DNA from: a virus
Virus record (IMG/VR): IMGVR_UViG_3300037418_002743
Span: 32,001 to 96,000 of that record
Strand: one strand, 5' to 3'
Length of the DNA stretch: 64,000 nt
Shown here: piece after piece, positions 1-64,000 of the stretch
Layout of the letters: each line of letters starts with the position of its first letter
How positions within the stretch are numbered: position 1 is the stretch's first letter
The notes under the pieces: model-generated
Databases searched by the model: none
What the model was told of the DNA's origin: nothing
What the model saw: only the letters and a program-made list of their open reading frames with translations
Translations under genes and position numbers: made by a program

Positions 1-278
1 AGATCGACCATGTGCTGATTGCGGGCCTTCGGGTCGGTGAACCAGCGGGCCGGATACACCTCCGCCTCGGCGACGGCGTTCGCGTTCGTCCTGATCGCGC
101 GGCTGCGGAGGCTCCGCCAGTGCGCGTCGGCGATCCGGTCCGCGCCGGGGGCGTCCCCGTGGACGAGCACGGGGAGCCCCACGGAGGCGTACGTAGCGAG
201 CGCGGTGTCGATCGCGTCCATGACGGTGCGGTAGTCCGTCCACCGGCGGGAGCCGGTGATGAGGATCCGGAGGGTCAC
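1..278 (-). CDS. SLOG-superfamily (DUF2493/YspA-like) protein, truncated by the window edge
   Basis: Manual translation from GTG at 278: VTLRILITGSRRWTDY...VLVHGDAPGADRIA...ARNQHMVD. The ITGSR, HGxAxGAD and RNxxM motifs are typical of DUF2493. Not in the ORF track. Confidence 0.75.
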   Translation of the reverse strand, partial: MTLRILITGSRRWTDYRTVMDAIDTALATYASVGLPVLVHGDAPGADRIADAHWRSLRSRAIRTNANAVAEAEVYPARWFTDPKARNQHMVD

Positions 279-514
279 CGCCGACCCCCCTTCCAGCGGG
301 GCGGGGCGGCGTCGAGGAGGCGCAGCCACCGGGTGATCTGCGGGACTCCGACCAGGCGGACCCCGAGGCGCCACCGCACCCGGCAGTCCCGCGGGCAGCG
401 CATGATCGTGCGGGGGCCGGCGGCCCGGTCCCAGTCCCGGACGGCGAGGCCGTGACACCCCGGGCAGAGGTGCGGAGTGTCGGTGTTCCGCTGCACCCAG
501 CGGGCGTCAGGCAC
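275..514 (-). CDS. Small Zn-ribbon-like hypothetical protein
   Basis: CPGC...CPRDC motif; overlaps its neighbours in operon fashion. Confidence 0.5.
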   Translation of the reverse strand: MPDARWVQRNTDTPHLCPGCHGLAVRDWDRAAGPRTIMRCPRDCRVRWRLGVRLVGVPQITRWLRLLDAAPPRWKGGRR

Positions 515-851
515 CGTCCGCCTCCCCTGCCAGGGCAGCCGCCGCCAGCTCGGGGTACCTCTGCACGAGCTCGACGACCCTCTTCCGCTCCCACTCCTCA
601 TGCCGGGCGGCGGCCGCTGCCTCCCGCCTCCGCCGATCCGCCACCTCCTCGTCGGTCGCGGGGCGCGTCCAGCCGACGAGCCCGGAGTGGATCGTCATGT
701 CCCCGAGCCTGTTATCCGGCGCGAGGTCCCGGAGGTGCGCGAGCAGCTGGTCGAGGGTCGGGACGCCGTCCCAGGTCAGCCGCATCGAGATCAGGTCGTT
801 GCCCTTCGACTGCCACGACCGCATGGGGTCGCGCCACTTCAGCTCAGCCAC
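507..851 (-). CDS. Hypothetical phage protein
   Basis: 114-aa ORF with protein-like composition, coupled to its neighbours. Confidence 0.6.
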   Translation of the reverse strand: MAELKWRDPMRSWQSKGNDLISMRLTWDGVPTLDQLLAHLRDLAPDNRLGDMTIHSGLVGWTRPATDEEVADRRRREAAAAARHEEWERKRVVELVQRYPELAAAALAGEADGA

Positions 852-1395
852 TGCAGCGCACCCCTTCCGGCGGGGTGGGCATGACGACGCGGGCGTGCCC
901 GTCGCGGTACCAGGTGCAGCCGTCGTGGCTGCAGAACACGGTGTGGTGGGTCGGGCAGCCCCGCAGGTAGTTGTGCACCGGGACGATCGACGGGCCGGCA
1001 GGGTCGGCGAGGGCGATCGACCCGGAATCGGAGCGCGGCCGCCCGTTCCAGGTCTCGATGACGTCCCGGCCGAGGTCCCGCACGACGTCGGCGATCCGCT
1101 GCAGCTCGCCCTCGGTGTAGCCGTTGGCCAGCTCCCAGCAGCGGTCGTCGAGGGCGGCCGGCCAGCGATAGACCTTGTGCACCACCTCGACGACGATCAC
1201 CGGCAGCCCGGCGGCGGCACCGCCGAGGCCGGACGGGACTAGGGATACCGAGCGGTTGACCGCGTCGCTGTAGACCGTGACCCCGAGGTGGTGCTGCACC
1301 CCGTCCGTGGGCTGCTCGGTCTCGTAGAGCCAGGTGAGCCCGGCAGCGAGAGCCGGGCGGAGCAGGTTGACGTCGATCGGCGGCGCGTCCGGCAC
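844..1395 (-). CDS. Hypothetical phage protein with Cys/His C-terminus (start uncertain)
   Basis: C-terminal part of ORF 844..1575; GCPTHHTVFCSHDGC motif. Confidence 0.55.
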   Translation of the reverse strand: MPDAPPIDVNLLRPALAAGLTWLYETEQPTDGVQHHLGVTVYSDAVNRSVSLVPSGLGGAAAGLPVIVVEVVHKVYRWPAALDDRCWELANGYTEGELQRIADVVRDLGRDVIETWNGRPRSDSGSIALADPAGPSIVPVHNYLRGCPTHHTVFCSHDGCTWYRDGHARVVMPTPPEGVRCSG

Positions 1396-1414
1396 CGGCA
1401 GGGACGTGGGGGCG

Positions 1415-1855
1415 TCAGTCCGCAAGGGGGTTCTCCTCGATGTCGTAGAGCCCGACCGCCTGCGCCTCGTCGACGAGCAGGCAAAGGTGGCAGGTGAGAC
1501 CGTCGATCCCGGGCCGCCGCTCCTTGCCGCACCTCTCGCAGGTGCCGCGGGCGGCGGCGACGGAGGCGCGGACAACCTGGCGAATCACCCGGCGCACGTT
1601 CCCGATCGACCCCGGAGCGACGTGCTGCTCGAGCAGCTCGGCGAGCTCGTCATCGGTCGGCCCGACCTCCCGCGGCACGGGCACGGCGGACGGGGCGTGG
1701 GCCCGCTCCCAGCAGTCGAGGAGCGCGTCGAGGGCGGCCGGGAGGATCAGGGCGGCCCCGGCCGGGATCGGGCGGCCTCCGCCGTTCTGGCGGCCGAGAG
1801 TCGCGGCCTCCCTGAGCACGGGGACGGGCACGCCGGCGGGTGGATCAGGCAGCAC
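1415..1855 (-). CDS. Hypothetical protein with C-terminal Zn finger
   Basis: CERC...CHLC. Confidence 0.55.
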   Translation of the reverse strand: MLPDPPAGVPVPVLREAATLGRQNGGGRPIPAGAALILPAALDALLDCWERAHAPSAVPVPREVGPTDDELAELLEQHVAPGSIGNVRRVIRQVVRASVAAARGTCERCGKERRPGIDGLTCHLCLLVDEAQAVGLYDIEENPLAD

Positions 1856-2186
1856 GGCCGGTCACCGCCTGGTACGTGTCGGCGCAGCACAGCTCGGAAC
1901 AGCAGGCGTGCTTGACCCGGATGAACTGACCGGTGCGGGCCCACAACGCGAACTGGTCCGGATCGGGGTGCGGGAGCCGGTGCTCGCAGATCCGGTAGAA
2001 CGCCTTGACGGTCTGCAGCCAGATGAGCGGCCAGGCACGCATCCCGTGATCGGTCGGGTGGTGGATCACGCACGGCTCGTCCGCGCAGATGTCCGGGGCG
2101 TGGACGTCCTTGAGCAGGAGGTTCCCGCAGAACGCCTCCGACCCCAGCACGACGAAGACGTCGTGCCGGGGGCCGGAGACGCTCAC
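1845..2186 (-). CDS. Cys/His-rich actinophage hypothetical protein
   Basis: CVIHHPTDH and RICEHxxxHPDPD motifs. Confidence 0.6.
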   Translation of the reverse strand: MSVSGPRHDVFVVLGSEAFCGNLLLKDVHAPDICADEPCVIHHPTDHGMRAWPLIWLQTVKAFYRICEHRLPHPDPDQFALWARTGQFIRVKHACCSELCCADTYQAVTGRAA

Positions 2187-2416
2187 CGCGTGCCGCCGGT
2201 GAGCCGGATCGAGCGGGCCTCGCCGGGGGTGCGGGTGATGCGGCCCTTCCGCTGCAGCTCGTCGAGCTGGTAGGCGACCGTGGAGAGCGACGAGAGCCCG
2301 GTGTGGGCGGCGATCTCGCGGACCGACGGGGAGTAGCCGACCTCACCGATCCGGGCCCGGATGTAGTCGAGGATCCGGGTCTGCCGCTCCGTGAGCGCGG
2401 GCGCCGGCGCGGTCAC
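2183..2416 (-). CDS. LexA N-terminal DNA-binding domain protein (no peptidase domain)
   Basis: LTERQTRILDYI...GYSPSVREIAAHTGLSSLSTVAYQLDELQRKGRITRTPGEARSI is a textbook LexA wHTH; the protein ends at 77 aa. Confidence 0.85.
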   Translation of the reverse strand: MTAPAPALTERQTRILDYIRARIGEVGYSPSVREIAAHTGLSSLSTVAYQLDELQRKGRITRTPGEARSIRLTGGTR

Positions 2417-3288
2417 TGCTCGTCCTTCGTGGGCTCCTCGGGGAGCCAGTACATCCCGAAGTCGGGGTGGTCCTTCTCGGTGCGCTTCCCGCCGCCCTGC
2501 AGTACGCCGGCCTTCACCAGCTCCGCGCAGGCGTTCGGGATGCGGGTCGACAGCCGCCCGTCCTCGGTCTCCTTCGGGTAGCCGAGGTTCTTCCGGACGT
2601 TCTCCGGGGACATCCGGATCCCGCGCGGCAGGCTCTCGAAGAACGCCTGGACGTCACGGCGGGTCTGCTCCGCGCGGCTGATCGGCTTCTCCGTGGAGGC
2701 GGCGGGGAGCCCTGCCTCCAGCTCGCTGATCCGCTTCTCCGCGGCGGTGAGGTCCTTGCGGAGGCTCCGGATCTCGCGGACGTCGGCGGCCTGCTTGGTC
2801 TCCAGCGCGGTGACCCTGCTGCGCAGCTCGGAGAGGGTCCCCTCGGCGGGGAGCCGCTTCTCGACCTCCGCGAGGAGGCCGAACAGGGTGTCGAGCTTCT
2901 CCTCGATCTCGTCGTTCGTGGGGACCGTCGGCAGCTTCAGTGGTGGGGGGAGCGAGACTGCTGCGCGCTGCTTCGGCATGACTGCGGGGGTCGACATGGC
3001 AGTGTCGTCCTTCTCGTGGGAGGGATGGGGCGGGGGAGCCGGCCGCTCGGCCTTCGGGGAGGCGGCGTCCGGGTAGAGATCCCAGCCGGAGCGGCGCAGC
3101 TGGGAGATGATGTTCGGTAGCTCGGTGCCGCCGCGGATGCGGCCCGGGACCCTGATCGGGGCGCGGTCCACAGCCTGATCCCGCGGGTAGACCAGGAAGG
3201 ACCCGGAGGACATGTCGCGGGTCTTCGCCCCGAGCCCGTCAAGCCGGGACTTGATCTCCGGGGCTGTCAGCGCCTTCCGGCTGGCCAT
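2413..3288 (-). CDS. Multidomain protein: HicA-like N-terminus, coiled coil, C-terminal wHTH-like domain
   Basis: ATG at 3288 (MASRKALT...); heptad-like LRSRVTALETKQ...LEAGL region; possible internal start at 2997. Confidence 0.6.
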   Translation of the reverse strand: MASRKALTAPEIKSRLDGLGAKTRDMSSGSFLVYPRDQAVDRAPIRVPGRIRGGTELPNIISQLRRSGWDLYPDAASPKAERPAPPPHPSHEKDDTAMSTPAVMPKQRAAVSLPPPLKLPTVPTNDEIEEKLDTLFGLLAEVEKRLPAEGTLSELRSRVTALETKQAADVREIRSLRKDLTAAEKRISELEAGLPAASTEKPISRAEQTRRDVQAFFESLPRGIRMSPENVRKNLGYPKETEDGRLSTRIPNACAELVKAGVLQGGGKRTEKDHPDFGMYWLPEEPTKDEQ

Positions 3289-3353
3289 CCGGGGTCCCTT
3301 CCTGATCGGGGTGATGGGGTGCTCGTTGCCCGGCGATAGATCCCACTGGGGCA

Positions 3354-3860
3354 TCAGCGGTCCGGGTCGTCGCAGCAGCCCGCGCCCTTCACGTGCCGCA
3401 GCACCGCGGCGCGGACGTAGAACAGGCCGTGGTCCCCGCCAGGGCGGGTCCGCTGGGTGTGCTCGGACGGCGGCTCGTAGCCCTCGGGGGTGGTGGCGGC
3501 CGGGCCCTTCCAGTAGCGCCGCACGGGCCGCCCGGGCACCTCGCTGACCGACCACTCCCGGTCGAGCACGATCCCGACGCTCCAGTACCCGCGGATCTGG
3601 TTGAAGTCGACGTCGCGGACGGTCGCGAGGGCGCCGGGGACGAGGCACTCCCGGTAGCGCCACCAGCCGGAATGCTGCTCGATCTGCATCCCCCGCTTGC
3701 GGATCCGCACCCGACAGCCGGGCCCGTAGTCGATCCCGGCCTTGCGGATCGCCCAGGCCCGGATCGCCTCCGCCTTCCGCTGCTCCGAGCGGAGGTTGCC
3801 GAAGTCGATGCGGTCGAGCGCGGCGAGCAGCTCCGCCGGGTCCTTGATCGTGTCGGTCAT
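3354..3860 (-). CDS. Hypothetical phage protein
   Basis: MTDTIKDP..., overlaps the stop of the upstream gene. Confidence 0.6.
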   Translation of the reverse strand: MTDTIKDPAELLAALDRIDFGNLRSEQRKAEAIRAWAIRKAGIDYGPGCRVRIRKRGMQIEQHSGWWRYRECLVPGALATVRDVDFNQIRGYWSVGIVLDREWSVSEVPGRPVRRYWKGPAATTPEGYEPPSEHTQRTRPGGDHGLFYVRAAVLRHVKGAGCCDDPDR

Positions 3861-4225
3861 CCGCTGATCGCCTTCCATCCGACGGCCGGGGTGAGGGTGC
3901 CGCCGTGGTCGAGCGCGGCGAGGATGTTCGCGGAGCGGGAGAAGCGGCGGGAGTAGCCGGTCATCCCGAGCTGCCGCACCTCATCGGCCCGCCGCCGGAG
4001 CCGGGCGACGTACTCGACCCGGAAGGACGGGTCGACGAACGCGCGGATCTCGTCGGTCTCGAGGTAGGCGTGCATCGCGTCCCGCTCCGCGTCCCGGTCG
4101 ATCTCGTCGCAGCGGGCGAGGAGCGCGGCCAGGGCGGCGCGGTGCTGGTTGAGCCGGTGCGCGAGGCGGTCGCACTCCGCGGCGAGCCGGGCCCGCTCCC
4201 CTGCCTGCTCCGCGGTCTCAGGCAT
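3857..4225 (-). CDS. Hypothetical phage protein
   Basis: 122-aa ORF coupled to lsr2. Confidence 0.6.
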   Translation of the reverse strand: MPETAEQAGERARLAAECDRLAHRLNQHRAALAALLARCDEIDRDAERDAMHAYLETDEIRAFVDPSFRVEYVARLRRRADEVRQLGMTGYSRRFSRSANILAALDHGGTLTPAVGWKAISG

Positions 4226-4565
4226 CGAGGCTCGCCGCGTACTTGTCGAGGACGTCCTTCGGGATCCGGCCGCGCTCGGCGACCTTGATCCCGTGCTTCG
4301 ACGCCCACTCCCGGATCGCGGAGTTCGCCTCCCGGGAGGCCTGCACCTGCCGGTAGGTGCGGGCCGGCGGGGCGGCGGTGCGGCGGCGGCCGGAGCGGGT
4401 CCGGGCGGCGAGGATGTAGGGCTGCAGGATGTCCCGCAGCTGCCGGGCCTTCGGGGCGGCGAGGTCGATCTCGTAGGTCTTGCCGTCGACGCCGAACTCG
4501 ACGGTCTCGTCGGCGGCCTTCCCGTCGAGGTCGTCGACGAGGGTGATGCTGGTGACCTTGGCCAT
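4218..4565 (-). CDS. lsr2: Lsr2-family nucleoid-associated/xenogeneic silencing protein
   Basis: MAKVTSITLVDDLDG..ADETVEFGVDGKTYEIDL...IREWA..HGIKVAERGRIPKDVLDKY; RBS GAAAGGA. Confidence 0.95.
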   Translation of the reverse strand: MAKVTSITLVDDLDGKAADETVEFGVDGKTYEIDLAAPKARQLRDILQPYILAARTRSGRRRTAAPPARTYRQVQASREANSAIREWASKHGIKVAERGRIPKDVLDKYAASLDA

Positions 4566-4796
4566 CAGGGCGGTCCTTTCGCTCAGGGGATGGGGTGAAG
4601 GTCGGCGGGGTCCCAGTCGTGCCAGGACTCCCCGGACCGGGAGCGGTGCCCGAGTGAGGGCGGGTGCGATGCCCCGCGACGGCACCGCTCCCGCGGCGCC
4701 CAGGGGCACTCCTGCCGGCACCGCGGGATCGGGGTGATCAGGGCGCGGACGGCCCAGGCGGTGAGCATCACCGCGCCCAGGGCGTAGGCGGCGCGG

Positions 4797-5045
4797 TCAC
4801 GCGGACCGAGGCGGCTCGACGAGCTCTCCGGCGGGGTCACGGGTCACGCAGCCGACGTGGAAGACGGCGACGACGCGGGACTCGCCGATGACGATCCCTC
4901 CGGGGATGTCCCGCTCGAGCTGGAGGGCGAGGGTGAAGTGGTCTTCGTCGAGTCGGGCGGGGTGGCCGCAGTGTCGGCAGTCCGCGACCGGTGGTGGTGC
5001 GTCTGGGTCGTCGGGGTCGAGCCCGACGTGGGGGTGGTGGGGCAC
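4797..5045 (-). CDS. Small hypothetical protein (CxxC...HxxC)
   Basis: RBS AGGAGG before GTG; CRHC and FHVGC motifs. Confidence 0.45.
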   Translation of the reverse strand: MPHHPHVGLDPDDPDAPPPVADCRHCGHPARLDEDHFTLALQLERDIPGGIVIGESRVVAVFHVGCVTRDPAGELVEPPRSA

Positions 5046-5665
5046 GGGTCCTCCTGGCGCCGGTGGCGGCCGCGGTAGCCCTCCTGGGGGGCCCGGTCGG
5101 GGTCCCCTTCGGCGCGGGCGTGCCGCGGGCGGTGCCCGGTCGGCGCGGGTGACGGGGCGGGCTCCGGGGCCGGCGTGGGCTCTGCCGCGGGGGCGGGCTC
5201 GGCCGGGCGGGAGGTGCGCGCCGGGGTGGGTGCCGGCCGGGCGGGCGGCGCCTCAGGGAGCGCGGCGTCGTCCGCCCGGCGGCGTGCGGGAGCGGCGGGT
5301 GCTGCCGCTGTCGTGGTCTCCGGCGTGACCTGGGCGGCGCGGGTGATGAGCAGGACCGTGCCGGGCGCGGGCCGGCGGGTGCCGCCGGAGGTGACGACGC
5401 GGACGACGGCCTCCTGCGCCCGGGCGGTCCCGGTCGACACGGGCGGCGCGTCGGGGAGGGTGATCCCGGGGTAGGCGCCCGACGTGGTGGGCTCCGCGGA
5501 GGTCTGCGCGGCGTCGCGGGGCTGCGTGGTGATGAGGGTCGTGACGGCGATCCCGGCGAGGGCGACGGCGGTGACGACCGGGCCGGCGGTCGGGTGGCTC
5601 TTGGTGTGCCAGGTGTGCCGGCCGCGGGCGGCGCGGGTGTGGCGGAGACGGTGCCGGCCGCTCAC
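4844..5665 (-). CDS. Pro/Ala-rich single-TM hypothetical protein
   Basis: GTG at 5665; hydrophobic VVTAVALAGIAVTTLI segment; 3' end overlaps 4797..5045, so the boundary is uncertain. Confidence 0.4.
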   Translation of the reverse strand: MSGRHRLRHTRAARGRHTWHTKSHPTAGPVVTAVALAGIAVTTLITTQPRDAAQTSAEPTTSGAYPGITLPDAPPVSTGTARAQEAVVRVVTSGGTRRPAPGTVLLITRAAQVTPETTTAAAPAAPARRRADDAALPEAPPARPAPTPARTSRPAEPAPAAEPTPAPEPAPSPAPTGHRPRHARAEGDPDRAPQEGYRGRHRRQEDPCPTTPTSGSTPTTQTHHHRSRTADTAATPPDSTKTTSPSPSSSSGTSPEGSSSASPASSPSSTSAA

Positions 5666-5958
5666 GGGATCTTCACCTCCCGCGCGGAGAGCACGGTGCC
5701 GGCGCGGAGCACGGCCTCGTCCAGGGCGACGCGGGCCTCGACGATCGCGACGAGGGCGTGCGCGGCCTCGGTGTCGTGGCGGCCCGCGAGGACGGCCCAG
5801 TCGCACGTGTCGGCGAGGGCGCGGGTGAGCGGGTCGATCGCGGCGGCGACCTGGCCCTGCACGCCGAGGGCGCGGCGGACGGGGTCGGGGTGGTCGAGGA
5901 GGTAGCGGGCTGCCGGGCGGTCTTCGGCCGGCGGCATGGGGAAGTCGATCAGGCTCAT
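5662..5958 (-). CDS. Hypothetical phage protein
   Basis: MSLIDFPM..., preceded by the CCCTCCC-GAAGG leader. Confidence 0.6.
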   Translation of the reverse strand: MSLIDFPMPPAEDRPAARYLLDHPDPVRRALGVQGQVAAAIDPLTRALADTCDWAVLAGRHDTEAAHALVAIVEARVALDEAVLRAGTVLSAREVKIP

Positions 5959-5993
5959 GGCAGTGGCCTTCGAGGGAGGGATGGGATGGAGGG

Positions 5994-6425
5994 TCATGCG
6001 ATGCGGGTGGACTCCCGCTCCCAGGCGGCCGCGAAGGAGGCGGCCCGGGGGTCGTTGGGGCGTCGCTCGGCGTGGACCGCGATGACGCGGCGGACCCCGT
6101 CGGGGGTGTGCCCGAGGGTGCGGGCGAAGCGCGAGGGGGGGTAGCCGAGGGTGAGCCCGAAGTGCTCCCACTCCTGGAGGATGTGGACCGCGTCCATGCC
6201 GCCGCCGAGCTTCGCGGCGGGACCGTCCTCGGGGTGAGCCTTCTTCTGGCGCGTCTCCTGGGTGGCGCGCTGGCATTGCTTGCACTGGTTACTGCTGCCG
6301 GGGAAGTGCTTGTTCACGCAGCGTCGCGTTTGGGTGCGTGAGCGGTGCATCGGCTTGTGGCACTTCGGGCACGTCGTGAGCGTGGCCTCGATACACGGGG
6401 CAGGGGCCAATTTGGGCGCGGTCAT
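5994..6425 (-). CDS. Zn-finger plus HTH-like putative transcription regulator
   Basis: CPKC...CKQC, then PSRFARTLGHTPDGVRRVI HTH-like; first gene after the palindromic promoter at 6493. Confidence 0.6.
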   Translation of the reverse strand: MTAPKLAPAPCIEATLTTCPKCHKPMHRSRTQTRRCVNKHFPGSSNQCKQCQRATQETRQKKAHPEDGPAAKLGGGMDAVHILQEWEHFGLTLGYPPSRFARTLGHTPDGVRRVIAVHAERRPNDPRAASFAAAWERESTRIA

Positions 6426-6488
6426 GGCAGTGACCAGGCCTTTCCGTAGGGAGGGAAGGGGCGGATGGGGTATCGGACTGACTACTCT

Positions 6489-6516
6489 ATGTTACCGCGA
6501 TGTGCGGCGACGTCAA
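6489..6516 (-). promoter_or_regulatory. Palindromic-spacer promoter copy (TTGACG-16-TAACAT)
   Basis: Operator-like taccgcgatgtgcggcg at 6493-6509. Confidence 0.7.
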
Positions 6517-6692
6517 CGTTCTGTTCGGTGCTATCGACACTATAGGTGGACGCTATGTAATCCAACCTTTACGGTGCGCGGTGTCATGAGAGCCGTATCT
6601 ATTGCGACGCAGCAACCATCACCACGTGTGAGTGACAAGTCGGAGAGGTGACTCCGGGTCACTCCCCCGGCTTTGCGTGCACCCCGTCCGGT

Positions 6693-6729
6693 CATACGGT
6701 TACCCTACCGTGTCGTGCGGTAGCGTCAA
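6693..6729 (-). promoter_or_regulatory. Palindromic-spacer promoter copy with an ATG 6 nt after the -10
   Basis: TTGACG-CTACCGCACGACACGG-TAGGGT-AACCGT-ATG(6695). Confidence 0.65.
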
Positions 6730-6755
6730 GTGATGATAATTCCGACTGATGCGGA

Positions 6756-6771
6756 TCGAACACGTGTTCGA
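6756..6771. promoter_or_regulatory. Actinobacterial LexA (SOS) box
   Basis: Perfect TCGAAC-ACGT-GTTCGA, directly abutting a TACAGT -10 (6772-6777). Confidence 0.85.
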
Positions 6772-6783
6772 TACAGTGCTCGG

Positions 6784-7065
6784 GTGCCGCACCCGTACGA
6801 CGAGCGCGCCGCCGCCCAGCGGATCGCGGAGCGCGACTACCTCAACGAGGCCGCTCACCGGCTCCGCCGGCGGGCGATCGCCGACGGGTACGCAGGCATC
6901 CGCGGCCAGGACACCGCCCTTGCCTTCGCCGCGGCGATGGAGTCCTGCGCCCGCGGCTCCGACCCGCGAGGGGACCTCATGAGCGCAGCCCGCCGGATCC
7001 TCGAGGGACCCGACGGGCCGGGAGACGCACGCAGCGGAGGCGCCGCGCTCACGAAGGGCTGGTGA
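6784..7065 (+). CDS. Putative SOS-inducible leaderless hypothetical protein
   Basis: GTG at 6784 lies 6 nt after the -10 next to the SOS box; in frame with ORF 6730..7065. Confidence 0.6.
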   Translation: MPHPYDERAAAQRIAERDYLNEAAHRLRRRAIADGYAGIRGQDTALAFAAAMESCARGSDPRGDLMSAARRILEGPDGPGDARSGGAALTKGW

Positions 7066-7453
7066 GCCGGTCCGCCCGGAGCCCGGGCAACGCCGGACAC
7101 TCCGTTGAGGTGATCCGCAGCTCCGCCGCCTGCACCCACCACTCCCACGCCGCCCGGTCCGGGATGCAGTAGTCCGTCATGATGTCGCCCTCCCGGTCGA
7201 GGACGTCGAGCACGGCATAGTGGTCGCGGCACCTGGATGCGTACGGGCCCGTCGTGGCCGACGCGGTCGACCAGTTCGAGCACCGCACCCCGGCCGCGCG
7301 GGACGCATCAAGCAGTCTCCCCACTGCGTCCAGCCCGGTCGTCTCCAGAACGGCGCGGTAGGCGATTCCGTGGCGCCGCCCGTGCTCCTGGCAGCCGCGG
7401 AAAGCGCCGAAGGTGTAGGCCGCGCGGCCCTCCTCGTTCAGGTCGCGGCTCAT
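7049..7453 (-). CDS. Hypothetical phage protein
   Basis: MSRDLNEEG..., ATGA overlap with the hicA-like gene. Confidence 0.6.
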   Translation of the reverse strand: MSRDLNEEGRAAYTFGAFRGCQEHGRRHGIAYRAVLETTGLDAVGRLLDASRAAGVRCSNWSTASATTGPYASRCRDHYAVLDVLDREGDIMTDYCIPDRAAWEWWVQAAELRITSTECPALPGLRADRLTSPS

Positions 7454-7710
7454 GACGCCATCCTGCCGGGCTTCTTGCCGACCGGCGGCCAGACGAGGCC
7501 GGCGCGGCGGAGGTCCGCGATCAGGTTCGCGACGCCGCGGTGATCGGAGTTCGTGCACGGGCACACCGCGACGATCCGGCCGCGCGGGTCCCGGATCCGG
7601 GGGTGCCCGCCGCCCTTGCTCGCGTCGACGGAGAAGCCCTTGCTGACGGCCTCTTGCACTACCCGGCGGGCGTCCTTGTCGCGGATGAGGCGGAGTCCGT
7701 GTCTGCTCAT
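7450..7710 (-). CDS. hicA: HicA-like toxin/RNase domain protein
   Basis: DARRVVQEAVSKGFSV..SKGGGHPRIRDPRGRIV..PCTNSDHRGVANLIADLRRAG; HicA fold with the conserved GxH His. Confidence 0.7.
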   Translation of the reverse strand: MSRHGLRLIRDKDARRVVQEAVSKGFSVDASKGGGHPRIRDPRGRIVAVCPCTNSDHRGVANLIADLRRAGLVWPPVGKKPGRMAS

Positions 7711-8069
7711 CGGGCACCGCCGGCGGGGAGCGCGGGCTCCGCGCCGATGACGGAGCCGTCGACGACGGCCGGGTAGCCGTCGAGGCGGAGCCCCTCGACG
7801 AGGCGGGCGACGTCGTCCTCGGACCAGCAGACATGCTCGCGGGCGAACGCGAGGACGTCGGCCATCGTGCGGACCTCGTCGAGGTCGGCGGGGCCGCCGT
7901 ACTCCTCGAACGGGGAGGTGCAGGAGCAGCCGGTCGTCCAGCCGATGAAGTACCGGCCGGCGGCGTCGTCGGCGAAGATCGTGATCTGGTCGTACTCGTA
8001 GCCGCCGATGCGGTCGTGGTTCTTGTGGATCCGCAGGCCGTACTTCTCGGGGTTGAAGTAGAGGTTCAC
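7707..8069 (-). CDS. Conserved actinophage hypothetical protein
   Basis: YEYDQ...GCSCTSPFE motif; strong RBS GAGGAG. Confidence 0.7.
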   Translation of the reverse strand: MNLYFNPEKYGLRIHKNHDRIGGYEYDQITIFADDAAGRYFIGWTTGCSCTSPFEEYGGPADLDEVRTMADVLAFAREHVCWSEDDVARLVEGLRLDGYPAVVDGSVIGAEPALPAGGAR

Positions 8070-8087
8070 GTCTCTCCTCGGGAGGGA

Positions 8088-8109
8088 AGGGCCGCTGGCA
8101 GGCGGCTCT
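8088..8109 (-). promoter_or_regulatory. CUGCCA-loop leader hairpin
   Basis: AGAGCCGC-CTGCCA-GCGGCCCT, then TCCCTCCC and the RBS. Confidence 0.65.
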
Positions 8110-8178
8110 CTGTCTCTTGTCTACCCGGCGGCACCGACGGTTCCTCCGCCGACGCGCCGGGCCTTTCGTGGTATCTCC

Positions 8179-8206
8179 ACCGTACCGTATGACGCGGCAT
8201 CGTCAA
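8179..8206 (-). promoter_or_regulatory. Palindromic-spacer promoter copy
   Basis: TTGACG-ATGCCGCGTCATACGG-TACGGT. Confidence 0.65.
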
Positions 8207-8276
8207 CACTTATTAACAACGGTGCCGCCCCCGGCGGGTGCGGGGGCGGCGGGGAGCGGACGGTCCGGGCGCGGCC

Positions 8277-8468
8277 TCAGTGCCGCGCGAGTCGGGAGGC
8301 GAAGAGGTGGTGGTGCTTGACGGCGTGCACCGCGTGGCGGATGTGCTCGACGGTCTCGAAGTGCTCGGGGATCTCGACCAGCTCGAAGTGCAGGATCTCG
8401 ACGTGCAGGAGGTGGCCGAGGAGGAGGGTGGCCAGGAGGAGCAGGGCGGAGGCGATGCCGTTCGTCAT
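8277..8468 (-). CDS. Leaderless His-rich small membrane/secreted peptide
   Basis: MTNGIASALLLLATLLLG...; 11 His in 63 aa; promoter upstream and hairpin at about 8224-8250 downstream. Confidence 0.55.
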   Translation of the reverse strand: MTNGIASALLLLATLLLGHLLHVEILHFELVEIPEHFETVEHIRHAVHAVKHHHLFASRLARH

Positions 8469-8502
8469 GCCTTAAAGCTACCGCGCGGTGCGGTAGTTAC
8501 AA
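8469..8502 (-). promoter_or_regulatory. Palindromic-spacer leaderless promoter
   Basis: TTGTAA-CTACCGCACCGCGCGG-TAGCTT-TAAGGC-ATG. Confidence 0.75.
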
Positions 8503-8538
8503 GGGAAGGCGACGGCTGAGAACGAAGAAAAAGCCTGG

Positions 8539-8787
8539 TCACAGCCCCCTTGACGGGAGCGGCCCATGCTCGTCCGCGTGCCCCCGCGCCGCCTCCGCGT
8601 CAGCGAAGCCGAAGCAGAACGCCGCCTCGACGTCCGGGCCCCGACTCCCCCGCCGCCGGCGCGGTGACGGAGCCTCGACCATCAGCACCCACATCCAGCG
8701 GGAGCCGTCCGGCTTCACCCCGAGCCAGTCGCCGGACGGGAGGTCCCGCCGCCAGTACCCCGGCCGGACCTCCCGCCAGTCGGTCAC
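8539..8787 (-). CDS. Small Trp-rich hypothetical protein
   Basis: GTG at 8787 overlaps the upstream stop (VTDWREVRPGYW...). Confidence 0.5.
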   Translation of the reverse strand: MTDWREVRPGYWRRDLPSGDWLGVKPDGSRWMWVLMVEAPSPRRRRGSRGPDVEAAFCFGFADAEAARGHADEHGPLPSRGL

Positions 8788-9218
8788 GCGGGGCGGCCGT
8801 TGGCGTGCGACTCCCGCTCGAGCCGCTCCGCCGGCACGAGCTCCGCCTCCGAGTACGGGCGGCGCACAGCGGCGCGGCGGGCCTGCGCGGAGTGGTACTC
8901 GCGGAGGATCCGGGCCCGGTGCTCCCGGACCTCCGTCGGGAGCCAGTGCAGCTCGCAGGCGACGTTGAGCGGGATCCCCCGCGACTTCGCCCAGTTGGAG
9001 CATTCCGAAGGCCTGTGCGGCTCGTTGACGGAGCGGAGAGGGAGTTCCGGGTAGTGGTCACACTCGGGGCAGCACGGGGTGTGGTGCATCCCCGTGAGCC
9101 CCGAGAGGCATGCTGAGGGGAGCGACGCACACCCGGAGCAGGCCCGCAGGGTCGCGGCGGTCTCGGCGATGAGGATCGGGACGGCCGGCGCGGCGGGCGT
9201 CTCCTGGAGGACGGTCAT
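8784..9218 (-). CDS. Cys-rich hypothetical protein
   Basis: CSGC...CCPECDH...C; leader contains the CU box. Confidence 0.6.
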   Translation of the reverse strand: MTVLQETPAAPAVPILIAETAATLRACSGCASLPSACLSGLTGMHHTPCCPECDHYPELPLRSVNEPHRPSECSNWAKSRGIPLNVACELHWLPTEVREHRARILREYHSAQARRAAVRRPYSEAELVPAERLERESHANGRPA

Positions 9219-9300
9219 GGCAGTGGCCTTCTTCGGGAGGGAGTGAGGGGACGAAGAGGGCCCGGCGGCGGTTGGCAGACCGCGCCGGGCCCTTCGTGTG

Positions 9301-9507
9301 TCAGAGGCGGCGGGCGTTCATCCAGTCCGCGCCCCAGCGGGCGGAGCCCTCGGCGCAGAGTCGCAGCCACTGCTCGTTGTTGGTCGTGGCGACGGCGAGG
9401 GCGGCCTCGGAGCCGTCGGCGAAGGCGAGGTCCCGGGTCTCGGCGAGCCCGTCGGCCAGGGCTCCGGCCTCGGCGGCGGTGAGGTTCGCGGTCATCGTGT
9501 TCGTCAT
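9301..9507 (-). CDS. Leaderless small hypothetical protein (MTNTMT...)
   Basis: ATG 6 nt after the TATGGT -10 of the promoter copy at 9518-9534. Confidence 0.6.
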   Translation of the reverse strand: MTNTMTANLTAAEAGALADGLAETRDLAFADGSEAALAVATTNNEQWLRLCAEGSARWGADWMNARRL

Positions 9508-9547
9508 GTGTTCACCATACCGCGCGGTGCGGGAGCTGCAAGACCTT

Positions 9548-9904
9548 CTATCCGAGGATGTTCCGGCCGTCCGCATCCGCCTCGGCGAGGTAGCGCTGCA
9601 CGTCCTGGATCGCGTGCGCGGCGATGTCGAGGTCGAGGAGCCGACGCACCGGCTCCTTCTCCGCGTCGAGCGCGGCATCCGACACGGCCCGCACCGAGAC
9701 GCGCTCCATGCGGAGCAGGCGGGCCAGGGCGGCGTGTCCGCGCGTCGTCAGCTCCGCCTCGATGTCGACACGACGCCGGCGGGCGGACATCCGGCCCTCG
9801 GTGCGCAGGGAGTGAAGCTCGACGTCGTCGGCGGCCGCCTCCGCGGCGATCGCGGCCCGGTACTCGGCGACGGCGGCGGTGAGGGTGCGCACGGGTGCGG
9901 TCAC
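9548..9904 (-). CDS. Hypothetical helical protein
   Basis: RBS GAAGGAG; CUGCCA hairpin at 9934-9955. Confidence 0.65.
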   Translation of the reverse strand: MTAPVRTLTAAVAEYRAAIAAEAAADDVELHSLRTEGRMSARRRRVDIEAELTTRGHAALARLLRMERVSVRAVSDAALDAEKEPVRRLLDLDIAAHAIQDVQRYLAEADADGRNILG

Positions 9905-9992
9905 GGTGTTCTCCTTCGGGAGGGAAGACGGACGGCCGTGCTGGCAGGCGCGGCCCTCCGGGGTGAGCGTGAGCGGAATCGTGGGGAGTCGG

Positions 9993-10766
9993 CTATGACG
10001 CGGAGCGCACGTGAAGCTTCCCGTCCTCCCCGTGGACGAAGTGCCCGGACTCGCAGAGCTGGGCGATCACCGCGTCAATGCCGTCGGTGCGCTCCAGCAG
10101 GGTGGCGATCGCCGTCTTGCTCGTCCCGCCGTGCCACTCCCCCCGCTCGATCCGCTCCCTGATCTTCGCCACGGTCGCGGCGATGGCCCGCCGACGCTGC
10201 CCGCCGACGATCGCCGCGGCCTCCTCGAGCGACCGCGCCGGAGCGGGCCCGGGCTTCGTCTTGCGGTTGATGCGGTAGGTCTCGACCTGGCTGCGGAGCC
10301 AGTAGCCGTCGAGCACCGGGCGCGGGAAGCCGGTGTTGTCCCGGCCCGCCTTCCGGTCGGACTCCAGCTGGTAGACGCGCTGGCGGGTCACGCCCAGCTT
10401 CTCGGCGAACTCCGCGACGCTCACGACGTCCGGCATCGCGACGGCGTGGAGCCGCTGGGCCACTACCTCATCGGAGGTGAGCTCGACCTGATCCCAGCCG
10501 GTCACGCGGTAGCCGTGCCCGGCGAGGACGCCGACCAGGCAGTTCGCGGCGCGGGTGAGCCGACTGGGCAGCGCGGTGGGCGTGACCTCGTCGTCATCGT
10601 CAATGAGGACCTGGCCCTGCACGAGGTACGCGCCGTCCTGATCGTAGGAGCACATTCCGCCGATGAGCTGGGAGTCGGCAGCCCAGGCGCGGGACAGCGT
10701 CATGGCGGCGTCGGGGTGCATGGGGCGATCAAGGCGGACGCCGAGAGTCAGCGCGTGCGATGTCAT
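9993..10766 (-). CDS. AlpA/excisionase-like HTH protein with extra N-terminal domain (HicB-like antitoxin candidate)
   Basis: PDVVSVAEFAEKLGVTRQRVYQL...FPRPV...YWLRSQVETY; ATG at 10766. Confidence 0.65.
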   Translation of the reverse strand: MTSHALTLGVRLDRPMHPDAAMTLSRAWAADSQLIGGMCSYDQDGAYLVQGQVLIDDDDEVTPTALPSRLTRAANCLVGVLAGHGYRVTGWDQVELTSDEVVAQRLHAVAMPDVVSVAEFAEKLGVTRQRVYQLESDRKAGRDNTGFPRPVLDGYWLRSQVETYRINRKTKPGPAPARSLEEAAAIVGGQRRRAIAATVAKIRERIERGEWHGGTSKTAIATLLERTDGIDAVIAQLCESGHFVHGEDGKLHVRSAS

Positions 10767-10873
10767 GTCAGCATCATCCGGTGTCGCTTTCACATCGTCA
10801 AGCCGGGCTAGGTGCCCGGTTAGGCTGGCCGGGCGGCCGGGGGAGGGTCCCACTCCCCCGACCGCCCGTTCCC

Positions 10874-11131
10874 TCAGTTCATCCCCGGGTCGGGATCGCT
10901 CCCGAGCACCGGCCCCAGCCGGAACCACCTCGGCCCTTCCGCCTCCGCGAAGGAGGCGATGGCTGCCGCAAGCAGCAGCTCAAGCGCCTCGTCCTCGAGG
11001 ACGATCCGGGGGAGGTGCCATGCCGTGCCGGGTACCGCCTTGCTCTGGATCACCAGGTCCTCCTCGTTGAGGTGGAAGGTGTATCCGCGAGCGCGGAGCC
11101 CGAGGACGAACTGATCGGCCAGCTCAGTCAC
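10874..11131 (-). CDS. Hypothetical protein
   Basis: RBS AGAGGAG before GTG at 11131. Confidence 0.5.
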   Translation of the reverse strand: MTELADQFVLGLRARGYTFHLNEEDLVIQSKAVPGTAWHLPRIVLEDEALELLLAAAIASFAEAEGPRWFRLGPVLGSDPDPGMN

Positions 11132-11352
11132 TGAGCCGCTCCTCTCTGTTGAGTTATCGCTTACAAGAACTAACGTAAGTCTCGCGGGAGGGTCGCGCAA
11201 GACTTATCTACCGCGCTCTGCGGTAGCGTCCGCACCGTTGGATTGACGGGTAATTAGGACCATGACCTGCGTCAACCAGAGAGAGTCACCGCGTGAGGCC
11301 GGGCGGGTGATCCCGCACCTCCGTCGAGGGGACCGCCCGTCGCCGTCACCGC

Positions 11353-11634
11353 TCACCGGGCACGTTTGATCCCTGCCCGGTCCGCTACCGCCTCCCAGGA
11401 GTCCGCGTGCCCCTCCGCCTGCAGCGCCTGAGCGCGCCGGTAGAGCGCGACCTCGCGGTCCGCGGTCCTGTACTGCCGGGAGGCCGGATCCGCCCCGTCG
11501 CGGCGCGCTGTGGCGTCCCGGAGCCACTCCGCGATCCGCTCCGCCGGGTAGACGTGCGCGATGTTGAGCGCCTGCGCCTCCGCGGTGCGGGCCGCCCGCT
11601 CCGCCATGCGCTCCAGCGCGGTCTTCGCGGGCAT
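11353..11634 (-). CDS. Hypothetical protein
   Basis: MPAKTALERM..., coupled to the upstream gene. Confidence 0.55.
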   Translation of the reverse strand: MPAKTALERMAERAARTAEAQALNIAHVYPAERIAEWLRDATARRDGADPASRQYRTADREVALYRRAQALQAEGHADSWEAVADRAGIKRAR

Positions 11635-11831
11635 CACGCGCCCCAGATCGCGACGGCGGAGGCCTCGACGAGGACGGTGTGCCGCCCGTCGGTCACGTAC
11701 ACGCAGCCCTCGTGGGCGTGCGAGTGCACCTCGACGGGCGTGCCGACCATGATCACGCCGTACTTCTCGCCGGGCCGGGCGATCATGATGTCCCGGGTGG
11801 TCTCCCCCGCGAGCATCACCGGCGCGCTCAT
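11634..11831 (-). CDS. Small hypothetical protein (SH3-like beta composition)
   Basis: 65-aa ORF overlapping both neighbours. Confidence 0.55.
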   Translation of the reverse strand: MSAPVMLAGETTRDIMIARPGEKYGVIMVGTPVEVHSHAHEGCVYVTDGRHTVLVEASAVAIWGA

Positions 11832-12058
11832 CGCGCACCCGCCGCCGGGTAGAGCCGCGCCATCGTCGTGTGCAGCTCTCCGCCGTGGTCGCGGAGGCTC
11901 AGGCGCGCGAGCTCCTGGACGCGGCCGGTGTGCGGGGACCGGATCGAGAAGACCGCCTCGATGACGACGGGGGCGGGCGCGCCGGAGGGCATGGTCCAGC
12001 CGAGCGGGAGCAGCGCCTCCCAGCGGGGGGCGTGCGGGTCGAGGTCGGTGAGCTGCAT
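11828..12058 (-). CDS. Small hypothetical protein
   Basis: RBS GAAGGAG; CUGCCA hairpin at 12078-12103. Confidence 0.6.
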   Translation of the reverse strand: MQLTDLDPHAPRWEALLPLGWTMPSGAPAPVVIEAVFSIRSPHTGRVQELARLSLRDHGGELHTTMARLYPAAGAR

Positions 12059-12125
12059 GACGGTCTCCTTCGGGGAGGGCCGGGCGCTGGCAGGCGCCCG
12101 GCCGGCGGGAGGGATGAGGGGCGTG

Positions 12126-12476
12126 TCAGGCGGGGTCGACGCCGTAGACGACGGCGCCCGGGTACTCGTCCTCGAACGCCTCTCGGGCGGCGAGGGAGTC
12201 GACCGCGGTCACGGTGGCGATGTCGCGGATGGTGCGGCCGCGGGAGGTCTCGGTGCGGTACCAGACGCGGTAGGGCCGGGGGCCGTTCGCGGCGGCGGCT
12301 CGCTCGGCGGCGGTGAGTTCGTCGGCGATGTGGCCGATCGCGAGGGCGCCGACGGTGCCGGAGGCGACGAGGGCGGCGGCGGTGGCGCGGGCGGCGGCGG
12401 TGGCGCGGAGGTCCTCGCGGAGCTGGGCGGCGGTGCGGGAGGGAAGGGCGGAGGTGGCAGCCTCGGGGTTCGTCAT
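12126..12476 (-). CDS. Leaderless hypothetical protein (MTNPEA...)
   Basis: Promoter copy at 12487-12503. Confidence 0.65.
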   Translation of the reverse strand: MTNPEAATSALPSRTAAQLREDLRATAAARATAAALVASGTVGALAIGHIADELTAAERAAAANGPRPYRVWYRTETSRGRTIRDIATVTAVDSLAAREAFEDEYPGAVVYGVDPA

Positions 12477-12816
12477 GCGTTAACCATACCGCATGACGCG
12501 GTGAGCACAAGGGTGGCGACACCATTGCCGTTCCCCTCCGCACGTCCGGCCCCCATCTCGGTCCGCTCGGAGGGGTGCCATGCCTCCGCCCTTAGGCTTC
12601 CTAGTACGGCGATCAGGAGGGCTCGGGACGGCGTCAGGACGGCCGTCCGCTACTGGTGCACACGCGATGAAGGAGGACGTCTCTCATGACCCACAGACGG
12701 GCCCGGGCCCCGGCCCGGACAGTGAGATCGGGACCGCCCTGGTCCGGCGATCCCGATCTCGGCAAGACGCTCATCGGCACGATCAACCAGGCAGTTTCTC
12801 GAACGGAGGTCTCGCG

Positions 12817-13080
12817 ATGGCGAGAGTACGCAAGGAAGTCAAGCGGGTCGTGGCGCGGCTCCGGCCCACGACGGAGGCGGGCCCGATCGGGTGGCCGGAC
12901 GTGGCCCTGGGCGTGATCGCCCTGCTCGGGCCGCTGCTCGCGACCAGCACGACGGACCCGGCGGCGACGGAGCGGCTCGTGCGGATCCTCCGCTGGGTGT
13001 GCGCGCTCGTCTTCCTGGGCGCGGTCGCCGTGCTGGCGTACCGGCTCCCCTTCGGCGAGCTGGTCACGCTCCTGACCTGA
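12817..13080 (+). CDS. Small two-TM membrane protein
   Basis: RBS GGAGG, two hydrophobic segments, hairpin at 13098-13134. Confidence 0.55.
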   Translation: MARVRKEVKRVVARLRPTTEAGPIGWPDVALGVIALLGPLLATSTTDPAATERLVRILRWVCALVFLGAVAVLAYRLPFGELVTLLT

Positions 13081-13175
13081 CCCGCCCCGCTCCGGCGCGA
13101 AGGCCCGTCCCCTCTCCCGTGGGGCGGGCCTTCGTCGTGGGGCCGGCGGCTCCCCGAGGAACTTCGACCCGATCT

Positions 13176-13295
13176 TCAACGACGTCGGGCGGCGGCGCGG
13201 AGGTCCCGCAGCTCCGCAAGCTCGGCGTCGGTGAGCCCGCGCCGGCGCATCAGGGCCTCGAGGTCGTCGAGGCGGTCGAGGTCGTCGAGGTCCAT
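13176..13295 (-). CDS. 39-aa peptide (MDLDDLDRLDDLEAL...)
   Basis: Strong leader CCCTCCCGAAGGAGACCGTCATG; below the ORF-track size cutoff. Confidence 0.5.
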   Translation of the reverse strand: MDLDDLDRLDDLEALMRRRGLTDAELAELRDLRAAARRR

Positions 13296-13325
13296 GACGG
13301 TCTCCTTCGGGAGGGGCCGGAGCGG

Positions 13326-13547
13326 CTAGAAGCCGCGGTAGGCGTCCTTGACCGCCTCGAATCGATCCCGGAACTCGTTCATGACGCGGAGGTCGCGGCG
13401 GAGCAGGCGGCCGCGCTCCGGGGTCACGACGCCGTTGGGGATCTCGCGGAGCAGGGCGCAGAGGCGCTTGTGCTCGGCCCAGAGGTCGGTGATGGAGAGG
13501 GTGGAGGGGCGGCCGGTGGTCTTGCGGGGCTTCGTGGTGTTCGTCAT
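13326..13547 (-). CDS. Leaderless small hypothetical protein (MTNTTK...)
   Basis: Promoter copy at 13558-13574. Confidence 0.65.
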   Translation of the reverse strand: MTNTTKPRKTTGRPSTLSITDLWAEHKRLCALLREIPNGVVTPERGRLLRRDLRVMNEFRDRFEAVKDAYRGF

Positions 13548-13679
13548 GCGTTAACAATACCGCGCTACACGGTAGTTACAAGGGCTGTAGAGCGAGACCG
13601 GTAAAGAAATAACGCGGCCCGGTCCCCCACCAGCCGAGGACCGGGCCGCTCTACCGGCGGGACGCCGCCGGGGCTCACA

Positions 13680-14072
13680 TCACGACAGCTGGAAGACCAG
13701 CTGCGCGGAGTCGATCTCGGAGGAGAAGGAGCGGAGCAGGTGCTTCGCCGCGACCCGGACCGCGGAGCCAGCGGCGTTGGCGAAGGCGGACGACGTCGTC
13801 GCCTCGGAGTCGAGGGCCTGACCGATCCGGCTCGCGAGCGAGTCGCGGCGGCGCTCGGCCGGCGCCTTGAGTGTCGCGGCGAGGATCGCGACCTTCGTCT
13901 CGGCGATCACCGCGTCGCGGAGGTAGTGCTCCGCGGCGTAGACGAGGGACGGGCAGTCGGCGATCATCGCCCGCTGCTTGGTGACGGTCTGCTCGGCGGA
14001 GGCGAGCTGGACCTTGAGCGCGTGCTCGAGCTCGACGTCGGTCAGGGCGGCGGAGGCGGGCTTGGTGCTCAT
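13680..14072 (-). CDS. Hypothetical helical protein
   Basis: Promoter copy at 14138-14154, CUGCCA hairpin at 14100-14119, RBS AAGGAG. Confidence 0.7.
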   Translation of the reverse strand: MSTKPASAALTDVELEHALKVQLASAEQTVTKQRAMIADCPSLVYAAEHYLRDAVIAETKVAILAATLKAPAERRRDSLASRIGQALDSEATTSSAFANAAGSAVRVAAKHLLRSFSSEIDSAQLVFQLS

Positions 14073-14165
14073 CGAGGTCTCCTTGGTTCGGGAGGGAAGG
14101 GGCCGCTGGCAGGCGGTCCGTCTTACGTTGTTGAGCTTACCGCGGTGCGCGGTGAGTACAAGGGC

Positions 14166-14390
14166 TTATGCCCAGGTGGTTCGGGCCGGGATCTCGACGC
14201 CGTACCGGCGGCCGAGGGCGTGCACGGCGGCCTCGTCGGCGACCCGCTTCGTCCAGAGGTGCACGCCGCCGGTGGCGTTGTAGGCGTCGACGATGAAGCG
14301 CTCGTAGTAGGGGTTCCAAGTCACGTAGGCGAAGGGGAGGGCCGGGGTGCCGTCGTCCTCGATGTCCGGGGTGATGGTGTTCGTCGTCAT
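14166..14390 (-). CDS. Leaderless small hypothetical protein (MTTNTI...)
   Basis: Promoter copy at 14401-14417. Confidence 0.65.
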   Translation of the reverse strand: MTTNTITPDIEDDGTPALPFAYVTWNPYYERFIVDAYNATGGVHLWTKRVADEAAVHALGRRYGVEIPARTTWA

Positions 14391-14420
14391 GACTTCACCA
14401 TACCGCAGCATGCGGGAGGA

Positions 14421-14570
14421 TCAAGCCTTTCGGCGGGAGGTGACCCAGCGGTCGACCTCGACGCCGCGCTCGTACTCGCGGACCTCGAAGTAGACGCGCG
14501 GGTCACCGGCCGGGCCGGCGAGCGGCTCCGGGTCCCGGACGGTGCCGGTGAAGTCGGCGGGGATGTTCAT
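14421..14570 (-). CDS. 49-aa peptide (MNIPADF...)
   Basis: RBS GGAG; its TGA stop forms part of the next -35 box. Confidence 0.5.
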   Translation of the reverse strand: MNIPADFTGTVRDPEPLAGPAGDPRVYFEVREYERGVEVDRWVTSRRKA

Positions 14571-14582
14571 GACGGGCTCCGA

Positions 14583-14885
14583 TCAGGCGGCGTGGAAGGG
14601 GATCTCGGCGCGGGTGCGGCCCCACGCCCCGCCTTGCGCGGCGGTGTGGCGGCGGAGCGCGTCGAGGTTGGCGAAGGCGGCGATGGGGCGGGAGCCGATG
14701 AGCACTTGGACGGTCGCGCCGCCGGGAGTGCCGTGGAGCGGGATCTCGGTGCGGGTGTAGCCGAGGAGCGCGGAGCCGCCGCGGGCGGTCATCCAGCGGC
14801 GCATCGCGGTGATGTCGGCGAAGGCGCGGATGGGGCGGCCGGCGTCGAGGAGGAGGGTCGCGGTGGGGGCTTCAGTGTTCGTCAT
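14583..14885 (-). CDS. Leaderless protein with an internal duplication
   Basis: Promoter copy at 14896-14912; two RPIxAFA...TRxEIP units. Confidence 0.65.
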   Translation of the reverse strand: MTNTEAPTATLLLDAGRPIRAFADITAMRRWMTARGGSALLGYTRTEIPLHGTPGGATVQVLIGSRPIAAFANLDALRRHTAAQGGAWGRTRAEIPFHAA

Positions 14886-14959
14886 GTGATTACCATACCG
14901 CGTACCGCGGGAGGTTCAAGCCCTTCGGCCGGGCGGGTTCGCCCGGCCGGGCCGGAGCC

Positions 14960-15262
14960 CTAGTGCCCGAGGCACTTCGCGCAGTCGATCTCGTACCGAG
15001 AGGACACGGCGGAGGCGGCGGAGCGGGCGTTGCGGTAGCGCTCGGCGCCGCAGTAGACGCCCACCGTCTTGCCGACCGACTCCCCGTAGGCGTTGAGGTA
15101 GCGGGTGACCGTGGCGCGGTGCACGGTCTTGGCCTTGCCGACGACCGCGCGGCCGTCGGTGTTCTCCTCGACGGTGACGACCTGCTTGTGCGCCGGCTTG
15201 CCGGCGTCGGCGGCGATCTCGGCGGCGGTGGCGGGGCGGGTGGTGACCGTGGCGTTCGTCAT
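14960..15262 (-). CDS. Leaderless small protein with Zn-binding-like C-terminus
   Basis: Promoter copy at 15273-15289; H...YCG...CAKC. Confidence 0.65.
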   Translation of the reverse strand: MTNATVTTRPATAAEIAADAGKPAHKQVVTVEENTDGRAVVGKAKTVHRATVTRYLNAYGESVGKTVGVYCGAERYRNARSAASAVSSRYEIDCAKCLGH

Positions 15263-15292
15263 GTCTTAAAGATACCGCGTCACGCGGGAGTT

Positions 15293-15478
15293 TCAAGCCG
15301 CTGAGGCAAGCCAGGTCCAGAACGCTCGCACCGGCCGGGCGATCGCGTCGCAGACGGCGGCGAGGAAGTGCACGACGTCCGCGCTGAACGCCACGTACGG
15401 GGCGGTGGCCACCGCCGCGACGAGCGCGAGGGCGGCGAGGACCAGGAGGGCGACGGCGGCGCGCTCGGTGGCGTCCAT
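15293..15478 (-). CDS. Small membrane protein
   Basis: RBS GAAGGAG; hydrophobic N-terminal half. Confidence 0.55.
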   Translation of the reverse strand: MDATERAAVALLVLAALALVAAVATAPYVAFSADVVHFLAAVCDAIARPVRAFWTWLASAA

Positions 15479-15504
15479 GACAGGTCTCCTTCGGATGGGG
15501 TCGT

Positions 15505-15735
15505 TCACCGGATGCCGGCGACGTACAGCAGGCCCTCGATGAGCCGGAGCACGAAGACGCCGGCGTCGATGATCGTGTGGCCGATCAGGGTCCACACGGT
15601 CTCGATCATCCCGACGTAGGCGGCCGGGCCGACGATCAGGACGAGGAGCAGGACCGGGAGCAGGCCGAGGCCGGCGGGGGCGACGGCGTCGATGATCGTG
15701 CGGGCGGCGGAGGCGGTGCGTGCGGTGTTCGTCAT
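15505..15735 (-). CDS. Leaderless small membrane protein (MTNTAR...)
   Basis: Promoter copy at 15747-15763; two hydrophobic segments. Confidence 0.6.
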   Translation of the reverse strand: MTNTARTASAARTIIDAVAPAGLGLLPVLLLVLIVGPAAYVGMIETVWTLIGHTIIDAGVFVLRLIEGLLYVAGIR

Positions 15736-15819
15736 GCCGTTGAGCTTGCCGCGCGGTGCGGTGTGGTTCAAGAGGTAGTTTCCTCTTGAGTCCGCCGCAT
15801 AGAGCGGTATGGTTGTTGC

Positions 15820-16062
15820 ATGACGACGACGGAGCTTGCCGCGGACCACCTCTCCGACGAGGACTTCGCCCTCGCCGAGCGGATCCTCGACCGCCTCTGC
15901 GCCAAGGGCGACCGGAGGGCGTACAGCCCCTCCGAGATCGGCCGGATCGCGAAGGCCGAGACCTCCGCAGTGCGCCGGGTCCTCCCCGTGCTCGTCGAGG
16001 ACGGGAACCTCGCCGTGGCCGGGAACGGCGCCTGGCGCCGCTACACCTTCGTGATGGGCTGA
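15820..16062 (+). CDS. Leaderless winged-helix DNA-binding protein
   Basis: YSPSEIGRIAKAETSAVRRVLPVLVEDGNLAVAGNGAWRRYTF; plus-strand promoter copy TTGAGT-16-TATGGT-6-ATG. Confidence 0.65.
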   Translation: MTTTELAADHLSDEDFALAERILDRLCAKGDRRAYSPSEIGRIAKAETSAVRRVLPVLVEDGNLAVAGNGAWRRYTFVMG

Positions 16063-16063
16063 C

Positions 16064-16741
16064 CTACCCGCGCTGACGGCGGATCTCGGCGTCCCGCGCG
16101 GCGACCCGGGCCCGCCAGGCGGCCCCGCCGTCCGGCGGCTGCAGGTCCGCGATGAGCTGCTCGATCGGCAGCACCGCCGGCCCCTTCCGCCGCTTCCCGC
16201 GCGGCGCAGTGATCGCCGCCCCGCGCTCCGCGGCCGCCGCCTCCACCGCGGACCGCTTGCCGGCCCGCCGCGGACGGACCTCCACCCGCGGGAGCGGAGG
16301 CGGCGCAGTGCGCTCCTTCGGCTTCCGCGGCTTCGGCTTCGCCCGCGGCGGCGGCGCGCCCTCGATCGGCGGGAGCGGCGTCACGAGCAGCCAGCACCGG
16401 CCCGGCTCACCCTTCACCGGGTCGTGCAGCACCGGCATGTGCTTGCTCATCCGGTACCGGTCATCGTCCGCGACGACGCCGGCGTCGACGAGGCCGTCGC
16501 AGATCGCCTTGTACGTCGCGACCGGGTTCTCCTCGTCGTACACACCGCGGCGCGGGACCTGCCAGTGCAGCTCGACCGCGACCCGCTCATGCGCCCCGAC
16601 GGTGTAGTCCTCCGCGAGCTCCTTCGCCAGGGCCCGGATCTGCTTCGTCAGCTTCGCCGCCGCGTGCCGGTCGTGCCGGTCGTTGAGCGACAGCGGCGGA
16701 CGCTCCCACGGCAGCGGGAGCGTCCACGACTCCGCCGTCAC
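16064..16741 (-). CDS. rusA: RusA-like Holliday junction resolvase
   Basis: PLSLN...DEENPVATYKAICDGLVDAGVVADDD; GTG at 16741. Confidence 0.75.
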   Translation of the reverse strand: MTAESWTLPLPWERPPLSLNDRHDRHAAAKLTKQIRALAKELAEDYTVGAHERVAVELHWQVPRRGVYDEENPVATYKAICDGLVDAGVVADDDRYRMSKHMPVLHDPVKGEPGRCWLLVTPLPPIEGAPPPRAKPKPRKPKERTAPPPLPRVEVRPRRAGKRSAVEAAAAERGAAITAPRGKRRKGPAVLPIEQLIADLQPPDGGAAWRARVAARDAEIRRQRG

Positions 16742-17133
16742 GCCGCCCCGTTCTCCCGCCCGGCGGCACGCTTCCGGGCCTGCGTCGACCGGCCGCCGTG
16801 CTTCCCCGACTCCCGGGCGTTCGCCTTCCGGGCGCCCTCGGTGCGCTCCTCGTGCAGCAGCGCCCGGGCGTCGACGATCACCTCGCCGAGCAGGCGGTGC
16901 CGGGTCTCCCGGTCCATCAGCGGTGACCGGCGGAGGGCGTCGCCGAACCGGCGGGCGCGGGCGTCCGCGTCGTCCCGGCGGGCCGTCATGAGCACCTGGG
17001 CGAGGCGGAGCGCGCACTCGGTGTGGTGCTGCCAGCAGTCGAGGGAGTGCTCCGCCCGCCAGGCCTTCTTCGACCCGAGCGGGCGGGCGACGACGAGGCC
17101 GAGCTCGGTGGTGGTCGGGGCGGGGTCGGTCAC
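16738..17133 (-). CDS. Hypothetical protein
   Basis: GTG at 17133 with RBS GGAGG. Confidence 0.55.
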   Translation of the reverse strand: MTDPAPTTTELGLVVARPLGSKKAWRAEHSLDCWQHHTECALRLAQVLMTARRDDADARARRFGDALRRSPLMDRETRHRLLGEVIVDARALLHEERTEGARKANARESGKHGGRSTQARKRAAGRENGAA

Positions 17134-17470
17134 CCGTGTCCTCCGGTGATGATCAGGCTCAGGAGCGCGTACTCGAGCCAGAGAGCGATGGGGCCGACGA
17201 CGGCGAGGATCGTGCCGGCGATGAGCGCGGTCTCGATGCGGTGCCGCCAGGGGCTGGGGCACGGGAGGCGGATCCCGGTCGCTTTGCCGCCCAGATTCGC
17301 CGCTGCGCCGCGATCGGGGGTCGGTCGATACTGGGCGGCCGGGAGGATCATCGGAATCGTCAGATCGTCACTGAGCCCGTCGTTCCATGATCCGTTTCCG
17401 CGGTATGGGGTTTCCGTCGATCCCACCGCACGGTGCGGGGTCCTCATCGGACGGCCGGTGACCTGCGGAT

Positions 17471-17926
17471 TCACCTCCGAACCCCGGGCCCACGCATCCA
17501 GCCGGGGGCCTCGTCGACGGACGTGCGCGGCTGCGGGGGCTCCGGCGGGCGCACCTCGTGAGCGGCCTCCAGGCGCGCCAGCTCGGCCCGCTCCGCCTCG
17601 GTGATGTCTCCGGCCCGGACATTCCCGCGCAGCTCCCGGATCCGGATCAGCGCCTCGGTGCGGCGCAGCTCGGTCTCCGCTCCGGCGGACACGGTCGCCG
17701 GGATGAGCCCGCGGTCGCGGTCGGTGAGCCCGGGCAGCTCGACACCGGCGTCCTTGAGCCGGTGATCGTGCGCGGGGAACCACTCCAGGGGGCGGCCGTG
17801 CGCGTCGACGCAGACGGCCCCGATCGCGGCGCCGCAGTCGCGGCAGACGACGCGCATCGAGTCGCGGCGGGCCTGGGCGAGCAGCTCGGACCGGCGGCGG
17901 GGCGTCTCGGTGGTCACGACGCCCAC
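17471..17926 (-). CDS. Zn-finger hypothetical protein
   Basis: CRDCGAAIGAVC...HDHR. Confidence 0.6.
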   Translation of the reverse strand: MGVVTTETPRRRSELLAQARRDSMRVVCRDCGAAIGAVCVDAHGRPLEWFPAHDHRLKDAGVELPGLTDRDRGLIPATVSAGAETELRRTEALIRIRELRGNVRAGDITEAERAELARLEAAHEVRPPEPPQPRTSVDEAPGWMRGPGVRR

Positions 17927-18228
17927 CGGGCGCGGTCGGAGTTCGGGGTGACGCCGAGGTCGCGGAGCGGGACCTCGCGGCGCTGGAGCGAGCCGGTGAT
18001 CGCGCAGACGACGTGGAAGTACTCGCCGTCAAGCGAGCGGACGACGCCCTGCCCGACGGTGATCCTCGGGACGCGGCAGTGCGGGTTCTCGCATCCGCCG
18101 GCGTAGACGGCGGTGAAGGGCTGGTCCTCGAGGAGGGTCGCGACGACGTAGTCCGGAGGGGGCGGCGGGGCCTGCACCGGGACGGGCCTCTCCGGGACGA
18201 ACGGGCGGCGGGCGTTGCGACCGGGCAT
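17914..18228 (-). CDS. Zn-binding hypothetical protein
   Basis: CENPHC...HVVC; RBS and CUGCCA hairpin at 18262-18277. Confidence 0.6.
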   Translation of the reverse strand: MPGRNARRPFVPERPVPVQAPPPPPDYVVATLLEDQPFTAVYAGGCENPHCRVPRITVGQGVVRSLDGEYFHVVCAITGSLQRREVPLRDLGVTPNSDRARWAS

Positions 18229-18284
18229 GGCGGTCTCCTTCGGTCGGGAGGGAACGGGTGGCGCCCTGGCAGGGGCGGGGAGGG

Positions 18285-19208
18285 TCAGACGGCGCGGAGG
18301 CGGCGGAGTCCGTGATCGCAGCGGACGGCCGGGTCGACGGGTGGTCCGCCGGCGTACTCCAGGACCCACGTGCCGTCGCAGCGGCCGCGCTCGGTGCACG
18401 CGGCGACGGCGGCGTCGTACTCGGCGAGCTCGGCGGCGCGGGAGGCGGCGGCTTCGTGCTCGGAGGTCTCGGCGCCCTCGCGGAGCGCGGCGCACTCTCC
18501 GCACGGCGGGACGTAGGCGCCGGGAGGCAGGGAGGCGTGCTCGGGACAGCGGCCGGGGTTGCGGCGAGGCGAGACGGACGCGGGCCAGATCGACGCCTGG
18601 GCGGGGTCCGTCGCGCGCGACGCGCCCGCGTTACCCAGGTGACGTTCCCTCCCTACTGAACCCTTCTTCTCTCCTCTCCTCTCCTCTGCGATCGGTTTGC
18701 GATCGGTTTGCGATCCCGAGTGCGATCCCATCTGCGATCGCACGTGCGACGGCTCCTGCGATCCCCTCCCGGGGTCGTCCTCGACGCAGAACTTGCAGTC
18801 AGGGGACGTCTTACCTGCGCGAACGTGCCAGCGCATGTGGTTGCCGTAGCCGCCGGCGGCCCTCTTCGTCGACGTAAATTCCGCCGCCTCTTCCGCGGAA
18901 CGCTGCCAGTCCAGGTAGTCGTGCATGACGACGCCATCACGACGAGATTCCGTCGAGATTCCATCGTCAGCACGCGGGAAGACCTCGTCGGCGAGCCCGG
19001 CCTCGATCAGCTCCCGGCGCACCTTCGGCGTCGTCCGCTTGATCCACGCCTGCTCCGTCACGTACCCGTCGGTGAGGTGCCGGGAGCAGTAGCACCACAG
19101 CTCGATCAGCGTGCGGAAGGCGCGATCGGAGAGCCCCTCGATCTTCGGGTGGTCCGGCATCCCGTCGTGGAGGAACATCCACGAGGCGGTGTCGCGGCGC
19201 GTCCCCAT
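18285..19208 (-). CDS. Phage replication initiator (replisome organiser-like)
   Basis: HDGMPDHPKIEGLSDRAFRTLIELWCYCSRHLTDG...MHDYLDWQ is the N-domain typical of actinophage initiators; internal iterons. Confidence 0.75.
   Translation of the reverse strand: MGTRRDTASWMFLHDGMPDHPKIEGLSDRAFRTLIELWCYCSRHLTDGYVTEQAWIKRTTPKVRRELIEAGLADEVFPRADDGISTESRRDGVVMHDYLDWQRSAEEAAEFTSTKRAAGGYGNHMRWHVRAGKTSPDCKFCVEDDPGRGSQEPSHVRSQMGSHSGSQTDRKPIAEERRGEKKGSVGRERHLGNAGASRATDPAQASIWPASVSPRRNPGRCPEHASLPPGAYVPPCGECAALREGAETSEHEAAASRAAELAEYDAAVAACTERGRCDGTWVLEYAGGPPVDPAVRCDHGLRRLRAV
18664..18763. repeat. Putative origin of replication: 7 TGCGATC iterons plus a polypyrimidine tract
   Basis: Copies at 18687, 18698, 18709, 18721, 18733, 18745 (TGCGACG) and 18757; CT tract at 18664-18686. 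Confidence 0.7.
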
Positions 19209-19615
19209 CAGGCGACCGCCCGCCACTCGACGTGGGTCGTGAGGTTCGGCGGCAGGCGGAGGTCCTGGCGGATCCTGGCCGCGGTGTAGAGCGTCATCCG
19301 GAGCCGGTCCGCGACGTCCGCGTCCGTCCAGCCGCGCCGGTGCAGCACGCGGACGATCACCTGCCGCTGGTGCGTCGGGAGAGCCTCCGCCGGCTCCTTC
19401 CCGTGGATCACGTTCTGCATCTCGATCGGCCACCGGTGGATCGGCTCCGCCGCGTAGTCGATCCGCGGCGCTCGCTTCACGTGCTGGTGAGGCATCGCCG
19501 CTTGCTCGCGGCGGATCGCCCGGAGCTCGAGCTCGGCGAGGTGCCGGTCGTGGAGGGCCTCGACCTCGATGAGGCGCGCCGACTCGCGGCGGTACGTCTC
19601 CTGTGAAAGGGACAT
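19208..19615 (-). CDS. HTH DNA-binding protein
   Basis: LHRRGWTDADVADRLRMTLYTAARIRQDLRL; CUGCCA hairpin at 19645-19676. Confidence 0.7.
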   Translation of the reverse strand: MSLSQETYRRESARLIEVEALHDRHLAELELRAIRREQAAMPHQHVKRAPRIDYAAEPIHRWPIEMQNVIHGKEPAEALPTHQRQVIVRVLHRRGWTDADVADRLRMTLYTAARIRQDLRLPPNLTTHVEWRAVA

Positions 19616-19694
19616 GACACGTCCAGGGGTAGGGAGGGACGGGGCGTGCCGCCCGGCTGGCAGGCCGGGCGGCACGATCGTGCTGAGGGGGGTT

Positions 19695-20600
19695 CTACCG
19701 CAGCGCGTCGGGCGCCGCACCCGCCAGGGTGAGCACCTCCGGCCGGAAGAGACCCAGGAGGCGGGCGATCTCGCGCTGCCAGGCGGCCTGCTTCACGAGC
19801 GGGACCTGCTGCAGGCGGATCCCGACCCCGACGCGGCCCTCGGTGTCGACGTCCCACTGCGTGACGGCCTCGACCTCGAACGGCTCCTCGTCCGGCTCCG
19901 CGCCCTGGTAGACGTGGAGCGCGACCTTGAAGCGCGGCGGGAGCTTCGCCGCCCGCGGCACCTTCTGCCCGCGGACCTCCTCGGTGTAGGTGATGTTCAC
20001 CTGCCCGGAGTCGAGGTCGACGTCCTCCTGCGTGGTCTTCACCCGCGACGCGACGAGCTGCATGGCGGCGTCGATCATCCGGGACACGTCCGTGCCGCGG
20101 ATGCTGTGCGCGTGATCGGCGAGGAACTGCCCGAAGGCCTTCTTCGTCATCAGGCGGCCGCCCTGGGAGGCGTCGACCTTCTGCCAGGCGAGCCACTCCT
20201 CGTCGTACTGCGGGAGGAACACCGCGCGGTGGTCCCGCCAGCCGGGCAGCTCCTCCCCGATGCCGGAGTCGACGAGGGTCCGGGTGTGGTCGTTGAAGAC
20301 CGCGGTGATCCGGGTGCGGCCCTGGTCGGCCCACACGGTGGTGCCGAGGTCGGCGAGCCGGTTGACGTACGCGGCGAAGGAGCGGGCGGTGTGCAGCTCC
20401 GCCTCCCCGCGCGCCTCCCGCGGCGACGGGAGCAGCGCCCCGAAGTCGTGGTGCCCGATCCGCTCGTCCTGACGGAGCCGGCGGACGACCAGGCCCTCGG
20501 GGTGGTCGTTGATGTCGATCGGGGAGGCGGCCGCCTCGGCGGCGCGGCGGGCGACGTCCGCGGTGACGGCGGCGTCAGGGGCGTTGTCGAACTCGGACAT
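19695..20600 (-). CDS. DUF2303 (YfdQ-like) family phage protein
   Basis: SFAAYVNR...ITAVFNDH...PGWRDHRAVF...EEWLAW...FGQFLADH. Confidence 0.75.
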   Translation of the reverse strand: MSEFDNAPDAAVTADVARRAAEAAASPIDINDHPEGLVVRRLRQDERIGHHDFGALLPSPREARGEAELHTARSFAAYVNRLADLGTTVWADQGRTRITAVFNDHTRTLVDSGIGEELPGWRDHRAVFLPQYDEEWLAWQKVDASQGGRLMTKKAFGQFLADHAHSIRGTDVSRMIDAAMQLVASRVKTTQEDVDLDSGQVNITYTEEVRGQKVPRAAKLPPRFKVALHVYQGAEPDEEPFEVEAVTQWDVDTEGRVGVGIRLQQVPLVKQAAWQREIARLLGLFRPEVLTLAGAAPDALR

Positions 20601-21013
20601 CACAGCTGACCTCCACCGAACGGAAGGGCGGTCTGGTTCTTCGGGATCGGCGGGTAGTCGAGGAGCTCGCCGCCCTCGCCGAGCCAGTACTTCGCCCGGG
20701 TCTCCCGGTTGACCTTCGGGTGCTTCACGTCGACGTCGTCGTCGACGACCAGGCGGCCGCCGAAGGAGTCGCCGGGCGCCCAGGAGAACTTGAGCTTGAG
20801 GGTGATCGCCCCGGCGTTGGTCGTCTCCTGCACCTCCCCGATGACGGTCGCGAGGGCCTCGGTCAGCTCGTCGCACAGCTCGCCGTAGCGGGCGAGGAAG
20901 GCGAGGAAGTCCTCCTTGGCCTTCTCCGTGGCGGCGGGCTGCTCGTCGGCCCGCTGCTCCGGCACGGCGGCGGAGGCGGCGGTGCCGTCCTCCGGCTGGG
21001 GGTTGTCGCTCAT
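20600..21013 (-). CDS. Small partner protein upstream of DUF2303
   Basis: ELTEALATVIGEVQETTNAGAITLKLK...VKHPK pattern. Confidence 0.65.
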   Translation of the reverse strand: MSDNPQPEDGTAASAAVPEQRADEQPAATEKAKEDFLAFLARYGELCDELTEALATVIGEVQETTNAGAITLKLKFSWAPGDSFGGRLVVDDDVDVKHPKVNRETRAKYWLGEGGELLDYPPIPKNQTALPFGGGQL

Positions 21014-21185
21014 GCGGTGTTGATCTCCATCTTCTTCATCGGGAGGGATGGGGTCTGGGGGGTGTCCTCCGGGACATCCGCGCCGGTGCCGCAGGGGCAC
21101 GACGCGGGGCAGTCGTCCCGGGAGGACGCCAGGAGGGCGGAGGCGGCGCGGTCGAAGACCGCGCGCACCTCCCGCCCGATGAGGC

Positions 21186-21356
21186 TCACTGGGGCTGCAC
21201 CTCGCTGAGGCAGTCGCACGCGGCGTCGTGCTCCGTCGCGCACCCGGTGCGGTGCTCCCCGAAGCCCTGCTCGCGGCAGTGCGGGTCGGCGCAGGCGAGC
21301 GCGGCGGACGGATCGCAGAACGCGCACTCGCGCGGGTACCACTCCGGGAGGCCCAC
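21186..21356 (-). CDS. Cys-rich peptide
   Basis: Manual translation VGLPEWYPRECAFCDP...CDCLSEVQPQ; fills the gap between genes. Confidence 0.4.
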   Translation of the reverse strand: MGLPEWYPRECAFCDPSAALACADPHCREQGFGEHRTGCATEHDAACDCLSEVQPQ

Positions 21357-21359
21357 CGG

Positions 21360-22037
21360 TCAGCCCGCCCGCAGGGGGCAATCGCACTCGCCGTCGGTGC
21401 GGGCGTCGGGGTTGCAGCGCCCGGTGCACGGCACGTCGACGAGGCGGGCGAGGAGGCGGAGGCACTCGGCGCCGGCGCGGACGTCGCCCCCGGCGGTGTG
21501 GTCGCCGATCTCGACGTCGAGGCGCTCGCAGATCTCCCGGAACGACAGCGGCGGGTGGTCGATCGGGAGGCGGAAGGCGCCGCGGGCGATCGAGCCGAGG
21601 TTCTCCATCCGGTAGTGCCACGGCCGCACCTCGAGGCAGAGGTCCGGGTCCAGGTGCCGGGCGAAGGCCTTCGCGATGAAGGCGGCGTCGAAGGCGGGGT
21701 TCACGGCGACCAGGGCGCGGCGCGGGACCGGCGGGGCGTCCTCGTCCGGGACGTGATGGATCGGGCCGCCGAACTGCTCCCAGAGCCGCTGCAGCTCCGG
21801 GCCGTTGTCCATCACGTAGGGCTGCCAGAGGCCGCGCTCGACGTAGCGGTTGACCTGCAGGGCCTCGGGCTCCGCGGCCGCGAGGATCTCCCGCGGGTTG
21901 TGCTTCGGGACGAAGCAGCCCGTCTCCCCGGTGGTGATGTTCTCCCAGCCGATCTCGACGGCGTCGTGCCGCTCCGGGTCGAGCCCGTTGGTCTCGGTGT
22001 CGACGAAGATCAGCTCCGTCGGCTCGTAGTCGCTCAT
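21360..22037 (-). CDS. DEDDh 3'-5' exonuclease (DnaQ-like)
   Basis: FVDTETNGL, NPAFDAAFI and HTAGGDV motifs. Confidence 0.85.
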   Translation of the reverse strand: MSDYEPTELIFVDTETNGLDPERHDAVEIGWENITTGETGCFVPKHNPREILAAAEPEALQVNRYVERGLWQPYVMDNGPELQRLWEQFGGPIHHVPDEDAPPVPRRALVAVNPAFDAAFIAKAFARHLDPDLCLEVRPWHYRMENLGSIARGAFRLPIDHPPLSFREICERLDVEIGDHTAGGDVRAGAECLRLLARLVDVPCTGRCNPDARTDGECDCPLRAG

Positions 22038-23509
22038 CCTTCGAAGCTCTCCTCATCACGCGGGTCCGGCTCCTCGCAGAGCCCGCACTCGCCGTTCATC
22101 AGGACCGGAACGGTGGTGATCCGTCCGTCGTCGCTCTTGGTCGGGTGCCCGGCCTCGTGCCAGGCGGCGGTGCCGGGAGTCGGCAGGTCGCCGGCCGGCG
22201 CCTCCGCGGCCGGGGTGTCGGTCGCGCCGAGCACCTCGGCGACGAACTCCTGCAGGCGGCCGCCGTCCTTCGCCGCGGTGAGCTGGCGGATCACCTCGAG
22301 CCCCTCCGCGCGGGACAGCTCCGACGTCGACCCGACGGGGACCGAGCGCCCGGCGAGGCGGGACGCGATGAGCTTCCGGCCGGCGTCGTCGCCGACCCCG
22401 CCGGCGCCGATGAGCCGCCCGATCTGCGTCGTCATCGCCCGCGAGATCGCCTCGTCCGCCGCCGGGGCGGCCGCGGTCGAGGCGGGCGGCTCCGGCGGAG
22501 GCGGCACGTCGTCCTCCCGCGGGGCCGGCACGGTCGCGGCCGCGTCGACGTCGCGGAGGGCGTTGGTGTCGTCGTCGGTCTCGACGTCGATCACCGCGCC
22601 CTGGATCGCGCCGCGGCCCGGCTCCGGCTCCGGGTGCCGCGCGGTCAGCATCTCGTCGTAGTCGTCCTGCCCAGCGGGCTTGTAGGACAGGCGGACCGCG
22701 CCGTCGACCTCGGTCGCCGCGGTGAGCAGCCGGTCCGTCGACTTCGGAGCCCACCGCTTCGCGCGGAGGAAGCACGTCTTGATCGCCATCTGATCGAAGC
22801 CCGTGCCGCCGTCGGGGCCGTCCATGTCGAACCAGGGGCCGGCACCCTGGGCGTTGCCGTCGTTGTCCCGGACGACCTCGCCCTTGAAGCGCTTGGTCCC
22901 CATCGCGTGGTGATCGCGCCAGGCGATCGCCTCCTCGCGGGTCATCACCCAGAACAGCGGGTCCGCGTCGTGGAAGAACAGGACCGCGTAGTAGGCGACG
23001 ACCGGGCCGCGCTCCTTCCCGATCCCGGCCGGACGGTGCACGAGCTTCTCGTCGAGTCCGAACTCGACGTGGAACTCGTCGTTGGCGTGCACGGCCCGGC
23101 CGACGATCTTCTTGACCGCGCCGGAGCGGTGGACCAGCTCGACGTAGCCCTGGTAGCCGATGACGATCTGCGCCTCGAGGCGGTTCCCCTTCTTCCAGTT
23201 CTTGAAGGGGATCAACCAGCCCTGGCCCATGACGCCCGGGCGGAGCCCGAGCTGGGCGAAGGTCATCAGCCCGCCGAGGACGGTCTCCGGCACGCACTCC
23301 GCGAGGTCCGGGTTCTGCCGGAGCAGCGTCATGGCGTCGCGGATGAGCTGCTGCGCCTCGAAGCCGCGCGGCATCGCCATCGCGAACTGCTCATGCATGT
23401 CCTCGATCTGCTTGCGGAGCGTCGGCCGCTCCCGCTGCTCGACCTCACCTCCGCCGCGGCGCGCGACCTGCGCGCGGGCGTTGACACGCTCCGCGAGTCC
23501 GTTGCCCAT
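22034..23509 (-). CDS. recT: RecT-family single-strand annealing protein with C-terminal extension
   Basis: LGLRPG..GQGWLIPF...AQIVIGYQGYVEL..RSG...FDQMAIKT. Confidence 0.9.
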   Translation of the reverse strand: MGNGLAERVNARAQVARRGGGEVEQRERPTLRKQIEDMHEQFAMAMPRGFEAQQLIRDAMTLLRQNPDLAECVPETVLGGLMTFAQLGLRPGVMGQGWLIPFKNWKKGNRLEAQIVIGYQGYVELVHRSGAVKKIVGRAVHANDEFHVEFGLDEKLVHRPAGIGKERGPVVAYYAVLFFHDADPLFWVMTREEAIAWRDHHAMGTKRFKGEVVRDNDGNAQGAGPWFDMDGPDGGTGFDQMAIKTCFLRAKRWAPKSTDRLLTAATEVDGAVRLSYKPAGQDDYDEMLTARHPEPEPGRGAIQGAVIDVETDDDTNALRDVDAAATVPAPREDDVPPPPEPPASTAAAPAADEAISRAMTTQIGRLIGAGGVGDDAGRKLIASRLAGRSVPVGSTSELSRAEGLEVIRQLTAAKDGGRLQEFVAEVLGATDTPAAEAPAGDLPTPGTAAWHEAGHPTKSDDGRITTVPVLMNGECGLCEEPDPRDEESFEG

Positions 23510-24603
23510 CACTTGCTCCCAGGGGTGTCGTCGATCATCGAGTCGAGGGTCTTGCGGGGGCGGAGCACCCGGCCGCGGTGCGCGGCGTACTGCTCCGGGT
23601 GCTTGGACTTGACCGCGTCGAGGTCGAGGACCTCCGTCGTCTTGCTGCACGCGGCCGCGAGGTCCGGGTACGCGGCGGTGAAGGCGGACTTCGACATCTG
23701 CCCGGTCTGGCCGAAGGTGGCGAGGATGTTCGCCTTCCCGGCCTTGGTGTCGTCGATCGGCGCGGTGAGGTCCCGGACGACGAGCTCGGCGTCGCCGATG
23801 AGGTGCCGGAGCTTGGAGTCCCAGCCGGTGACCTCGGCCTCGGCCATGCGGAGCCGCTCCTTCGCCTCCCGGAGGTGGCGGAAGGCGTCGAGGATGTCCG
23901 CGGTGATCTCGATCGCCTTGCCGGCGTGCGCGGTCGCGTACATCTCGCGGATGACCTCGTTGGTGGCCTCCGTGTCGTCGAGCGGCGGCATCTCGTCCGC
24001 GACGACGTAGGACTCCCACCAGTCCCGCTCGAACGCGACGAGGTCGGCGATCAGCGCCTCGTCCCGCTCGATGCGGCGCCAGACGAGGGTCTGCCCGCCG
24101 ATGAGCCCGGCGATCCAGGCGTGCGGGAGCCCGGTCACCGCCATCCCGTGCTGCACCTGCAGCTCGGCGTGGTCCGGCGCCTGCTCGTTCCCCCACTCGT
24201 CCCGCCGCCACAGCGAGCAGGTCTTCCCCTCGTACAGCCCTCCGTCGTTGGTGACCCCGTCGGGGCTGTAGAGCATGAAGGGGTTCACGAGGGACCGCTG
24301 CATCCCCGCCGCCGCGACGGTGATCCCGGTGCGCCGGGACCACTCGTCCCGGACGACCGGCTCGAGGAGGGTGCCCCAGAGCGCGGGCTCGTTCGGCGGC
24401 TCGTCGGAGTCCTCGTCGACCCGGTCCGTCTTGTCCAGCCACACCCGGACCGGGGAGGAGAACTTGTTGAGCCCGAGGACGGTCGAGGCGTCGGATCCGC
24501 CGATGCCCTCCCGCCGGGCCTCCAGCCACTCGTCCCGGTCCGGGTCCGGCGGGAGCACCTGCTCGGAGCCCGGGAGGGTCATCACGGCGGCCGGCGCGCT
24601 CAT
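23509..24603 (-). CDS. YqaJ/lambda-exonuclease family recombinase nuclease
   Basis: EWLEARREGIGGSDA...WGTLLEP...SPDG...EGKT...QVQHGMAVTG. Confidence 0.9.
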   Translation of the reverse strand: MSAPAAVMTLPGSEQVLPPDPDRDEWLEARREGIGGSDASTVLGLNKFSSPVRVWLDKTDRVDEDSDEPPNEPALWGTLLEPVVRDEWSRRTGITVAAAGMQRSLVNPFMLYSPDGVTNDGGLYEGKTCSLWRRDEWGNEQAPDHAELQVQHGMAVTGLPHAWIAGLIGGQTLVWRRIERDEALIADLVAFERDWWESYVVADEMPPLDDTEATNEVIREMYATAHAGKAIEITADILDAFRHLREAKERLRMAEAEVTGWDSKLRHLIGDAELVVRDLTAPIDDTKAGKANILATFGQTGQMSKSAFTAAYPDLAAACSKTTEVLDLDAVKSKHPEQYAAHRGRVLRPRKTLDSMIDDTPGSK

Positions 24604-24751
24604 GCTCGGGCCCCGCACATCGGCTCGGCGTCCTCGTCGAGGTGCTCCGTGCAGTGGTGGCACGGGGCGGAGACGAAGCACGTGCAGCCGCCGCAGTCGG
24701 CGAACTCGTCGCGGTCGTCCAGGTCGGTCCAGTCGTCCTCGGGCACGTCGA

Positions 24752-25108
24752 TCACCGGGCACCGCCGACGGGGATCTCGACGCGGATCTCGGTCGACCGC
24801 TCGGCCTCGGCGTCGCGCACGGCGTAGGCGAGGCAGCCGGGGCACACCCGCTCCCGGATCGTCCAGCGGGTCGCGGCGAAGCGGCGGGCGACGACGGCGG
24901 CTCCGTCGTGCGCGGGCCCGTCGGCCGGCGGGCAGTACTCGCACCCGTCCAGCTCCTCGGCCGGGGTGACGACGAAGGCGACCCCGAGGTCCTCGAGGGC
25001 CTCGACCAGGTCAGGAAGGGCCGCGGAAATGGCGGCGGGAAGCTCGGAAATGGTCTCCGCCGTCGGGGCGGAGGCGACAGGCGGGCACGCAGCGGCTAGG
25101 ATGCTCAT
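24752..25108 (-). CDS. Zn-finger hypothetical protein
   Basis: CEYC...CPGC; first gene after promoter copy 25215-25231 and hairpin 25142-25197. Confidence 0.6.
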   Translation of the reverse strand: MSILAAACPPVASAPTAETISELPAAISAALPDLVEALEDLGVAFVVTPAEELDGCEYCPPADGPAHDGAAVVARRFAATRWTIRERVCPGCLAYAVRDAEAERSTEIRVEIPVGGAR

Positions 25109-25291
25109 CGTCTTCTTCTCTTAGGGAGGGAAGGGACATTTGACGAAGCCCTGACGTGGACCAACGGGTTGGCAGACCCGCCGCGCGGGGCTTCGTCGCT
25201 TTCTACGATCACTCTACCGCTGTTCGCGGTAGCGTCAACACCTTTCTTTCTCGCCGCTAGCCGGCGGCAGGGTGTTTCTCCTGGTCAGACC

Positions 25292-25789
25292 CTACCCCGG
25301 GGGTACGACAGTTCCGGAGCCGGCCGAGCCCGCCCGGTAGTAGTCGACGCACGCCGGCCAGTCCCGCCGGACGTCCGTGCCGGCCCCGTGCGTCGCCCGC
25401 GGGTACCGCGTCTCCGCGACCAGCCCGTCCGGGCCGATCCGCGTTCCCGCACGCTTCTCCCAGTGCGTCGGAGCGTGGCGCGTGACATATGCGCCGGCGA
25501 GACACTTCGGGAAACTGCGATTCCCTCCGGGCATCCGCTCCCGGTGGTCGCACGAGCCGCACCGGGGCGTCCCGTCCGACGGCGGACCGAACTCCCGGGC
25601 CGCCTCCGGGTGCAGCGGGAGCGGCGTCCCCAGCGCGACGGAGAGCGGGTGCTGCCCGCGCACGATCGCCGCGGCGTGCCGGGCCCGACGCCACTCCCCC
25701 TCGGTCATCCCCTCGGGGCGCCCAGCGGCGTCCGGGACCCCGACCCGCTCCGGCTCGTCGAACAGCCCCAGCGGCTCCGCGATGCTCAT
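25292..25789 (-). CDS. Conserved actinophage hypothetical protein
   Basis: GQHPL...RCGSCDH...FPKC...TDVRRDWPAC. Confidence 0.65.
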   Translation of the reverse strand: MSIAEPLGLFDEPERVGVPDAAGRPEGMTEGEWRRARHAAAIVRGQHPLSVALGTPLPLHPEAAREFGPPSDGTPRCGSCDHRERMPGGNRSFPKCLAGAYVTRHAPTHWEKRAGTRIGPDGLVAETRYPRATHGAGTDVRRDWPACVDYYRAGSAGSGTVVPPG

Positions 25790-25949
25790 GCGGCGGCCCG
25801 CCTCAGGTGCCGGGGGCGGCTCCGGTGCGGCATGCGGAGCACCAGCGCCCGGCCGCGGGCCGCCCGGTGCGCCCCGACCTGCATCCGCAGGCCGATCACG
25901 ACCCCGACGGCGATCCCGACGACGAGGGCCAGGACGACGAGCTCCCCGG

Positions 25950-26189
25950 TCATGCGGCCACCGCCACGATCCCGACCACGGCCGCGGTGAGCGCACCGAT
26001 CACGCCGAGCGCGATCACGCCCCAGGAGGCGGTGCGGATGATCGGGCGGATCCACTCCCGGTGCCCCATCCCGCCGGCGGCCCCGAGGATCACGGCGAAG
26101 ACGACGGCGGCGCCGAGGATCGTCGCGGCCGCACCGATGCCCCGGTTGAACTGGGCGGAGGTGACCTCCGCGAGGACGGTGACGGTCAC
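25950..26189 (-). CDS. Small two-TM membrane protein
   Basis: Hydrophobic 79-aa ORF. Confidence 0.55.
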   Translation of the reverse strand: MTVTVLAEVTSAQFNRGIGAAATILGAAVVFAVILGAAGGMGHREWIRPIIRTASWGVIALGVIGALTAAVVGIVAVAA

Positions 26190-26653
26190 GCCTCAGCCCT
26201 CCGGGGGCGCGGGGAGGGCACGCGCACGGTCTCCGCGTCGGCGCTCGGCGCGGGCTCCGGCTCCGGCTCCGGCTCCGCGACGGGCGCGGGCTGCGTCGGA
26301 GCGGGCTCCCCGTTGTGGATCACCCACTGGACGCCGTCGATCGTCCCCTGCAGCAGGATGTGCGGGGAGTCCTCGTAGACCGTGACCAGCGGGCGCGGGG
26401 AGAACAGGACCGACCAGCCGAGGACCGTCGCGGTGTCCATGACGGCCGTACATCCATGTTCGGTCACATCCACGCTGATCGGGTCACCAAGGTTCTGAAG
26501 AGCCGCCGCCTCCGCTACCCTTGCCGCGGCAACGAGGCGATCACCGAAAGAGGCGGTTTGATCCCTATCCTTACTGCTAGTGTCCGCCTCGGTACGGTCG
26601 GGAGTCTTACGCGACTCACTAGTAGTTCCGCTGGACATTCCGCCGACGTTCAT
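26186..26653 (-). CDS. Hypothetical protein
   Basis: RBS GAGAGGA; CU box and CUGCCA hairpin (26719-26734) upstream. Confidence 0.6.
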   Translation of the reverse strand: MNVGGMSSGTTSESRKTPDRTEADTSSKDRDQTASFGDRLVAAARVAEAAALQNLGDPISVDVTEHGCTAVMDTATVLGWSVLFSPRPLVTVYEDSPHILLQGTIDGVQWVIHNGEPAPTQPAPVAEPEPEPEPAPSADAETVRVPSPRPRRAEA

Positions 26654-26744
26654 AGAGCGTTCCTCTCAACGGGAGGGATGGTGGATGGGACATCCGGCCC
26701 CTGGATGGTTCGGCCGGTGGCGCTGGCAGGCGCCGGGGGTTAGA

Positions 26745-27011
26745 TCAGGAAGCCCGCAGGTAGGGCGTCAACAGCAGCTCGTCACGGGGGGCGAGCATGA
26801 AATGGGTTCCGTGGGGCACGCCGAGGGCATCCTCGATCCGGCGAGCACGTTCGGGAGTCACGCGCTGACACACTCCATGACAGAGGTCCCAGAAGAAGGA
26901 AGTGGAGCAACCAGCAAGAGCCGCGATAGAGCCGTAGCTGCGACCCGATCGAGCAGCTTCGAGCCTCTCTGGATCGCGCGGCACTAAGAAGATCCCCAGC
27001 GCGCTAGGCAT
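26745..27011 (-). CDS. Cro-like XRE HTH protein
   Basis: SYGSIAALAGCSTSFFWDLCHG...VTPERARRIEDALGV; divergent from the repressor. Confidence 0.75.
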   Translation of the reverse strand: MPSALGIFLVPRDPERLEAARSGRSYGSIAALAGCSTSFFWDLCHGVCQRVTPERARRIEDALGVPHGTHFMLAPRDELLLTPYLRAS

Positions 27012-27155
27012 GATCGTTGATTCCCGTCTCTCGTGTTCGGCAGGACCGAACGTTACCCGGAGGTGTTCATGACGTCAAACACACGTGTCGATGGGGCCGG
27101 ACGCTCTGAGGCGGACGCCCGTGTCACTTCGGACAATGGGGACAATGGGGGAAAG

Positions 27156-27578
27156 ATGGTTGCGGCGGAGCCGGACCAGACCAATTCCGCGAAGCGCCCG
27201 GCGCCGGGCGGACTACAGGATCTAATCGCCCGGCGCAAGAAGGAATTGGGCCTTTCCTACTCGCAGCTGGTGGAAAGAACCGAAGCCGCCGGCTACCCCA
27301 TTCGCCGCACGATGTGGCATCACTGGGCGTCGGATCGCTGGTCGGACATCCCGGCGACGGAGGTGATCCACGGGATCGCCGCTGGCCTGGGCGTCGACCC
27401 CGACGAGGTCCTCGACGCCGCCGCGAAGAGCGTCGGGATCACTCCGCGCGAGCTACACCTCGGCCGCGGCACGCGGGCGATCCTCGCGCTCATGGAGTCC
27501 CGGACGCCGGAGGAGATCGAGGCCCTGGAGGCGGTCGTGCGCTCCGTCACCAAGGCGATGGACGCGACGCGGGATTGA
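27156..27578 (+). CDS. Immunity repressor-like XRE HTH protein (start uncertain)
   Basis: LQDLIARRKKELGLSYSQLVER...PATEVIHGIAAGLGVDPDEVLDAAA. Confidence 0.75.
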   Translation: MVAAEPDQTNSAKRPAPGGLQDLIARRKKELGLSYSQLVERTEAAGYPIRRTMWHHWASDRWSDIPATEVIHGIAAGLGVDPDEVLDAAAKSVGITPRELHLGRGTRAILALMESRTPEEIEALEAVVRSVTKAMDATRD

Positions 27579-27756
27579 TCATCGGTGACCTGGGAAATCG
27601 GCTCTACCTTTGCCTTAGGGTTACTAATGTGTCTCCCGTTGACACATTGACTCCCAGCGTCACGGGGTAATCTCCGGTTAACAGATTCCGTCCCTCAAGC
27701 AACTGGGGACGGAATTAGTTCGCTTACGGCAACTAATTCGAGAGGCGAGGCACTAA

Positions 27757-28077
27757 ATGAGCCGGAGAGTCCGCGTGCGCGTCATGCGCGCCTGCCTCGG
27801 AGCCGCTGTTGCGGCTGCGATCGCCGACCCGGCGGGTGTCACGCTCCTCGCAGACCCGTCCGTCGACGACGAGCAGATCCAGCGGTTCATGCAGTACCTC
27901 GAGGTGAAGGCGTCCCTCATCCCCGCCCCGGCCGCCCCCAGCCTCGACGAGCTCCCCGCCACGATCTCGGTCCCCGCCCAGCGCGGCGACGACGACCGCG
28001 CCCACATCCTCGTGCTCCCCTCCGCCCCCCAGGACCTGGCAGCCGACGCGGACCAGCCCCGCTCCCCGGTCTTCTAG
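27757..28077 (+). CDS. Hypothetical protein downstream of the repressor
   Basis: 106-aa ORF with RBS GAGG; converges with 28074..28373. Confidence 0.5.
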   Translation: MSRRVRVRVMRACLGAAVAAAIADPAGVTLLADPSVDDEQIQRFMQYLEVKASLIPAPAAPSLDELPATISVPAQRGDDDRAHILVLPSAPQDLAADADQPRSPVF

Positions 28078-28373
28078 CCCTCCCCGCGGCGGAGCGCGAT
28101 CTCGTCCGGGTGCGCCCGGGAAATCAGCTCCGCCAGCGTCGCGGCGTTGCTCGACACGTCGAGCAGGACGTCGTACAGCCCCGTGAGCGTCCCGCCGGTC
28201 TGGTCGTTGCGATTGCCGACCAGCTCACGGAGGTAGGCCATGCAGCCGGCCATCTGCTCCGCCTCGTCGGTCCAGCCCGCCGCGCTCATCCGACGCGCGG
28301 TCTCCATGACCGTGCGGTCGAGCGCCGAGGCGTCGTCGCCGGTCGCGAACAGGTCGTATCCGGGCGTGTCCAT
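28074..28373 (-). CDS. Hypothetical protein
   Basis: RBS GAGAGGA. Confidence 0.6.
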   Translation of the reverse strand: MDTPGYDLFATGDDASALDRTVMETARRMSAAGWTDEAEQMAGCMAYLRELVGNRNDQTGGTLTGLYDVLLDVSSNAATLAELISRAHPDEIALRRGEG

Positions 28374-28442
28374 GTCGGGATCCTCTCGTGCGTCGAGCGG
28401 AGAGGGCCCGGGGGCGGCTCCCCCGGGCCCTGTGGGCGGCGA

Positions 28443-29324
28443 TCAGGCCTCCGCGGTCTCCTCGTCCGCGGCGTCGTCGTCGGCGGCGGGAGCGACCGCC
28501 TGGGCGGCCTTGCGGGCAGCCTCGACCTCGAGCTTGGCCTCCTCGACCCGCTGGGCGGCGCGCTCCGCGGCCCGCTCCGCCCGGAAGAGCCGGTCCTCGG
28601 CGGCCCGGAGCGCCTTGGTCGCGGTGCGGGCCTCGGCGCGGGCGGCCTTCTCCTCGTCGGTGAGCCGCGGACGCTCCCGGCGCTCGGCGGCGTTGGCGTG
28701 CCGCTCCGCCTGGCGCTTGGTCCAGGCGACGTACCAGGCGATCCCGGTCTCGACCTCGACGATCACCTTGTAGCCCTCGTGGTCGTACAGGCCCGGGAAG
28801 GGCACGCCGGCCTTCTCGCTCGCGGCGATCGGGTTGTAGATCCCGCCCAGCTCACCCTCACCCGGGTACAGGCCGCGCTCGTTGATGACCTTGGTCAGTC
28901 CGACCGGGGTGACCCAGCCCGCCGGCATGAAGCCCTTCTTGGTGCTCTTGCGGGCGGCCGGGGCGTCGTTGGCGACCGGGGCGGCCGGGAGGTGCTCGGC
29001 GGTGCAGCCGTCCAGGTCCTCGCACTCGTCCTTGGTGTGCGGGCCCTGGGCCTCGACCGGCTCGGCGTCGGTGGCCGGCTCGGTGACGTCGTCGTTGACG
29101 TCGACGACCGGGGTCTCGTCGGCCGGGGCGGGCTGGTCCTCGACCTCGACCGGTCGGACGTCGACGGCCTTGAAGTCGGCGGTCTTCTCGCCGGCGGCGT
29201 TGCTGTAGCGGACGGTGATCTTGCCGGCGTCGGTGGTGCCGACGTAGACGCCCTCGCGGGTGCGGCCGCCGGGGATGCGGACGATGACGGCCTGGTCGGT
29301 GGCGAAGGTGGCGGTGGCGTTCAT
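28443..29324 (-). CDS. Hypothetical protein with acidic linker and C-terminal coiled coil
   Basis: Strong RBS GAGGAGG, promoter copy at 29386-29402, hairpin at 28403-28431. Confidence 0.75.
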   Translation of the reverse strand: MNATATFATDQAVIVRIPGGRTREGVYVGTTDAGKITVRYSNAAGEKTADFKAVDVRPVEVEDQPAPADETPVVDVNDDVTEPATDAEPVEAQGPHTKDECEDLDGCTAEHLPAAPVANDAPAARKSTKKGFMPAGWVTPVGLTKVINERGLYPGEGELGGIYNPIAASEKAGVPFPGLYDHEGYKVIVEVETGIAWYVAWTKRQAERHANAAERRERPRLTDEEKAARAEARTATKALRAAEDRLFRAERAAERAAQRVEEAKLEVEAARKAAQAVAPAADDDAADEETAEA

Positions 29325-29507
29325 CGGGGTTCCTCCTCGATCCGGGGGCTTCGCTCTGTGCGGTGCCCTTGCGATGACTCAAAGATACCGCGCTACACGG
29401 TAGGTACAAGGGCTGACGGGCAGAAAAACGAGCGGCCCGGGTGGTTCGCCCTGCTGGACGAGCCCACCCGGGCCGCTCTCCCCTTCCTCCGCTCCCCAGC
29501 GGAAGCC

Positions 29508-29855
29508 CTATGACGTGCGCCGATACCTCTCCGCCCGCGTCCCGTCGATGTCCACCAGCACCTCGCCGGACCGGATCATCGGGTCGTGGAACTCCCCGGT
29601 CACGAGGCCCGCGAGCCCCGCGCCGCGGGCGATGTCCGACGCCACGACCAGGTGCGGCCGGACGATCACCTCCCCGATCGCGAGCTGGTGCGTCCGCCGG
29701 GAGCCGTACCGGAGCGGGTGCGGCCCGTCGCTCACCCGGGACGACCCGACGAACGACACCGTGCGCTCGTCCGGGCCCTCCTGGACGTAGAGCCAGCCCG
29801 GCACGTGCCGCGCGTACTGCCCGAAGATCAGGCGGGCGTAGGCGTCCCCTTCCAT
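29508..29855 (-). CDS. Hypothetical protein
   Basis: MEGDAYARL..., RBS GGAGG. Confidence 0.55.
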   Translation of the reverse strand: MEGDAYARLIFGQYARHVPGWLYVQEGPDERTVSFVGSSRVSDGPHPLRYGSRRTHQLAIGEVIVRPHLVVASDIARGAGLAGLVTGEFHDPMIRSGEVLVDIDGTRAERYRRTS

Positions 29856-31450
29856 CACTCGCCTCCGTCCACGGTCGTCATCCAGTAGCCCTCGAAGCAC
29901 TCCCCGCACGTCGCGCGGTCGTCGTCCTCGTTCTGCCAGCTCTGGTTCGTCGTCGCCCCGCACTTCGGGCACGGGCCCGGGTCCCCGTCGCCGGAGCCCT
30001 TCGCGATCTCGCGGATCCGCTCCGCGGTCAGCTCCTCGCCGTTGACCTCCACGACCCAGTAGCTCGCAGCCTCCCCGTCCGGGGTGTCCGCGGGCACGAT
30101 CCGGAGCAGCGGGACGCCATCGACCGCGGCCCCGATCGCCTGCGCGGCCTCGTCATCGGACTCGAACCGGCGGCACTCCTCGCACCGCTGGATCTCGTTG
30201 CGGTTGTTGAAGCCCGGCCAGGCGCCCGGAACGACCTCCGCGTAGCACTCGCAGTCAGCCTCCGCCTCGGCCGCAGCCTCCGCGCCGGCGTCGATGATGA
30301 ACTGCCCCGCGGCGGAGTCGGAGAGCACACCGAGCACCCCGACCTGGACGTCCGGCACCGCGCCGGCGTACTGGTCCCGCCGCTCCTCGGTCCCGAAGCC
30401 GACCAGGTCGTCGACCCCGTCACGCCAGGCGAGCCAGACCGTCGGCGGCTCCCCCGGCTCCGGCCGGGCCGCGAGCGCCCGGATCCGGTCCTTGATCTCC
30501 GCGGTGAGCCGGTCCGTGCCCTCCGCGCCGAGGTAGAGCCTCGCCGGATCGCGCGGCACCCCGACGCGGCCGTCCGCGGCCCGGGCGAACAGGTCGATCC
30601 CGACCGCCTCCGCCAGCTCCCGGAGGTGCCGGCGGTGCGCCATGCTCTCGTCCCGCCAGCGGTCCCGGAAGTCGTCGGCCGGGTGCTCCAGGACGACGTT
30701 CCGGAGGAAGCTCGCAGCCTCCCCGTACACCTCGGACATGGTGTCGTTCTCGACGTCGTCGGAGTCCTCGACCTCGTCGACGTGCGTGTCGGCCGATGCC
30801 TGGGCCCAGATCGCCGCCTGCGCGGCCAGCGCGCCGCGCAGGGAGTCAGCGGGCGGGGCGTCGGTCAGGTCCGCCACCGCGGCCGCCAGGCGCGGCAGGA
30901 GGTCCCGCCGCACGGTCACCCGCACCTCCGCCGTAGCGGTCCGGGCGCCCTCGTAGGTCAGCTGCTCGTCGACCTCGACCCGCGCCAAGACCGGCCGGTT
31001 GGAGTCGCCCGCGTAGATGTTGCCCTTGTCGGTCGTCGTGACCTCCCCGAGCGGGGCGAGCAGCCGGGCGGCCGCGTCGACGTAGGTCTGCCGCTCGGCC
31101 GCCCGCGCGTCGGCGGCAGCCTTCTTCGCCCGGACCTCAGCGAGGGATCCGCGGTAGCGCGCGAGCAGCCGGTTCTTGATGTCCTTCGCCATGACCGCCG
31201 GGGGCTTCTCCGCGGAGAACCCGATCTCGGTCCAGAGCCGCGAGAACCCGCGCAGCTCCGCCGGGGTCACCCCGGTGGCGGTCACCCGGCCCCTGTCCCA
31301 CTGCAGCCGGATCCGCTCCCCGTCCGGGCCGACGAGCGCGGCCTCCCGCTCCCAGCCGGTCTCGCCTTCCTCAGCGGACCACTCCGCCGGGTCGAGCTGC
31401 TCCGCGATCGCCTTCGCGACCTCGTACGGGGTCGCCGTCTCCGTGCTCAC
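29855..31450 (-). CDS. Large multidomain hypothetical protein with Zn ribbons
   Basis: GTG at 31450; CEC...RCEEC and CPKC...CGEC motifs. Confidence 0.65.
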   Translation of the reverse strand: MSTETATPYEVAKAIAEQLDPAEWSAEEGETGWEREAALVGPDGERIRLQWDRGRVTATGVTPAELRGFSRLWTEIGFSAEKPPAVMAKDIKNRLLARYRGSLAEVRAKKAAADARAAERQTYVDAAARLLAPLGEVTTTDKGNIYAGDSNRPVLARVEVDEQLTYEGARTATAEVRVTVRRDLLPRLAAAVADLTDAPPADSLRGALAAQAAIWAQASADTHVDEVEDSDDVENDTMSEVYGEAASFLRNVVLEHPADDFRDRWRDESMAHRRHLRELAEAVGIDLFARAADGRVGVPRDPARLYLGAEGTDRLTAEIKDRIRALAARPEPGEPPTVWLAWRDGVDDLVGFGTEERRDQYAGAVPDVQVGVLGVLSDSAAGQFIIDAGAEAAAEAEADCECYAEVVPGAWPGFNNRNEIQRCEECRRFESDDEAAQAIGAAVDGVPLLRIVPADTPDGEAASYWVVEVNGEELTAERIREIAKGSGDGDPGPCPKCGATTNQSWQNEDDDRATCGECFEGYWMTTVDGGE

Positions 31451-31812
31451 TGCTGGGTCGCCCCCTCGTCGATCGTCAGCCGGTCCCACGGGTCGGGCTC
31501 GACCACCCGCACCTCCGGCTCCGGCTCCTGGTCGCGGATCTCCTCGAGCACCGTGCGGACGTCGGTCAGCACGCCGTAGACGTCCATGACGGACGTCGTG
31601 ATCGCCTCGACGTCGCGCTCCTGCCACTCCCGGTTGATCCCGAGCCAGTCCACGTGCTCCTTCACGACCCGACGCACGAGCCGGCCCTCCGCGCGGCGGT
31701 AGAGCGCACGGCGGGCGAGGAGGTCACCGGCGACGACCGCGGCCGCCCAGCCGGCCGGCGGGACGGCCCGGACCGCCCGGGCGGCCACCTGGGCGATCAG
31801 CCGGGCGTTCAC
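31447..31812 (-). CDS. Hypothetical protein
   Basis: GTG at 31812, coupled to its neighbours. Confidence 0.55.
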   Translation of the reverse strand: MNARLIAQVAARAVRAVPPAGWAAAVVAGDLLARRALYRRAEGRLVRRVVKEHVDWLGINREWQERDVEAITTSVMDVYGVLTDVRTVLEEIRDQEPEPEVRVVEPDPWDRLTIDEGATQQ

Positions 31813-32564
31813 TGCGCACCGCCCGCGGGCGCGGCCGGCGTGGTGGCGAGCCGGTAGACCTGCCACTCCCAGATCCGCCCGCGGGCGGACACGGTCAGCC
31901 CGTGGCCCGGGATGCCGTGCTCGACGTAGAGCCGCCACCCGCGGGGCGTGAGCCACTCCCCGAGGATCCGGATCCCCTCCGCGCGCTCGTGCGCGATGTC
32001 GCGGGCGTCCTTGCCGAGGTACTTCGGGCCCTCGAACTCCAGGTCGTCGATCTGGACGTGGCCGGCGCGGCGGTCCCAGATCACGTCGTGCAGCACGGGC
32101 GGCCGGACGACGTCGCCCGCCGGGTACTGCCGGAAGGCCTCCGCCCACGGCGTTCCGAGCTGGCGCCCGAGCTCGCGCACCCGCGCGGCGTCGGTGTCGT
32201 ACTTGGCGAAGATCTTCTTGATCTGGCTGCTCGTCAGGGTCGGGTCGCCGGCGTCGTCGCAGCTCGCCTCCCAGGTCCCCAGCTCGGGGGTGTGCCGGAA
32301 GATCCGGCCGGGGTCCCCATCGCGGGTGACGCCCTGCCACACCTCCCATGCGCACGTCGACAGCGTGGGCGCCAGCGCGGCGCAGATGTCGAACGCGGCG
32401 CCGGTGGTCGTCGAGCCGTCCTCGGCCCGGTACTCCTCGCCGAGGCGGATCCCGTCCTCGTCCGGGCCGGCGAGCCCGTACTCCTCGATCGCGTCGAGGA
32501 AGGTCTGCGCGTACCAGGGCGGGCACTGGTAGACGGTGAGCCCGCAGTTGATCGAATCGGCCAT
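31809..32564 (-). CDS. DUF3145-like protein
   Basis: RHTPELGTW...DDAGDPTL...LGRQLGTPWAEAF resembles the actinobacterial DUF3145 C-terminal half. Confidence 0.55.
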   Translation of the reverse strand: MADSINCGLTVYQCPPWYAQTFLDAIEEYGLAGPDEDGIRLGEEYRAEDGSTTTGAAFDICAALAPTLSTCAWEVWQGVTRDGDPGRIFRHTPELGTWEASCDDAGDPTLTSSQIKKIFAKYDTDAARVRELGRQLGTPWAEAFRQYPAGDVVRPPVLHDVIWDRRAGHVQIDDLEFEGPKYLGKDARDIAHERAEGIRILGEWLTPRGWRLYVEHGIPGHGLTVSARGRIWEWQVYRLATTPAAPAGGAQ

Positions 32565-32721
32565 GAGGGGCCGCTCTCCTTCGGGTGGGAGGGATGGGGA
32601 TGGTGGCCCCTGGCAGGGGGCCGTCGTGCACTCACTACGTTACCGCGTTATGCGGCGGAGTCAATCGGCATAAGGGTGATGCGCCCCGGCCGGGCCTTTC
32701 GCGGCCCGGCCGGGGGGTCGA

Positions 32722-33774
32722 TCAGACCAGCGACTTCGCCCGCGGGCGGAAGGCGGCGAAGGCGTCAGCCTTGAGCTGGAAGCCCTTGCCGTCGACCGCG
32801 GAGAGCGACCGGGCCGTCATCTTCGCCGTCGCGCCCTTGCCGGTCGCGGCCGCGAAGTGGTCGATGTACTCGGTGACCGCGTTGTAGCCAGCCCAGCGGG
32901 TCCCGGCGACCTTCGCCTGCGTGTCCGCCTCGGTAAAGAGCTGGATGAGGGTGCGGTCCCGGACCTTCTTCGTGCTCTGGGTCGTCGGGGAGTCCGAGTC
33001 CCGGACCGGCTCGAAGACCGTGTTGACGATCTTGGTGAACTCGTCGACGGAGAGCGCGGCGTCGAGCATCCGCTCCGCCTCCGCCTGGAAGGCCTCGTTG
33101 AACTTGAAGGTCATGGAGAGGGCCTGGCGCGCCTCCTCGACCGCCTTGCTGGCCTTCTTGGTGTGGCGGGTCGCCCACTTCTGGCGGGCGGAGGCGATCG
33201 CCGCGGCCTCCGTGTTCGCGCAGACGACCCGGACCGGAGAGGCGACCGCCATCAGCGCGCGGGTGCCGTCGTGCCCGTTCATCGTCGTGACGAAGGTGTC
33301 GATCGCGTCGACCCCGCCGATCAGCATCTGCTCCGGCAGCTTCGCGCAGTAGAAGACGTGGCGGCCGTTGCGGAGCGCGCCGGCGGTCTCGATGAAGCGG
33401 GCGCCGGACATGTCCAGCAGCGCCTCGAGGAACTCGCCGTGCTCCTCGTTCTGCACGTGGTGATAGCCCGCGCCGACGACGCCGAGCCGCTCGGTCTTGC
33501 CGCTGACCGGGTTCGTCCGGACGACGCCCTTCCACTCCGGGAAGTCGACGTCCTCGGAGGTGACGCCATCCTCGGAGATCAGAGTGTCCGTCCCGGCGAG
33601 GTCGATCTTGCGGACGTTCCAGCCGGCGAGGTGGGCCTTCTCCATCGCCTCGACGACGGTCATCGGGCGGTCGAAGACGGTGCCGAGCCGGTGCCAGGCG
33701 GGGACCCGGGCGGAGACGAAGTGGTCGACCGTCGTGCCGTCGGAGGCGGTGCTGCGGGCGATCTCGTGGCTCAT
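32722..33774 (-). CDS. DUF932 (TIGR03299 phage/plasmid-like) protein
   Basis: PAWHRLG...LGVVGAGY..VQNEE...ETAGALRNGR...NGHDG...PVRVVCANT...GTRWAGYNAVTEY. Confidence 0.9.
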   Translation of the reverse strand: MSHEIARSTASDGTTVDHFVSARVPAWHRLGTVFDRPMTVVEAMEKAHLAGWNVRKIDLAGTDTLISEDGVTSEDVDFPEWKGVVRTNPVSGKTERLGVVGAGYHHVQNEEHGEFLEALLDMSGARFIETAGALRNGRHVFYCAKLPEQMLIGGVDAIDTFVTTMNGHDGTRALMAVASPVRVVCANTEAAAIASARQKWATRHTKKASKAVEEARQALSMTFKFNEAFQAEAERMLDAALSVDEFTKIVNTVFEPVRDSDSPTTQSTKKVRDRTLIQLFTEADTQAKVAGTRWAGYNAVTEYIDHFAAATGKGATAKMTARSLSAVDGKGFQLKADAFAAFRPRAKSLV

Positions 33775-33999
33775 CTTGTACTCCAGGGAGGGAAGGGGGG
33801 TGGCCCCGCCGGGGAGGCGGTGCCGTCGTGCAACACAGAGATTACCGCGCCGCGCGGTGTTGTCAACGGATGACGAGAAGATTTTTCTGCGGGGGCTCCG
33901 CGCCGGCGCCGGAGCCGCACGTCAGGGCACGAAAAAGGGGGAGGGCCCGCCGGCACGGATGCCGGGGGCCCTCCCCCTGAGACGCTCTCTGCGCGGCGC

Positions 34000-34593
34000 C
34001 TACGCGGTCTTCTTCTGGTCCTCCGCCTGCTCGGCGTTCCACTTCTCGAGGAGCGCCTTGCCCTCCTCGGTCGGGACGACCTTCCCGCCGACCGGCGGGA
34101 CCTCGATCATCTTCGCCCGCTGCAGGTCGGTGAACTGCCGGGTGTTCGCCCGGTTCTGCGCGGTCCCGGTGAACGGCTCCCCGTCGCGAAGCACCCGGAC
34201 CTGCATGTCCTGGATCTCGACGGTGAAGCGGCCCGCGGCGATCTCGGAGAGCACCTGGTGCCGCATCGGGGTCCGGTGCGTGATGTCGCGGTGCCAGGCG
34301 CCCGGGCCCTTGCGGTCCGCGTTGAACTTCTCGACCGCGTCCATGTCGTACTCCTTCTCCCCCGTCTGCGGGTTGAAGCCGGGGAGAGGCTTGGGCGCGC
34401 CGAGCTGGGAGACCATGCGCCGGTACGTCGAGGCGCTGACGCCCTTGGGGCTCTTGTCGGTCACGCACGCGGCACCGGCGTCCGCGGCGTTGCCGCGACG
34501 CACGCCGTTCTCGTCGGTCCAGATGGTCACGGTGCTACCGCCCTTCGGTGATGCGTCGATCGCGGTCGATGGTACCGCGTGAGGACGGCTCAT
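34000..34593 (-). CDS. Putative DNA-binding protein (MerR-like HTH plus wHTH)
   Basis: GVSASTYRRMVSQLGAPKP...YDMDAVEKF; C-terminal LQRAKMIEV...PTEEGKALL. Confidence 0.6.
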   Translation of the reverse strand: MSRPHAVPSTAIDASPKGGSTVTIWTDENGVRRGNAADAGAACVTDKSPKGVSASTYRRMVSQLGAPKPLPGFNPQTGEKEYDMDAVEKFNADRKGPGAWHRDITHRTPMRHQVLSEIAAGRFTVEIQDMQVRVLRDGEPFTGTAQNRANTRQFTDLQRAKMIEVPPVGGKVVPTEEGKALLEKWNAEQAEDQKKTA

Positions 34594-34805
34594 CGTTGTA
34601 CGTCTTCGTTGACACGCTCGAGGGAGAACAGTCCGGGCAGACCGACCTCCGCCGCTCCGGTCGCGAGGACCTGCTGGGCGCGGCGCCAGCGGAACCGCTC
34701 CGTCGCCGGAGCGTCCGCGGCAAGCTCCCCGATCTCGCGGGCGACGCGGAGCAGGACGGAGGCGATCCGGTCCGCCTCCGCCTGCACCTCCGGCGCGGTC
34801 ACCAC
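34590..34805 (-). CDS. Small hypothetical protein
   Basis: 71-aa ORF coupled to its neighbours. Confidence 0.5.
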   Translation of the reverse strand: MVTAPEVQAEADRIASVLLRVAREIGELAADAPATERFRWRRAQQVLATGAAEVGLPGLFSLERVNEDVQR

Positions 34806-34950
34806 CGCTCCGTGACGTCCCAGTCCAGCTCGGCGCCGTGCTCGGTCATGACGTCGGCGACCGCCGCGCGGACCGCGTCGAGCACGGCCGGCGGGAGCGG
34901 CTCGGAGGTGGACACGGTCAGGTCGTACTCGTAGCCGAAGGACAGGCCGC

Positions 34951-35205
34951 TCATGCCTGCGCCTCCTCGTCCTCGTCGTGCGGGCCGTAGGTCATGCGGG
35001 CGTCGGAGGCGATGCCCCAGGCGACGGCGAACAGCGTCGCAGGCCAGAGGAGCATCACGACCAGGCCGACGATGACGTGCAGCGGGTGGACGCGGTCGAG
35101 GCGACCGGTGTCGGGGTCGCGGAGCAGCCAGCGGTAGCAGGCGGCGACGAAGACGGATCCGGTCATGCCGGCGCCGAGCAGGTACGTGGCGAGTGCCGGG
35201 GTCAT
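34951..35205 (-). CDS. Small two-TM membrane protein
   Basis: MTPALATYLL...; RBS GGAGG; promoter copy at 35255-35271. Confidence 0.6.
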   Translation of the reverse strand: MTPALATYLLGAGMTGSVFVAACYRWLLRDPDTGRLDRVHPLHVIVGLVVMLLWPATLFAVAWGIASDARMTYGPHDEDEEAQA

Positions 35206-35254
35206 GGTGTCCTCCGGGAGGGAAGCGGTCGTACGTGGCAGATGCGGACGACCA

Positions 35255-35331
35255 TACCGCGCTGCGCGGTATCTGTCACCTCCGACTAGTTCGGCGGGAG
35301 CGCTTGACCTTACCGCGTCACGCGGTAAGGT
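35255..35331. promoter_or_regulatory. Back-to-back pair of palindromic-spacer promoters
   Basis: taccgcgctgcgcggta (35255-35271, minus) and TTGACC-ttaccgcgtcacgcgg-TAAGGT (35304-35331, plus). Confidence 0.75.
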
Positions 35332-35361
35332 AGTCACATCACCCCGACCGAGGAGGACGAC

Positions 35362-35628
35362 ATGGCCCGCACCGCCAAGATCACCACCCACTTCGTCCTC
35401 ATCTCCGCGGTCGACTCCCGTGGGCGCGCCCGCAAGGACCAGCCCCGCGAGTACGCCGTCGAGGAGCGGCAGGGACAGGTCCGCCGCACCCTCGGCCGCG
35501 TCTACGGCGGCGACGGCCACTGGATGGCACTCCCCGTCGGCGCCGGCGCCTGGACCCGCTACCACCCCACCCGCGGGGCGGCGCTCGATGCGCTCCGCCT
35601 CCGGGAGGACTGCCGCGACTTCTGGTGA
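35362..35628 (+). CDS. Small hypothetical protein
   Basis: RBS GAGGAGG, own promoter copy. Confidence 0.65.
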   Translation: MARTAKITTHFVLISAVDSRGRARKDQPREYAVEERQGQVRRTLGRVYGGDGHWMALPVGAGAWTRYHPTRGAALDALRLREDCRDFW

Positions 35629-36664
35629 CCCCGGTCGGGCGGTTCGTCGTGCTGTTAGAGGTCGGCAGAACTTAGTAGTAGTACGTAGTGCCATAGACCC
35701 TGCCGAGAACTGCGCGTAGGCTCATCGCCCTCTCGCGACCGGCAGGGATGAAATGACCATCCAGGTCTGCCGGCTCAGTAACTGACGAGGTACCCGTTTG
35801 CCCCGATGCCGGGTAGACGAACTAAGCCCGACGTCGACGGGCATGCCCATTATTCGACGGTCCCGGAATAGCGCCAGCGACGCGAAGGCGCAGTTGATGA
35901 CGGAGCCGGGAGCTATCCATCTGACTCAAAGATCCAGAGTGTTAGGAGATCGTTATGGCACCCCCAGCGCAAGATATTGCAGTGGCACTGATGCAGCAAT
36001 GGGTCTTTCTTTCCGATGACCCCCAAGTCACAAATTTGATGCCGAAGGCATCGTTCCAGGAGGTTGCGGACCGCAACTATCAGCTCAAGAACAAGAAAGT
36101 CAGAAGGTTCTTGCAATGGGAGGATCAAATTGGCATGAATATTGGCTGGACCGATGATGCTTCGGCTGCGACGGCAACGAAGGTCCAGCGGTGGTTCTTC
36201 ACAAGGGAAGACACCGCTAAGGCGGGGCCAATAACCTATGGAGAGCCGATTGCGCTGGCCAACGGAGAGAAGCCTTCCTTCATCCATTACGAGAGCCAGA
36301 CGATCGGCGTAAATCTTCAGTGGCATGACAAACCTTCGTACGAATGGATATTACTTGGAGGCTCGAGGAACCAACCAGTCGGCGTTGGCGAGAGCATCGC
36401 GATCTATAACCAAGTCGATCTCGAGTGCTTGATATACGTCGACCGCACAATGGGGGGAGACGTGGGCTGGCCCAGCAGCTCAACTTGGTTTGATCAGATT
36501 GGGGATCTATTTAAGGGCCTCACTAAGGCGGTGATAGAGAAGGCGATTAAGGATGGCCTCGTAGAATTGTTTAAGAAACTCGCGAAATAGCCTTTCGCTG
36601 GCACGGCATTCGCGCTGCGGCGCTGCACGCCGTGCGCCGGGCGGGAGGACTGCCGCGACTTCTG
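35602..36664. mobile_element. Low-GC insertion (moron) bounded by a 23-bp direct repeat
   Basis: CGGGAGGACTGCCGCGACTTCTG at 35602-35624 and 36642-36664; the interior is visibly more AT-rich. Confidence 0.65.
35955..36590 (+). CDS. Low-GC protein with threefold internal repeat (beta-trefoil/lectin-like) and C-terminal amphipathic helix
   Basis: FLQWEDQIGMNIGW / FIHYESQTIGVNLQW / LIYVDRTMGGDVGW; RBS AGGAG. Confidence 0.7.
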   Translation: MAPPAQDIAVALMQQWVFLSDDPQVTNLMPKASFQEVADRNYQLKNKKVRRFLQWEDQIGMNIGWTDDASAATATKVQRWFFTREDTAKAGPITYGEPIALANGEKPSFIHYESQTIGVNLQWHDKPSYEWILLGGSRNQPVGVGESIAIYNQVDLECLIYVDRTMGGDVGWPSSSTWFDQIGDLFKGLTKAVIEKAIKDGLVELFKKLAK

Positions 36665-36745
36665 TGGCTCGGGAGGGGGCCGCCCGACCCATCCACGGAC
36701 GGCCGCCTCCCCCCGACTTCCCTTCCCGACCGAAGGGGAACCGCG

Positions 36746-36997
36746 TCAGGCGGCGGCGTAGCGGCGCGGGCCACGGCTCCGACGCCGCACCTCCCGCTCC
36801 GCGGCCTCCGCGATCAGGTACGTCGAGCACGGATCCGTGGAGTAGGGCCGGCACTGGTCGACGAGCGGGTCGTGGGTCACGAGCAGGGCGTCGACGAGGT
36901 TCGGGGTGTTCGCCAGCACCTGCACGAACTCCGCCGTGAGCGCGGCGGATGAGCGGATGCGGCGGGGCGAGCGACGGGAGGGAAGGGGGACGGTCAC
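36746..36997 (-). CDS. Small hypothetical protein
   Basis: 83-aa ORF. Confidence 0.4.
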   Translation of the reverse strand: MTVPLPSRRSPRRIRSSAALTAEFVQVLANTPNLVDALLVTHDPLVDQCRPYSTDPCSTYLIAEAAEREVRRRSRGPRRYAAA

Positions 36998-37083
36998 GGC
37001 AGAGTTCTCCAGCTACTTCCGGTGCCCCTCACCGCGCCGTTGATCCTCCGCCGCGGCGGGCCGGCGGACGAGACGCTGTCCGG

Positions 37084-37224
37084 GTGGCACGGAACGGCAC
37101 GGCGGCACGGACACGGACTCCAGGAGGGTGCCGGCACTGCTCTGCACGGCCCTGACCACCGGAAACGGGTGTGTTCCATCCGTTCCGTGCCACTGTTCCG
37201 TGCCGGCACAGTGGCCACCGTGCA
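37084..37224. repeat. GGCACGG(A) direct/inverted repeat cluster; candidate clt (TraB recognition locus)
   Basis: Direct copies at 37086, 37096, 37104, 37112 and 37144; inverted at 37184, 37197 and 37217; 14-bp perfect IR at 37084-37097/37180-37193. Confidence 0.5.
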
Positions 37225-37267
37225 AGTTTCCCCTTGTACTTACCGCGTGACGCGGTATCTTTAAGTC

Positions 37268-37570
37268 ATGAGCAACGACACCGCCACCGCCGCCCCGATC
37301 GCCACCGCCTCCGGCTTCTACACCGTCGCCGTCAAGGGCCTCCGCGGCCGCAAGTGGTTCGACGCCGGCTGCGGCCGCTGCGGCGACCAGGCCTTCGTCC
37401 AGTCGCTCTGCGACTCCGTCGCCGCCGACCACCCCGAGCTGCGATTCCAGGTCATGGACCCCAAGGGCCTCACCTACGCCCCCGACAAGTACCGCCCCTG
37501 GGCCGCCGCCTACGGCACCGAGAAGGACGACGACGTCAACGTCGACGAGCTCTCCGACGCCGAGCTCTGA
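37268..37570 (+). CDS. Leaderless stand-alone cassette gene
   Basis: TTGTAC-TTACCGCGTGACGCGG-TATCTT-TAAGTC-ATG; terminator hairpin at 37578-37608. Confidence 0.7.
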   Translation: MSNDTATAAPIATASGFYTVAVKGLRGRKWFDAGCGRCGDQAFVQSLCDSVAADHPELRFQVMDPKGLTYAPDKYRPWAAAYGTEKDDDVNVDELSDAEL

Positions 37571-37577
37571 CAGCAAA

Positions 37578-37608
37578 GGGCCCCGCCCGGCAGCGCCGGA
37601 CGGGGCCC
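37578..37608. terminator. Bidirectional hairpin terminator between the cassette gene and traB
   Basis: GGGCCCCGCCCGGC...GCCGGACGGGGCCC inverted repeat. Confidence 0.55.
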
Positions 37609-37621
37609 GCGGGCGTCAGGG

Positions 37622-39967
37622 TCAGGCGGCCCCGCGGGAGAGCCGAGCCGCCGCCGCCCGGAGGTCCGCGACCAGGAACCCGCGGAGGCGCTGCCCGCCG
37701 GCCCGGCGCGGCTCCGTCGGTCGGAGGTTCGCGTCGAGCGCGGAGAGGTCCCGGCCGAGCTGCTCGGCCGCCCGCCGCTTCGCCTCCGGCTCCGCGTCCC
37801 GGTCCACCCGCCCGATCACCTCCGCCAGCCGCTGCGTCGCCACCCACTCCGCCGGCGCGCCCGGGCGGCCGAGGGCCAGCATCACGATGTCGAGCGGCTC
37901 CGGCAGGGGCGGGTGACCCGGGCGGCCGGCGTGCTGCCGCATCGCCTCGACGAGCCGCCGCCCGGCCGCCTCGATCCCCGACGTGTCGGGAGCCGGGAGC
38001 ATCCCACCCGGCGCGGGTGCGTCGGATCCGCCCTGGTCACCCGGTGCGCCCGGGTCCTCGCCCAGCAGCTCCGCCCACAGGCGGGCGTCGTCGTCCCACC
38101 CGGGTGGAAGGTCCGCGGGCGGGAGGTCCGGGTGCGGGTCACCCGCCTCCGCGGCCGGGTGGGCACCCGCCGGCTCCACCCGCTCCGGGGCGGGCGGGTC
38201 ACCCGCCGGCGGGCGGGTGGGCTCCGGCGTGGGCTCCGGGCGGCCGCCCGGGTGGTCGTTGCTCATCGGCCACTCCAGTCCGTGGAGACGCGCCGCCTCG
38301 ACGAGCTCGCGGTGGCGCCGGGGGTTCCAACGGTCAGCGTAGGTCCGGAGGTCCTTGGTGACATCCGGGTCAAGCCCGAAGCGCCACTGGGCGTTCCGGG
38401 CGGCGACGAGGGGGATCTCGTCGTCGAGGAGGCTCAGGGCCTTGCCGCGCATGCCGCGCTCGTCCGGCTCCCCGGTCGTCACATAGAACTGCTTGTTCCG
38501 CAGCTTGCTGGCGTCCGGGCGGCCGGGGAGCCCGGCGAGGACCTTGTCCGCGTCGTCCCGGCGCTTCGTGTAGAGCGCGATCCCGATATCGGTGTTGCGC
38601 TGCATCCCGGAGCCCGCGGCCCCGAAGGAGGAGAAGAGCTGGTCCTGGTTGGCGATCACGACGTTGACCAGCGCGGTGCGGCCGAGCGCCTTGATCTCCG
38701 CGACCATCTCCGAGGCGGTGAGCATCCGCCCGTCAACGGGCCACTTCTTCGTGGTGCCCAGGACCTTCGACGCCTCGTCCACGATCACCGTGAGCATGCC
38801 GCGGCCCGGCTCGGCCTTCCGGGCGCCCGACGTCGGGGTCCGCTGGTTGCACAGCTTCGCGTAGAGCAGCGCGTCCGCGAGCGCGGCGAGCGCCTCGTCG
38901 AGGGACTCCCCGCCGACCCGGTCGACGGCCGGGCGGTCCACCTCTCCGCGGAGCCACGGGAGCACCCAACCCCAGGCGAGCTTGACCAGCTTCTCCGTGC
39001 CGACCAGCCACACCTCCCCGGCCTTGGACGCGGTGAGGCGGGCGATCAGGACCGCGAGGAGCACACCCTTGCCGGAGCCGGTCTTGCCGACGATGTCCAG
39101 GTGCCGGGCGCCCTCGTCGGGGTGGCACAGCTGCAGCTCGATCGGCCGGTCGTCCTCGTAGCGGCCGATGAGCATCCGGGCGTCAGCGTCGGTCGGCTCG
39201 TGATCCCAGACGAACGGGATCGGGCCCTCGTGCACCCGCTTCACGGTGAAGTGCAGGAGGAACTCCCCCATGTTGCGGCCGCGCTCCGGCACCACGTCCT
39301 GGTCCTCGAGGTCGATCCCGCGCGTCTCCTCGAACTGCATCGCCGCCTCCGTGGCGATCGCCGGGACGTCGCCGAGGAAGCCGCCGTAGGTGAGCAGCTT
39401 CTTCCCCTCGTGCCGGACCGGGCGGAGGTGCACGGTCTCGACGCCGCCCGAGGGCGAGGTGCTCACCCGGGAGACGCGGACATCGGTGACCTGCGCGGCC
39501 GTGAGGATCCCCGGGTACGGGCCGACGTCGCCGATCGGCTGCTCCGCCCCCGCCGGCGCAGGCCCGCCCGCCGTCGTCTCCGCGGCGGCCGCGACGCGCG
39601 GCGCGGCGAGCCCGAGGAGGTAGTACCAGGACCCGAACACGCCGAACCAGACGAGCAGCCACGGCGCGAGCGGGAGCGGCGTCGGGGAGGCGATGAGCAT
39701 CCAGAACCCGGCCGTGATGCCGGCGAGGCCGGCGCACCAGGAGGCGCCGCCGGTGAAGGCCCGCCCGTAGTCCCGGGCGGGGAAGAGCAGCCGGGCGCCG
39801 AGCGCGCCGAACCCGCCGACCGCGAGCCCGATCACGACGAAGGCCCACCCCTGCAGGGTGGGCACCGAGGCGGCGATGTAGGCGGCGACGGGATAGATCA
39901 GCGGGTAGGCCCACCAGCCCTCCGGCCGTCGGAACGGCCGGAGGGCTGCGGGCTGGCTGGTGCTCAC
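37622..39967 (-). CDS. traB: TraB-like FtsK/SpoIIIE conjugative DNA translocase
   Basis: N-terminal TM helices, Walker A HLDIVGKTGSGKG, Walker B LTVIVDEA, Pro-rich linker, C-terminal wHTH (...GQRLRGFLVADL). Confidence 0.8.
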   Translation of the reverse strand: MSTSQPAALRPFRRPEGWWAYPLIYPVAAYIAASVPTLQGWAFVVIGLAVGGFGALGARLLFPARDYGRAFTGGASWCAGLAGITAGFWMLIASPTPLPLAPWLLVWFGVFGSWYYLLGLAAPRVAAAAETTAGGPAPAGAEQPIGDVGPYPGILTAAQVTDVRVSRVSTSPSGGVETVHLRPVRHEGKKLLTYGGFLGDVPAIATEAAMQFEETRGIDLEDQDVVPERGRNMGEFLLHFTVKRVHEGPIPFVWDHEPTDADARMLIGRYEDDRPIELQLCHPDEGARHLDIVGKTGSGKGVLLAVLIARLTASKAGEVWLVGTEKLVKLAWGWVLPWLRGEVDRPAVDRVGGESLDEALAALADALLYAKLCNQRTPTSGARKAEPGRGMLTVIVDEASKVLGTTKKWPVDGRMLTASEMVAEIKALGRTALVNVVIANQDQLFSSFGAAGSGMQRNTDIGIALYTKRRDDADKVLAGLPGRPDASKLRNKQFYVTTGEPDERGMRGKALSLLDDEIPLVAARNAQWRFGLDPDVTKDLRTYADRWNPRRHRELVEAARLHGLEWPMSNDHPGGRPEPTPEPTRPPAGDPPAPERVEPAGAHPAAEAGDPHPDLPPADLPPGWDDDARLWAELLGEDPGAPGDQGGSDAPAPGGMLPAPDTSGIEAAGRRLVEAMRQHAGRPGHPPLPEPLDIVMLALGRPGAPAEWVATQRLAEVIGRVDRDAEPEAKRRAAEQLGRDLSALDANLRPTEPRRAGGQRLRGFLVADLRAAAARLSRGAA

Positions 39968-40010
39968 GGGCGGCTCTCCCAGGGGAAGTGGGCGGGCGAA
40001 GGCAGAGACG

Positions 40011-41936
40011 TCAGGCGACGTCCTGGTTGGCGCCCCAGTCGAGGGAGCGGGCGCGCGGGTCGGTCTCCTGCATGCGGGCCAGGTCGTCGTTGTGGATCGC
40101 GTCGATCCCCGCGGAGACCTCCTCGAGCGACTCGACGGGCGCCTTCACGAAGTTGGCGATCTCGCGGAGCAGGTCCTCCGCGCCGGCCTTGAAGAGCACG
40201 GACTCCACGGACTTGTCGGCGATGGTGGCGAACCCCTCCGCGAGGGCCTCGAAGAGCGCGGGCGCCTCGCCGATGAGCAGCTTCACCTTCATAAACGACG
40301 GGTCGTCGTCGTTGTTGGTCGGCTGCCAGTTCGCGACGGCGTTGCGCCACTCCTCGATCACGGAGTCGAAGGTGCCCATGGTCGTGTTCCTTCCTGCGGG
40401 GAGAGCCCCGGCCGGTCGGCCGGGCGCGGTGGTCGGGATGAGGGACGGGAGGGCCGGGAGCTTCGGCAGCGCCTTCGGCGGCACGGGCTCCGGGCGGGGA
40501 CGGCGGTGCCGGACCCACCAGCGGCGGCCGTGGGCCCGCCGGATCCGCTGCCAGCGCCACAGGGCCCGGGCGGTGCGGATCGGCCGCGAGCGGAGCGCAC
40601 GGCGCCCGAGAGCGGTGCCGGCGACCCGGCGGGCGGCTCCGCGGGCGACCCGGCCAACCGCTCGGGCGGCGGGGCCGGCGAGCCGGCGGGCGGCGACCGC
40701 GGCGCGGGTGCGATTCGCGGCGTGCGCGATCCGGGCGGCCCGGGCCCCGAAGACGGCGCCCTGCCGGGCGGCCGCCCGGGCGGCCTTCCCGACCGCCCGC
40801 CCGGCCGCGGAGCCGCGGAGCGCGCGGGTGCGGACGAGGCCCCGCCGGTAGGCACGGCGGGCCCGGGCGACGAGCCCGGCGCGGCGGGCGCCCTGCCGCC
40901 CACCCGGGCGGACACCCGGGCGGGTGGAGGCCTTCGGGCCCGGGCGCCCACCCGGGCGGGCGGACGGGTGACCAGGGCGAACTCCGGCACCCGGGCGGCC
41001 GCCCGCCCGGCCGGAGAAGAGCCCGCGGACCTTCCGCGCACCCGCCTTCACCCGGGAGCCGGCCGAGCGGCCGGAGCGGGTGCCGGGACGGGTAGAGCCG
41101 CCCCCGGTGCCGCCGGTGGAGCGGGTGCCGCCCGCCTTGCCGCCCGGGCGGTGCGTGCCGCCGGCGCCGCGGGAGCGGCCGCCGAAGAGCCCGCGCCGCC
41201 CGCCGCCGGCGGTCCCGCCCGAGCGGCCGGCGCCGCCGAAGAGGCTCCGCCGGCCGCCCGCGGTTCCGCCCTTCCCATGCCCGCCGGCGGTCGCGGACCG
41301 GCGGGACCGAGAGGACTTCGAGGAGCCCCGAGACGGGGCCGAGATGCCGCCGGAGCGCGCCGCTGCGGCTCGGGGCCGGGCAGCAGCGGGCGAGGGCCGG
41401 CGGAGGCGGGAGAGGCCGGGCAGACCGCTCGCGCGGCGACCCCCTCCGCTCACACCGCCGGCCCTCGACCCGGCCGCCCGGCCCTTGGCACCCAGACCGT
41501 CCGACCGGCCGCTCGATCGCGGCCGGGTCGGACGGCCCGCCCGGGTGCCCCCACCGGCCGCGCGGGATCCGGCGCGAGACGGCCGCAGCCGCCCCAGCAG
41601 GCCGGAAAGTCCCGCGGACCCCGGACGGACGCGAGGAGAGGCAGGACGGGAGGGAATACCCCGCCCCCTCGCGCGTCCGCCATCTTCTCCCCCACCCCGA
41701 AACCGGTGCAGGGCGTAGCCACCCCCTGCGATCGCGGTCGGGACCGTGTAGCCGAGCCACCCGAAGGCCTGACCTGCGGTCACGACCCCGGCGACGGAGA
41801 TCAGCGCGCCGAGCGCGAGGACGGGGCTGGGCATCCGTCGGGGCTCGTCGGCCGTCCGACGGGAGAGGTCCCGGGCGGGACGCTCCGGCTCCGTCGCCTC
41901 CGCCTCCGGCGGGGCCGGGGTCTCGGGGGTCGTCAC
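40011..41936 (-). CDS. TraB-associated protein: TM pair, long Arg/Gly-rich region, acidic helical C-domain
   Basis: GTG at 41936; in-frame internal start MGTFDS at 40379 with RBS GGAAGGA. Confidence 0.6.
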   Translation of the reverse strand: MTTPETPAPPEAEATEPERPARDLSRRTADEPRRMPSPVLALGALISVAGVVTAGQAFGWLGYTVPTAIAGGGYALHRFRGGGEDGGRARGRGIPSRPASPRVRPGSAGLSGLLGRLRPSRAGSRAAGGGTRAGRPTRPRSSGRSDGLGAKGRAAGSRAGGVSGGGRRASGLPGLSRLRRPSPAAARPRAAAARSGGISAPSRGSSKSSRSRRSATAGGHGKGGTAGGRRSLFGGAGRSGGTAGGGRRGLFGGRSRGAGGTHRPGGKAGGTRSTGGTGGGSTRPGTRSGRSAGSRVKAGARKVRGLFSGRAGGRPGAGVRPGHPSARPGGRPGPKASTRPGVRPGGRQGARRAGLVARARRAYRRGLVRTRALRGSAAGRAVGKAARAAARQGAVFGARAARIAHAANRTRAAVAARRLAGPAARAVGRVARGAARRVAGTALGRRALRSRPIRTARALWRWQRIRRAHGRRWWVRHRRPRPEPVPPKALPKLPALPSLIPTTAPGRPAGALPAGRNTTMGTFDSVIEEWRNAVANWQPTNNDDDPSFMKVKLLIGEAPALFEALAEGFATIADKSVESVLFKAGAEDLLREIANFVKAPVESLEEVSAGIDAIHNDDLARMQETDPRARSLDWGANQDVA

Positions 41937-42154
41937 CGGAAGGTCCCGGCCACGCCGCCCATCGCGCCGCGGACGCCGGCCTCGAGACCGGAGGCTCCGG
42001 AGGCGGCGATGGTGTGCACCACCGCGGCCGCGGAGCCGCCGAGGAAGACCCCGAAGAGGATCCCCCACATCAGGACGAGCCCGTGCCGGTGACCGCGCCG
42101 CCACGAGAACCAGGCCAGGAGGCCGAAGATCAACACGAGGGGGATGCCGAACAT
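41933..42154 (-). CDS. Small membrane protein (Spd-like) of the transfer operon
   Basis: MFGIPLVLIFGLLAWFSW...LVLMWGILFGVFLG. Confidence 0.6.
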   Translation of the reverse strand: MFGIPLVLIFGLLAWFSWRRGHRHGLVLMWGILFGVFLGGSAAAVVHTIAASGASGLEAGVRGAMGGVAGTFR

Positions 42155-42522
42155 CAGACGCTTGCCTTCCGGTTGGGCCGTCCGCGCCGCGTGCCAGGGA
42201 TGGCCTCCGCGGAGTACGGCGGGGGGAAGAGCGGCAGGAGGTACGCCTGCCGGAGCACGGCGCAGAGGGCGAGGATCGGCTCCGCGGGCTCGAACCACTC
42301 CGAGTCGAGGCGGTACGCGGCGAACTGCATGTGGCGGGCCTGCTCGAGCTCGCGGCCGCCGGGCTCGACGGCGTGCCAGACCTCGGCGCGAACCCCGCTC
42401 ATCCGCGGGCGGAACAGCTTGGTCGTGCCGATCTTGATGCGGTCCCCGACGCCGACGTAGTAGACGACGGGTTGATGGTTGGACTGGCTCTCAATGCCGA
42501 GACCCACAGCCAGGTCGGACAA
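42154..42522 (-). CDS. GIY-YIG (T5orf172/MUG113-like) domain protein
   Basis: VVYYV...IKIGTT...R...EPGGRELEQARHMQFAAYRL.SEWF. Confidence 0.75.
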   Translation of the reverse strand: MSDLAVGLGIESQSNHQPVVYYVGVGDRIKIGTTKLFRPRMSGVRAEVWHAVEPGGRELEQARHMQFAAYRLDSEWFEPAEPILALCAVLRQAYLLPLFPPPYSAEAIPGTRRGRPNRKASV

Positions 42523-42752
42523 GCCGCTGACCTCCTGCTCGCTCTAGCTCCTGGGAGGGATGGACGGCCCCAGCATGCGCGCTCCGGTGCTTATATGCAA
42601 CTCTACGATGCATGCGCTAAGGTCCAGAACGTCGGGCCCGGCCCTCACCTTCCCCGGGGGCCGAGCCCGCCGTATGCACGCGGGACTGCCTATATGCACG
42701 CCTCGGTGGGACACTGCGGGAGCCCTGCAGGCCCACCGGGAGGGGAAGCCCG

Positions 42753-43010
42753 ATGATCAGGAAGATCGAGATCGAGACGATGAGCACGCTCGCCGGCACG
42801 GCCGACTGCTCCGACCGCTACGAGTGCCCCGCGGTGCTCGCGCTGTCGGACCGGCCGGACGTCTACCACCTGGTGGTGAAGGCGGACTCGATCGTCACCG
42901 ACGCCGAGGAGCTCGCCGCGCTCCGTGCGCAGCGCAAGCTCGCCGACGACGAGATCGTGGTGACCCAGGACCGGCGCGTGATCGACGCACTGCGAGGAGG
43001 TGGAAGCTGA
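42753..43010 (+). CDS. Small CxxxxxCP protein (DUF397-like partner)
   Basis: DCSDRYECPAVL...YHLVVK; first gene of the DUF6879/XRE operon. Confidence 0.6.
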   Translation: MIRKIEIETMSTLAGTADCSDRYECPAVLALSDRPDVYHLVVKADSIVTDAEELAALRAQRKLADDEIVVTQDRRVIDALRGGGS

Positions 43011-43576
43011 TGCCGCAGCTGACCGGCCGCGAGATGGCCGAGTTCATCGAGGCGCACTACACCTCCCCCGGGGACAACCTCTTCCGGATGGAGCGTCTCC
43101 CCATCTACGCGGGGAACGCCGCCCAGACGGCGCGCTGGCTCACCGGAGCCGCGGAGCCGGACTGGGAGGTCAAGCAGGGCTGGCTCGACGCTCTCCGGGA
43201 GGACCGAGAGCGCGGGCTGCGGGCGCAGCGCGTGCGTGTCTTCACTCCGGGGATGACGGACGACGAGAGGGCCGCATGCGCCTTCGGGTACGCCTACAAC
43301 GGCCGGTACGAGGAGATCAGGGTGATCCACCGCGGCGAGCACCCGCCGGTGGACATCCTGGATCACGACTACTGGCTCATCACGCCTGCCCGCGGGCAGG
43401 TCGAGGTCCTGCGGATGCACTACGCGGACGACGGGGCCTTCCTCGGCGCGGACGTGGTGCCGCGTGACGGACACGAGCCGTACCTGCGGGAGAGCCGGCT
43501 GGCCTGGGCGATTGCGGAGGACTTCGCGCCGTGGTGGGAGCGGCACACCGAGCTGCACGAGCGGCTGGCGGCCTGA
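43010..43576 (+). CDS. DUF6879 family protein
   Basis: FRMERLPIY...RVRVF...GEHPP...DYWLI...MHYADDGAFLG. Confidence 0.8.
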   Translation: MPQLTGREMAEFIEAHYTSPGDNLFRMERLPIYAGNAAQTARWLTGAAEPDWEVKQGWLDALREDRERGLRAQRVRVFTPGMTDDERAACAFGYAYNGRYEEIRVIHRGEHPPVDILDHDYWLITPARGQVEVLRMHYADDGAFLGADVVPRDGHEPYLRESRLAWAIAEDFAPWWERHTELHERLAA

Positions 43577-43580
43577 CCAC

Positions 43581-44393
43581 ATGCCTGCAAGGACGCGCCG
43601 GGTGCCGGGCGGCCGGGACGAACTGTCCCGGCTGCTCGTCACCCTCCGCGGCACCAAGACCCAGGGCGAGGCCGGCGCGCTGATCGGGGTCAACCAGTCC
43701 AGGATCTCCCGCGCGGAGTCCGGACGCGGCGGGCTCACCGCGGAGCAGGCCGACGCCTACGCCCAGGCGCTCGGCGCATCCCGGCGGGACCGCAACCGCC
43801 TTGTCCAGCTCGTAAAGACCTTCGAGGCCGGCAGCATCACGACCCGGACGACGCTGGTCCGCAAGGCTCCCGAGATCCAGGCCCGGATCGAGAAGCTCTA
43901 CCGCGAGTCGACCGCGATCCGCAGCTGGCAGCCCGAGATCATCCCGGGCGCCGCTCAGACGCGCGCCTACACGCTGGCCGTGGTCGCCCCGATGACTCCC
44001 GGGCCGGCGTGGTGGACGCCGCGCCAGGCCCGGATCGACATGCTCGGCGCGCCCGGGCGCACCTTCCACCTCCTCGTCTCCGAGGCCGCTCTCCGCTGGG
44101 GCATCGGCTCCCGGGAGGTTATGGCGGAGCAGATGCAGCATCTGGACGCCGTGAGCCGCCTCCGCGGCGTCCGGCTCGGTGTCGTGCCGCTCGACGTCGT
44201 GCACCCGGTCGCGCCGCCCTCGGCGTTTGAGCTGTACGGCTCCCGGACCGCCTCCGTGGCGACGCTCTCCGGCACGGCCTTCGTTGAGGACCGGCCCGAC
44301 ATCGAGCGCTACGAGGAGGACTTCAACGCCCTCGCCGACCTCGCGCGGTACGACGACGACGCCCGCGCGCTCTTCGGATCGGTCTGGTCGTGA
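43581..44393 (+). CDS. XRE HTH plus DUF5753 transcription regulator
   Basis: TQGEAGALIGVNQSRISRAESG; IPGAAQTRAY, LVSEAALRW, VMAEQMQHL. Confidence 0.85.
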   Translation: MPARTRRVPGGRDELSRLLVTLRGTKTQGEAGALIGVNQSRISRAESGRGGLTAEQADAYAQALGASRRDRNRLVQLVKTFEAGSITTRTTLVRKAPEIQARIEKLYRESTAIRSWQPEIIPGAAQTRAYTLAVVAPMTPGPAWWTPRQARIDMLGAPGRTFHLLVSEAALRWGIGSREVMAEQMQHLDAVSRLRGVRLGVVPLDVVHPVAPPSAFELYGSRTASVATLSGTAFVEDRPDIERYEEDFNALADLARYDDDARALFGSVWS

Positions 44394-44401
44394 ACGACGA
44401 A

Positions 44402-44435
44402 AGCGCCCCCTCCCGCGGGTGCGGGAGGGGGCGCT
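44402..44435. terminator. Bidirectional hairpin terminator
   Basis: AGCGCCCCCTCCCGC-GGGT-GCGGGAGGGGGCGCT perfect inverted repeat. Confidence 0.7.
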
Positions 44436-44445
44436 GGGCGGGCGG

Positions 44446-44766
44446 TCAGCGGAAGCTCTCGATCCACTCGAGGAAGGCGACCGCCAGCAGGCGGGCCTTG
44501 AGCTGGGTCTCGATCTCGCGCCGGTCGCCGCCGGTGAGGGCCCGGTCGATCTCGCAGAGCGCGTCCTCGCGGCGGCCGGCCTTGTAGTCGGCCGTCATGC
44601 GGCGGACGGCGGTCGTGAAGTCGTCGAGGGAGAGGACGCCGTAGGTGACGCCGTTCCAGGTGAAGATCTCGCCCGCGTGGCGGAGCGCGCCTCGGGCCCG
44701 GATGACCGCGTAGATCAGGGCGGTGGAGGAGAGGACGGGGGCGGCGGGGGCTGCGGTGTTCGTCAT
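44446..44766 (-). CDS. Leaderless stand-alone cassette gene (MTNTAA...)
   Basis: Promoter copy at 44778-44794; sits between the XRE operon and the DUF2637 gene. Confidence 0.65.
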   Translation of the reverse strand: MTNTAAPAAPVLSSTALIYAVIRARGALRHAGEIFTWNGVTYGVLSLDDFTTAVRRMTADYKAGRREDALCEIDRALTGGDRREIETQLKARLLAVAFLEWIESFR

Positions 44767-44824
44767 GTCAGTTAAGCTACCGCGTGTTACGGTAAGCACA
44801 AGGCCAGTTGACGAGGGAGTTCGA

Positions 44825-45685
44825 ATGAAGATCCGCGACCGCGTCCGCGCCGCCGTGGACTGGTGCGACGACTGGCGGCAGTCCGCCGGGATCGGTGCCG
44901 CGCTCTTCGTGATCCTCGCCGCGGTCAGCGCCTACTACCTCGTGCGCTGGGGCCACGCCAACGGCATGCCCGGCCTGATCGCCTGGGCCCTCCCCGCCGC
45001 CCTCGACTTCTCCGGCTACCGCGCCGTCCTTGTCGCCCGCCGCGCCCGCGACGACGTCGCCCAGTCCTCCGCGATGACGCTCGTCTGGTGCTCCGTCGGG
45101 CTGTCGATGCTCGGGAACATCGGCTCGCACGCGGTCGACGCCGGGCTGCTCCGCCCGAACTTCTGGACGATGGCGGCGACCGTCTCCGTCATCCCGCTCA
45201 TGGCGATCTGGGGTCACATCGTCGGCGGCGGGATCAGCGCCCGCCCGGAGGTCCGCCGGGCCGCCGATGAGCTGGACGAGACCCGCGCCGCGCTCGCCGC
45301 CGCGACCGCCCGCGCGGAGGCGGCGGAGCGGGAGCGCGACGAGCTCCGCGCCCGGAAGCGCCCGCCGCGCACGCCGGCCCCGCCCGCGGAGCCGAAGGCG
45401 ACCGGGCCCGTCCCGGTGCCCTCCCCCGAGGCGCGGCACGCGAAGCCGGACCCGGCACCGAAGCCTCCGCCGTACACCCCGGCACAGCTGGAGAAGGCGA
45501 TCGAGTACCTCGTCCTGAACCCCGGCAAGGGGCGGCGCGCGGTGGTGTCCGGCATCGGCGGCGGCATCGGGGACAACCCGTCGAAGACGCTGCACAAGGA
45601 CGCTCTCGCGGCGATCGAGGCGCTCCCCGAGCACGCTGTGATGGCGATCCGGGAGCGCGCCGAGGGCGCCACAGTCGCTGCCTGA
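44825..45685 (+). CDS. DUF2637 (SpdA-like) plasmid-spreading membrane protein
   Basis: Four TM segments with AWALPAALD and LSMLGNIGSH, coiled coil, C-terminal HTH-like (GRRAVVSGIG). Confidence 0.65.
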   Translation: MKIRDRVRAAVDWCDDWRQSAGIGAALFVILAAVSAYYLVRWGHANGMPGLIAWALPAALDFSGYRAVLVARRARDDVAQSSAMTLVWCSVGLSMLGNIGSHAVDAGLLRPNFWTMAATVSVIPLMAIWGHIVGGGISARPEVRRAADELDETRAALAAATARAEAAERERDELRARKRPPRTPAPPAEPKATGPVPVPSPEARHAKPDPAPKPPPYTPAQLEKAIEYLVLNPGKGRRAVVSGIGGGIGDNPSKTLHKDALAAIEALPEHAVMAIRERAEGATVAA

Positions 45686-45694
45686 GCGCGCCCC

Positions 45695-46010
45695 GCGGGT
45701 GGGCGGGTGACACCCGGGTGCACCTCCGGGCGCGGCCGGAGTGCGTTCGCTCCGCACCCGCTCTGTGCCCGGGTGGCGCTCGGATCACGATCCGGGTGTG
45801 TGCCGCCCGCGCCCGGGTGTCGCCTGGGTGCCGCCCGGATGGCAGGTGCAGTGTCGTCGCAGGTAGCGCCCGGGTGCACCCGGGTGGCGTTCAGAGCATG
45901 CAGCGGGTGACACCCAGGTGCGCTCGGGGTGCACCCGCGACGTACCTGGGCCGCGCTCGGAGCGTCATAAGAAACCGCTCGGGTGACGCCCGGGCGACAC
46001 GCCGAGGGTG
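45695..46010. repeat. CCCGGGTG-like repeat array upstream of parA; candidate parS centromere (or clt)
   Basis: About 14 exact or near copies, e.g. 45713, 45768, 45791, 45812, 45823, 45834, 45869, 45879, 45913, 45978, 45989. Confidence 0.6.
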
Positions 46011-46079
46011 GCCCAAGGTCACCTTGAGCCTCACCCCGGTACCGTTCGGCAGCACCGAAGCCACCCTCCGGGAGTCACC

Positions 46080-46940
46080 TTGCTGCCACAAGCCCTCGCG
46101 ATCATCAACGGGAAGGGCGGGACCGGGAAGACCTCGCTCACCGCGAACCTGGCCGCGATCTTCGCCGCCGACGGGTATCGCGTCCTCGCCGTCGACTGGG
46201 ACCCACAGGGGAACCTCTCCCGCGACCTGGGCTATCACGACGCTGAGGCGAACGACCAGGGCGAGGGCCTCGCCGCGGCGCTCGCCGGGGACGGAGAGGT
46301 CGAGCCGATCCGCGCCGTGCGGGAGCGGCTCGACGTCGTCGCCGGGGGAGCGGGCCTCGAAGACGTCTCCGTGGAGCCCGACGCCCTGGACAAGGTCCTC
46401 GCCCCGCTCGCCGGCGAGTACGACCTGATCGTCTTCGACTGCCCGCCGGGGAACCGGCACCTGCAGATCGCCGCGCTCACCGCGGCGCACTTCGTCGTCA
46501 TCCCGACCCGCTCCGACGCCGCCTCGATCGACGGGCTCGCGACGATCGCGCGGCTCTTCGCGGAGATCCGCTCCGACGACAACCCCGACCTCGAGCTCCT
46601 CGGGGTGACGCTCTTCGACATCGGCACCCAGTCCCGGCGGATCCTCCGCGACACCCGCGACAAGATCGCGAACCTCTTCGGCCGCGACGACGCCGCGTTC
46701 CTGTCGACGATCCGGCACCTCGAGGGAGCCCCGAACGACTGCCGGGAGTTGGGCCTCGTGGTGCACGAGCTCGACCGGGAGCTGTACGCGCAACTCATGC
46801 AGACCGGGCCGCAGCTCGCCGCGAAGGGCGGGCCGCGCCGGTTCTCCCAGGCGACACCCGGGCTCGCGGGGGACTACCAGCGCCTCGCCTCGGAGGTGGC
46901 AGAGCGGATGACGGCGGCGGCGGAGCGCGTCGATGCCTGA
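46080..46940 (+). CDS. parA: ParA partition ATPase
   Basis: NGKGGTGKTS, VDWDPQGN and YDLIVFDCPPG motifs; TTG start after GGGAG. Confidence 0.92.
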   Translation: MLPQALAIINGKGGTGKTSLTANLAAIFAADGYRVLAVDWDPQGNLSRDLGYHDAEANDQGEGLAAALAGDGEVEPIRAVRERLDVVAGGAGLEDVSVEPDALDKVLAPLAGEYDLIVFDCPPGNRHLQIAALTAAHFVVIPTRSDAASIDGLATIARLFAEIRSDDNPDLELLGVTLFDIGTQSRRILRDTRDKIANLFGRDDAAFLSTIRHLEGAPNDCRELGLVVHELDRELYAQLMQTGPQLAAKGGPRRFSQATPGLAGDYQRLASEVAERMTAAAERVDA

Positions 46941-47508
46941 CGAGCTGCTCGCCGCGATGGCGACCCCGCCGAAGCGACGCCTCCCGACCCTTCGCCCGGC
47001 CGCCGTGCCGGAGCCCGCTGCGGAGCCGGAGCCCGAGCCGGCGCCAGCCCAGACAGCTCAGCCGACGCCCGAGCCGCCGCCAGAGCCGGCGCCGCGAAAG
47101 CAGCCGCGGGTGAAGCACACGAAGCCGGAGCCCGAGCCGGCACCGGTCGGGCGACCCCCGACCGGGCGGGACACCCGCGGGATCGGCCTCCCCGGACCCC
47201 TCGCGGACCGCCTCCGCGATCACTGCGAGGCGGAGGGCATCCCGTACGGGGAATTCCTCATGGAGGCCCTGGACCGCCAGTGGGACGCCCTGGAGAAGGT
47301 CTACCCGCCGCTGGAGCGGCGCCGACCCGAGCTGCCGGCGCCCCGGCGGATCCCGCGGCGCACCGTCCCGGGCGGCCGCCGCCCGGTGAACTTCCGGCTC
47401 ACGCCCGAGCAGCTCTCCGCGGTCGACGACCGCAAGGACGCGCTCGGCGTGGCGTCCCGCTCGGAGTTCGTCACGAAGGTGATCGAGCTGGACCTCGGGG
47501 AGAGCTGA
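46933..47508 (+). CDS. Type Ib centromere-binding protein with two ribbon-helix-helix domains
   Basis: Pro-rich N-tail; IGLPGPLADRLRDHC..EGIPYGEFLMEAL and VNFRLTPEQLSAVD...GVASRSEFVTKVIE. Confidence 0.7.
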   Translation: MPDELLAAMATPPKRRLPTLRPAAVPEPAAEPEPEPAPAQTAQPTPEPPPEPAPRKQPRVKHTKPEPEPAPVGRPPTGRDTRGIGLPGPLADRLRDHCEAEGIPYGEFLMEALDRQWDALEKVYPPLERRRPELPAPRRIPRRTVPGGRRPVNFRLTPEQLSAVDDRKDALGVASRSEFVTKVIELDLGES

Positions 47509-47509
47509 C

Positions 47510-47767
47510 CTACTCGTCGTCGCGGACGAGCCGCAGCCGGGGCGGCTCGTCGGGCGGCATCGCGCGGAGCTGCTCGAGCAGATCCTCGACCTGCCGGCGC
47601 TGCTCCCCGCTGAGCCCGTCACGGGTCTGCTCGAGGTCCGCGATCATCTCGTCATACCCCTGCCGTGGGGTGAGCCCGCGGGCGGACGGGGCCGCGGACG
47701 AGGGCCAGCGCAGGTCGTGCCCCCGGAGCTGCTCGGGGAGTTCGTCATCGCTCACCCGCACAGACAT
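47510..47767 (-). CDS. Small hypothetical protein
   Basis: 85-aa ORF, convergent with the par operon. Confidence 0.35.
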   Translation of the reverse strand: MSVRVSDDELPEQLRGHDLRWPSSAAPSARGLTPRQGYDEMIADLEQTRDGLSGEQRRQVEDLLEQLRAMPPDEPPRLRLVRDDE

Positions 47768-47778
47768 ACCCCGGAAAC

Positions 47779-47826
47779 GACGAAATGCCCCCGCACCGGC
47801 CGAAGCCAGGTGCGGGGGCGTTCGTC
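47779..47826 (-). terminator. Terminator at the end of the late (structural) operon
   Basis: GACGAA-TGCCCCCGCACC...GGTGCGGGGGCG-TTCGTC inverted repeat. Confidence 0.6.
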
Positions 47827-47838
47827 ATGCGGGGATCA

Positions 47839-48252
47839 TCAGCCGAGCGAGTCGGTGAGCTGGCCGGAGGGGACCGTGACGGTGTCGCCGGCGTTCACCG
47901 TCTTGCTCGAGGCGAGGGCCGCCCAGAACAGCTTCTTCGGGGTGCCCGAGGAGTCGACCTCGACGCAGCCGGCCCAGGTGACGGCCGGGGCGTTGGTGAT
48001 CGTCGCGGCGACGTTGCTCGCCTGCGTCGAGGGGGCGCCCGCGGAGGCGGCCGCGAAGGTCAGGCCGGAGTAGCCGGTGCCGGCGGTGTAGCCGCCCGAC
48101 GTCGACCACTCCGTGTCGGAGCCGGTGTCCGAGCTGCGGACCGCCGAGAGGAACAGCAGCTTGATCGGGGTCGCGAAGGTGACCGCCGTGCCGCCGTGCA
48201 TCGCGGTGAGGATCGCGGCCGTCGTGGTGGAGTCGATGCCCGAGGTAGCCAT
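47839..48252 (-). CDS. Small beta-rich virion structural/fibre subunit (paralog 2)
   Basis: ...GCVEVDSSGTPKKLFWAALASSKTVNAGDTVTVPSGQLTDSLG; paralog of 51823..52221. Confidence 0.7.
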   Translation of the reverse strand: MATSGIDSTTTAAILTAMHGGTAVTFATPIKLLFLSAVRSSDTGSDTEWSTSGGYTAGTGYSGLTFAAASAGAPSTQASNVAATITNAPAVTWAGCVEVDSSGTPKKLFWAALASSKTVNAGDTVTVPSGQLTDSLG

Positions 48253-48257
48253 CTAGA

Positions 48258-48596
48258 TCAGCCCTCCGAAGGAGCGACGGGAGCGGCCGGAGCCGCGGGG
48301 ACGTCCGCCACCGGAGCGGCGGGGGCGGGAGCCGGCGCGGGGACCGGGGTGGCGGCCGGGGCCGGCTCGTCGGCGTGCAGGGCCTCGATGTGCGCCCGCA
48401 GGTCGTCGCCGTGCACGCCGGCCTTGGCGGCGTCGACGATCGACTTGACGATGTGGCCGACCTTGGGGTCGGAGACCGCGTCGAGGTGGGCCCGGTGCGG
48501 GAGGCAGTCGTGGTGGTAGGTCTCGACGCCGTAGTGGAGCTTCGGGTGGTCGTCGGTCTGCCCGCACTGGTCGCAGGCGGTGAGGGCGTGTGCCAT
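48258..48596 (-). CDS. CxxCxxxDDHPK Zn-binding protein (paralog 2)
   Basis: ACDQCGQTDDHPK...HHDC...GDDLRAHI; RBS GAGGAG. Confidence 0.7.
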   Translation of the reverse strand: MAHALTACDQCGQTDDHPKLHYGVETYHHDCLPHRAHLDAVSDPKVGHIVKSIVDAAKAGVHGDDLRAHIEALHADEPAPAATPVPAPAPAPAAPVADVPAAPAAPVAPSEG

Positions 48597-48634
48597 CGGT
48601 GTTCTCCTCATGCGTCGGGAGGGAAGGTGGGTGG

Positions 48635-51600
48635 TCAGCCGGGCAGGGTTGTGGTGGCCCGGGCGCCGGCGGCGCTGCTGGCGGACGTGGCCCGCGTGCT
48701 GGGCGTCGTCGTCGAGGTGGTCGCCCGGGTGCCGGGTGCGGTGGTCACGCGGGCGGCGGAGAGCGGGTAGGACCGCGGGGAGGCGACGAGGAGCCCCTCG
48801 CCGGAGAGCGGGTACTTCGGGGCGAAGGTGTGCGCTGTCCCGGAGAGTGATCCCTCGCCGGCGAGCGTGGCGGTGCCGCCGTCGATCTGGCGGACTGCGG
48901 TCAGGTCGACGAGGCCGACCGCGATGCCCGTCAGGAACGCCGAGGTGAGGCCGAAGCCGTCGACGGTCGCCGAGCCCGCGGCGGCGGCGACGAGGATCCC
49001 GACAACCGACTGAGCGGTCGCGGCGATGCTCGCCGACCCGGAGGCGGCCGCGGCCACGGCCGAGACGATGACCGGGATCGGTGCGAGGTCCGCCGATCCG
49101 ACGCCGGCGGCGGTGAGACCGGACGATGCCGAGGTCGCGCCGATGAGAGCGGCGGCCGCTCCGACGGCCGAGACCGCGGAGAGGACCCCGACCGGGCCGT
49201 TGAGCGTCGCCGAGCCGGCGGCGGCCGCGGTGACGCTCGAGGAGGTGGAGTCGAAGCCGGTGAAGGCCGCGGTTCCGGCTCCGGCGGCCGAGACCGTCCC
49301 CGGGATCGTGGACCGGGTGCTCGCGATGTTCGCCGAGCCCGTACCCGCCGCGAAGATCGCGGAGACCGGCGTAACCGCCGCGGTGAACGTCGACGTCCCG
49401 GTCGCGGCCGCGGAGACCGTGCTCGCCGTGCTGGCGTAGCCGGTGATCACCGAGGAGCCGGTACCGGCCGCGGAGACCGCCGACTCGGCGCCCGGGACGA
49501 GGTCCTGGGCGCCGACGCCGGCCGCCGTGATCGTCGGCGGGATCGTGTCGAACCCGCCGACGGAGGCCGCGCCGGAGCCGGCCGCAGTGAGCGTTCCGGT
49601 CACCGACAGGGCCGGCGTGATGCTCGACGATCCGGTGCCCGCGGCAGACACGGCGGACGACGCGGACGTCGCCGTGATCGCCGACGTGCCGATGCCGGCG
49701 GCGGCGACGGGCGAGGAGGCGTAGAAGGCGGTGATCGCCGACGAGCTCGACCCGGCCGCGGTGAGCGTGCCGCGGGTGGTGTCGATCGGCGTCAGGGCGA
49801 GCGAGCCCACGCCGGCCGCGGAGATCAGACCGACGTCGGTCTGTGCCGTGGCGGCGATCGTCGCGGAGCCGATGCCGGCCGGGGTGAGCGTCGGCAGCTC
49901 GGTGACGTACCCGCCGATCGCCGCCGTGCCGGCCGCCGCCGCGGCCAGGGCCGAGGTGATCTGGTCCGGCCCGGGGACGAGCGTGACCGAGCCGATGCCG
50001 GTCGCGGTGAGCGCTCCCGGGAGGGTCTGGGCCGTCGCGCCGAGGGTCGACGCGGCGAGCCCGGCCGCGGAGACCGCGGAGGACGCCGAGGTCGCGGTGA
50101 TCGCCGACGAGCCGACGCCGGCGGCCGCGACAGGCGAGGACGCGGACGTCGCCGTGATCGCCGACGTGCCCGCCCCGGTCGGGGCGAGGATGACCGGGAT
50201 CGTGTCGACGCCGGCGACACTCGAGGTGCCGGTGGCGGTGGCGGTGATCGCTCCGGGCAGGGTGTCGAGGCCCGTGAGGGTCGACGAGCCCACGCCGGTC
50301 GGGATCAGCGCGGTCGGGACCGTGATGACCCCGAGCAGCGAAGCCGACGCGCCGGCCGCGGCGATCGCACCCGACGAGGTCGAGTCGTATCCGCTCAGCG
50401 TGGCCGAGCCGAGCCCAGCCGGGGTGAGGGTCGTCGGGATCGTGTCCGCGCCGGCGGTGACCGTCGCGGAGCCGGTGCCCGTCGCGGTGACGGTGCTCGC
50501 GACCGCGGCGTGGATGACCATCGTGCTGGTCGCGGCCGCGGAGAGCGTCTGGCTGATCTCCACGACGGCCGTCAGCGACACGGACCCCGCGGCGTCCGCC
50601 GTGAGCGTCCCTGTCGTGCTGTCGTAGCCGGAGAGGGACGAGGACCCGGAGCCCGCGGCGGCCACCGCGGACGGGATCGTGGACGCCCCTGCGGTGATGC
50701 TCGCGGAGCCGGTGCCCGTCGCCGTGACCCCGGACGAGGCCGAGGTCGCGGTGATCGCCGACGAACCGGTCCCGGTGGCGGTGACCGTCGGGAGGATCGT
50801 GTGGGAATCGGTGACGCTCGACGACCCGGAGCCCGCGGCGGAGACCGCGGACGACGCGGAAGTCGCGGTGATCGCCGAGGTGCCGGCGGCCGCCGCGGAG
50901 AGCGTCGAGGAGGTGCTGTCGTACCCGCTCAGGCTCGACGAGCCGGAGCCCGCCGCCGCGACCGCGGACGGGATCGACGAGGCCCCGGCGGTGAGCGAGG
51001 AGGACCCGGTTCCGGCCGGGGTGAGGGTGTCCGAGCTGATCGTGTCCGTGCCGGACAGCGACGAGGAGCCGGTGCCGGTCGCGGAGACCGCGGACGACCA
51101 GGTGGTCGTGTTCGTGCCCTCGATGAAGAGGGCGGTCATCGAGATCGACTTGCCGGACGAGCTCTGCGACGACGAGTTCGGGGTGACCGACCCGGAGCCG
51201 ACGCTCAGGTTGTACGTCGAGGTGTCGCCGTAGGGGTCGACGGTGTACCAGGTCCAGCCGCCGGTGGTGGAGCCGTTGCTGCCGGAGTTCTGCGGCGCGG
51301 CGATCGCGATCGCCAGCCGGCCGGAGCCGGTCGCGGTGACCGACGGGAACGCCATCGTGGTGCTGGCGGCGTTGACCTGCGTGTTGGACCCGTCGACGGT
51401 CCACTTCGTGTTCGACCCGTTGGTCGAGCGGTAGGCGGCGGCGTTGTAGTCCGGGAAGTGTGTCGCCATCGACCCGGAGTAGGTGATGGTGATCGTCGTC
51501 CCGGTGTTGGCGGTGCCGATCGTGCACCACCACAGCTGCAGCCAGTCGCCGACCGTGGAGTCCTTGACCCCGGTCCCGACCTGCTGCCAGCCAGTCGCGT

Positions 51601-51769
51601 CCGCGCCGCCGCCGGTGATCCCGGTGACGTTGATCGTCTGCGACGGGGTGACCGTCCAGCAGACCGCGAGGTCGCCGACCGCGACGGCTCCCGTGAAGGA
51701 GAACGTCTGGGTCGTGGTGATCCCGGAAGCGGCCTCGCCGCTCTTGTTCGTTACCGCGGAGATGGTCAC
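48635..51769 (-). CDS. Large Ala/Ser/Thr-rich repeat virion protein with N-terminal beta domain
   Basis: About 40 imperfect 19-22-aa repeats (SAVSAAGxGSSxITA). Confidence 0.75.
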   Translation of the reverse strand: MTISAVTNKSGEAASGITTTQTFSFTGAVAVGDLAVCWTVTPSQTINVTGITGGGADATGWQQVGTGVKDSTVGDWLQLWWCTIGTANTGTTITITYSGSMATHFPDYNAAAYRSTNGSNTKWTVDGSNTQVNAASTTMAFPSVTATGSGRLAIAIAAPQNSGSNGSTTGGWTWYTVDPYGDTSTYNLSVGSGSVTPNSSSQSSSGKSISMTALFIEGTNTTTWSSAVSATGTGSSSLSGTDTISSDTLTPAGTGSSSLTAGASSIPSAVAAAGSGSSSLSGYDSTSSTLSAAAAGTSAITATSASSAVSAAGSGSSSVTDSHTILPTVTATGTGSSAITATSASSGVTATGTGSASITAGASTIPSAVAAAGSGSSSLSGYDSTTGTLTADAAGSVSLTAVVEISQTLSAAATSTMVIHAAVASTVTATGTGSATVTAGADTIPTTLTPAGLGSATLSGYDSTSSGAIAAAGASASLLGVITVPTALIPTGVGSSTLTGLDTLPGAITATATGTSSVAGVDTIPVILAPTGAGTSAITATSASSPVAAAGVGSSAITATSASSAVSAAGLAASTLGATAQTLPGALTATGIGSVTLVPGPDQITSALAAAAAGTAAIGGYVTELPTLTPAGIGSATIAATAQTDVGLISAAGVGSLALTPIDTTRGTLTAAGSSSSAITAFYASSPVAAAGIGTSAITATSASSAVSAAGTGSSSITPALSVTGTLTAAGSGAASVGGFDTIPPTITAAGVGAQDLVPGAESAVSAAGTGSSVITGYASTASTVSAAATGTSTFTAAVTPVSAIFAAGTGSANIASTRSTIPGTVSAAGAGTAAFTGFDSTSSSVTAAAAGSATLNGPVGVLSAVSAVGAAAALIGATSASSGLTAAGVGSADLAPIPVIVSAVAAAASGSASIAATAQSVVGILVAAAAGSATVDGFGLTSAFLTGIAVGLVDLTAVRQIDGGTATLAGEGSLSGTAHTFAPKYPLSGEGLLVASPRSYPLSAARVTTAPGTRATTSTTTPSTRATSASSAAGARATTTLPG

Positions 51770-51822
51770 CGCTCACCTCCAGGTGGCGGTCGGAGGTGAG
51801 CGGTGGCCGGACTCGCGAGCAC

Positions 51823-52221
51823 TCAGCTCAGCGAGATGGTGATGCTCGAGGTCGAGAAGGAGAGCGTGTCGCCGGCGTTCGTCGTCTTGGAGGCGATCGA
51901 GCCGAACCAGTGCCGGACCGGGGTGCCGGCGGAGTCCCAGACCTCGACGGCGTTGACCGTCACGGCGGGCATGTTCGTGTAGTTGATCGCCGCGGCGGAG
52001 TTGGTGACGGAGCCGCCGGTGGCGGTGCCGAGCGCGGTCGTCAGGTTCTGGTCCGCGTAGGAGCCGCCGGTGACGGCGGTCCCGTTGACGGTCGCGGTCG
52101 GGGCGGTGCCGCCGGCGTTGATGAGACGGAGCTTCATCGGGGTCGTCGGGGTCGCGTAGGCCGCGATCCCGAGGGACACCTTGAGCAGGTTGTTGGCGTC
52201 CGTCTGGTCCATGTTCGCCAT
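51823..52221 (-). CDS. Small beta-rich virion structural/fibre subunit (paralog 1)
   Basis: ...AVEVWDSAGTPVRHWFGSIASKTTNAGDTLSFSTSSITISLS. Confidence 0.7.
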   Translation of the reverse strand: MANMDQTDANNLLKVSLGIAAYATPTTPMKLRLINAGGTAPTATVNGTAVTGGSYADQNLTTALGTATGGSVTNSAAAINYTNMPAVTVNAVEVWDSAGTPVRHWFGSIASKTTNAGDTLSFSTSSITISLS

Positions 52222-52517
52222 CAGGCGACACCTCCATCAGCCGGCGCGGCCGGCGGGGTCTGCACGGTCGTGGGGAGCTCGGGGGTCACGGAGACCGCGG
52301 CCTGCGGGCCCTGCATGAGGTGCTGGCGCAGCTCGTGACCCTTGGCGCCGTTGGAGCCGATGAGGGCCTGGGCGCACGGGGTGCAGCCGACGGACGCGCA
52401 GCAGTCCATGTGCCGCCGCGCCTCCTCGCCGGTGGTCACGTCGAGCACGAAGACGTGCTTCGGGTGGTCGTCGTGCTGCTCGCACATGTGGCAGGGGTGC
52501 GCGTGAAGGTCAGCCAC
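52221..52517 (-). CDS. CxxCxxxDDHPK Zn-binding protein (paralog 1)
   Basis: PCHMCEQHDDHPKH...HMDCC...GHELRQHL; RBS GAAAGGAG. Confidence 0.7.
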   Translation of the reverse strand: MADLHAHPCHMCEQHDDHPKHVFVLDVTTGEEARRHMDCCASVGCTPCAQALIGSNGAKGHELRQHLMQGPQAAVSVTPELPTTVQTPPAAPADGGVA

Positions 52518-52590
52518 GGACGGGCTCCTTTCTCAGGGCATGCCGAAGACCCCCGCGGCCGGAGGCGGCGGGGGTCTGGGAGGGAAGGGG

Positions 52591-52956
52591 TCAGATCTTG
52601 CGGGAGAGGTAGACCGTGCCCTGGCCGACGCGGATGGTCTGGTCAGCGACGGGGGCGGCCGGGTCGTACAGGTAGAGCTGGTAGCGGGCGGTCCGGAAGG
52701 TCCAGGGGAGCGTGAGGTCGGCGGTGATCGTCGGGATGTAGAGGTTCCCGGTGAACACGATCTGCGCCTGCCCGGCGGTTGGAGAGTTCGACCAGGTCAG
52801 CAGGGTGACGCCGCTGATCGGGTCGACGATCGAGCCGGTGGCGATCATCGGCGGGGCGAGGATCTTCGCGTTCCCGACCGCGTCGACGATGTAGAACTGC
52901 TCGCCCGGCCAGTCCGCGCCCTGCTCGATGTGGAAGTCCCGCTCGAGCGCGGTCAC
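52591..52956 (-). CDS. Phage tail-associated Ig-like/adaptor protein
   Basis: DFHIEQGADW...ARYQLYL...GQGTVYL pattern common in actinophage tail modules. Confidence 0.55.
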   Translation of the reverse strand: MTALERDFHIEQGADWPGEQFYIVDAVGNAKILAPPMIATGSIVDPISGVTLLTWSNSPTAGQAQIVFTGNLYIPTITADLTLPWTFRTARYQLYLYDPAAPVADQTIRVGQGTVYLSRKI

Positions 52957-52959
52957 CGG

Positions 52960-53544
52960 TCAGCCCGCCGCGGGCGGTGCCGGCGGCTCCGCGGGCACGG
53001 CGGCGCCGGTGACGGCGGGCTGCTCGATCGTCGCCTCGACGTCCGGCACCGGTGCCGGCGCGGGAGCCGGAGCCGCCGCAGCGGCCGCCTCCGGGGCGAA
53101 GCCGGTCGACGTGGTGAAGGTGCCGAGCGGGATCGACGCCGGGGGCGCGGAGGTAACGACCGGGAGCGCCTGGGTCGCCTCGACCGGGGCCGGAGTGACG
53201 GCCTCGGCGACCGCGGCACCGGCGGCGGTGTAGCTACCGGCCGGGGCGATCGCGAGGAGCCGGTCGATCTCGGCGTAGAGCGCGGACTCGATCTGCTGCC
53301 GCACGCCGTCCCAGGTGATCCGGCCGGTCGGGGAGACCCGGGAGCGGGCGAGGAAGGCGCCGGCGGTCGCGATGACCACGCCGGCGACGGAGGCGATCGT
53401 GTCGATCGTGTGGTCCGGGATGGTGACCCAGCCGTAGCCGACGAGGGCCGTGAGGACGACGGTGACCAGGTGCGAGATCAGCACCGGCTCGTTGCCCAGC
53501 GGGCCGCTGGTCGACAGGTCGGAGTCGGAGTTCGAGGAGGTCAT
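52960..53544 (-). CDS. Holin with Pro/Ala-rich tail
   Basis: NEPVLISHLVTVVLTALVGYG...AFLARSRVSP, two TM segments, directly after the endolysin. Confidence 0.7.
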   Translation of the reverse strand: MTSSNSDSDLSTSGPLGNEPVLISHLVTVVLTALVGYGWVTIPDHTIDTIASVAGVVIATAGAFLARSRVSPTGRITWDGVRQQIESALYAEIDRLLAIAPAGSYTAAGAAVAEAVTPAPVEATQALPVVTSAPPASIPLGTFTTSTGFAPEAAAAAAPAPAPAPVPDVEATIEQPAVTGAAVPAEPPAPPAAG

Positions 53545-53557
53545 GCCAGGGTGCCTC

Positions 53558-54598
53558 TCAGCGCTCGTAGACGGTGAAGATGTGGAGCCCGCCGGGGGCT
53601 GCGACGACGAGGTCGAGCTCGTCCGCGCCGGACGGCGGAGCGATCTCCCAGCCGAGGCCGACGTACCGCTCCTGCAGGCCGGCGACGTTGATCCCCACCG
53701 GGTTGTGCGGGACGTTCGGGGTGCCGACGCCGCCGCCGGGCCGCACCCACCAGATGGCCTGCGAGATGAACCCGCCGGGCTGCGACCAGTGCAGCTTGAC
53801 GACGCACCGGCCGCCCCAGCCGTTGATCGGGTCGAAGCCGAAGGAGAGCCGCTGGGTGGGCCAGGCGCTCTTGGGCGCCTTCGGGTCGGCCGGGGCCGGG
53901 GTCTGAACGAAGATCGAGGGCATCGAGTCCTCCTCCCCGCGGGCGGGGTCGGACGGTGCCGGCCCGGGAAGCGGGGCGGCGGAGTGGAAGAGCGCGAGGA
54001 GCTGCTCACGGGTGCCGCGGAACGCGGAGGCGTCGCAGGTGTGACCGGCGACGTGCGCGGAGGCGGAGAACTGCAGCAGCCCGACGTCCGCGCCGCCGTA
54101 GCCGTCCCAGTCGCGGAGGATCACCGCGCCGTACTGGGCCGCCGCGGTGGTCTGCCGGGTCGACGGGTACCGCGACGACCAGAGCGGGAGCCCGGTCGGC
54201 GCGATGTCCGGGGATCCCTCGGTCGCCCAGTACCAGTGCGGGAGGTATCCGAGGACGACGCGGATCCCGGCCGCGCGGAAGGCGGCGAGGACCCGGATGT
54301 AGTTCGCCCAGTCCCCTCCGCCGTTCTCCCAGTCGAGGGCAACGGGGAGCGTCGGGTCCCCGAGCGCGGCGAGGCAGTTCGCGGCCTGCGCGGCGGCCGG
54401 GGACGTGTCGACGAAGTGATACCCGGCGACGATCATGCCGGCGTTCCGCGCTCCGTCGCGCTGCGCCGCCCAGCACGGGGACCGGTAGGTCGAGCCCTGG
54501 GAGACCTTCCCGATCACGAAGTCGAAGCCCTCGGCGGCGACCCGGGCCATGTTGATCCCGGCCTGGTAGTGGGAGACGTCGATACCGAAGATCGTCAC
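53558..54598 (-). CDS. Endolysin, GH25 muramidase
   Basis: FGIDVSHYQ, KVSQG, GYHF, ALDWE and LLQFS motifs. Confidence 0.9.
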   Translation of the reverse strand: MTIFGIDVSHYQAGINMARVAAEGFDFVIGKVSQGSTYRSPCWAAQRDGARNAGMIVAGYHFVDTSPAAAQAANCLAALGDPTLPVALDWENGGGDWANYIRVLAAFRAAGIRVVLGYLPHWYWATEGSPDIAPTGLPLWSSRYPSTRQTTAAAQYGAVILRDWDGYGGADVGLLQFSASAHVAGHTCDASAFRGTREQLLALFHSAAPLPGPAPSDPARGEEDSMPSIFVQTPAPADPKAPKSAWPTQRLSFGFDPINGWGGRCVVKLHWSQPGGFISQAIWWVRPGGGVGTPNVPHNPVGINVAGLQERYVGLGWEIAPPSGADELDLVVAAPGGLHIFTVYER

Positions 54599-54611
54599 GG
54601 GGGACCTCCGA

Positions 54612-55787
54612 TCACCGGCACTGCTCGACGTTGAAGCGGCAGCGCACGTCGTCCTGGTCCACCGGGGTGCTGTGGTCGGAGTCGGCGTCGTGGTAGCCCT
54701 GCACCTGGATCACGTCGCCCGCCTGCAGCTGCACGGTGACCGGGATCGAGGACACGCAGTTCCAGCCACCGACGATCGCGCCCTGGTAGCAGACGGAGCC
54801 GACGATCGGGGAGCCGTTGAGCAGGAGCCGCACCCCGACGCCCTGGACGCACCCGGACAGGCCGGGGAGCGCGAGCCCACCGGTGATCCGGTAGTTCCCG
54901 GTGCGGCGACAGCGGAAGATCGACCGGTCGAAGCGGTCACGGCCGGAGTCCGTGTCGATCGAGACGGTGTCGAAGGTCAGCGTGACCCACGTGCCGCGGA
55001 CGATGATCTGCGTGACCGACTGGAATGCCGTGAACTGGGAGAGCTTGATCAGTCCGGACCAGGTGCCGGGCGTGCCGCCCTGCACACACACCCAGATGCC
55101 GCCGGTCTGGTCGATCACGAAGTCGCCGACGTAGTAGGTGCCCTGGGTGGGCGGGCCCGACGTCGTGCCGCCGACGAACCGCGACGGCGCCGAGGCGCCG
55201 ATCAGGAGCATCGGCTGCCCGATCGCGGGGGCGTGCGCGGAGCGCCAGTAGCCGGGCGACCCGGACTGGAAGCACACCCAGATCTCGCCGGTCTGGTCGA
55301 TCACGAAGTCGCCGGCCTGGAAGGTGCCGGAGGCCGGGGAGCCGGCGACCGTGCCGCCGACGAAGCGGGCGCCCGCGGTCGCCCCGGGCAGCGCTGCCGG
55401 GGTGCCGGCGACGTTCGCCCACTGCACGCCGTTGGGGGTGCCGGAGAGGGCCTGCAGGACCTGCCCGTCGGAGCCGACCGGGAGCCGCGCGAGCTGCCCG
55501 GCGCCGGAGCCGATGAGCAGGTCTCCCTTGGCCTGCGCGATCGAGGCAGGGGTGACGTTGAGCTGGATCCACCCGGAGCCGTAGTCGTAGTAGACCGCGC
55601 CGGAGTCGGTCGAGTAGTAGATCCGGCCGTGCTGCCCGGCCGCGGGCCGCGCGCCCGCGGTGCCCTCCGAGTACGTCATCGCGATCCCGTCGAGGGCGTT
55701 CGCGAGGCGCTGGATGTCCGCCGGGACGTTCGTCGGGTCGGATCCGACCGGGTAGGGGAGCGCCAGGCGGCTCGTGCTGCTACCCAC
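54612..55787 (-). CDS. Tail fibre/receptor-binding protein with C1q-like C-terminus
   Basis: LALPYP N-terminus, AKGDLLIG...RLPVGSDGQVL, two RFVGGT repeats, C-terminal LQAGDVIQVQGY. Confidence 0.75.
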   Translation of the reverse strand: MGSSTSRLALPYPVGSDPTNVPADIQRLANALDGIAMTYSEGTAGARPAAGQHGRIYYSTDSGAVYYDYGSGWIQLNVTPASIAQAKGDLLIGSGAGQLARLPVGSDGQVLQALSGTPNGVQWANVAGTPAALPGATAGARFVGGTVAGSPASGTFQAGDFVIDQTGEIWVCFQSGSPGYWRSAHAPAIGQPMLLIGASAPSRFVGGTTSGPPTQGTYYVGDFVIDQTGGIWVCVQGGTPGTWSGLIKLSQFTAFQSVTQIIVRGTWVTLTFDTVSIDTDSGRDRFDRSIFRCRRTGNYRITGGLALPGLSGCVQGVGVRLLLNGSPIVGSVCYQGAIVGGWNCVSSIPVTVQLQAGDVIQVQGYHDADSDHSTPVDQDDVRCRFNVEQCR

Positions 55788-55871
55788 GTGTGCTTCCTCC
55801 TCAGGGGTGCCCGCACGGCAGCGCGCCCCCGTGACGGATCACGAGGGCGCGCTGGCGGGAAGGGGTTGGGG

Positions 55872-58289
55872 TCAGCCGGAGAGCGACTGGATCTCGATGC
55901 CGATCATCGAGGCCTTCTGCCCGGTCGGGGACGACAGGCCGAAGGTGTAGGTGCCGGGCGTCGACGCGGGCTGGTAGGCGTACCAGCCGGTGTAGCCGGA
56001 CACGTACTGGTGGCCCGCCTCGACGGTGCCGGTGCCGCGGTAGTTCGGCGTGCCCTGCTTGGTATTCCAGTCCGAGGCGCACCAGGCGATGACGGACGCG
56101 CCGCCCTCGGTCGTGATCGACTGCGAGACGCTGGTGTTGCTCTGGCTGTACCCGAGGGCCGGGGTGGCGTCGAGCTGGGCGTTCGCCCAGCGCATCACTC
56201 CGATGCCGTGGGAGGCGCCGGAGCCGCCGAAGGTCACCGAGACCGTCATCGAGGCGGGCGGGGTGTTCGGCACGACGGCCGTCCACATCCGGACCGGGTC
56301 GTTGAACGAGGCGGTGAGGCTCACCCGCGAGTTCCAGGTGAGCCCGCCGCCGGAGACGCCGGTGACCTGGCAGGGCGAGTCTCCGGAGGTGCCCCACACG
56401 ACGAGGACCTCCCCGGCGGCCGGGGAGAACGAGGTCGTGGTGATCGTCGAGAGGTCGGAGTTGTTGGTGAAGGGGTCGTAGAAGCCGACGAGCTGCGGCA
56501 GCGAGTGCACCACCGCGGTCCCGCCCAGAGAGCCGGCCCCGGCGAGGGTCGCGACCTCGTACATGGAGTTGTCCGGGGAGCCGGAGAGCGCGCCGGCCCC
56601 GGCGAGCTGCGCGGAGTGCACCACCGCCGAGTAGCTGAGCGCGCCCTGCAGGGAGCCCGCGCCGAGCATCGCCGTGGGCCCGTACTTCGTGAGCGTGCCG
56701 GCGAGGGCGCCGGCACCGGAGAGCAGCGCCGAGGACCAGGACGCGAAGGCGCCGGAGAGCGCGCCGGCGCCGCGGAGGAGAGCCGAGCTCCAGGAGGCGA
56801 AGGCCCCGGAGAGCGCGCCGGAACCGATGAGGGTCGCGTTGCCCTGCAGGATGACGTTCGCGATCAGCCCGGCGGGCTTCGCGGCGAGCACCGCGGCCTT
56901 GACCTGTGCGAGCGACACCGACAGCGCCTGATAGGTGCCGTACTGGCTGGCGAAGCTCGAGTAGCTCGGGAACGAGACCGCGACATCCGCGTAGGTCCGC
57001 GCGCTCACCTGGTTGTCGAAGACCCGGACGGTGATCGTGTAGGCGTCGCCGTCCCGCTCGGTGATCGTCGCGGTCTGGCCCACCTTGAGGTACTTGTTCG
57101 CGGCCGCCTGGATCGCGGCGAGGGTGCCGCGGGCGAACCCGCCTTCCCCGGTGAGCTGGGCACGCTGCTGGGCGTCGGGGAGCCCGGGGTCGACGGGGAC
57201 ACCGACGAACTGCCCGAGCCAGGGCAGGACGTACGTCGGGGCGCGCGTCGGGTCGAGGACCTGGGACCAGCCGGGGTCACCGGCCGGGGAGTCCCGACAC
57301 AGGTCATCGAGGGTCTGGAGCATCTGCCCGGCCGCGGCGTCGACGTACGTGCGGAGCGGGTAGCCCGCCGCGTCGTCGCCGGCGTTGATCGGCCACAGCT
57401 CGTTGTAGAGCGTGAGCCCGGCCTTCGTCGGCGGCTGGGGCTGGAACGGAGGCGGCGGGGGCGGCGCCTCCGTGGCAGGCGCGGGCGGGGTCCCGGCGCC
57501 CGGGTAGCCGAGCATCGTGCCGGAGCCCTGCAGGGAGATCGAGGGCGGGGCGGCCGACTTGAGCACCGCGGACCCGGACAGGGAGCCGGAGCCCTGCAGG
57601 GTCGCGGCGGCGAGGGTCGTGACGGTCTTCGAGCCGCCGGTGTCGTCGGTGGTCGTGGTGACCACGGCGACGAGGACCGCGATCGCGTACGAGGTCGACG
57701 GGAAGTTGAGCCGCGCGGTGGGCTGCAGAGTGTCCGACGTGTTCGTGTCGAACAGCGTCATGTCGTACGCGGCGTTGGTCACGTACGTGACGCCGGGGGT
57801 CGGGTTGCTCGGCGCGGAGGCGTCGCCGGTGCCGAGGCCATGCCCGAAGTACAGCTCGCCGTCGATCTGCGGAGAGAGCGACGGGAAGGTCAGCGTCGAG
57901 CTGAACGACGTGGTCGTGATGCCGGCCCAGTCGTCGAGCTGCCAGGCCGTCGCGGAGCCGAGGCCGGCGGTGAACTCCTGGGCGTCGAGCTCGACGTAGG
58001 TGCCGGAGACGGAGGAGTCGAAGGTGACGACGATCGTGTCGGAGCCGATGCTCGACACCGCGGCGCCCCAGATCTCCAGGTTGTCGTGATGCCCGACCGG
58101 GTTGAACGGTCCGGCGAGGCGGAGCCAGCCGCCCGCGGCACGGTTGGAGGTCACGGCGGTGACCTGGGCCCCGTTGGTCGCCTGCACGGACAGCAGCACG
58201 AGGTTCCCGACCGCGTGCGTGGTGATCGAGCGGCGGGTGACCCCGTAGGCCGCGACGCTCTGCAGAGATCCGACCGCGCTGATACCCAC
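55872..58289 (-). CDS. Baseplate wedge/tail protein (P2 gpI-like core) with appended beta domains
   Basis: LDPTRAP..VLPWLGQFVGV...RGTLAAI...AAKPAG; follows baseplate J. Confidence 0.75.
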   Translation of the reverse strand: MGISAVGSLQSVAAYGVTRRSITTHAVGNLVLLSVQATNGAQVTAVTSNRAAGGWLRLAGPFNPVGHHDNLEIWGAAVSSIGSDTIVVTFDSSVSGTYVELDAQEFTAGLGSATAWQLDDWAGITTTSFSSTLTFPSLSPQIDGELYFGHGLGTGDASAPSNPTPGVTYVTNAAYDMTLFDTNTSDTLQPTARLNFPSTSYAIAVLVAVVTTTTDDTGGSKTVTTLAAATLQGSGSLSGSAVLKSAAPPSISLQGSGTMLGYPGAGTPPAPATEAPPPPPPFQPQPPTKAGLTLYNELWPINAGDDAAGYPLRTYVDAAAGQMLQTLDDLCRDSPAGDPGWSQVLDPTRAPTYVLPWLGQFVGVPVDPGLPDAQQRAQLTGEGGFARGTLAAIQAAANKYLKVGQTATITERDGDAYTITVRVFDNQVSARTYADVAVSFPSYSSFASQYGTYQALSVSLAQVKAAVLAAKPAGLIANVILQGNATLIGSGALSGAFASWSSALLRGAGALSGAFASWSSALLSGAGALAGTLTKYGPTAMLGAGSLQGALSYSAVVHSAQLAGAGALSGSPDNSMYEVATLAGAGSLGGTAVVHSLPQLVGFYDPFTNNSDLSTITTTSFSPAAGEVLVVWGTSGDSPCQVTGVSGGGLTWNSRVSLTASFNDPVRMWTAVVPNTPPASMTVSVTFGGSGASHGIGVMRWANAQLDATPALGYSQSNTSVSQSITTEGGASVIAWCASDWNTKQGTPNYRGTGTVEAGHQYVSGYTGWYAYQPASTPGTYTFGLSSPTGQKASMIGIEIQSLSG

Positions 58290-58345
58290 GCGCGCCCCAC
58301 CTCGCCCTCAGGTTGCTGGTGTGGAGGGGCGCGCGCCCCGCGTAC

Positions 58346-59521
58346 TCAGGTGACGGTGATCGTGATCGAGCCGGGCTGGGTGAGCGGGAAGGCCCCGGTG
58401 AGGTTGCCGTCCGCGGCCGCCATCGCGCCCGCATTCACCCCGATCTGGAGGTTCGACACGTACGAGACGTTCGGGATGTTGTCGAGGATCCCGGCGATCG
58501 TCAGGTACCGGACGACGGTCTGGTTCGTCCAGGCCGGAGCGGGGCCGCCCCAGTTCGCCGGGGAGAGGTAGGACTGCAGCGCGGTCGTCGCGGCCGATGA
58601 CACGGTCGCGGTGTTCGCCCCGCTCACCGCCTTGAGCGTCGCGGTGATGTTGACCGTGTTGTAGTTCGGCGCCGCGACCCCGACAACGAAGTTCGCCTCC
58701 CGCAGCGCCTGCAGGGAGGTGGCGATCGCGGACATCTGTCCGGAAGAGAGCGCCGCCCCGTTGGCGTCGACGACGGACACCCCGACGGTCCGGGAGTTCC
58801 CCGACGTGCCGTTGCTGGTGTTGTAGCCGTCGATCGCCGTCGCCCGGGCCACGCCGGACTGGTTGCGGGCGAGGACCGCGAAGTCGTTCGGGAGGATCGG
58901 GCGCGGGCTCATCAGCTGGAGCTCGGCCGCGAGCCGGTCGAGGTACGCGCTCTGGCTCTCCGCGTCCGTGCCGCCGGCGGAGGTCGTGGTGGACACGACG
59001 GAGGCGACGAAGGACAGGTTGCTCACCAGGGACAGCGCGCGCGGGGCGAGCCCGTTCGCGTCCGCCCCGGCGGTGATCGCGGTCAGGACGACCGCGCCGG
59101 TGCCCGTCGCGTTCGACCCGGCCGGGACGGTGATGTCCGCGGTGGTCTGGAACAGGACGTTCGTCGTCGACGCGGCCGGGTAGGACACGACCGTGCCCGC
59201 CGGGATGAGGTGCCCCTGCGTGTCGGTGAGCGTGAAGGTCGCGTTCATCGAGGCCGCGGATCCGGTGAGCGGCGGCAGGTTCATCAGCTGTGAGCCGTAG
59301 TACTGGAAGATCGAGAGCGGGACCTGCGCGGCCACCTGCGCGGTCTCCGCGCACATCCGGGCGAAGGCCCGGATCATCCACACCTCGAGGTGGCCCTCTC
59401 GGGCGACCCAGCCGGGCTGCTGCTGCGCGAGGTAGGTGAGCGCGTTGGTCGCCAGAGTGTCGGCGTCCGTCGTGACCGGCAGGGCGATGTAGCCGGCGGA
59501 CCCGGAAACGGGGCTGGTCAC
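58346..59521 (-). CDS. Baseplate J/gp47 protein
   Basis: IPAGTVV...AITAGADANG...GGTDAESQSAYLDRL. Confidence 0.88.
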   Translation of the reverse strand: MTSPVSGSAGYIALPVTTDADTLATNALTYLAQQQPGWVAREGHLEVWMIRAFARMCAETAQVAAQVPLSIFQYYGSQLMNLPPLTGSAASMNATFTLTDTQGHLIPAGTVVSYPAASTTNVLFQTTADITVPAGSNATGTGAVVLTAITAGADANGLAPRALSLVSNLSFVASVVSTTTSAGGTDAESQSAYLDRLAAELQLMSPRPILPNDFAVLARNQSGVARATAIDGYNTSNGTSGNSRTVGVSVVDANGAALSSGQMSAIATSLQALREANFVVGVAAPNYNTVNITATLKAVSGANTATVSSAATTALQSYLSPANWGGPAPAWTNQTVVRYLTIAGILDNIPNVSYVSNLQIGVNAGAMAAADGNLTGAFPLTQPGSITITVT

Positions 59522-59832
59522 GGGCGCACCTCGTCAGGGATCTTGGCGATGATCTGGGCGGAGCCGTCCGGGTTGACGGTCACCGTGAGCCGGGTCCCGT
59601 TCGCCCGCGTCTCCCACTTGGCGAGGGCCTGGGTGATGTCGGCGACCGCCCGGGACTCGCTGGAGAAGGTCGGGTCGGGGATCCCGTAGTCCATCTGCTC
59701 GATCCGCGTCCCGGTCGGCGTGGAGAGCAGGACCTGCACGCACTGCGAGATCTCCGCGACGGAGTCCTGCGGGACGGTGGCGGCCGACCCGGTCGGGTCA
59801 TAGCGGAACGGGATCGCGAAGTGCTCGGGCAT
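59518..59832 (-). CDS. GPW/gp25 baseplate wedge protein
   Basis: QCVQVLLSTPTGTRIEQMDYGI...ALAKWETR. Confidence 0.85.
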   Translation of the reverse strand: MPEHFAIPFRYDPTGSAATVPQDSVAEISQCVQVLLSTPTGTRIEQMDYGIPDPTFSSESRAVADITQALAKWETRANGTRLTVTVNPDGSAQIIAKIPDEVRP

Positions 59833-59844
59833 GAGTCCCTCCGG

Positions 59845-60225
59845 TCAGTGGCCGTGGCCGTGGCCGAAACCGACCGGGGTCGTGCCGTCAACCGGAGCCG
59901 GGAACGGGATCTCGATGCCCAGCCGCGGCTGCGGCTTGAGCTCGTCCGGGGTGGTGCCGAGGCGGCTGGCGAGCTGGGCGTGTGCGTCGTCGTATCCGTA
60001 CCCGGGGGTGTCGAGGACGATCCACACGCTCCCGCAGCGACCACAGAGGATGTGCGGCATCTGCGAGGTGTCCCGAGCGCGGAGGACGTTGGTGTGCCGC
60101 CCGTCCGCGGGGTTCATCTGGTTCGTCCCGCTGACGACGTTCGACATGTCGAACATGTGCCCCTGCTGCTCGCACGCCTCCCCGAGGACAGCACGACGCA
60201 TCTCGTCGGTGATCTCGATCGGCAT
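59845..60225 (-). CDS. Hypothetical Cys/His protein in the baseplate cluster
   Basis: CEQQGH...CGRC. Confidence 0.6.
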   Translation of the reverse strand: MPIEITDEMRRAVLGEACEQQGHMFDMSNVVSGTNQMNPADGRHTNVLRARDTSQMPHILCGRCGSVWIVLDTPGYGYDDAHAQLASRLGTTPDELKPQPRLGIEIPFPAPVDGTTPVGFGHGHGH

Positions 60226-60233
60226 GAGTCCCC

Positions 60234-61592
60234 CTATGTCCAGATCAAGTAGTTGACCCCGATCGAGGCCTGGCGGTTGTCAAAGCCGGACCCGGAGCCC
60301 ACGGAGTTCTCGTGGATGCCGTGGTTGTGCCCGCCGTTCCAGTTCATGTTGTGGTTGTGGTCGCCGGCTGCGTCCTGGCCGTACGGCAGCCCGGAGCCGG
60401 TCGGGATCGTGCCCGAGAAGTTGTGACCACCGTGAGAGCCGCCGAAGGCGATGAAGTGGTCGTGGTCGCCGACCCCGTCGATCGTCACGCCGTGGCTGTG
60501 TGCCGGCATGTTCGCCGTCGTCAGGATCCGGGTGTCCGCGCCGACGAGCGCACCGACCGCCTCACCGGTGGCGGCGACACCGCGCGGGACGCGGCCGCGG
60601 AAGTCCGGGAGCCCGAAGGTCGTCGTGCCGTCCCCGTTGGTGAACAGTCCGGTGACGACGAGGCTGTTGGACTGGACCCACGCCCAGAGGCCGGCGTAGG
60701 TGGTGCGGGAGACCGTAGCCCCGTTCAGGAGCAGGGTGTTCGGCTTCGCGGTCGTCCGGATCGTCATCTCGAGGTCGCCGGTGGGCTTGCGGTTCGGCGG
60801 CGTCCACGTCCCGGGGGAGCCGGCGACGGTGCAGATCCACAGCACCCCGGACTGGTCGACGACGTAGTCGCCGACGACGAACGCGCCCGTGGTCGGCGGC
60901 CCGGCCGTGGTCGCCCCCACGTACCGCGACGCGGCGGTGGCGCCGGTGAGACCGGCCCCCATGTAGTTGGCCCGCCAGGTGCCCGGGGAGCCGCCGACGG
61001 TGCACACCCAGGTCGCGCCGGTGCGGTCGACGACGAAGTCCCCGACGGCAAAGGTTCCCGCCGTTGGAGCGCCGGAGGTGGTGCCGCCGACGTAGCGGGT
61101 CGCCCCGGTCGCCCCCGTGAGCCCCGCGCCCCAGTAGTTCGCCTCCCAGGTACCCGGGGAGCCGGCGACGGAGCACACCCAGGTGGCGCCCGTGCTGGAG
61201 TCGACGCAGAAGTCTCCGGCGGCGTAGGTGCCCGACGTGGGCGCACCCCCGGTGGTGCCGCCGACGAACCGGGCCGGCGTCGTCGTCCCGGTCGTGCCGG
61301 TCGCCCCGAAGAGCGTGCCCGGCTGGTCCTGCCAGGCGACAATCCACGGCTGGGTGAGGTCCGTGCCGACGAACTCGACCAGGCACGGCGTCCCGGGCGG
61401 CGGGTAGCCGGTGCCAGGCCAGGAGTACTTCGCCGGGCCAAAGGCCCAGTCCGGGTGGAAGTCCGGGATCTTCACCCGCACCCCGGAGGAGTCCGCCGAG
61501 ATCACGATCGCGGCCTGTGCACCGGGCATCGCGTCGGTGGCGTCCTGCTGCTTGTTGATCGCGTAGCCGAGATCCTTGGACACGTCACCCAC
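60234..61592 (-). CDS. Baseplate spike (gpV-like OB fold) fused to fibre repeats and a tail-collar domain
   Basis: VRVKIPD...PPPGTPCLVEF...PWIV; three RF/YVGG repeats; LNGATVSRTTYAGL...GDGTTTFGLPDFRGR; HxH motifs. Confidence 0.75.
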   Translation of the reverse strand: MGDVSKDLGYAINKQQDATDAMPGAQAAIVISADSSGVRVKIPDFHPDWAFGPAKYSWPGTGYPPPGTPCLVEFVGTDLTQPWIVAWQDQPGTLFGATGTTGTTTPARFVGGTTGGAPTSGTYAAGDFCVDSSTGATWVCSVAGSPGTWEANYWGAGLTGATGATRYVGGTTSGAPTAGTFAVGDFVVDRTGATWVCTVGGSPGTWRANYMGAGLTGATAASRYVGATTAGPPTTGAFVVGDYVVDQSGVLWICTVAGSPGTWTPPNRKPTGDLEMTIRTTAKPNTLLLNGATVSRTTYAGLWAWVQSNSLVVTGLFTNGDGTTTFGLPDFRGRVPRGVAATGEAVGALVGADTRILTTANMPAHSHGVTIDGVGDHDHFIAFGGSHGGHNFSGTIPTGSGLPYGQDAAGDHNHNMNWNGGHNHGIHENSVGSGSGFDNRQASIGVNYLIWT

Positions 61593-62514
61593 CGCTGCCT
61601 CCCGTCCCGCTCGAGGTGGACGAAGACGACCCGGAGGTGCTGGTGGTGTCCTGCTGCACCGGCTCCGGGAGCTCGGGCTGCGCCTGGATGAGCGTGACGC
61701 CGGTCGACTTGAGGAAGAGGCTGCGGCTGATCGCGGAGACCAGCCAGTCGCCCGTGGCGGCCGCGAGGTGCTGCACCGCGACGTGAGCGCCGATCCCGGC
61801 GAGCCAGGTGTCGGAGTAGGTCGTGACCTTCGCCGTCGCGACCGGCTTGCCGACGTCGAAGTCGAAGTCGATCGTGTCGACCGCGTCGGTGTACTCCGCG
61901 ATCTGCATCGCCGGGGCCTGCTTGAGCAGCCAGGAGTCCGGTCCGAACCACACGTTCACCCCGTCGGAGAAGCACCGGTACTGCACGTCTCCGGCGATGC
62001 GGGTCAGGCAGGCCCAGGTGTCTTCGTCGGGGGTCTGGGAGGTGCCGCGGGTGAGCGGCACGGTCGCGGTGGGCTCCCCGGTCGCGACCTTCGCGGGCAC
62101 CCCGGCGGCGCGGAGCAGCTGCGCGGCGAACTGCTCCCGGGTGATGACCCCGGCCGCGGCCGCGAGCTGCCCCTTCTGCTTGCGGAGCTTCGCGATCACG
62201 GAGTCCTCGTAGGTGACCGCGAGCATGTCGCCGCTCTTGGACACCTTCACCATCGTGAAGCGCCGCGGCGGGTTCGCGCCCGTGTCGATCGTCATCGCCT
62301 GGTTGAGCAGCGGCGACGAGAGCAGCTTGCGCTCCGGGTCGACGAAGGTCAGCTTGAGCGTGGACGCCTGGTCGATCGCGAGGCTGATCTCGGCGTTGGA
62401 GAGCAGGTCGCCGGCGTACGAGGAGATCAGCTTCCCGTTGTCGGCGACGGTCATCATCTCGGCCCGGATGCCGTCGAGGGCCGGCGTGGTGGTCGCACCG
62501 AGCGGGGCGGTCAC
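61585..62514 (-). CDS. Baseplate hub (gpD/XkdQ-like)
   Basis: Lies between the LysM and spike genes; ASTLKLTF, EDTWACLTRIA and GDWLVSAISRS motifs. Confidence 0.7.
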   Translation of the reverse strand: MTAPLGATTTPALDGIRAEMMTVADNGKLISSYAGDLLSNAEISLAIDQASTLKLTFVDPERKLLSSPLLNQAMTIDTGANPPRRFTMVKVSKSGDMLAVTYEDSVIAKLRKQKGQLAAAAGVITREQFAAQLLRAAGVPAKVATGEPTATVPLTRGTSQTPDEDTWACLTRIAGDVQYRCFSDGVNVWFGPDSWLLKQAPAMQIAEYTDAVDTIDFDFDVGKPVATAKVTTYSDTWLAGIGAHVAVQHLAAATGDWLVSAISRSLFLKSTGVTLIQAQPELPEPVQQDTTSTSGSSSSTSSGTGGSGG

Positions 62515-63380
62515 GGCAGGAGGATCCGATCGTTCGGGTTCAGGCTGTTCGGGTCACGGAGCCCGTTGAGCGTCGCGATCAAGGACCACTTCCGGTAGTC
62601 GCCGAGCTCGCGGGCCGCGATGCGGGCGAGGGTGTCCCCGTCCCGCACGACGTAGGTCCGGGCCCCGACGAGCGTCGGGAGGATCTGGGCGAGCTGCGGG
62701 AGCGCGGAGTCGACCACGACCTGCGCGCCCGCGGCGTTGTTCGGGATGCTCGCGACGAAGGACGCCAGCTCCGAGGTGATCGACGAGGTGACGTCCGGAG
62801 AGGCGGAGGAGAGCAGGTTCGGCAGCTGCTCGAGGAGCGCGGCGAGCTGCGCGGGGATCTGCACGCCGGAGGCCCGGAGGATCCCGAGGATCGCCGCGGT
62901 CTGCGCGGCCAGCGTCGGGGAGCCCGGCACGGCCGTGGAGCCGGTGTACTCGATGAGCGTCAGGTCGAGGGCCTGCTGGATGAGCGCGCCGTCCCGCCGC
63001 CGGGTCTGGTCGTCCGACCAGTCGATCTGCTGCACCACCCAGCCGGTCACCCCGAACTGCGTGACGGGGCCGACGATCGAGAGGATCGGCGGCTGGTGCG
63101 TCGCGGTCGTCGGGTGCCGCCAGGTCTCCACGAGGGTGACGGAGTAGTCGATCGACTGGTCCCCGTCGGCGCCGTCGAGGATGAGCGGGAGCTTCATCTG
63201 CACGAGCTGGTCCTGCGTGAACTCCAGGAACGGCTTGCGCTTCGGGCGCGTGACGGGCGACCAGGCGTAGCCGCCGGAGGCGTACTGGGAGACCTGCGCC
63301 GCCCCAGCCATCCCGAACCCCACGGAGGGGCCGGGCGGCTGGGACGGGGTGATCCACAGGTCGGGAGTGGGCACGTGCAT
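62511..63380 (-). CDS. Tail tube initiator with C-terminal LysM domain
   Basis: RTYVVRDGDTLARIAARELGDYRKWSLIATLNGLRDPNSL. Confidence 0.85.
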   Translation of the reverse strand: MHVPTPDLWITPSQPPGPSVGFGMAGAAQVSQYASGGYAWSPVTRPKRKPFLEFTQDQLVQMKLPLILDGADGDQSIDYSVTLVETWRHPTTATHQPPILSIVGPVTQFGVTGWVVQQIDWSDDQTRRRDGALIQQALDLTLIEYTGSTAVPGSPTLAAQTAAILGILRASGVQIPAQLAALLEQLPNLLSSASPDVTSSITSELASFVASIPNNAAGAQVVVDSALPQLAQILPTLVGARTYVVRDGDTLARIAARELGDYRKWSLIATLNGLRDPNSLNPNDRILLP

Positions 63381-63393
63381 CACCTCTCGTGCG

Positions 63394-64000
63394 TCAGCGG
63401 CGGGCGATGGCGTCCGAGAGCCCCTGCATGGTGGCCTCGTAGACCGCATGCGGGTCCGACGCCTGGTGGATCACGACGGCGCCGGGCTGCACGATGACCT
63501 GCGTTCCGCCGAGGCTGCGACTGATCGTCGTGGTGTCCGAGGAGTTGATGACCGTCCCGTCGGAGGCGGGGACGAACAGCTCCGGACCGCGCTCCCCGAC
63601 GAGGTAGGGGAACCCGGTGGAGACGGGGCCGCCGTTCGCCCGCGCTCCCGCGATCGGGAGCGCGACGCCGCCGCCCGAGTACCAGCCATAGGTCTGCTCG
63701 TGCGCGAGCGCGCCCTCCGGGGACCCGTAGCGGGAGGCGATGTAGTTGAGACCGGCGGCGGTCTGCGCGGACGGGTCAGACGTCTTGCTCGCCCCGTACG
63801 CGCCCCAGGTGCCGTCGAGGAACTGGAACATGCCGTAGGCGGTCGACGTCGGGTTCTGGGCGTTGTTGTTGAAGCCCGACTCCCGCATGATCACGGCGTA
63901 GAGCGCATCCCACTGCGCTCCGGTCCAGCCGCGGGCGGCGGCCATCGCCTGGACGAGCCCGACGTTCCCTCCGGCCGCCGCCGGAGCGCCGGGGACGGCC
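63394..64000 (-). CDS. Tape measure protein C-terminus with lytic transglycosylase (SLT) domain; partial
   Basis: IMRESGFNNNAQNPTSTAYGMFQFL...YIASRYG; RANGGPV...VGERGPELFVP; frame is open to the window edge. Confidence 0.85.
   Translation of the reverse strand, partial: AVPGAPAAAGGNVGLVQAMAAARGWTGAQWDALYAVIMRESGFNNNAQNPTSTAYGMFQFLDGTWGAYGASKTSDPSAQTAAGLNYIASRYGSPEGALAHEQTYGWYSGGGVALPIAGARANGGPVSTGFPYLVGERGPELFVPASDGTVINSSDTTTISRSLGGTQVIVQPGAVVIHQASDPHAVYEATMQGLSDAIARR

Follow-up and report, generated by a model that had tools for sequence, protein, structure and literature searches.

A 17-bp palindrome within the promoters of an uncultured soil phage, a probable operator of about 21 transcription units

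Promoter units and the genes behind them

The DNA analysed is a 64,000-nt window (positions 32,001–96,000 of IMGVR_UViG_3300037418_002743) of the 105-kb genome of an uncultured soil phage. The palindrome TACCGC-N5-GCGGTA occurs at 22 sites when up to two mismatches are allowed, against 3.2 ± 1.7 expected and a shuffle maximum of 8, and at six sites exactly, against none in 100 shuffles; the 22 starts agree with those of a first-pass annotation. In 21 of the 22 copies a TTG -35 box and a TAnnnT -10 box flank the palindrome, which fills the spacer and whose final TA provides the first bases of the -10 box; the sigma-70/HrdB-type geometry described earlier is thereby borne out. Eighteen of the 21 oriented units lie on the minus strand and three (15793, 35311 and 37241) on the plus strand, as previously labelled. 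The minus strand also carries almost all genes of the region.

The leftmost minus-strand unit, at 6489–6516 (palindrome 6493–6509; TTGACG-16-TAACAT, 34.7 bits), is followed by a leader and was also found by a strict sigma-70 scan, and the next, at 6702–6729 (minus; palindrome 6706–6722; TTGACG-16-TAGGGT, 43.1 bits), has an ATG 6 nt after the -10 box that opens a 51-codon ORF. The unit at 8179–8206 (minus; palindrome 8183–8199) has a leader and is upstream of a DUF7574 gene (7707–8069); that at 8475–8502 (minus; exact palindrome 8479–8495; 49.9 bits) serves a predicted leaderless gene (8277–8468), whose start, picked by coding potential alone, is the predicted +1. Six further minus-strand units are predicted to be leaderless: 9514–9541 (palindrome 9518–9534; gene 9301–9507), 12483–12510 (12487–12503; gene 12126–12476), 13554–13581 (13558–13574; gene 13326–13547), 14397–14424 (14401–14417; gene 14166–14390), 14892–14919 (14896–14912; gene 14583–14885) and 15269–15296 (15273–15289; gene 14960–15262). 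The unit at 14134–14161 (minus; palindrome 14138–14154) has a leader before the gene at 13680–14072.

Two pairs of units stand back to back. The first joins a minus-strand unit at 15743–15771 (palindrome 15747–15763), with a weak -10 box (CAAGCT), a 17-nt spacer and an ATG 7 nt after the -10 box, to a plus-strand unit at 15786–15813 (palindrome 15793–15809) in front of a predicted leaderless winged-helix gene. The second is made of a minus-strand unit at 35251–35279 (exact palindrome 35255–35271), with a GTGACA -35 box, a 17-nt spacer and a leader, and a plus-strand unit at 35304–35331 (exact palindrome 35311–35327; TTGACC-16-TAAGGT, 50.5 bits), with a leader and an 88-aa gene at 35362–35628. 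Four minus-strand units with leaders lie between the pairs: 25211–25238 (exact palindrome 25215–25231) heads an operon with RecE-like (23509–24618) and RecT-like (22034–23512) genes, 29382–29409 (palindrome 29386–29402) precedes the gene at 28443–29324, 32637–32664 (32641–32657) a DUF3145 gene (31809–32564), and 33839–33866 (33843–33859) a DUF932 gene (32722–33774). The best unit of all, at 54.8 bits, is on the plus strand at 37234–37261 (exact palindrome 37241–37257) before a predicted leaderless gene (37268–37570), and the last, at 44774–44801 (minus; palindrome 44778–44794), has an ATG 7 nt after its -10 box, that of the gene at 44446–44766. The exact sites at 35255, 35311 and 37241, three of the six, flank regulatory-looking regions.

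All 22 palindromes are intergenic, although intergenic DNA makes up just 13.2% of the genome. The site at 11209–11225, an exact palindrome of no assigned strand, is atypical: it is without a TTG -35 box and reads TAGATA at the -10. Under the units lie tiny orphan genes in an array, the RecE/RecT operon, the DUF932 and DUF3145 genes and the three plus-strand genes; "accessory-gene regulon", the earlier label, is too narrow, as it does not take in the recombination operon and the two DUF genes. As had been noted, no copy at up to two mismatches is found past 44778 in the window, structural genes included, and the sole match in the tail genes beyond the window is an intragenic two-mismatch site at genome position 103100 without promoter boxes. 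One extra unit lies beyond the window at genome position 24253, and the palindrome is restricted to about 52 kb of non-structural genes, which is less than the "genome-wide" range first ascribed to it. A 40-nt weight matrix gives the 21 units 22–55 bits, compared with 13.4 bits for the best match in 20 shuffled genomes. The phage carries many copies of one over-represented intergenic site, a trait of the dispersed-operator repressor regulons of phages (the P1 C1, L5 gp71 and phiC31 c type).

Promoter geometry and arm conservation

Across the 21 aligned units, the -35 box is TTGACN-like, with T3 invariant and T4 and G5 at least 90% conserved, and in the TAnnnT -10 box A26 and T30 never vary, while T25 is present in 20/21. 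Nineteen units have a spacer of 16 nt and two (15747 and 35255) one of 17 nt, and the dyad, written as yaCCGC-N5-GCGGTA, spans predicted positions -27 to -11 with its centre near -19. Judged from sequence, the units are likely strong host-type (HrdB/SigA-class) sigma-70 promoters of the form TTGNNN, 16-bp spacer, TAnnnT, and their activity and transcription start sites are predicted on the same grounds. An ATG lies 6–7 nt past the -10 box in 11 units, for which leaderless mRNAs are therefore predicted; gene starts chosen by coding potential only coincide with this ATG in 10 of the 11.

Conservation is concentrated in the inner arms, where C12, C13 and G14 and their counterparts C22, G23 and G24 are invariant (21/21), giving a core CCG...CGG. 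This core is all G+C, in a genome of 72% G+C. The full TACCGC arm described earlier holds upstream for its CCG core, its outer bases being degenerate (T in 14/21, A in 13/21). Pairwise identity between units is 0.94–0.95 in the arm cores and 0.34–0.41 in the centre, the -10 interior and the flanks, with a background near 0.30; this pattern points to selection and not to recent copying. Because the downstream arm shares its TA with the -10 box and its G at -14 with the extended -10 region, some of its conservation may come from the promoter as such. The upstream arm mirrors it, and no role is known for such an arm in sigma-70 promoters.

The dyad could instead be part of the promoter with no dedicated regulator, GCGG beside TAnnnT acting as an extended -10-like element and CCGC being inherited with a cassette that spread by duplication and exchange between phages. 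G at -14 is indeed the key base of the extended -10 element, some units share centre and flank sequence (the pairs 13558/29386 and 15273/37241 have 0.67–0.78 identity in otherwise free columns), and unrelated phages have multi-copy promoter units of their own. Whole cassettes vary between strains at or near units, the joints falling at 11209 and around 14138–14401; in the variant strains, 11210–11352 is swapped for 20 nt carrying a TCCCGC-N5-GCGGGA dyad. Overall, however, the free columns are near random (0.36) where the upstream CCG is invariant in all 21 units, descent alone does not account for invariance at precisely mirrored positions, and no sigma contact is known to read positions -25 to -22, which makes this explanation an unlikely one.

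The same cassette joints could suggest that the palindrome works as a nucleic-acid hairpin, either to terminate or process transcripts reading through from the cassette upstream or as an attC-type recombination site at cassette boundaries. The cassettes are tightly packed, so that read-through would transcribe the dyad, and two of the dyads were listed as terminator-like stems by a consensus scan. Yet among the 21 units no base pair is altered on both sides, 11% of cells are unpaired, and pairing is as good in shuffles as in the observed dyads. The stem is just 6 bp and the T-rich run is the -10 box; the compensated pairing and U tract of an intrinsic terminator or RNA hairpin are not present. 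A real terminator-like hairpin stands apart at 13614–13649, just upstream of the 13558 unit, integron attC sites are far longer than the 17-bp dyad, and a hairpin role does not explain why the dyad keeps its constant place relative to the -35 and -10 boxes; a hairpin function is thus highly improbable.

A host transcription factor, an activator or an anti-repressor might also be what binds the dyad, the phage then borrowing a host signal for timing. This gains from the phage binder being still at the candidate stage and from most phage proteins being orphans. Genomes of Streptomyces, used as a proxy that may not be the host genus, speak against it: each of 401 holds 0–6 exact copies, below the count of a reversed control pattern and never clustered, where the 105-kb phage alone holds six. 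The refuting condition set in the first-pass annotation, a motif equally frequent inside genes or in the host chromosome, is thus not borne out in this proxy comparison, and the word is absent from the genes of the window. Near-consensus hexamers with a 16-bp spacer imply that no activator is needed, MerR-type activation requires 19–20-bp spacers, and a site with its centre near -19 lies across the region occupied by polymerase; binding by a host factor or an activator is therefore very doubtful.

A single dimeric repressor, encoded by the phage, probably uses the dyad as its operator and blocks RNA polymerase there; repression rather than activation, and a phage rather than a host binder, are the likelier readings. 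A dimeric helix-turn-helix or winged-helix repressor would bind the dyad, RNA polymerase would be unable to engage the -35 and -10 boxes, and otherwise independent early and accessory transcription units would thereby be switched together, about half of them starting exactly on their own ATG. Control by one regulator, as proposed before for about 22 units, remains the best reading, but for about 21, as the 11209 site is atypical.

Candidate binders

Seven DNA-binding candidate proteins were found in the phage by Pfam searches and structure prediction. Ranked first is the 80-aa winged-helix protein encoded at 15820–16062 (plus), itself under a unit, which AlphaFold2 models at pLDDT 85 as three helices and a beta-hairpin wing (H-H-H plus wing). 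It matches generic winged-helix folds and phrog_7658, a group of unknown function, and has no match in a Pfam search. It has homologues in three viral contigs that are otherwise unrelated, and each homologue stands immediately behind a multi-copy promoter unit of the contig's own. The association amounts to four elements, and small early genes often lie behind such promoters anyway. The protein, also among those named earlier, is the best candidate but weakly so, and its identification as the binder is tentative. The 88-aa product of 35362–35628 (plus), of unknown fold and with no family match in the searches run, shows weak similarity (E 0.007) to the winged-helix protein over the latter's C-terminal half and is a secondary candidate. 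An alternative is the 77-aa winged-helix protein at 2183–2416 (minus), which consists of a LexA DNA-binding domain only (PF01726, 73.8 bits).

The XRE repressor at 27156, another earlier nominee, belongs to a divergent CI/Cro-like pair at 26745–27578, made of an HTH_31 gene (26745–27011, minus) and an HTH_31-like gene (27075/27156–27578, plus). The control region shared by the pair has a different palindrome, GTTCGG-N5-CCGAAC at 27035–27051, also of 6-N5-6 form, and no TACCGC site was found there; the proposal is not supported. The likely order of candidates is the 15820 product, the 35362 product, the LexA-domain protein at 2183, and then the HTH_31 proteins or an unrecognised protein. The suggested MerR-like protein at 34000 is not supported as a binder: among about 70 window proteins scanned against Pfam, that at 34000–34593 included, none matches MerR, the 34000 protein matches no Pfam family at all, and MerR-type control is not supported on this basis and on that of the 16–17-bp spacers.

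Comparison with known systems

Phage P1 has 22 dispersed 17-bp asymmetric operators for its C1 repressor (PMC8546580). The two are alike in being temperate phages with plasmid-style partition genes and some 22 scattered 17-bp sites, and by this likeness one repressor would control many separate operons. P1 operators are asymmetric, in contrast to the dyad here, and in the soil phage all units hold the site within the promoter spacer and at a constant register, binding there being predicted.

In actinobacterial phages, the L5/Cluster A repressor is a monomer with two DNA-binding domains that recognises asymmetric, orientation-dependent 13-mers, and these stoperators lie mostly outside promoters, most of them blocking elongation rather than initiation (PMC9283540). 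An R4-type stoperator system is described in Streptomyces phages (PMC10276819). The L5 and R4 systems resemble the present one in the type of phage, in having over 20 putative or known repressor sites within short gaps between genes and in the global silencing of phage genes that these would bring about. Soil-phage sites, unlike those of L5, are symmetric and inside promoters, and with a dyad that lies within promoter spacers in 21/22 copies an L5-type stoperator is rejected.

Another related system is the 17-bp dyad repeat of Cluster O mycobacteriophages, TGTTCGGNNNCCGAACA, with 34 copies per genome, of which 10 in Corndog are within genes; it is not described as filling promoter spacers, and no function or binder is reported for it (PMC4351075). 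Both phage types have a 17-bp dyad in tens of copies and SigA-like promoters, some predicted leaderless. The Cluster O arms are 7-3-7 (TGTTCGG-N3-CCGAACA), differing from TACCGC-N5-GCGGTA in both sequence and spacing, and identity with that repeat is rejected. Its half-site GTTCGG resembles the soil phage's second palindrome at 27035, with different spacing.

The palindrome was not found in any relative searched, and the searches yielded none near enough to compare. The temperate Streptomyces phage phiC31 has conserved inverted repeats (CIRs) of 17 bp, spread over many intergenic positions and serving as operators of its c repressor, at the repressor's own gene too. The likeness lies in a multi-copy intergenic inverted repeat of that length, which would be a phage repressor's operator in the soil phage as well; the early promoters of phiC31 are not known to be of the sigma-70 type. 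The kind of circuit proposed here is already known; the operator sequence is new.

Palindrome and Promoter Layout

The palindrome TACCGC-N5-GCGGTA has six exact matches, against 0 in 100 shuffles, and a scan allowing up to two mismatches returns 22 copies where 3.2 ± 1.7 are expected, at exactly the 22 starts that the first-pass annotation had reported. When the copies are oriented (18 on the minus strand and three, at 15793, 35311 and 37241, on the plus strand), 21 of them share a layout of cTTGNNN, 2 nt, yaCCGC-N5-GCGG and then TAnnnT, in which the TTG of the -35 and the A and final T of the -10 vary little or not at all; the spacer measures 16 nt, except at 15747 and 35255, where it is 17 nt. 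The exception is site 11209, a perfect palindrome without a TTG -35 and with a -10 that reads TAGATA. A 40-nt weight matrix scores the units at 22–55 bits, the maximum in 20 shuffled genomes being 13.4 bits, and adds one unit outside the window at genome position 24253. All copies are intergenic, intergenic DNA making up 13.2% of the genome, and no unit was found within the head, tail and lysis genes. Of the 14 units in 6–16.5 kb, a strict scan for E. coli-consensus promoters finds just 2, as their -10 interiors are G+C-rich. The feature is real and, judged from its sequence, very probably constitutes a promoter-operator regulon.

Predicted Transcript Starts and Leaders

In 11 units an ATG lies 6 nt (nine units) or 7 nt (two units) downstream of the -10; as the distance from -10 to +1 is known for actinobacteria, transcription would begin on the A of the ATG, and these 11 units are predicted to produce leaderless mRNAs. 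For 10 of these 11 units, the ATG was also the start picked by a gene caller blind to the motif, and seven of them begin ATGACGAAC. The remaining units have leaders of roughly 40–170 nt. A recurrent 5'-leader or intercistronic element, in which a hairpin with a CUGCCA loop precedes a UCCCUCCC box and, after it, the ribosome-binding site, is found behind palindrome promoters and also inside operons (approximately 6318–6490, 8070–8180, 9219–9300, 9893–9992, 12059–12125, 14073–14135, 18229–18284, 19616–19694, 25109–25210, 32565–32640 and 35206–35250).

Conservation and Cassette Turnover

Pairwise identity among the units is 0.94–0.95 in the CCGC/GCGG cores and the TA and 0.88 in the TTG; the flanks, the -10 interior and the N5 centre reach only 0.34–0.41, at a background of about 0.30. 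Conserved cores set among near-random columns imply that the units are old and that particular positions have been kept by selection; on this alignment, the positions appear to be maintained by selection and not by recent copying. A role for the dyad as an RNA or DNA stem is ruled against by pair counting on the same alignment, which found no compensatory changes and pairing no better than in shuffles, and the conservation of the arms as sequence points to a protein site instead. Although no promoter role is known for the upstream arm, three of its invariant positions are the mirror image of those in the downstream arm, which would be the mark of a dimer. The outer TA of the upstream arm is weaker (T in 14/21, A in 13/21); that of the downstream arm doubles as the first bases of the -10 box.

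The stretch at 8277–16062 is an array of very small genes (49–130 codons), almost all without a family match and many with a promoter-operator head of their own; a terminator-like hairpin lies upstream of at least one of them (13614–13649). A 38.5-kb contig from another soil sample is approximately 98% identical to the phage and colinear with it apart from cassette replacements in this array, whole or part cassettes being replaced at 11210–11352, 12391–13192 and 14146–14383, and near site 11209 two metagenome variants carry 20 nt with another dyad instead of 143 nt. These replacements imply that genes turn over behind conserved control heads, and turnover behind identical heads would offer phages a route for adding orphan genes to an existing regulon. 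Among the 40 differences listed (286 more exist) between metagenome contigs and the phage over 6300–16100, none affects a hexamer or an arm, a count from which no selection is inferred.

The Palindrome Outside This Phage

Across 401 genomes of the genus Streptomyces (about 8.6 Mb each), the exact word occurs 0–6 times apiece (about 340 sites in total), more rarely than a reversed control pattern and never in clusters; the phage, by contrast, holds 6 exact copies in 0.105 Mb. Against Streptomyces as a proxy background, the dyad is not a host word; the comparison with the host chromosome that the first-pass annotation had proposed returned no enrichment in this proxy. The unpublished genome G131, one of the 401, has a single copy, and the claim is independent of it. 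When IMG/VR and 185,579 genomes (one per species) were scanned for the exact pattern, the matches listed were only single, chance-like ones, and a weight matrix run over all fetched loci detected no other multi-copy element.

The Phage and Its Genome

The 105,275-bp IMG/VR record (about 72% G+C, rated 92% complete), of which the window covers bases 32001–96000, represents a phage whose DNA is present in rhizosphere and soil metagenomes and in no RNA run listed. Nearly all genes lie on the minus strand according to a coding-potential gene caller written for this analysis. PHROG matches place the major head, portal and large terminase genes and a tyrosine integrase to the left of the window, and RecE-like and RecT-like genes, an FtsK/TraB-like ATPase, an endolysin and tail genes inside it. 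No close cultured phage was found: megablast queries of 12 kb and 10.5 kb gave no match among GenBank phages, and the nearest portal protein has 23% identity. For the RecE-like protein, the nearest match has about 40% identity, and no relative turned up in IMG/VR.

The 211-codon gene at 35955–36590 (plus strand) is low in G+C with AT-rich codon use and has no Pfam match, and the gene caller, being G+C-based, left the 1.1-kb stretch around it empty; it has the look of a moron, an additional gene acquired recently from elsewhere. Just 5' of unit 37241, iteron-like copies of GGCACGGAACGG in direct and inverted orientation occupy 37084–37205 and include a perfectly complementary 14-nt pair 82 nt apart, an array that could be an origin or centromere-like site.

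Candidate Binders

The recognised DNA-binding proteins are a winged helix consisting only of a LexA domain (2183–2416), a phage zinc-finger protein (17471–17926), an Lsr2-like protein (4218–4565, minus strand), an HTH_31 protein of a divergent pair (27075/27156–27578, plus), an HTH_31-DUF5753 protein (43602–44393, plus) and an 80-aa winged-helix protein (15820–16062, plus); the other HTH_31 protein of the pair (26745–27011, minus) was not called by the coding-potential gene caller. The Lsr2-like nucleoid-associated protein has both dimerisation and DNA-binding domains, with a 46%-identical copy in the unrelated viral contig L182, and the HTH_31-DUF5753 protein belongs to a three-gene module (42753–44393, plus) with a small protein and a DUF6879 protein.

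The XRE repressor at 27156, named as a candidate in the first-pass annotation, loses ground here, as the promoter of the CI/Cro-like pair bears a different 6-N5-6 palindrome, GTTCGG-CAGGA-CCGAAC, at 27035–27051, where it overlaps the -10/start region of the Cro-like gene; this speaks for a small circuit of the pair's own. A one-mismatch copy lies at 46044–46060, 20 nt 5' of a parA-like gene, and the second palindrome is possibly an operator tying the immunity switch to partition.

The 15820 product is predicted to fold as a canonical winged helix (pLDDT 85), for which solved structures provide only generic neighbours (TubR, MarR, AspA). Its family of proteins of about 80 aa has no Pfam family, corresponds to phrog_7658 of unknown function and is represented by only 18 members in a set of 1.8 billion proteins. 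The gene sits behind one unit and back to back with another, a placement that would fit an autoregulated early-gene repressor; any small early gene, on the other side, may sit behind such a promoter. That this protein binds the dyad is a tentative proposal, which we hold to be possible but doubtful.

A homologue at 62–65% identity (P0002/P0003) is known, and in three other viral contigs from IMG/VR (L045/L183, L182 and L184, of 62, 82 and 131 kb) a 15820 homologue lies directly behind a promoter unit that the contig itself carries in several copies, and the conserved spacer element differs from contig to contig. The repeated units include TTGACA-tGCATACAg...TTACTGTATGCA (at least 8 copies in 20 kb), TTGACATGGTA...GGTAGCGT (3 copies) and GTGGTACAGT (5–7 copies). 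In the fetched stretches, these contigs share almost no genes with the phage beyond the homologue. Twenty-three metagenome loci with homologues show mixed contexts, including one fusion to a Cys-rich N-terminal domain, and the TACCGC dyad was not found in the upstream stretches inspected by eye. A broader and rather unlikely reading is that the family forms a novel autoregulator class for phage early genes, moving between unrelated actinobacterial phages and gaining its own multi-copy promoter-operator unit each time; recognition helix and operator would then co-vary, and the protein/unit pairs would be orthogonal repressor/promoter tools for high-G+C hosts.

The 88-aa product of 35362–35628 (plus), under the perfect site at 35311, has weak similarity to the C-terminal half of the 15820 product (E 0.007), and AlphaFold2 without an alignment gave an unusable model (pLDDT 40). 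For this protein and that of gene 37268, behind unit 37241, ESM Atlas look-ups gave only unnamed clusters below 0.9.

Proposed Mechanism and Known Systems

Near-consensus hexamers at a 16-bp spacing would make the promoters strong unaided, and a dimer on -27 to -11 would keep RNA polymerase off the promoter, making repression the natural reading. MerR-type activation, raised in the first-pass annotation, is not supported: it requires spacers of 19–20 bp, against 16–17 bp here, and no MerR-family protein was found among the approximately 70 window proteins scanned against Pfam. With repression, a single small protein would switch about 21 compact, mostly insulated promoters, and as the units sit between tightly packed cassettes, it may be speculated that the bound dimer also hinders read-through from upstream cassettes.

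If this reading holds, the phage would provide a natural model of coordinated early-gene control with leaderless expression in high-G+C actinobacterial phages, and Streptomyces-type hosts would gain a promoter/operator pair that is both tight and portable. The circuit type is textbook (P1, L5, phiC31), and its value is incremental until the binder is found. The CIRs of phiC31 are among the closest described systems. The operators of P1 C1, 22 dispersed 17-bp sites, are asymmetric (PMC8546580), the repressor-stoperator systems of L5/Cluster A and R4 use asymmetric, monomer-bound sites acting on elongation (PMC9283540, PMC10276819), and Cluster O genomes each have 34 copies of a 17-bp dyad of unknown function (PMC4351075). 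The half-site of the second palindrome (27035) resembles the Cluster O repeat TGTTCGG-N3-CCGAACA, although the spacing differs. The phage has in common with all of these systems one site in many copies; it differs in three respects, as its site is a dyad, keeps the same register within each promoter spacer and is coupled to putative leaderless starts.

Follow-up and report, generated by a model that had tools for sequence, protein, structure and literature searches.

The window analysed here is a 64,000-nucleotide stretch of the 105-kb record of an uncultured soil actinobacterial phage-plasmid, in which nearly all genes lie on one strand. Coordinates are those of the window, and features are on the minus strand unless marked (+). 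A preliminary description had listed eleven minus-strand hairpins sharing the loop CTGCCA (CUGCCA in the RNA); all 11 are present, each with that loop, at positions given in this paragraph. The order it proposed, hairpin, then CCCUCCC box, SD and start codon, is seen at a number of these. The hairpin at 8088–8109 (loop 8096–8101), which begins at about +6 of the predicted transcript, is followed by a box at 8080–8086, an SD and the GTG at 8069 of a DUF7574 gene. Other promoter-proximal hairpins are found at 14100–14119 (loop 14107–14112; box 14090–14096, SD, ATG 14072), at 19645–19676 (13 bp, loop 19658–19663; box 19632–19638, ATG 19615 of an HTH gene), at 25162–25183 (loop 25170–25175; an 8-bp core within a longer imperfect stem, with the box about 40 nt downstream at 25124–25130) and at 32605–32622 (loop 32611–32616; box 32587–32593, SD, ATG 32564 of a DUF3145-like gene), and the hairpin at 26719–26734 (loop 26724–26729) precedes a box about 45 nt downstream (26671–26677) and the ATG at 26653. 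About ten hairpins start 4–15 nt from transcription starts predicted from the promoter consensus, a placement also compatible with roles in stability, processing or antitermination. Several others are intercistronic, directly 3′ of stop codons, and some lie deep within operons: the long hairpin at 9251–9297 (loop 9273–9278) stands right behind the stop of leaderless gene 9301–9507, the hairpin at 9934–9955 (loop 9942–9947; 7 bp with one mismatch) leads to a box at 9918–9924 and the GTG at 9904, and those at 12078–12103 (loop 12088–12093, 10 bp) and 18262–18277 (loop 18267–18272) have boxes on either side, at 12107–12113 and 12073–12079 and at 18278–18284 and 18246–18252, respectively. The proposed order fails at the weak hairpin at 12451–12464 (loop 12455–12460, 4 bp), which occupies codons 4–10 of leaderless gene 12126–12476; the neighbouring box (12437–12443) is likewise coding, which rules out a role linked to the SD at this gene and makes a function connected with the 5′ part of the transcript the better fit. 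The copy described as degenerate near 35227–35253 retains the hexamer, at 35236–35241, and lacks a convincing stem; it would occupy about +3 to +8 of the transcript as predicted, with an unpaired probability of 0.84, and is followed by a box at 35216–35222 and the ATG at 35205.

The original list, although its entries are real, was incomplete: it lacked copies with loops at 2997, 5958, 6425, 9218 and 46083 (+), as well as six outside the window. These five, together with the copy at gene g28235, are the hairpins that contain a start codon (n = 6). Hairpin 2992–3007 (stem 5 bp) lies across the AUG of gene 2413–2997, the last base of its loop (2997–3002) being the A of that AUG; an imperfect hairpin at 5953–5968 (loop 5958–5963; 17.5 bits) spans the AUG of gene 5662–5958; hairpin 6419–6436 (loop 6425–6430, stem 6 bp, loop unpaired probability 1.0) spans that of zinc-ribbon gene 5994–6425; and a second imperfect hairpin, 9213–9228 (loop 9218–9223), spans that of gene 8784–9218. 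The sole plus-strand hairpin, 46079–46092 (+), holds the UUG start of the plus-strand parA gene in its stem (CUUG/CAAG), and its loop forms codons 2–3, so that the only copy on the other strand is also in the sense orientation, in agreement with the strand specificity first proposed. The sequence CUGCCAUG occurs at the starts of five genes in the phage and of whiB in a relative described below; five of these six starts fold into a hairpin whose 3′ arm is built from codons 1–2, and in 6/6 start-adjacent cases the A of CUGCCA is the A of AUG.

In the whole-genome hairpin tally of the 105-kb record CUGCCA is the most frequent hexaloop. Perfect CTGCCA hairpins with stems of at least 4 bp number 18 on the minus strand and 1 on the plus strand, imperfect copies being additional, and with stems of at least 5 bp the count is 13 to 0; the expectation from 200 dinucleotide-preserving shuffles is 0.53 ± 0.69, with a maximum of 3. 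Such hairpins are therefore far from being as common on the opposite strand or in shuffled sequence, two of the comparisons by which the preliminary description had proposed to judge them. The hexamer forms a hairpin loop at 18 of 38 minus-strand CTGCCA sites against a background of 2.4% (binomial P = 1.6e-19). A genome-wide scan for loop variants with one mismatch found almost none, and the loop is identical in 31/31 aligned copies, whereas the stem arms have no common sequence. The claim of an invariant loop on covarying stems is borne out, in that the stems are unrelated and compensating: 91–94% of stem cells are paired compared with 48% in shuffles, and covariation is seen at all five stem pairs (38–61 double-change cells), counts that are partly circular because the instances, paralogous copies plus one independent relative, were picked as hairpins. 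At the 24 sites that the gene list assigns to noncoding sequence or a TIR, CUGCCA has a mean unpaired probability of 0.80, compared with 0.38 for random hexamers.

Fixed-centre inverted repeats fold in single-stranded DNA as they do in RNA, the phage encodes a DNA methylase, and strand bias alone cannot separate the direction of transcription from that of replication because nearly all genes are on one strand. A DNA-level signal, either a hairpin extruded in single-stranded DNA (for replication, transfer or a phage N4-type promoter) or a double-stranded site for a binding or modifying protein, is nevertheless highly improbable, given that the plus-strand copy is sense-oriented on the start codon of parA, that placement follows SDs and start codons, and that a double-stranded site needs no flanking repeats of arbitrary sequence. 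Outside the hairpin context, moreover, CTGCCA has little strand bias overall (38 minus, 31 plus).

The second word, TCCCTCCC, is present in 32 copies on the coding (minus) strand and 1 on the plus strand, with the consensus CCC-W-TCCCTCCC; the exact 8-mer occurs 32 times and the runner-up independent pyrimidine 8-mer 12 times. Boxes form the cores of C-run tracts, and the distance from box to SD is 0–16 nt in 27 leaders. Boxes preceding an SD are found at 3018–3024 (gene 2413–2997), 5974–5980 (gene 5662–5958), 6449–6455 (gene 5994–6425) and 48617–48623 (a minus-strand gene in the 48.2–48.6 kb stretch). Another lies ahead of gene 42154–42522 (42553–42559), and one behind a stop codon upstream of gene 52221–52517 (52578–52584). 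The boxes at 13309–13315, directly followed by GAAGGAG with an ATG near 13293, and at 21041–21047, upstream of gene 20600–21013, have no hairpin; in the leader of a DUF932 gene (box 33786–33792) the upstream hairpin has another loop, UCCCC. The preliminary description placed the box a short distance downstream of the hairpin; the spacing varies between 3 and about 50 nt, with an inverted order at five genes, and hairpin and box are separable modules. The CCC-W-UCCCUCCC box includes the anti-SD core CCUCC, yet box and SD are predicted to pair weakly (mean probability 0.29) and cannot pair at those leaders where the box abuts the SD, and the box is predicted to be mostly unpaired (mean 0.56).

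The element is retained in a related phage, a 24-kb metagenomic sequence merged from L223, L210 and L207 whose proteins are 40–61% identical. There too the top hexaloop is CTGCCA (9 against 1 on the other strand), TCCCTCCC occurs 9 times against 0, and the promoter-operator is the same. The hairpin is also retained, on another stem, in the leader of the whiB ortholog, and in the ortholog pair REL 13016/g28235 one phage has the hairpin ahead of the box, the other on the AUG. Downstream of whiB a noncoding stretch carries two boxes and 2–3 tandem CUGCCA hairpins, an array that is syntenic in both phages. This retention in a diverged relative supports the regulon-like set first proposed. The composite pattern gives 2 matches against 6 control matches in 401 Actinomycetes genomes, and the hairpin 14-mer 25 against 55 control matches in 47 Mb; the 105-kb phage by itself has 5 copies. 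The element is absent from the sampled actinomycete genomes and from a related Amycolatopsis phage-plasmid; it is not a host feature.

Positions near 5′ ends and between cistrons would suit hairpins acting as 5′ or intercistronic stabilisers or insulators, with the largely unpaired box serving as an unstructured standby or S1 landing site and the fixed sequences being an optimal or inherited solution with no specific reader. Protein S1 binds polypyrimidines, which the pyrimidine box suits. We regard such a factor-independent structure as unlikely: a passive role needs neither six invariant loop bases accompanied by stem turnover nor an exact 8-mer repeated 32 times, and neither loop nor box has changed in the relative, despite protein divergence to the extent noted. 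Hairpins beginning 6–15 nt into a transcript are, in addition, poor protectors of the 5′ end against RNase E and RNase J.

No known family accounts for the element. A search of the whole window against Rfam at gathering score returned no match, nor did one of 2000–36000 at E ≤ 1. An intrinsic terminator was rejected, since no minus-strand CUGCCA hairpin has a U-tract and the 3′ flanks are C-rich; neither a terminator nor an Rfam family fits, and a match to a known terminator family was a further point on which the preliminary description had proposed to judge the hairpins. That description offered three functions, a boxB/nut-like antitermination signal, an RNase processing site and a translational operator, and its interpretation is supported in part: strand and sense orientation, loop invariance and the regulon-like set stand, and the three functions fare differently.

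Under antitermination, a boxB- or put-like hairpin would modify RNA polymerase behind early promoters, and the box would be a rut-like entry site for Rho. Like lambda nut/rut and HK022 put, the hairpins just downstream of predicted promoter-operator starts (the ten or so noted above) lie close behind early promoters, and C-rich tracts flank the hairpins with loops at 12088 and 18267 on both sides, as in the lambda arrangement rutA-boxB-rutB; Rho prefers unstructured C-rich RNA, and the C-rich, G-poor box tract suits that preference. A boxA (CGCUCUUUA-like) is lacking, however: one match with a single mismatch was found in 64 kb, not close to any hairpin, compared with 2.75 by chance. The loop is the same hexamer in every aligned copy rather than a GNRA-like pentaloop, and there are about 20 sites rather than 1–2, or one per operon. 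Some cassettes have terminators of their own, such as the 14127–13614 unit, closed by a canonical terminator at 13649–13614 whose loop differs from CUGCCA; six copies are on start codons and several are deep within operons; and the box is tied in position to the SD, not to the hairpin. Because of the missing boxA and pentaloop, the number of sites and the cassettes with their own terminator, a lambda-type nut site was rejected, and antitermination is the least favoured of the three options and improbable overall. A scan for basic stretches found no clear N-terminal arginine-rich motif of an N-like protein, most proteins being without a family.

A processing site is somewhat unlikely, though better supported. 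A RegB-like or MazF-like phage endoribonuclease would cut in or beside single-stranded CUGCCA, maturing or inactivating early messages, and a cut before the A at CUGCC/AUG would yield leaderless mRNAs. Strict recognition of a single-stranded word is typical of the MazF and RegB families, and the hexamer is strictly invariant and kept single-stranded, as for nucleases specific for such RNA. The coincidence of its A with that of AUG, the many phage genes predicted to be leaderless (ATGACGAAC at the predicted transcription start) and the intercistronic copies directly behind stop codons are consistent with cleavage. T4 RegB sites (GGAG) are likewise short invariant single-stranded words at the translation initiation regions of early genes, but the RegB word is the SD itself, and both the nuclease and the cleavage are hypothetical for CUGCCA. 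Against processing, CUGCCAUG genes retain a good SD 9–14 nt upstream, superfluous for a leaderless product, and among about 80 phage proteins scanned, most of them without any family, no RNA-binding or RNase domain and no nuclease candidate was found.

A translational operator is the best fit of the three options, given the six hairpins that contain a start codon. A start codon within the hairpin is the MS2-type arrangement, a resemblance that would be functional only. MS2 and PP7 operators likewise combine a sequence-specific loop, in PP7 also a hexaloop, with a start codon that lies in the stem or beside it; there, however, an RNA phage has one such site, which its coat protein reads and which needs a bulged A, whereas the present element has about 20 sites in a dsDNA phage, mostly upstream of the SD, and no conserved bulge. 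In CsrA/RsmA regulation many leaders carry a short loop motif in unrelated hairpins at or near the SD, as here, and the tandem hairpins behind whiB in both phages, possibly a noncoding RNA, recall CsrB/RsmZ decoys. A CsrA/RsmA site (GGA core, SD overlap) was rejected: the loop is CUGCCA, not A(N)GGA, the SD is outside the hairpin at most sites, and the array would only by inference be a separate RNA. To our knowledge CsrA is absent from Actinobacteria.

RNA readers were also considered. A mimic of the tRNA-Gly(GCC) anticodon arm was rejected, as a 7-nt loop is expected and that of the element has 6 nt and begins with C; tRNA-Gly in five actinomycete genomes reads ...CC-TTGCCA (U32 U33 GCC A37), with only UGCCA in common. 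A phage-encoded antisense RNA with the loop UGGCAG or GGGAGGG was not found: the two phage tRNA genes, tRNA(CUA) and tRNA-Gln(CUG), have no such loop, and in a census of gaps by word no noncoding gap was clearly complementary to minus-strand messages. A few gaps do contain the words, and one pair of them belongs to the box/anti-box terminator at 33939–33975.

A close published parallel in pattern is found in Cluster K actinobacteriophages, where the SAS is a 13-mer (GGGATAGGAGCCC) located 3–8 bp upstream of the start and including the SD, and the ESAS is a pair of conserved, imperfect 17-bp inverted repeats whose spacer varies, for which the authors doubt an RNA hairpin (PMC3203893, PMC12699233); reported in 2011 (PMC3203893), they had yet to be given a tested function by 2025 (PMC12699233). 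Both systems consist of short phage-private motifs in a single orientation that immediately precede the starts of some of the non-structural genes, and in both about half of the sites have an additional inverted repeat upstream. Identity was nevertheless rejected: there is no sequence similarity, the box is C-rich, anti-SD-like and upstream of a separate SD, and here the arms vary and compensate around an invariant 6-nt centre, the opposite of the ESAS pattern.

Our preferred reading, held tentatively, is that single-stranded CUGCCA is an operator through which a putative, probably phage-encoded reader controls translation initiation of early genes; we infer the reader's existence, its identity and the direction of its effect. 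CUGCCA would have to be displayed single-stranded, which in GC-rich RNA the hexaloop of any stable hairpin would do. The reader would be a trans-acting, sequence-specific factor, most likely an RNA-binding protein of the phage because host-type genomes are without the element; against this reading, no candidate emerged among the roughly 80 phage proteins scanned. Binding at or near the translation initiation region would jointly set how well some 20 messages are translated and, as a secondary effect, how stable they are. At the six genes whose start codon is part of the hairpin, a bound reader or the stability of the hairpin itself could directly block the 30S subunit, as in the MS2 operator, and hairpins 20–60 nt upstream would act on the neighbouring ribosome landing site. 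The box would be a second, separable signal, either a modest SD mask in cis or a pyrimidine landing or recognition tract, and the array behind whiB may be a CsrB-like decoy that titrates the reader. Because two fixed RNA words mark starts and a distant relative keeps both, CUGCCA and CCCUCCC look like an undescribed post-transcriptional control system acting at about 20 to 30 early-gene starts.

The window spans bases 32001–96000 of the virus record. This record, a 105,275-bp assembly of 72% GC from a rhizosphere metagenome, carries ∼160 genes, nearly all on the minus strand according to our own GC3-based gene calls, including those for capsid, portal, tail sheath, tape measure, RecT/YqaJ, WhiB, Lsr2, RusA, integrase, ParA and a TraB-like product. 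All 11 hairpins of the preliminary description exist on the minus strand with the loop CTGCCA (CUGCCA in RNA); at the twelfth site, 35236, regarded there as a degenerate copy, the hexamer is present but a real stem is absent. CTGCCA is the commonest hexaloop of the whole genome, in which hairpins with this loop and at least four perfect pairs number 18 on the minus strand versus 1 on the plus strand (13 versus 0 with at least five pairs), compared with 0.53 ± 0.69, maximum 3, in 200 dinucleotide-preserving shuffles. The minus strand has 38 CTGCCA sites, and 18 of them are loops, whereas the background rate is 2.4% (P = 1.6e-19); there are nearly no one-mismatch versions of the loop. The strand specificity on which the element had been proposed is borne out by these comparisons.

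The six loop columns are invariant in loop-centred alignments of 21 and then 31 copies, and the five closing pairs are 91–94% paired, compared with 48% in shuffles and 27–49% when slid. Two-sided changes occur at every one of the five closing pairs, in agreement with the covariation claimed earlier, although the pairing and covariation count is partly circular because the aligned copies were picked as hairpins, and weight is therefore carried by the enrichment test. A covariance model finds 19 copies scoring at least 21.6 bits, all on the minus strand of the phage genome, and none in 143 kb of control actinophage and phage-plasmid DNA. The predicted probability that CUGCCA is unpaired averages 0.80 over the 24 sites classed as noncoding or translation initiation region by our own gene list, versus 0.38 for random hexamers. 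This pattern requires that the six bases, their unpaired state and their sense orientation at or near translation starts are all under selection while the stem sequence is not, which argues that a sequence-specific partner reads the word CUGCCA in single-stranded RNA; the hairpin would merely display this word in a GC-rich transcript.

Hairpins, named here by loop start in window (w) or genome (g) coordinates, fall into three positional classes. About 10 are promoter-proximal (for example w8096, w14107, w19658, w25170, w32611, g24216 and g30139), beginning 4–15 nt past the start, itself predicted, of a TACCGCG-N-CGCGGTAnnnT promoter-operator. Others are intercistronic, directly after a stop codon (w9273, w9942, w12088, w18267 and w26724). 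The third class lies on the start codon and reads CACUGCCAUG (w2997, w5958, w6425, w9218 and g28235); in these five genes the motif ends on the A of AUG, and codons 1–2 form the 3′ arm. In the sole plus-strand hairpin, the 5′ arm includes the UUG with which parA, itself a plus-strand gene, begins; hairpin orientation is thereby shown to follow that of the gene rather than the strand of the replicon. A DNA-level signal is a very improbable explanation of the element. Virion-gene modules contain no copies. The preliminary description also placed, as the usual case, a Shine-Dalgarno (SD) sequence and start codon downstream of the hairpins, an arrangement that fails at w12455, where a leaderless gene contains both the hairpin and its pyrimidine box within codons 1–15.

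The promoter-operator occurs within window 6482–44767 as a −35 followed by TACCGCG-N3-5-CGCGGTA overlapping a TAnnnT −10, in ∼22 minus-strand and several plus-strand copies (for example 14127–14165, 32630–32668 and 25204–25240). Leaderless starts are found on the minus strand of the window at 8468, 9507, 12476, 13547, 14885, 15262 and 44766; in these small genes the initial ATGACGAAC coincides with the predicted transcription start, 7 nt past the −10, and the genes form self-contained cassettes.

Minus-strand copies of the box, CCCUCCC within the 8-mer TCCCTCCC, number 32, compared with a single plus-strand copy; no other pyrimidine 8-mer comes near this frequency, and the box has an extended form, CCC-W-TCCCTCCC. 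In 27 leaders it lies 0–16 nt 5′ of an SD-like sequence and 10–30 nt from the start codon. The order hairpin then box proposed earlier is observed where the hairpin stands 3 to ∼50 nt 5′ of the box, but at five genes the order is box, SD, hairpin. Because spacing varies, the order is reversed at those genes and the box is found both with and without a hairpin, the two are separable modules. Although the anti-SD core CCUCC is part of the box and could pair with the SD over 4 bp at suitable spacing, structure prediction gives this pairing a mean probability of 0.29, and a general role as a cis switch masking the SD was rejected, since pairing is too weak and is sterically impossible at the several sites where box abuts SD. 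For these reasons the box is treated as a putative separate recognition or landing tract. A passive structure combined with a pyrimidine standby site is, given an invariant loop on variable stems, rather unlikely. Two further occurrences were observed. A bidirectional terminator at window 33939–33975, with a stem made from GGGAGGG and CCCTCCC and a T-run on the minus strand, is among the few places transcribing the box complement. The DUF932 leader (window 33832–33795, minus strand) has promoter, initial GCACGACGG and box as in the 32630 leader, and its hairpin has the loop UCCCC, not CUGCCA.

Several known kinds of signal were compared with the element. The hairpins all lack a U-rich tail, the loop of the canonical terminator of the region differs, and Rfam returns no match at the gathering score or at E ≤ 1, so that membership of a known terminator family, raised earlier as a possible undoing of the proposal, does not apply. 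A nut- or put-like antitermination signal, in which the C tract would be rut-like, is quite improbable; boxA was not found. A composite pattern searched in 401 Actinomycetes genomes gives 2 matches versus 6 for the reversed control, with 6 in the phage alone, and a hairpin 14-mer gives 25 matches versus 55 for the control in 47 Mb, with 5 in the 105 kb of the phage; the element is not a host-genome feature. Mimicry of the tRNA-Gly(GCC) anticodon was rejected because the actinomycete anticodon loop reads UUGCCA within a 7-nt loop, and a strand bias arising from Type III restriction avoidance was rejected because CTGCCA overall is found 38 versus 31 times. No partner RNA that could act as an antisense reader was found among the tRNA genes and noncoding gaps of the phage surveyed. 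The universally conserved 16S stretch GGGAGGCAG exactly complements CUGCC followed by UCCC(G), a match that simple arithmetic predicts for ∼1 in 10 motif pairs and that is thus near chance level; its rRNA site is off the mRNA path. Of four 16S genes examined, a single one has GGGAGGGA at the h44 tip, which is structurally remote. Both complementarities (positions 338–346 and 1437–1444 of the actinomycete 16S rRNA L318) are probably coincidences, and 16S pairing was set aside as an explanation.

Among the sequencing runs listed for the phage, none was of RNA. Contigs from four soil and rhizosphere runs represent strains ∼98–99% identical to the phage. Hairpins are hit by none of the 40 SNPs listed among them, a count that is uninformative either way given 597 further differences outside that list. 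A 38.5-kb contig of similar identity from another soil run skips or replaces window 11209–11353, 12390–13318 and 14145–14384, in one case with 20 other letters substituted. Its breakpoints adjoin promoter cassettes and the box at 13309, which suggests that strains exchange genes cassette by cassette. Outside the window, ARAGORN identifies two tRNAs. One, of 85 nt at genome c[12318,12402], has a long variable arm and the anticodon CUA of amber-suppressor type; the other, a tRNA-Gln(CUG) at genome c[15773,15848], may mark attP because it adjoins the integrase.

A metagenome scan for hairpin plus box returned, among the matches listed, mostly chance occurrences and at least three overlapping contigs (L223, L210 and L207), which join to give 24,019 bp of sequence from a related phage. 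Few genes align between the two phages (71–80% DNA identity), and their proteins are 40–61% identical. In this one independent relative, to which the conservation comparison is confined, the most frequent hexaloop is once more CTGCCA (9 sense versus 1 antisense), TCCCTCCC occurs 9 versus 0 times, and the shared promoter-operator appears as TTGACAataCCGCG-N-GCGGTAAGNT. At the orthologous whiB genes, promoter, CUGCCA hairpin, box and SD are all present in either phage, and the two stems are unrelated; the relative has an additional CUGCCAUG at the start. In another ortholog pair the hairpin precedes the box in one phage and lies on the AUG in the other. As a control, pAmyja1 (NZ_CP008954.1; L164/L165), a 92.5-kb circular tailed phage-plasmid of Amycolatopsis japonica with a 45% identical portal, WhiB, many small genes and a similar one-strand layout, lacks the system, with neither hexaloop nor box enriched, as do control loci found by RecT alignment (40–47% identity). 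This closest named relative found hints at a host of Pseudonocardiales or Streptomyces type. INPHARED gave no useful near or distant phage relatives; IMG/VR scans with the composite, promoter-plus-leaderless, hairpin 14-mer and promoter-operator patterns gave chance matches only, and the few IMG/VR contigs with two CUGCCA-loop hairpins occur at about the chance rate. A Streptomyces linear plasmid reached through the tail sheath was rejected as a relative, since it proved to be a usual plasmid that carries a contractile injection system.

Outside the window, a 700-nt noncoding stretch 3′ of whiB contains two boxes and then three tandem CUGCCA hairpins ∼50 nt apart (genome 23270–23480, minus strand; window −8730 to −8520; L041:3270-3480), and the syntenic noncoding place in the relative contains two boxes and then two tandem hairpins. 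This array may represent a decoy RNA or else the long structured leader that precedes a 335-aa gene.

Host-type genomes lack the word and no antisense RNA encoded by the phage was found, so that a phage protein appears the likeliest reader; Pfam and PHROG scans of ∼80 proteins returned WhiB, Lsr2, RusA, RecT, YqaJ, a DEDD exonuclease, a methylase and HTH proteins, and no RNA-binding or RNase family as a candidate. Because six copies contain the start codon, as in the MS2 and PP7 operators, CUGCCA would be a site at which translation initiation is controlled, and its reading there by a sequence-specific partner is the preferred explanation, tentatively, at somewhat less than an even chance. The exact phasing of CUGCC with AUG and the heavy use of leaderless starts also make a RegB- or MazF-like processing site attractive, if unlikely. 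The loop motif common to many leaders and the possible tandem-hairpin decoy recall CsrA/CsrB. A bolder, distinctly unlikely extension of translational control is a phage-private code, made up of CUGCCA and box, that includes a titration circuit: the single-stranded word plus the box would be read by a factor of the phage or by the ribosome, early phage messages would gain a separate initiation channel, and the conserved RNA downstream of whiB would be a CsrB-like sponge timing the switch. The near-chance complementarity to GGGAGGCAG of 16S rRNA bears on this reading.

The closest concept is that of the start-associated sequences (SAS/ESAS) of Cluster K mycobacteriophages, whose function is still untested (PMC12699233). 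They differ from the present element in sequence and in position relative to the SD, and the ESAS design, unlike that found here, has conserved arms and a variable spacer. The searchable literature yielded no mention of the CUGCCA loop or CCCUCCC box in phages, and the element is provisionally classed as a cis-acting leader operator or start-associated motif forming a new RNA motif family. We know of no Hfq, CsrA or ProQ in actinobacteria, and to our knowledge post-transcriptional control in actinobacteriophages is almost unexplored. With its ∼20 natural copies, its naturally swapped stems as controls and its conservation in a relative, the putative operator offers a handle for finding a new RNA-binding regulator or nuclease, and the combination of a fixed-loop hairpin with an anti-SD-like box may provide orthogonal expression-control parts for Streptomyces engineering. 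The element would be a second, structurally clearer case of the unexplained start-associated sequences of mycobacteriophages, and it could explain how a phage-plasmid coordinates dozens of small accessory-gene cassettes beyond the level of repressor and operator.

Follow-up and report, generated by a model that had tools for sequence, protein, structure and literature searches.

The array described here is probably a regulon of short operons, early or accessory, that a repressor controls through HrdB/sigma-70-like promoters, and the mRNAs of 12 units would be leaderless. This reading draws on predicted 5' ends that are unstructured and G-poor, on a second codon that is ACG where ACC would be preferred, and on a comparable array in the phage-plasmid pAmyja1, in which the conserved stretch at +1 is non-coding. 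The array lies in a window of 64,000 nucleotides (the whole stretch of DNA analysed) from an uncultured soil phage with a genome of ~105 kb, whose host group is the high-GC bacteria. The phage has terminase, portal, major head and sheath proteins, and also encodes ParA, an FtsK-like protein, RecT and YqaJ. The phage is most likely a contractile-tailed, plasmid-like actinophage and probably temperate, and the array its hyperplastic region of early or accessory genes.

Promoter–Operator Units and Their Genes

The window holds 22 copies of one promoter–operator unit between 6.4 and 44.8 kb, 12 leaderless and 10 with leaders, and some 22 groups of small genes of unknown function are each headed by one copy. 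Each unit consists of TTGnnn, 1 nt, and the 17-bp palindrome TACCGC-N5-GCGGTA, which fills the 16-bp promoter spacer and whose final TA opens the −10 hexamer. The palindrome core CCG...CGG is invariant in all 22 copies. When all 105 kb of the genome were scanned with a position-weight matrix, block matches were confined to 6.7–44.8 kb of the window; they scored up to 55 bits, whereas shuffled sequence gave at most 13 bits. Conservation is centred on the −35, the half-sites, the −10, C−1/A+1 and ATGACGAAC, and such a concentration at functional positions is what selection on a control element would leave. The original prediction of a repeated ~45-nt block, running from the promoter to codon 3 ahead of unrelated small genes, was borne out, although it drew the unit too narrowly and left its main functional clue, the 17-bp palindromic operator, unnamed. 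The units, the genes that they head (Shine-Dalgarno-led genes are marked SD) and other features are as follows.

15783-15828, plus strand: divergent leaderless block, operator 15793-15809, ATG 15820; gene 15820-16062, plus strand (80 aa, MTTT, PHROG 7658), a possible small DNA-binding protein
15727-15773, minus strand: leaderless block, operator 15747-15763, weak −10 CAAGCT, 7 nt to ATG 15735; genes 15505-15735 (76 aa, membrane-like, MTN) and 15293-15478 (61 aa, SD), minus strand
15254-15299, minus strand: leaderless block, operator 15273-15289, ATG 15262, TGA of the upstream gene (15293-15295) in its −35; gene 14960-15262 (100 aa, MTN, C-terminal Cys pairs), minus strand
14877-14922, minus strand: leaderless block, operator 14896-14912, ATG 14885; genes 14583-14885 (100 aa, MTN, internal repeat) and 14421-14570 (49 aa, SD), minus strand
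14382-14427, minus strand: leaderless block, operator 14401-14417, ATG 14390, MTTN, upstream stop (14421-14423) in its −35
14166-14390, minus strand: ORFan cassette, 74 aa, unique to this phage
14125-14164, minus strand: leadered unit, operator 14138-14154, driving 13680-14072 (130 aa) through a 5' UTR with an SD site, a CCCUCCC box and a hairpin whose loop is CUGCCA
13614-13649, minus strand: strong intrinsic terminator-like hairpin (14 pairs and a T-rich tail) closing the 13680-14072 unit
13539-13584, minus strand: leaderless block, operator 13558-13574, ATG 13547, near-identical to the block at 29373-29412; genes 13326-13547 (73 aa, MTN) and 13176-13295 (39 aa, SD), minus strand
12468-12513, minus strand: leaderless block, operator 12487-12503, ATG 12476; genes 12126-12476 (116 aa, MTN), then 11828-12058, 11634-11831 and 11353-11637, minus strand
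11209-11225, minus strand: operator of a leadered unit driving 10874-11131
9993-10801, minus strand: HTH protein gene (257 aa) with an operator-free promoter, TTGACG-17-GATGAT, and leaderless ATG 10766
9499-9544, minus strand: leaderless block, operator 9518-9534, ATG 9507; genes 9301-9507 (68 aa, MTN), then the SD-led 8784-9218 and 8539-8787, minus strand
8460-8505, minus strand: leaderless block, operator 8479-8495, ATG 8468, driving 8277-8468 (63 aa, membrane-like, MTN)
8170-8209, minus strand: leadered unit, operator 8183-8199, driving 7707-8069 (DUF7574), 7450-7710 and 7049-7453
6687-6732, minus strand: leaderless-type block, operator 6706-6722, ATG 6695, MTG; ORF 6540-6695 with a weak coding signal
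6489-6516, minus strand: leadered unit, operator 6493-6509, heading a long operon that begins at 5994-6425
22034-23512, minus strand: RecT (Pfam match)
23509-24618, minus strand: YqaJ exonuclease (Pfam match)
25202-35340: five more leadered units, with operators at 25215, 32641, 33843 and 35255 (minus strand) and 35311 (plus strand)
29373-29412, minus strand: leaderless-type block whose ATG reads ATC and which now provides 28443-29324 with a ~52-nt leader
37231-37276, plus strand: leaderless block, operator 37241-37257, ATG 37268, MSN, driving 37268-37570 (100 aa)
44758-44804, minus strand: leaderless block, operator 44778-44794, 7 nt to ATG 44766, MTN, driving 44446-44766 (106 aa)

The array proteins range from membrane-like to soluble and, with the exception of the 80-aa protein of PHROG 7658, belong to no Pfam or PHROG family; none has a paralogue in the genome, in agreement with the earlier statement that the proteins are otherwise unrelated. 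The stops at 14421-14423 and 15293-15295 are indeed the TGA within the next −35 hexamers, TTGATC and TTGAAA, and this shared packing upholds the head-to-tail part of the leaderless array first proposed, but the unit at 14125-14164, inside the array, is leadered. Nor are the genes "self-contained mini-genes" throughout, as several units are operons of two to four genes, the later ones having Shine-Dalgarno sites. An integron-like cassette array was rejected: the units all carry promoters of their own, a search for serine recombinases found none, and the sole tyrosine recombinase of the phage is ~23 kb from the array (14.7–15.4 kb in the genome, outside the window). The description of the array as "integrase-free" needs the correction that the genome does encode this tyrosine recombinase. 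The palindrome was also rejected as an attC or recombinase core site, its 6-5-6 layout being unlike either.

Predicted Leaderless Starts and the Proposed Regulon

An ATG 6–7 nt after the −10, without a Shine-Dalgarno site, could be read from the sequence for all 12 copies originally listed, ten on the minus strand and two (15820 and 37268) on the plus strand. The distance from the TANNNT hexamer is 6 nt in 10 of these and 7 nt in the other two (15735 and 44766). The words GGAG, GAGG or AGGA occur at −20 to −4 before none of the 12 starts, as against 71 of 141 other gene calls, and C−1/A+1 is found at the predicted transcription start in 11 of the 12 copies. Over their first 40 nt the leaderless starts have a mean folding energy of −3.9 kcal/mol, versus −11.4 at other CDS starts (p = 5e-7), in keeping with the published requirement for an accessible 5' AUG (PMC8459731). 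The starts match those of the JGI gene caller and the N-termini of homologues. No RNA run was among those listed as containing this DNA. The leaderless reading is thus drawn from geometry, the lack of Shine-Dalgarno sites and unstructured 5' ends.

The reverse complement of ATGACGAAC, GTTCGTCAT, occurs 10 times against 0.31 expected, a number reached in none of 100 shuffles. Eight of the copies are on promoter copies, one more than the seven starts first counted, and the other two (47748 and 47828) have no promoter. The remaining leaderless starts are MTTN (14390), MTTT (15820) and MSN (37268), as stated originally, with MTG (6695) in addition. ATGACGAAC looks like a cis element rather than a protein signal, since the array uses ACG for 10 of 11 threonine second codons despite a genome preference for ACC (ACC:ACG 1298:784 overall, and 15 versus 4 in codon 2 at other starts), since homologues of 14960-15262 begin variously with MTN, MTTN, MTK, MTTT, MS or MA, and since the conserved +1 stretch of pAmyja1 is non-coding. 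These same facts tell against the idea that the small proteins share MTN(T) as a protein-level signal, such as one for targeting, processing or stability, which we regard as highly improbable. It is true that MTN is common to eight unrelated proteins, several of which go on with T or A, and that threonine after methionine favours removal of the methionine, but the conservation is at the nucleotide level and the proteins vary from membrane-like to soluble. Accessibility alone would not demand so strict a ATGACGAAC, so a sequence-specific reader, protein or RNA, may take part.

In the proposed regulon, at least 22 short transcription units would each be transcribed from the same host-type (HrdB/sigma-70-like) promoter. 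A dimeric phage repressor on the 17-bp palindrome would occlude RNA polymerase, and the units, each with such a site, would be switched on or off in concert. Transcription of 12 units would start at the A of the ATG, giving a leaderless mRNA that ribosomes read directly. ATGACGAAC would then be the initially transcribed and translated portion of the control element, kept through cis constraint and the common descent of the blocks rather than through protein need. The blocks would be paralogous copies, duplicated within the genome, and as they abut both gene ends, gene replacements between relatives would often be bordered by them. Candidate repressors are encoded by the HTH gene 9993-10766, leaderless and without an operator, and by the divergent gene 15820-16062, although the predicted fold of the latter's 80-aa product is of low confidence (pLDDT 55). 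A further HTH candidate is 43581-44393, and none of the three could be linked to the palindrome.

Differences from Relatives and Alternative Explanations

Near-identical relatives, compared through Logan contigs, differ by replaced or re-headed genes at some units. In a ~98% relative, positions 14146-14383, the body of the ORFan 14166-14390, are replaced by ~204 unalignable bases, and the two sequences align again precisely from ATGACGA at one end and from the middle of the next operator at the other; the ORFan protein is a singleton among 5.8 billion clusters and its neighbours are shared. The segment 12434-13190, with one block, 14 codons and a convergent plus-strand gene ending at 13080, is absent from a relative whose P0001 is a homologue of the 39-aa ORF with a new MTNT head, fused to the body of 12126-12476. 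This relative gains the MTNT head and loses the 12474-12513 block, the junctions lie outside blocks, and the breakpoint of the fusion deletion is ~42 nt inside the gene, in GC-rich Ala codons. Another difference replaces 11210-11352 (143 nt) with a 20-nt operator-like palindrome. The check first suggested, whether breakpoints of gene gain and loss map to the promoter block, gave a divided answer: they do so in two of five differences (14146-14383 at both ends, 11210-11352 at one), and in three they fall elsewhere (the P0001 fusion deletion, the X2 deletion 7064-7449 and the patch 16820-17046), the last two being unrelated to blocks.

The original prediction held that the block from the −35 through codon 3 is a homology handle, by which the phage's own YqaJ/RecT system, whose presence the Pfam matches confirm, adds, deletes and shuffles small genes in an integrase-free array. 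We consider this unlikely. What stands of it is that relatives differ in the array and that blocks get copied: the blocks 13545-13584 and 29373-29412, 16 kb apart, form the top-scoring pair and agree at 15 of 21 low-information positions, so that likeness extends even to non-functional positions, and the excess similarity structure among blocks at low-information columns was reached in none of 500 shuffles. The ORFan swap, the MTNT re-heading in P0001, the swap starting at operator 11209 and the block copies at distant sites would all suit it, as would the tolerance of RecT-type recombinases for short homology and divergence (PMC3945230). There is also the precedent of the promoter-early stem-loops (PeSLs), mobile regulatory cassettes of T4-type phages (Arbiol et al. 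2010, PMC2839356; Comeau et al. 2014, PMC4122927). However, the blocks have a mean identity of 58% and a longest exact shared run with a median of 8 nt and a maximum of 23, so that one of 231 block pairs reaches the minimal pairing segment of Red-beta-type recombinases, 23–27 nt (PMC3945230), and conservation covers functional positions only, over ~45 bp as against ~100 bp in PeSLs. No block-to-block joint was seen among the 15 of 181 joints listed, and no event is tied to RecT. Further, every gene border in the dense array is a block, and breakpoints at blocks are therefore also expected from selection for intact genes.

It is still less probable that the palindrome forms a stem-loop by which read-through from upstream is attenuated or terminated, as proposed for the PeSL stem-loops; the blocks would then be promoter–terminator composites. 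The stem-loops of PeSLs are mostly found in the stretch from −35 to −10 or overlapping the −10 (PMC2839356), a placement shared by the palindrome here. There are few other terminators among the head-to-tail units, and the terminator scan scores two blocks, with operators at 15273 and 37241, as weak hairpins of terminator type followed by T-rich tails (one at 15287-15275). Against this, the stem has just 6–7 pairs, most copies have no T-run, and a separate strong terminator stands at 13614-13649, where one is needed. It is the half-site sequence that is conserved and not the pairing: all variation is one-sided and breaks pairs, with no compensatory change in 22 copies. A palindrome with conserved half-sites that overlaps the promoter core is what marks a repressor operator, and we predict an operator here rather than a hairpin.

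Comparison with Known Systems

Several actinophage systems resemble the proposed regulon in part. Phage phiC31 has conserved inverted repeats at its early promoters, in a multi-operator repressor regulon. As in phiC31 and Cluster A phages, some 20–30 copies of a short site are spread across the early or non-structural half of the genome, which suggests silencing of many units by one protein. Stoperators, the sites of the Cluster A mycobacteriophages, are asymmetric 13-mers, bound by monomers, that stop elongation within transcribed regions (PMC6550527, PMC9283540), and this class was rejected for the present site, a symmetric 17-mer inside promoters (spacer and −10). The SAS/ESAS of Cluster K mycobacteriophages are likewise short repeats associated with start codons, mostly ATG, in a wide set of non-structural genes that are unrelated to one another; they are conserved across gene families, in some cases with a 17-bp inverted repeat upstream; they lie 3–7 bp upstream of the start and contain the SD core (Pope et al. 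2011, PMC3203893), whereas the repeat here is a promoter, has no SD and extends into the coding sequence.

A distant relative, the Amycolatopsis japonica phage-plasmid pAmyja1 (NZ_CP008954.1; terminase 44% identical), carries ~17 copies of one conserved promoter before small minus-strand genes. The promoter differs, being TTGACA-N17-TAGTGT followed by GTCAGCAACGCAA, with no palindromic operator in the spacer. Its conservation continues ~13 nt beyond the predicted transcription start into the non-coding stretch, after which comes an SD, the genes being SD-led with leaders of ~30 nt. The leaderless genes of Actinobacteria and phages, e.g., lambda cI from PRM (PMC4633059, PMC3898074, PMC8459731, PMC10491246), share with the 12 starts a −10 located 6–7 nt ahead of the AUG, the lack of an SD and an accessible 5' end. 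Unlike in these, the geometry here is repeated as a fixed module before 12 unrelated genes, with codons 2–3 conserved.

By analogy, the array appears to work like the PeSL cassettes, and the likeness first drawn to the mobile promoter cassettes of T4-type phages is apt. Both have many copies of a host-type early promoter (here 22 sigma-70-like copies at 6.4–44.8 kb) with a palindrome in or near the spacer, ahead of ORFans in a hyperplastic myovirus region. Gain, loss or replacement of ORFans between close relatives, which borders PeSLs, may border the units here as well, two of the five differences having a breakpoint inside a block. PeSLs, however, carry a Shine-Dalgarno site and start at the cassette 3' end, and their palindrome is a G/C stem terminator; here the palindrome is operator-like, the AT-rich upstream part of the longer PeSL span is absent, and the host is a high-GC actinobacterium. 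The 12 leaderless copies have no Shine-Dalgarno site, and their start codon would be the first triplet of the transcript, with three codons lying within the repeat.

Predicted leaderless promoters and their palindrome

All 12 leaderless starts of the original prediction were found in the sequence. In each, a -35 that opens with TTG is separated by a 16-bp spacer from the -10, TANNNT, and six bases lie between the -10 and the ATG (seven at 15735 and 44766). The start shared behind these promoters is also real, with GTTCGTCAT occurring 10 times against 0.31 expected, although the number that stand behind a promoter is eight and not seven. Two stop codons do lie inside the next -35, as had been claimed, at 14421-14423 in TTGATC and at 15293-15295 in TTGAAA. 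A weight matrix built from the copies gives 38-55 bits at the true sites versus 13 bits or less in shuffled genomes, and its matches across the full 105 kb are confined to 6.7-44.8 kb of the window. No part of the block has high information apart from CTTG, CT-CCGC, GCGGTA, ATGACGAAC, T at -7, A at -5 and C at -1; variation is seen at the centre of the palindrome, in the -35 towards its 3' half and at positions -9, -3 and -2.

A palindrome of 17 bp, TACCGC-N5-GCGGTA, which had not been named in the original prediction, fills the spacer, and its final two bases are the first two of the -10. With up to two mismatches, 29 such sites are present in the genome compared with about 9 in shuffles, and the 22 sites between 6.4 and 44.8 kb of the window all stand in the same register downstream of a TTG-type -35. 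Twelve of these belong to the leaderless copies and 10 to leadered copies (operators at 6493, 8183, 11209, 14138, 25215, 29386, 32641, 33843, 35255 and 35311), which mostly have a stronger -35, TTGAC(G/A). The core CCG...CGG is invariant in all 22, and every change is one-sided, with no compensatory changes. Such variation is what a sequence-specific dimeric DNA-binding protein would predict, and not an RNA or DNA hairpin. A protein bound on the palindrome would cover the spacer and the -10, and would therefore repress. Two candidates for such a regulator are encoded within the array:

9993-10766 (region 9993-10801): 257-aa helix-turn-helix (HTH) protein, candidate repressor, with a separate promoter that lacks the operator and a leaderless ATG of its own
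15820-16062: 80-aa product, candidate regulator, divergent from the 15735 unit

The leaderless ATG of the HTH gene has a likeness in lambda cI transcribed from PRM. PDB sequence searches with the two candidates gave nothing meaningful, and the single-sequence fold of the 80-aa product, at a pLDDT of 55, was too poor for a structure search. Elsewhere, a plus-strand gene pair (42753-44393), of which the first product is unassigned and the second is an HTH_31 and DUF5753 regulator (43581-44393), a further candidate, adjoins the 44766 leaderless unit and the gene for ParA.

The leaderless reading of the 12 starts rests on sequence. A Shine-Dalgarno-like word is found upstream of none of them versus half of the other gene calls, C at -1 together with A at +1 is seen in 11, and AUG is the start codon in all. 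The first 40 nt, which are A/C-rich and G-poor, fold at -3.9 kcal/mol versus -11.4 kcal/mol at other gene starts (p = 5e-7). A study of leaderless translation named as its determinants the identity of the start codon, a leader of zero length and an accessible 5' end (PMC8459731). The same starts were picked by the JGI gene caller, and homologues of the 14960-15262 product start no more than a few residues from its own start.

Organization of the array and the phage that carries it

The stretch from 6.4 to 16.1 kb holds 13 promoter-operator units in addition to the operator-free HTH promoter. The description of these units as self-contained mini-gene cassettes holds in that they are self-promoted; several, however, are multi-gene, each unit having one to four genes and the later genes a Shine-Dalgarno, and the array is thus one of mini-operons rather than purely of one-gene cassettes. 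One strong terminator closes the 13680-14072 unit. The array proteins are mutually unrelated, as had been noted, and searches against Pfam and PHROG gave no family and weak matches only. The 100-aa product of 14583-14885 consists of a segment of about 49 residues duplicated in tandem, with 70% identity between the repeats at 14629-14702 and at 14776-14849.

At least three leadered units (8183, 14138 and 32641) have a 5' UTR hairpin with a CUGCCA loop, followed in units 8183 and 14138 by a CCCUCCC box and a Shine-Dalgarno, with which the box could pair. This second recurrent gene head, a variable-stem CUGCCA-loop hairpin, then the CCCUCCC box, GGAG and the start, is located both in 5' UTRs and between operon genes, and is given here as minus-strand RNA:

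8088-8109, 9925-9955, 12075-12100, 14095-14120, 18266, 26723 and 32610: CUGCCA-loop gene heads, minus strand

CTGGCAG occurs 25 times versus 8 expected. The head had no match in Rfam, and scans of the window for Rfam families and for tRNAs gave no hits.

The whole virus record, of which the window is bases 32,001-96,000, is 105,275 bp long, with a GC content of about 72% and a completeness estimated by CheckV at 92%, and is classed as linear in IMG/VR. PHROG and Pfam searches identified the large terminase, portal, major head protein and tail sheath, as well as an FtsK/TraB-like ATPase, DUF932, DUF2303, an HTH_31/DUF5753 regulator and the following:

22034-23512: RecT
23509-24618: YqaJ exonuclease
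46080-46940: ParA
Genome 14687-15394, outside the window: tyrosine recombinase (Phage_integrase, E = 1e-31)

By this gene content the virus is a phage with a contractile tail, which infects a high-GC actinobacterium and also carries plasmid-like genes. The sequencing runs that contain its DNA are soil and rhizosphere metagenomes. Because a tyrosine recombinase is encoded outside the window, the complete phage cannot be called integrase-free; a serine recombinase was looked for in the phage and not found. In the stretches 48635-51769 and 54612-61592, a 1044-aa protein consists of Gly/Ala/Ser/Thr-rich repeats with a 57-63-nt period, and modules of about 171 nt recur in large genes that neighbour it; the products are probably tail fibre or baseplate proteins.

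Searches for the exact promoter pattern gave no match in viral contigs and, in genome and metagenome contigs, single matches without a -35 that are evidently due to chance. Phage and plasmid collections, searched at near and protein level, held no close relative, and a hunt for related loci by means of the HTH protein, RecT, DUF2303, alignment A2 and the array protein of 130 aa came back empty, in collections from which very near records may be missing. IMG/VR relatives reached through the terminase (L005-L020, G001-G005) have only structural genes in common with the phage, with no repeated palindrome and no leaderless promoter array.

The conserved start and the descent of the blocks

ACG is the second codon in 10 of the 11 blocks with Thr at this position, yet ACC outnumbers ACG by 1298 to 784 in the genome and by 15 to 4 at other gene starts, and Asn, which makes up 1.9% of residues, nevertheless takes codon 3 in eight of 12. 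Homologues of the 14960-15262 product on other contigs begin MTN, MTTN, MTK, MTTT, MS or MA, so the protein needs no MTN; the relatives' starts stay ATGAC-A-like. In the nearest annotated relative, the Amycolatopsis phage-plasmid pAmyja1 (terminase 44% identical), about 17 copies of a different promoter are conserved for some 13 nt past the predicted start, and this stretch is a non-coding leader followed by a Shine-Dalgarno:

NZ_CP008954.1, 58-72.5 kb (L040, about 8000-22600), minus strand: pAmyja1 array of upstream box, TTGACA, N17, TAGTGT, GTCAGCAACGCAA, Shine-Dalgarno and small genes

Codon bias, Asn excess, homologue starts and pAmyja1 together point to a nucleotide-level, cis-acting cause for the conservation of ATGACGAAC, and promoter arrays of this kind seem to share a conserved stretch at the beginning of the transcript. 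In the phage studied here the leader would have been lost, so that codons 1-3 would now be what this stretch encodes. The exact ATGACGAAC is more than accessibility by itself would require, and therefore a further reader or simple common descent must contribute. The pAmyja1 array belongs to the phage-plasmid of a cultured strain and would be open to bench tests.

Common descent has left traces in the blocks. Over 21 low-information columns, the similarity between pairs of blocks is spread more widely than in any of 500 column shuffles, and the variable columns are therefore not independent. The blocks with operators at 13558 and 29386, 16 kb apart, have the same rare CCGT half-site, centre and upstream bases, from which, with the shared low-information columns, it follows that blocks are copied elsewhere and then diverge under functional constraint. 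The second of the two (29373-29412) is of the leaderless type with ATC replacing ATG, is near-identical to 13545-13584 and looks like a copied block that has lost its start codon; it now supplies a leader of about 52 nt to 28443-29324.

Natural variants and possible gene exchange

Logan contigs from four independent soil and rhizosphere runs were compared with 4-20 kb of the window. The run X3 gave one 38.5-kb contig, 97-99% identical and mosaic, and together with a second run, X2, it showed five differences from the window:

A (X3): 11210-11352 replaced by a 20-nt operator-like palindrome, left edge exactly at operator 11209
B (X3): about 12390-13318 present as only about 240 nt
C (X3): 14146-14383 replaced by about 204 unalignable nt
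D (X3): 16820-17046, a divergent patch of equal length within a gene
E (X2, a soil run): 7063 joined to 7450, with the gene 7049-7453 removed

The array thus stands out as a hot spot for change. In event C, homology stops in the middle of operator 14138-14154 and restarts at the ATGACGA of the 14390 start, which is the replacement bordered by blocks that had been foreseen. The 14166-14390 product is a singleton among 5.8 billion clusters, found on this contig only, and its neighbours occur on a 104,644-bp JGI contig as well. That contig encodes P0001, which bears on event B: in it, a homologue of the 39-aa ORF 13176-13295 is fused to 12126-12476 from residue 15 onward. A deletion has accordingly removed one block and the convergent gene from the relative. 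P0001 starts MTNT and the window's 39-aa ORF starts MDLDDL behind a Shine-Dalgarno, so that the relative looks like it carries an extra leaderless head on a small ORF; in P0002, a more remote homologue, the MTN form is still unfused. The ends of the event B deletion lie in GC-rich Ala/Arg codons. An 18-nt tandem duplication at 12357-12407 adds RATAAA to the 12126-12476 product relative to both homologues, and the GC-rich repeats there draw many unrelated metagenome contigs. Event E is a gene-sized indel (7064-7449) with a promoter block at neither end.

The proposal that the blocks serve as homology handles for YqaJ/RecT-driven cassette shuffling fares unevenly with these variants. Event C has both ends in blocks and event A one end at an operator, but event B, which alters which genes bear a block, has its junctions elsewhere, and D and E are unrelated to blocks. 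Since gene ends coincide with block positions in a packed array, selection for intact genes would also put junctions there. The 12 leaderless blocks are on average only 58% identical from -45 to +9 (range 33-78%), and over the 231 pairs of 22 blocks the median length of the longest exact run that a pair shares is 8 nt, with 23 nt as the maximum, reached by one pair. The minimal efficient pairing segments reported are 23-27 bp for Red-beta and 31-34 bp for RecA, although diverged DNA is a substrate for RecT-type enzymes (PMC3945230). Exchange from block to block inside a single genome should thus be rare, and co-infecting relatives need no special handle, because orthologous flanks are about 98% identical anyway. 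No block-to-block joint was seen among the 15 listed of 181 joints; most of those listed have 21-nt sides in GC-rich repeats and are noise-like. It is a tentative and rather doubtful idea that the block is a true exchange module, in which in-block recombination, aided by RecT/YqaJ or co-infecting relatives, would swap or re-head ORFan cassettes, each arriving with a promoter, repressor control and a working start, at the price of three conserved codons. Such a block would be the leaderless, operator-bearing actinophage counterpart of the promoter-early stem-loop (PeSL) mobile regulatory cassettes of T4-type phages. Two site-specific schemes were dropped: the 6-5-6 geometry of the palindrome is unfit for a tyrosine-recombinase core site and the recombinase is distant, and in an integron-like array it would be out of place that every cassette has its own promoter, with the recombinase far away.

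Comparison with known systems

The array is best read as a regulon under repressor control, made up of mini-operons with and without leaders, the heads of which are paralogous control modules that are occasionally exchanged. This offers a compact model, open to testing, in which a single switch governs dozens of orphan genes of a temperate actinophage, with one palindrome inside one promoter and no leader RNA. Should the predictions be borne out, the 45-nt unit could serve in high-GC hosts as a ready part for repressible leaderless expression, ATGACGAAC would reveal which features besides AUG are needed at a leaderless 5' end, and the natural variants would be a concrete test case for repeated promoters guiding gene exchange outside the T4 group.

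As a many-site putative repressor regulon, the array resembles the inverted repeats of phiC31. The likeness to the Cluster A stoperators is looser, these being asymmetric and acting on elongation (PMC6550527, PMC9283540). The start-associated sequences of Cluster K are also a start-linked repeat in actinophages (PMC3203893); they contain a Shine-Dalgarno, unlike the blocks described here. A search of the literature for leaderless promoter arrays in actinophages found no description. The closest described system is that of the PeSL cassettes, with which the array has its layout and its link to ORFan turnover in common, and from which it differs in being leaderless, in its operator-like palindrome, in its host and in a conservation shorter than the roughly 100 bp of the PeSLs (PMC2839356).
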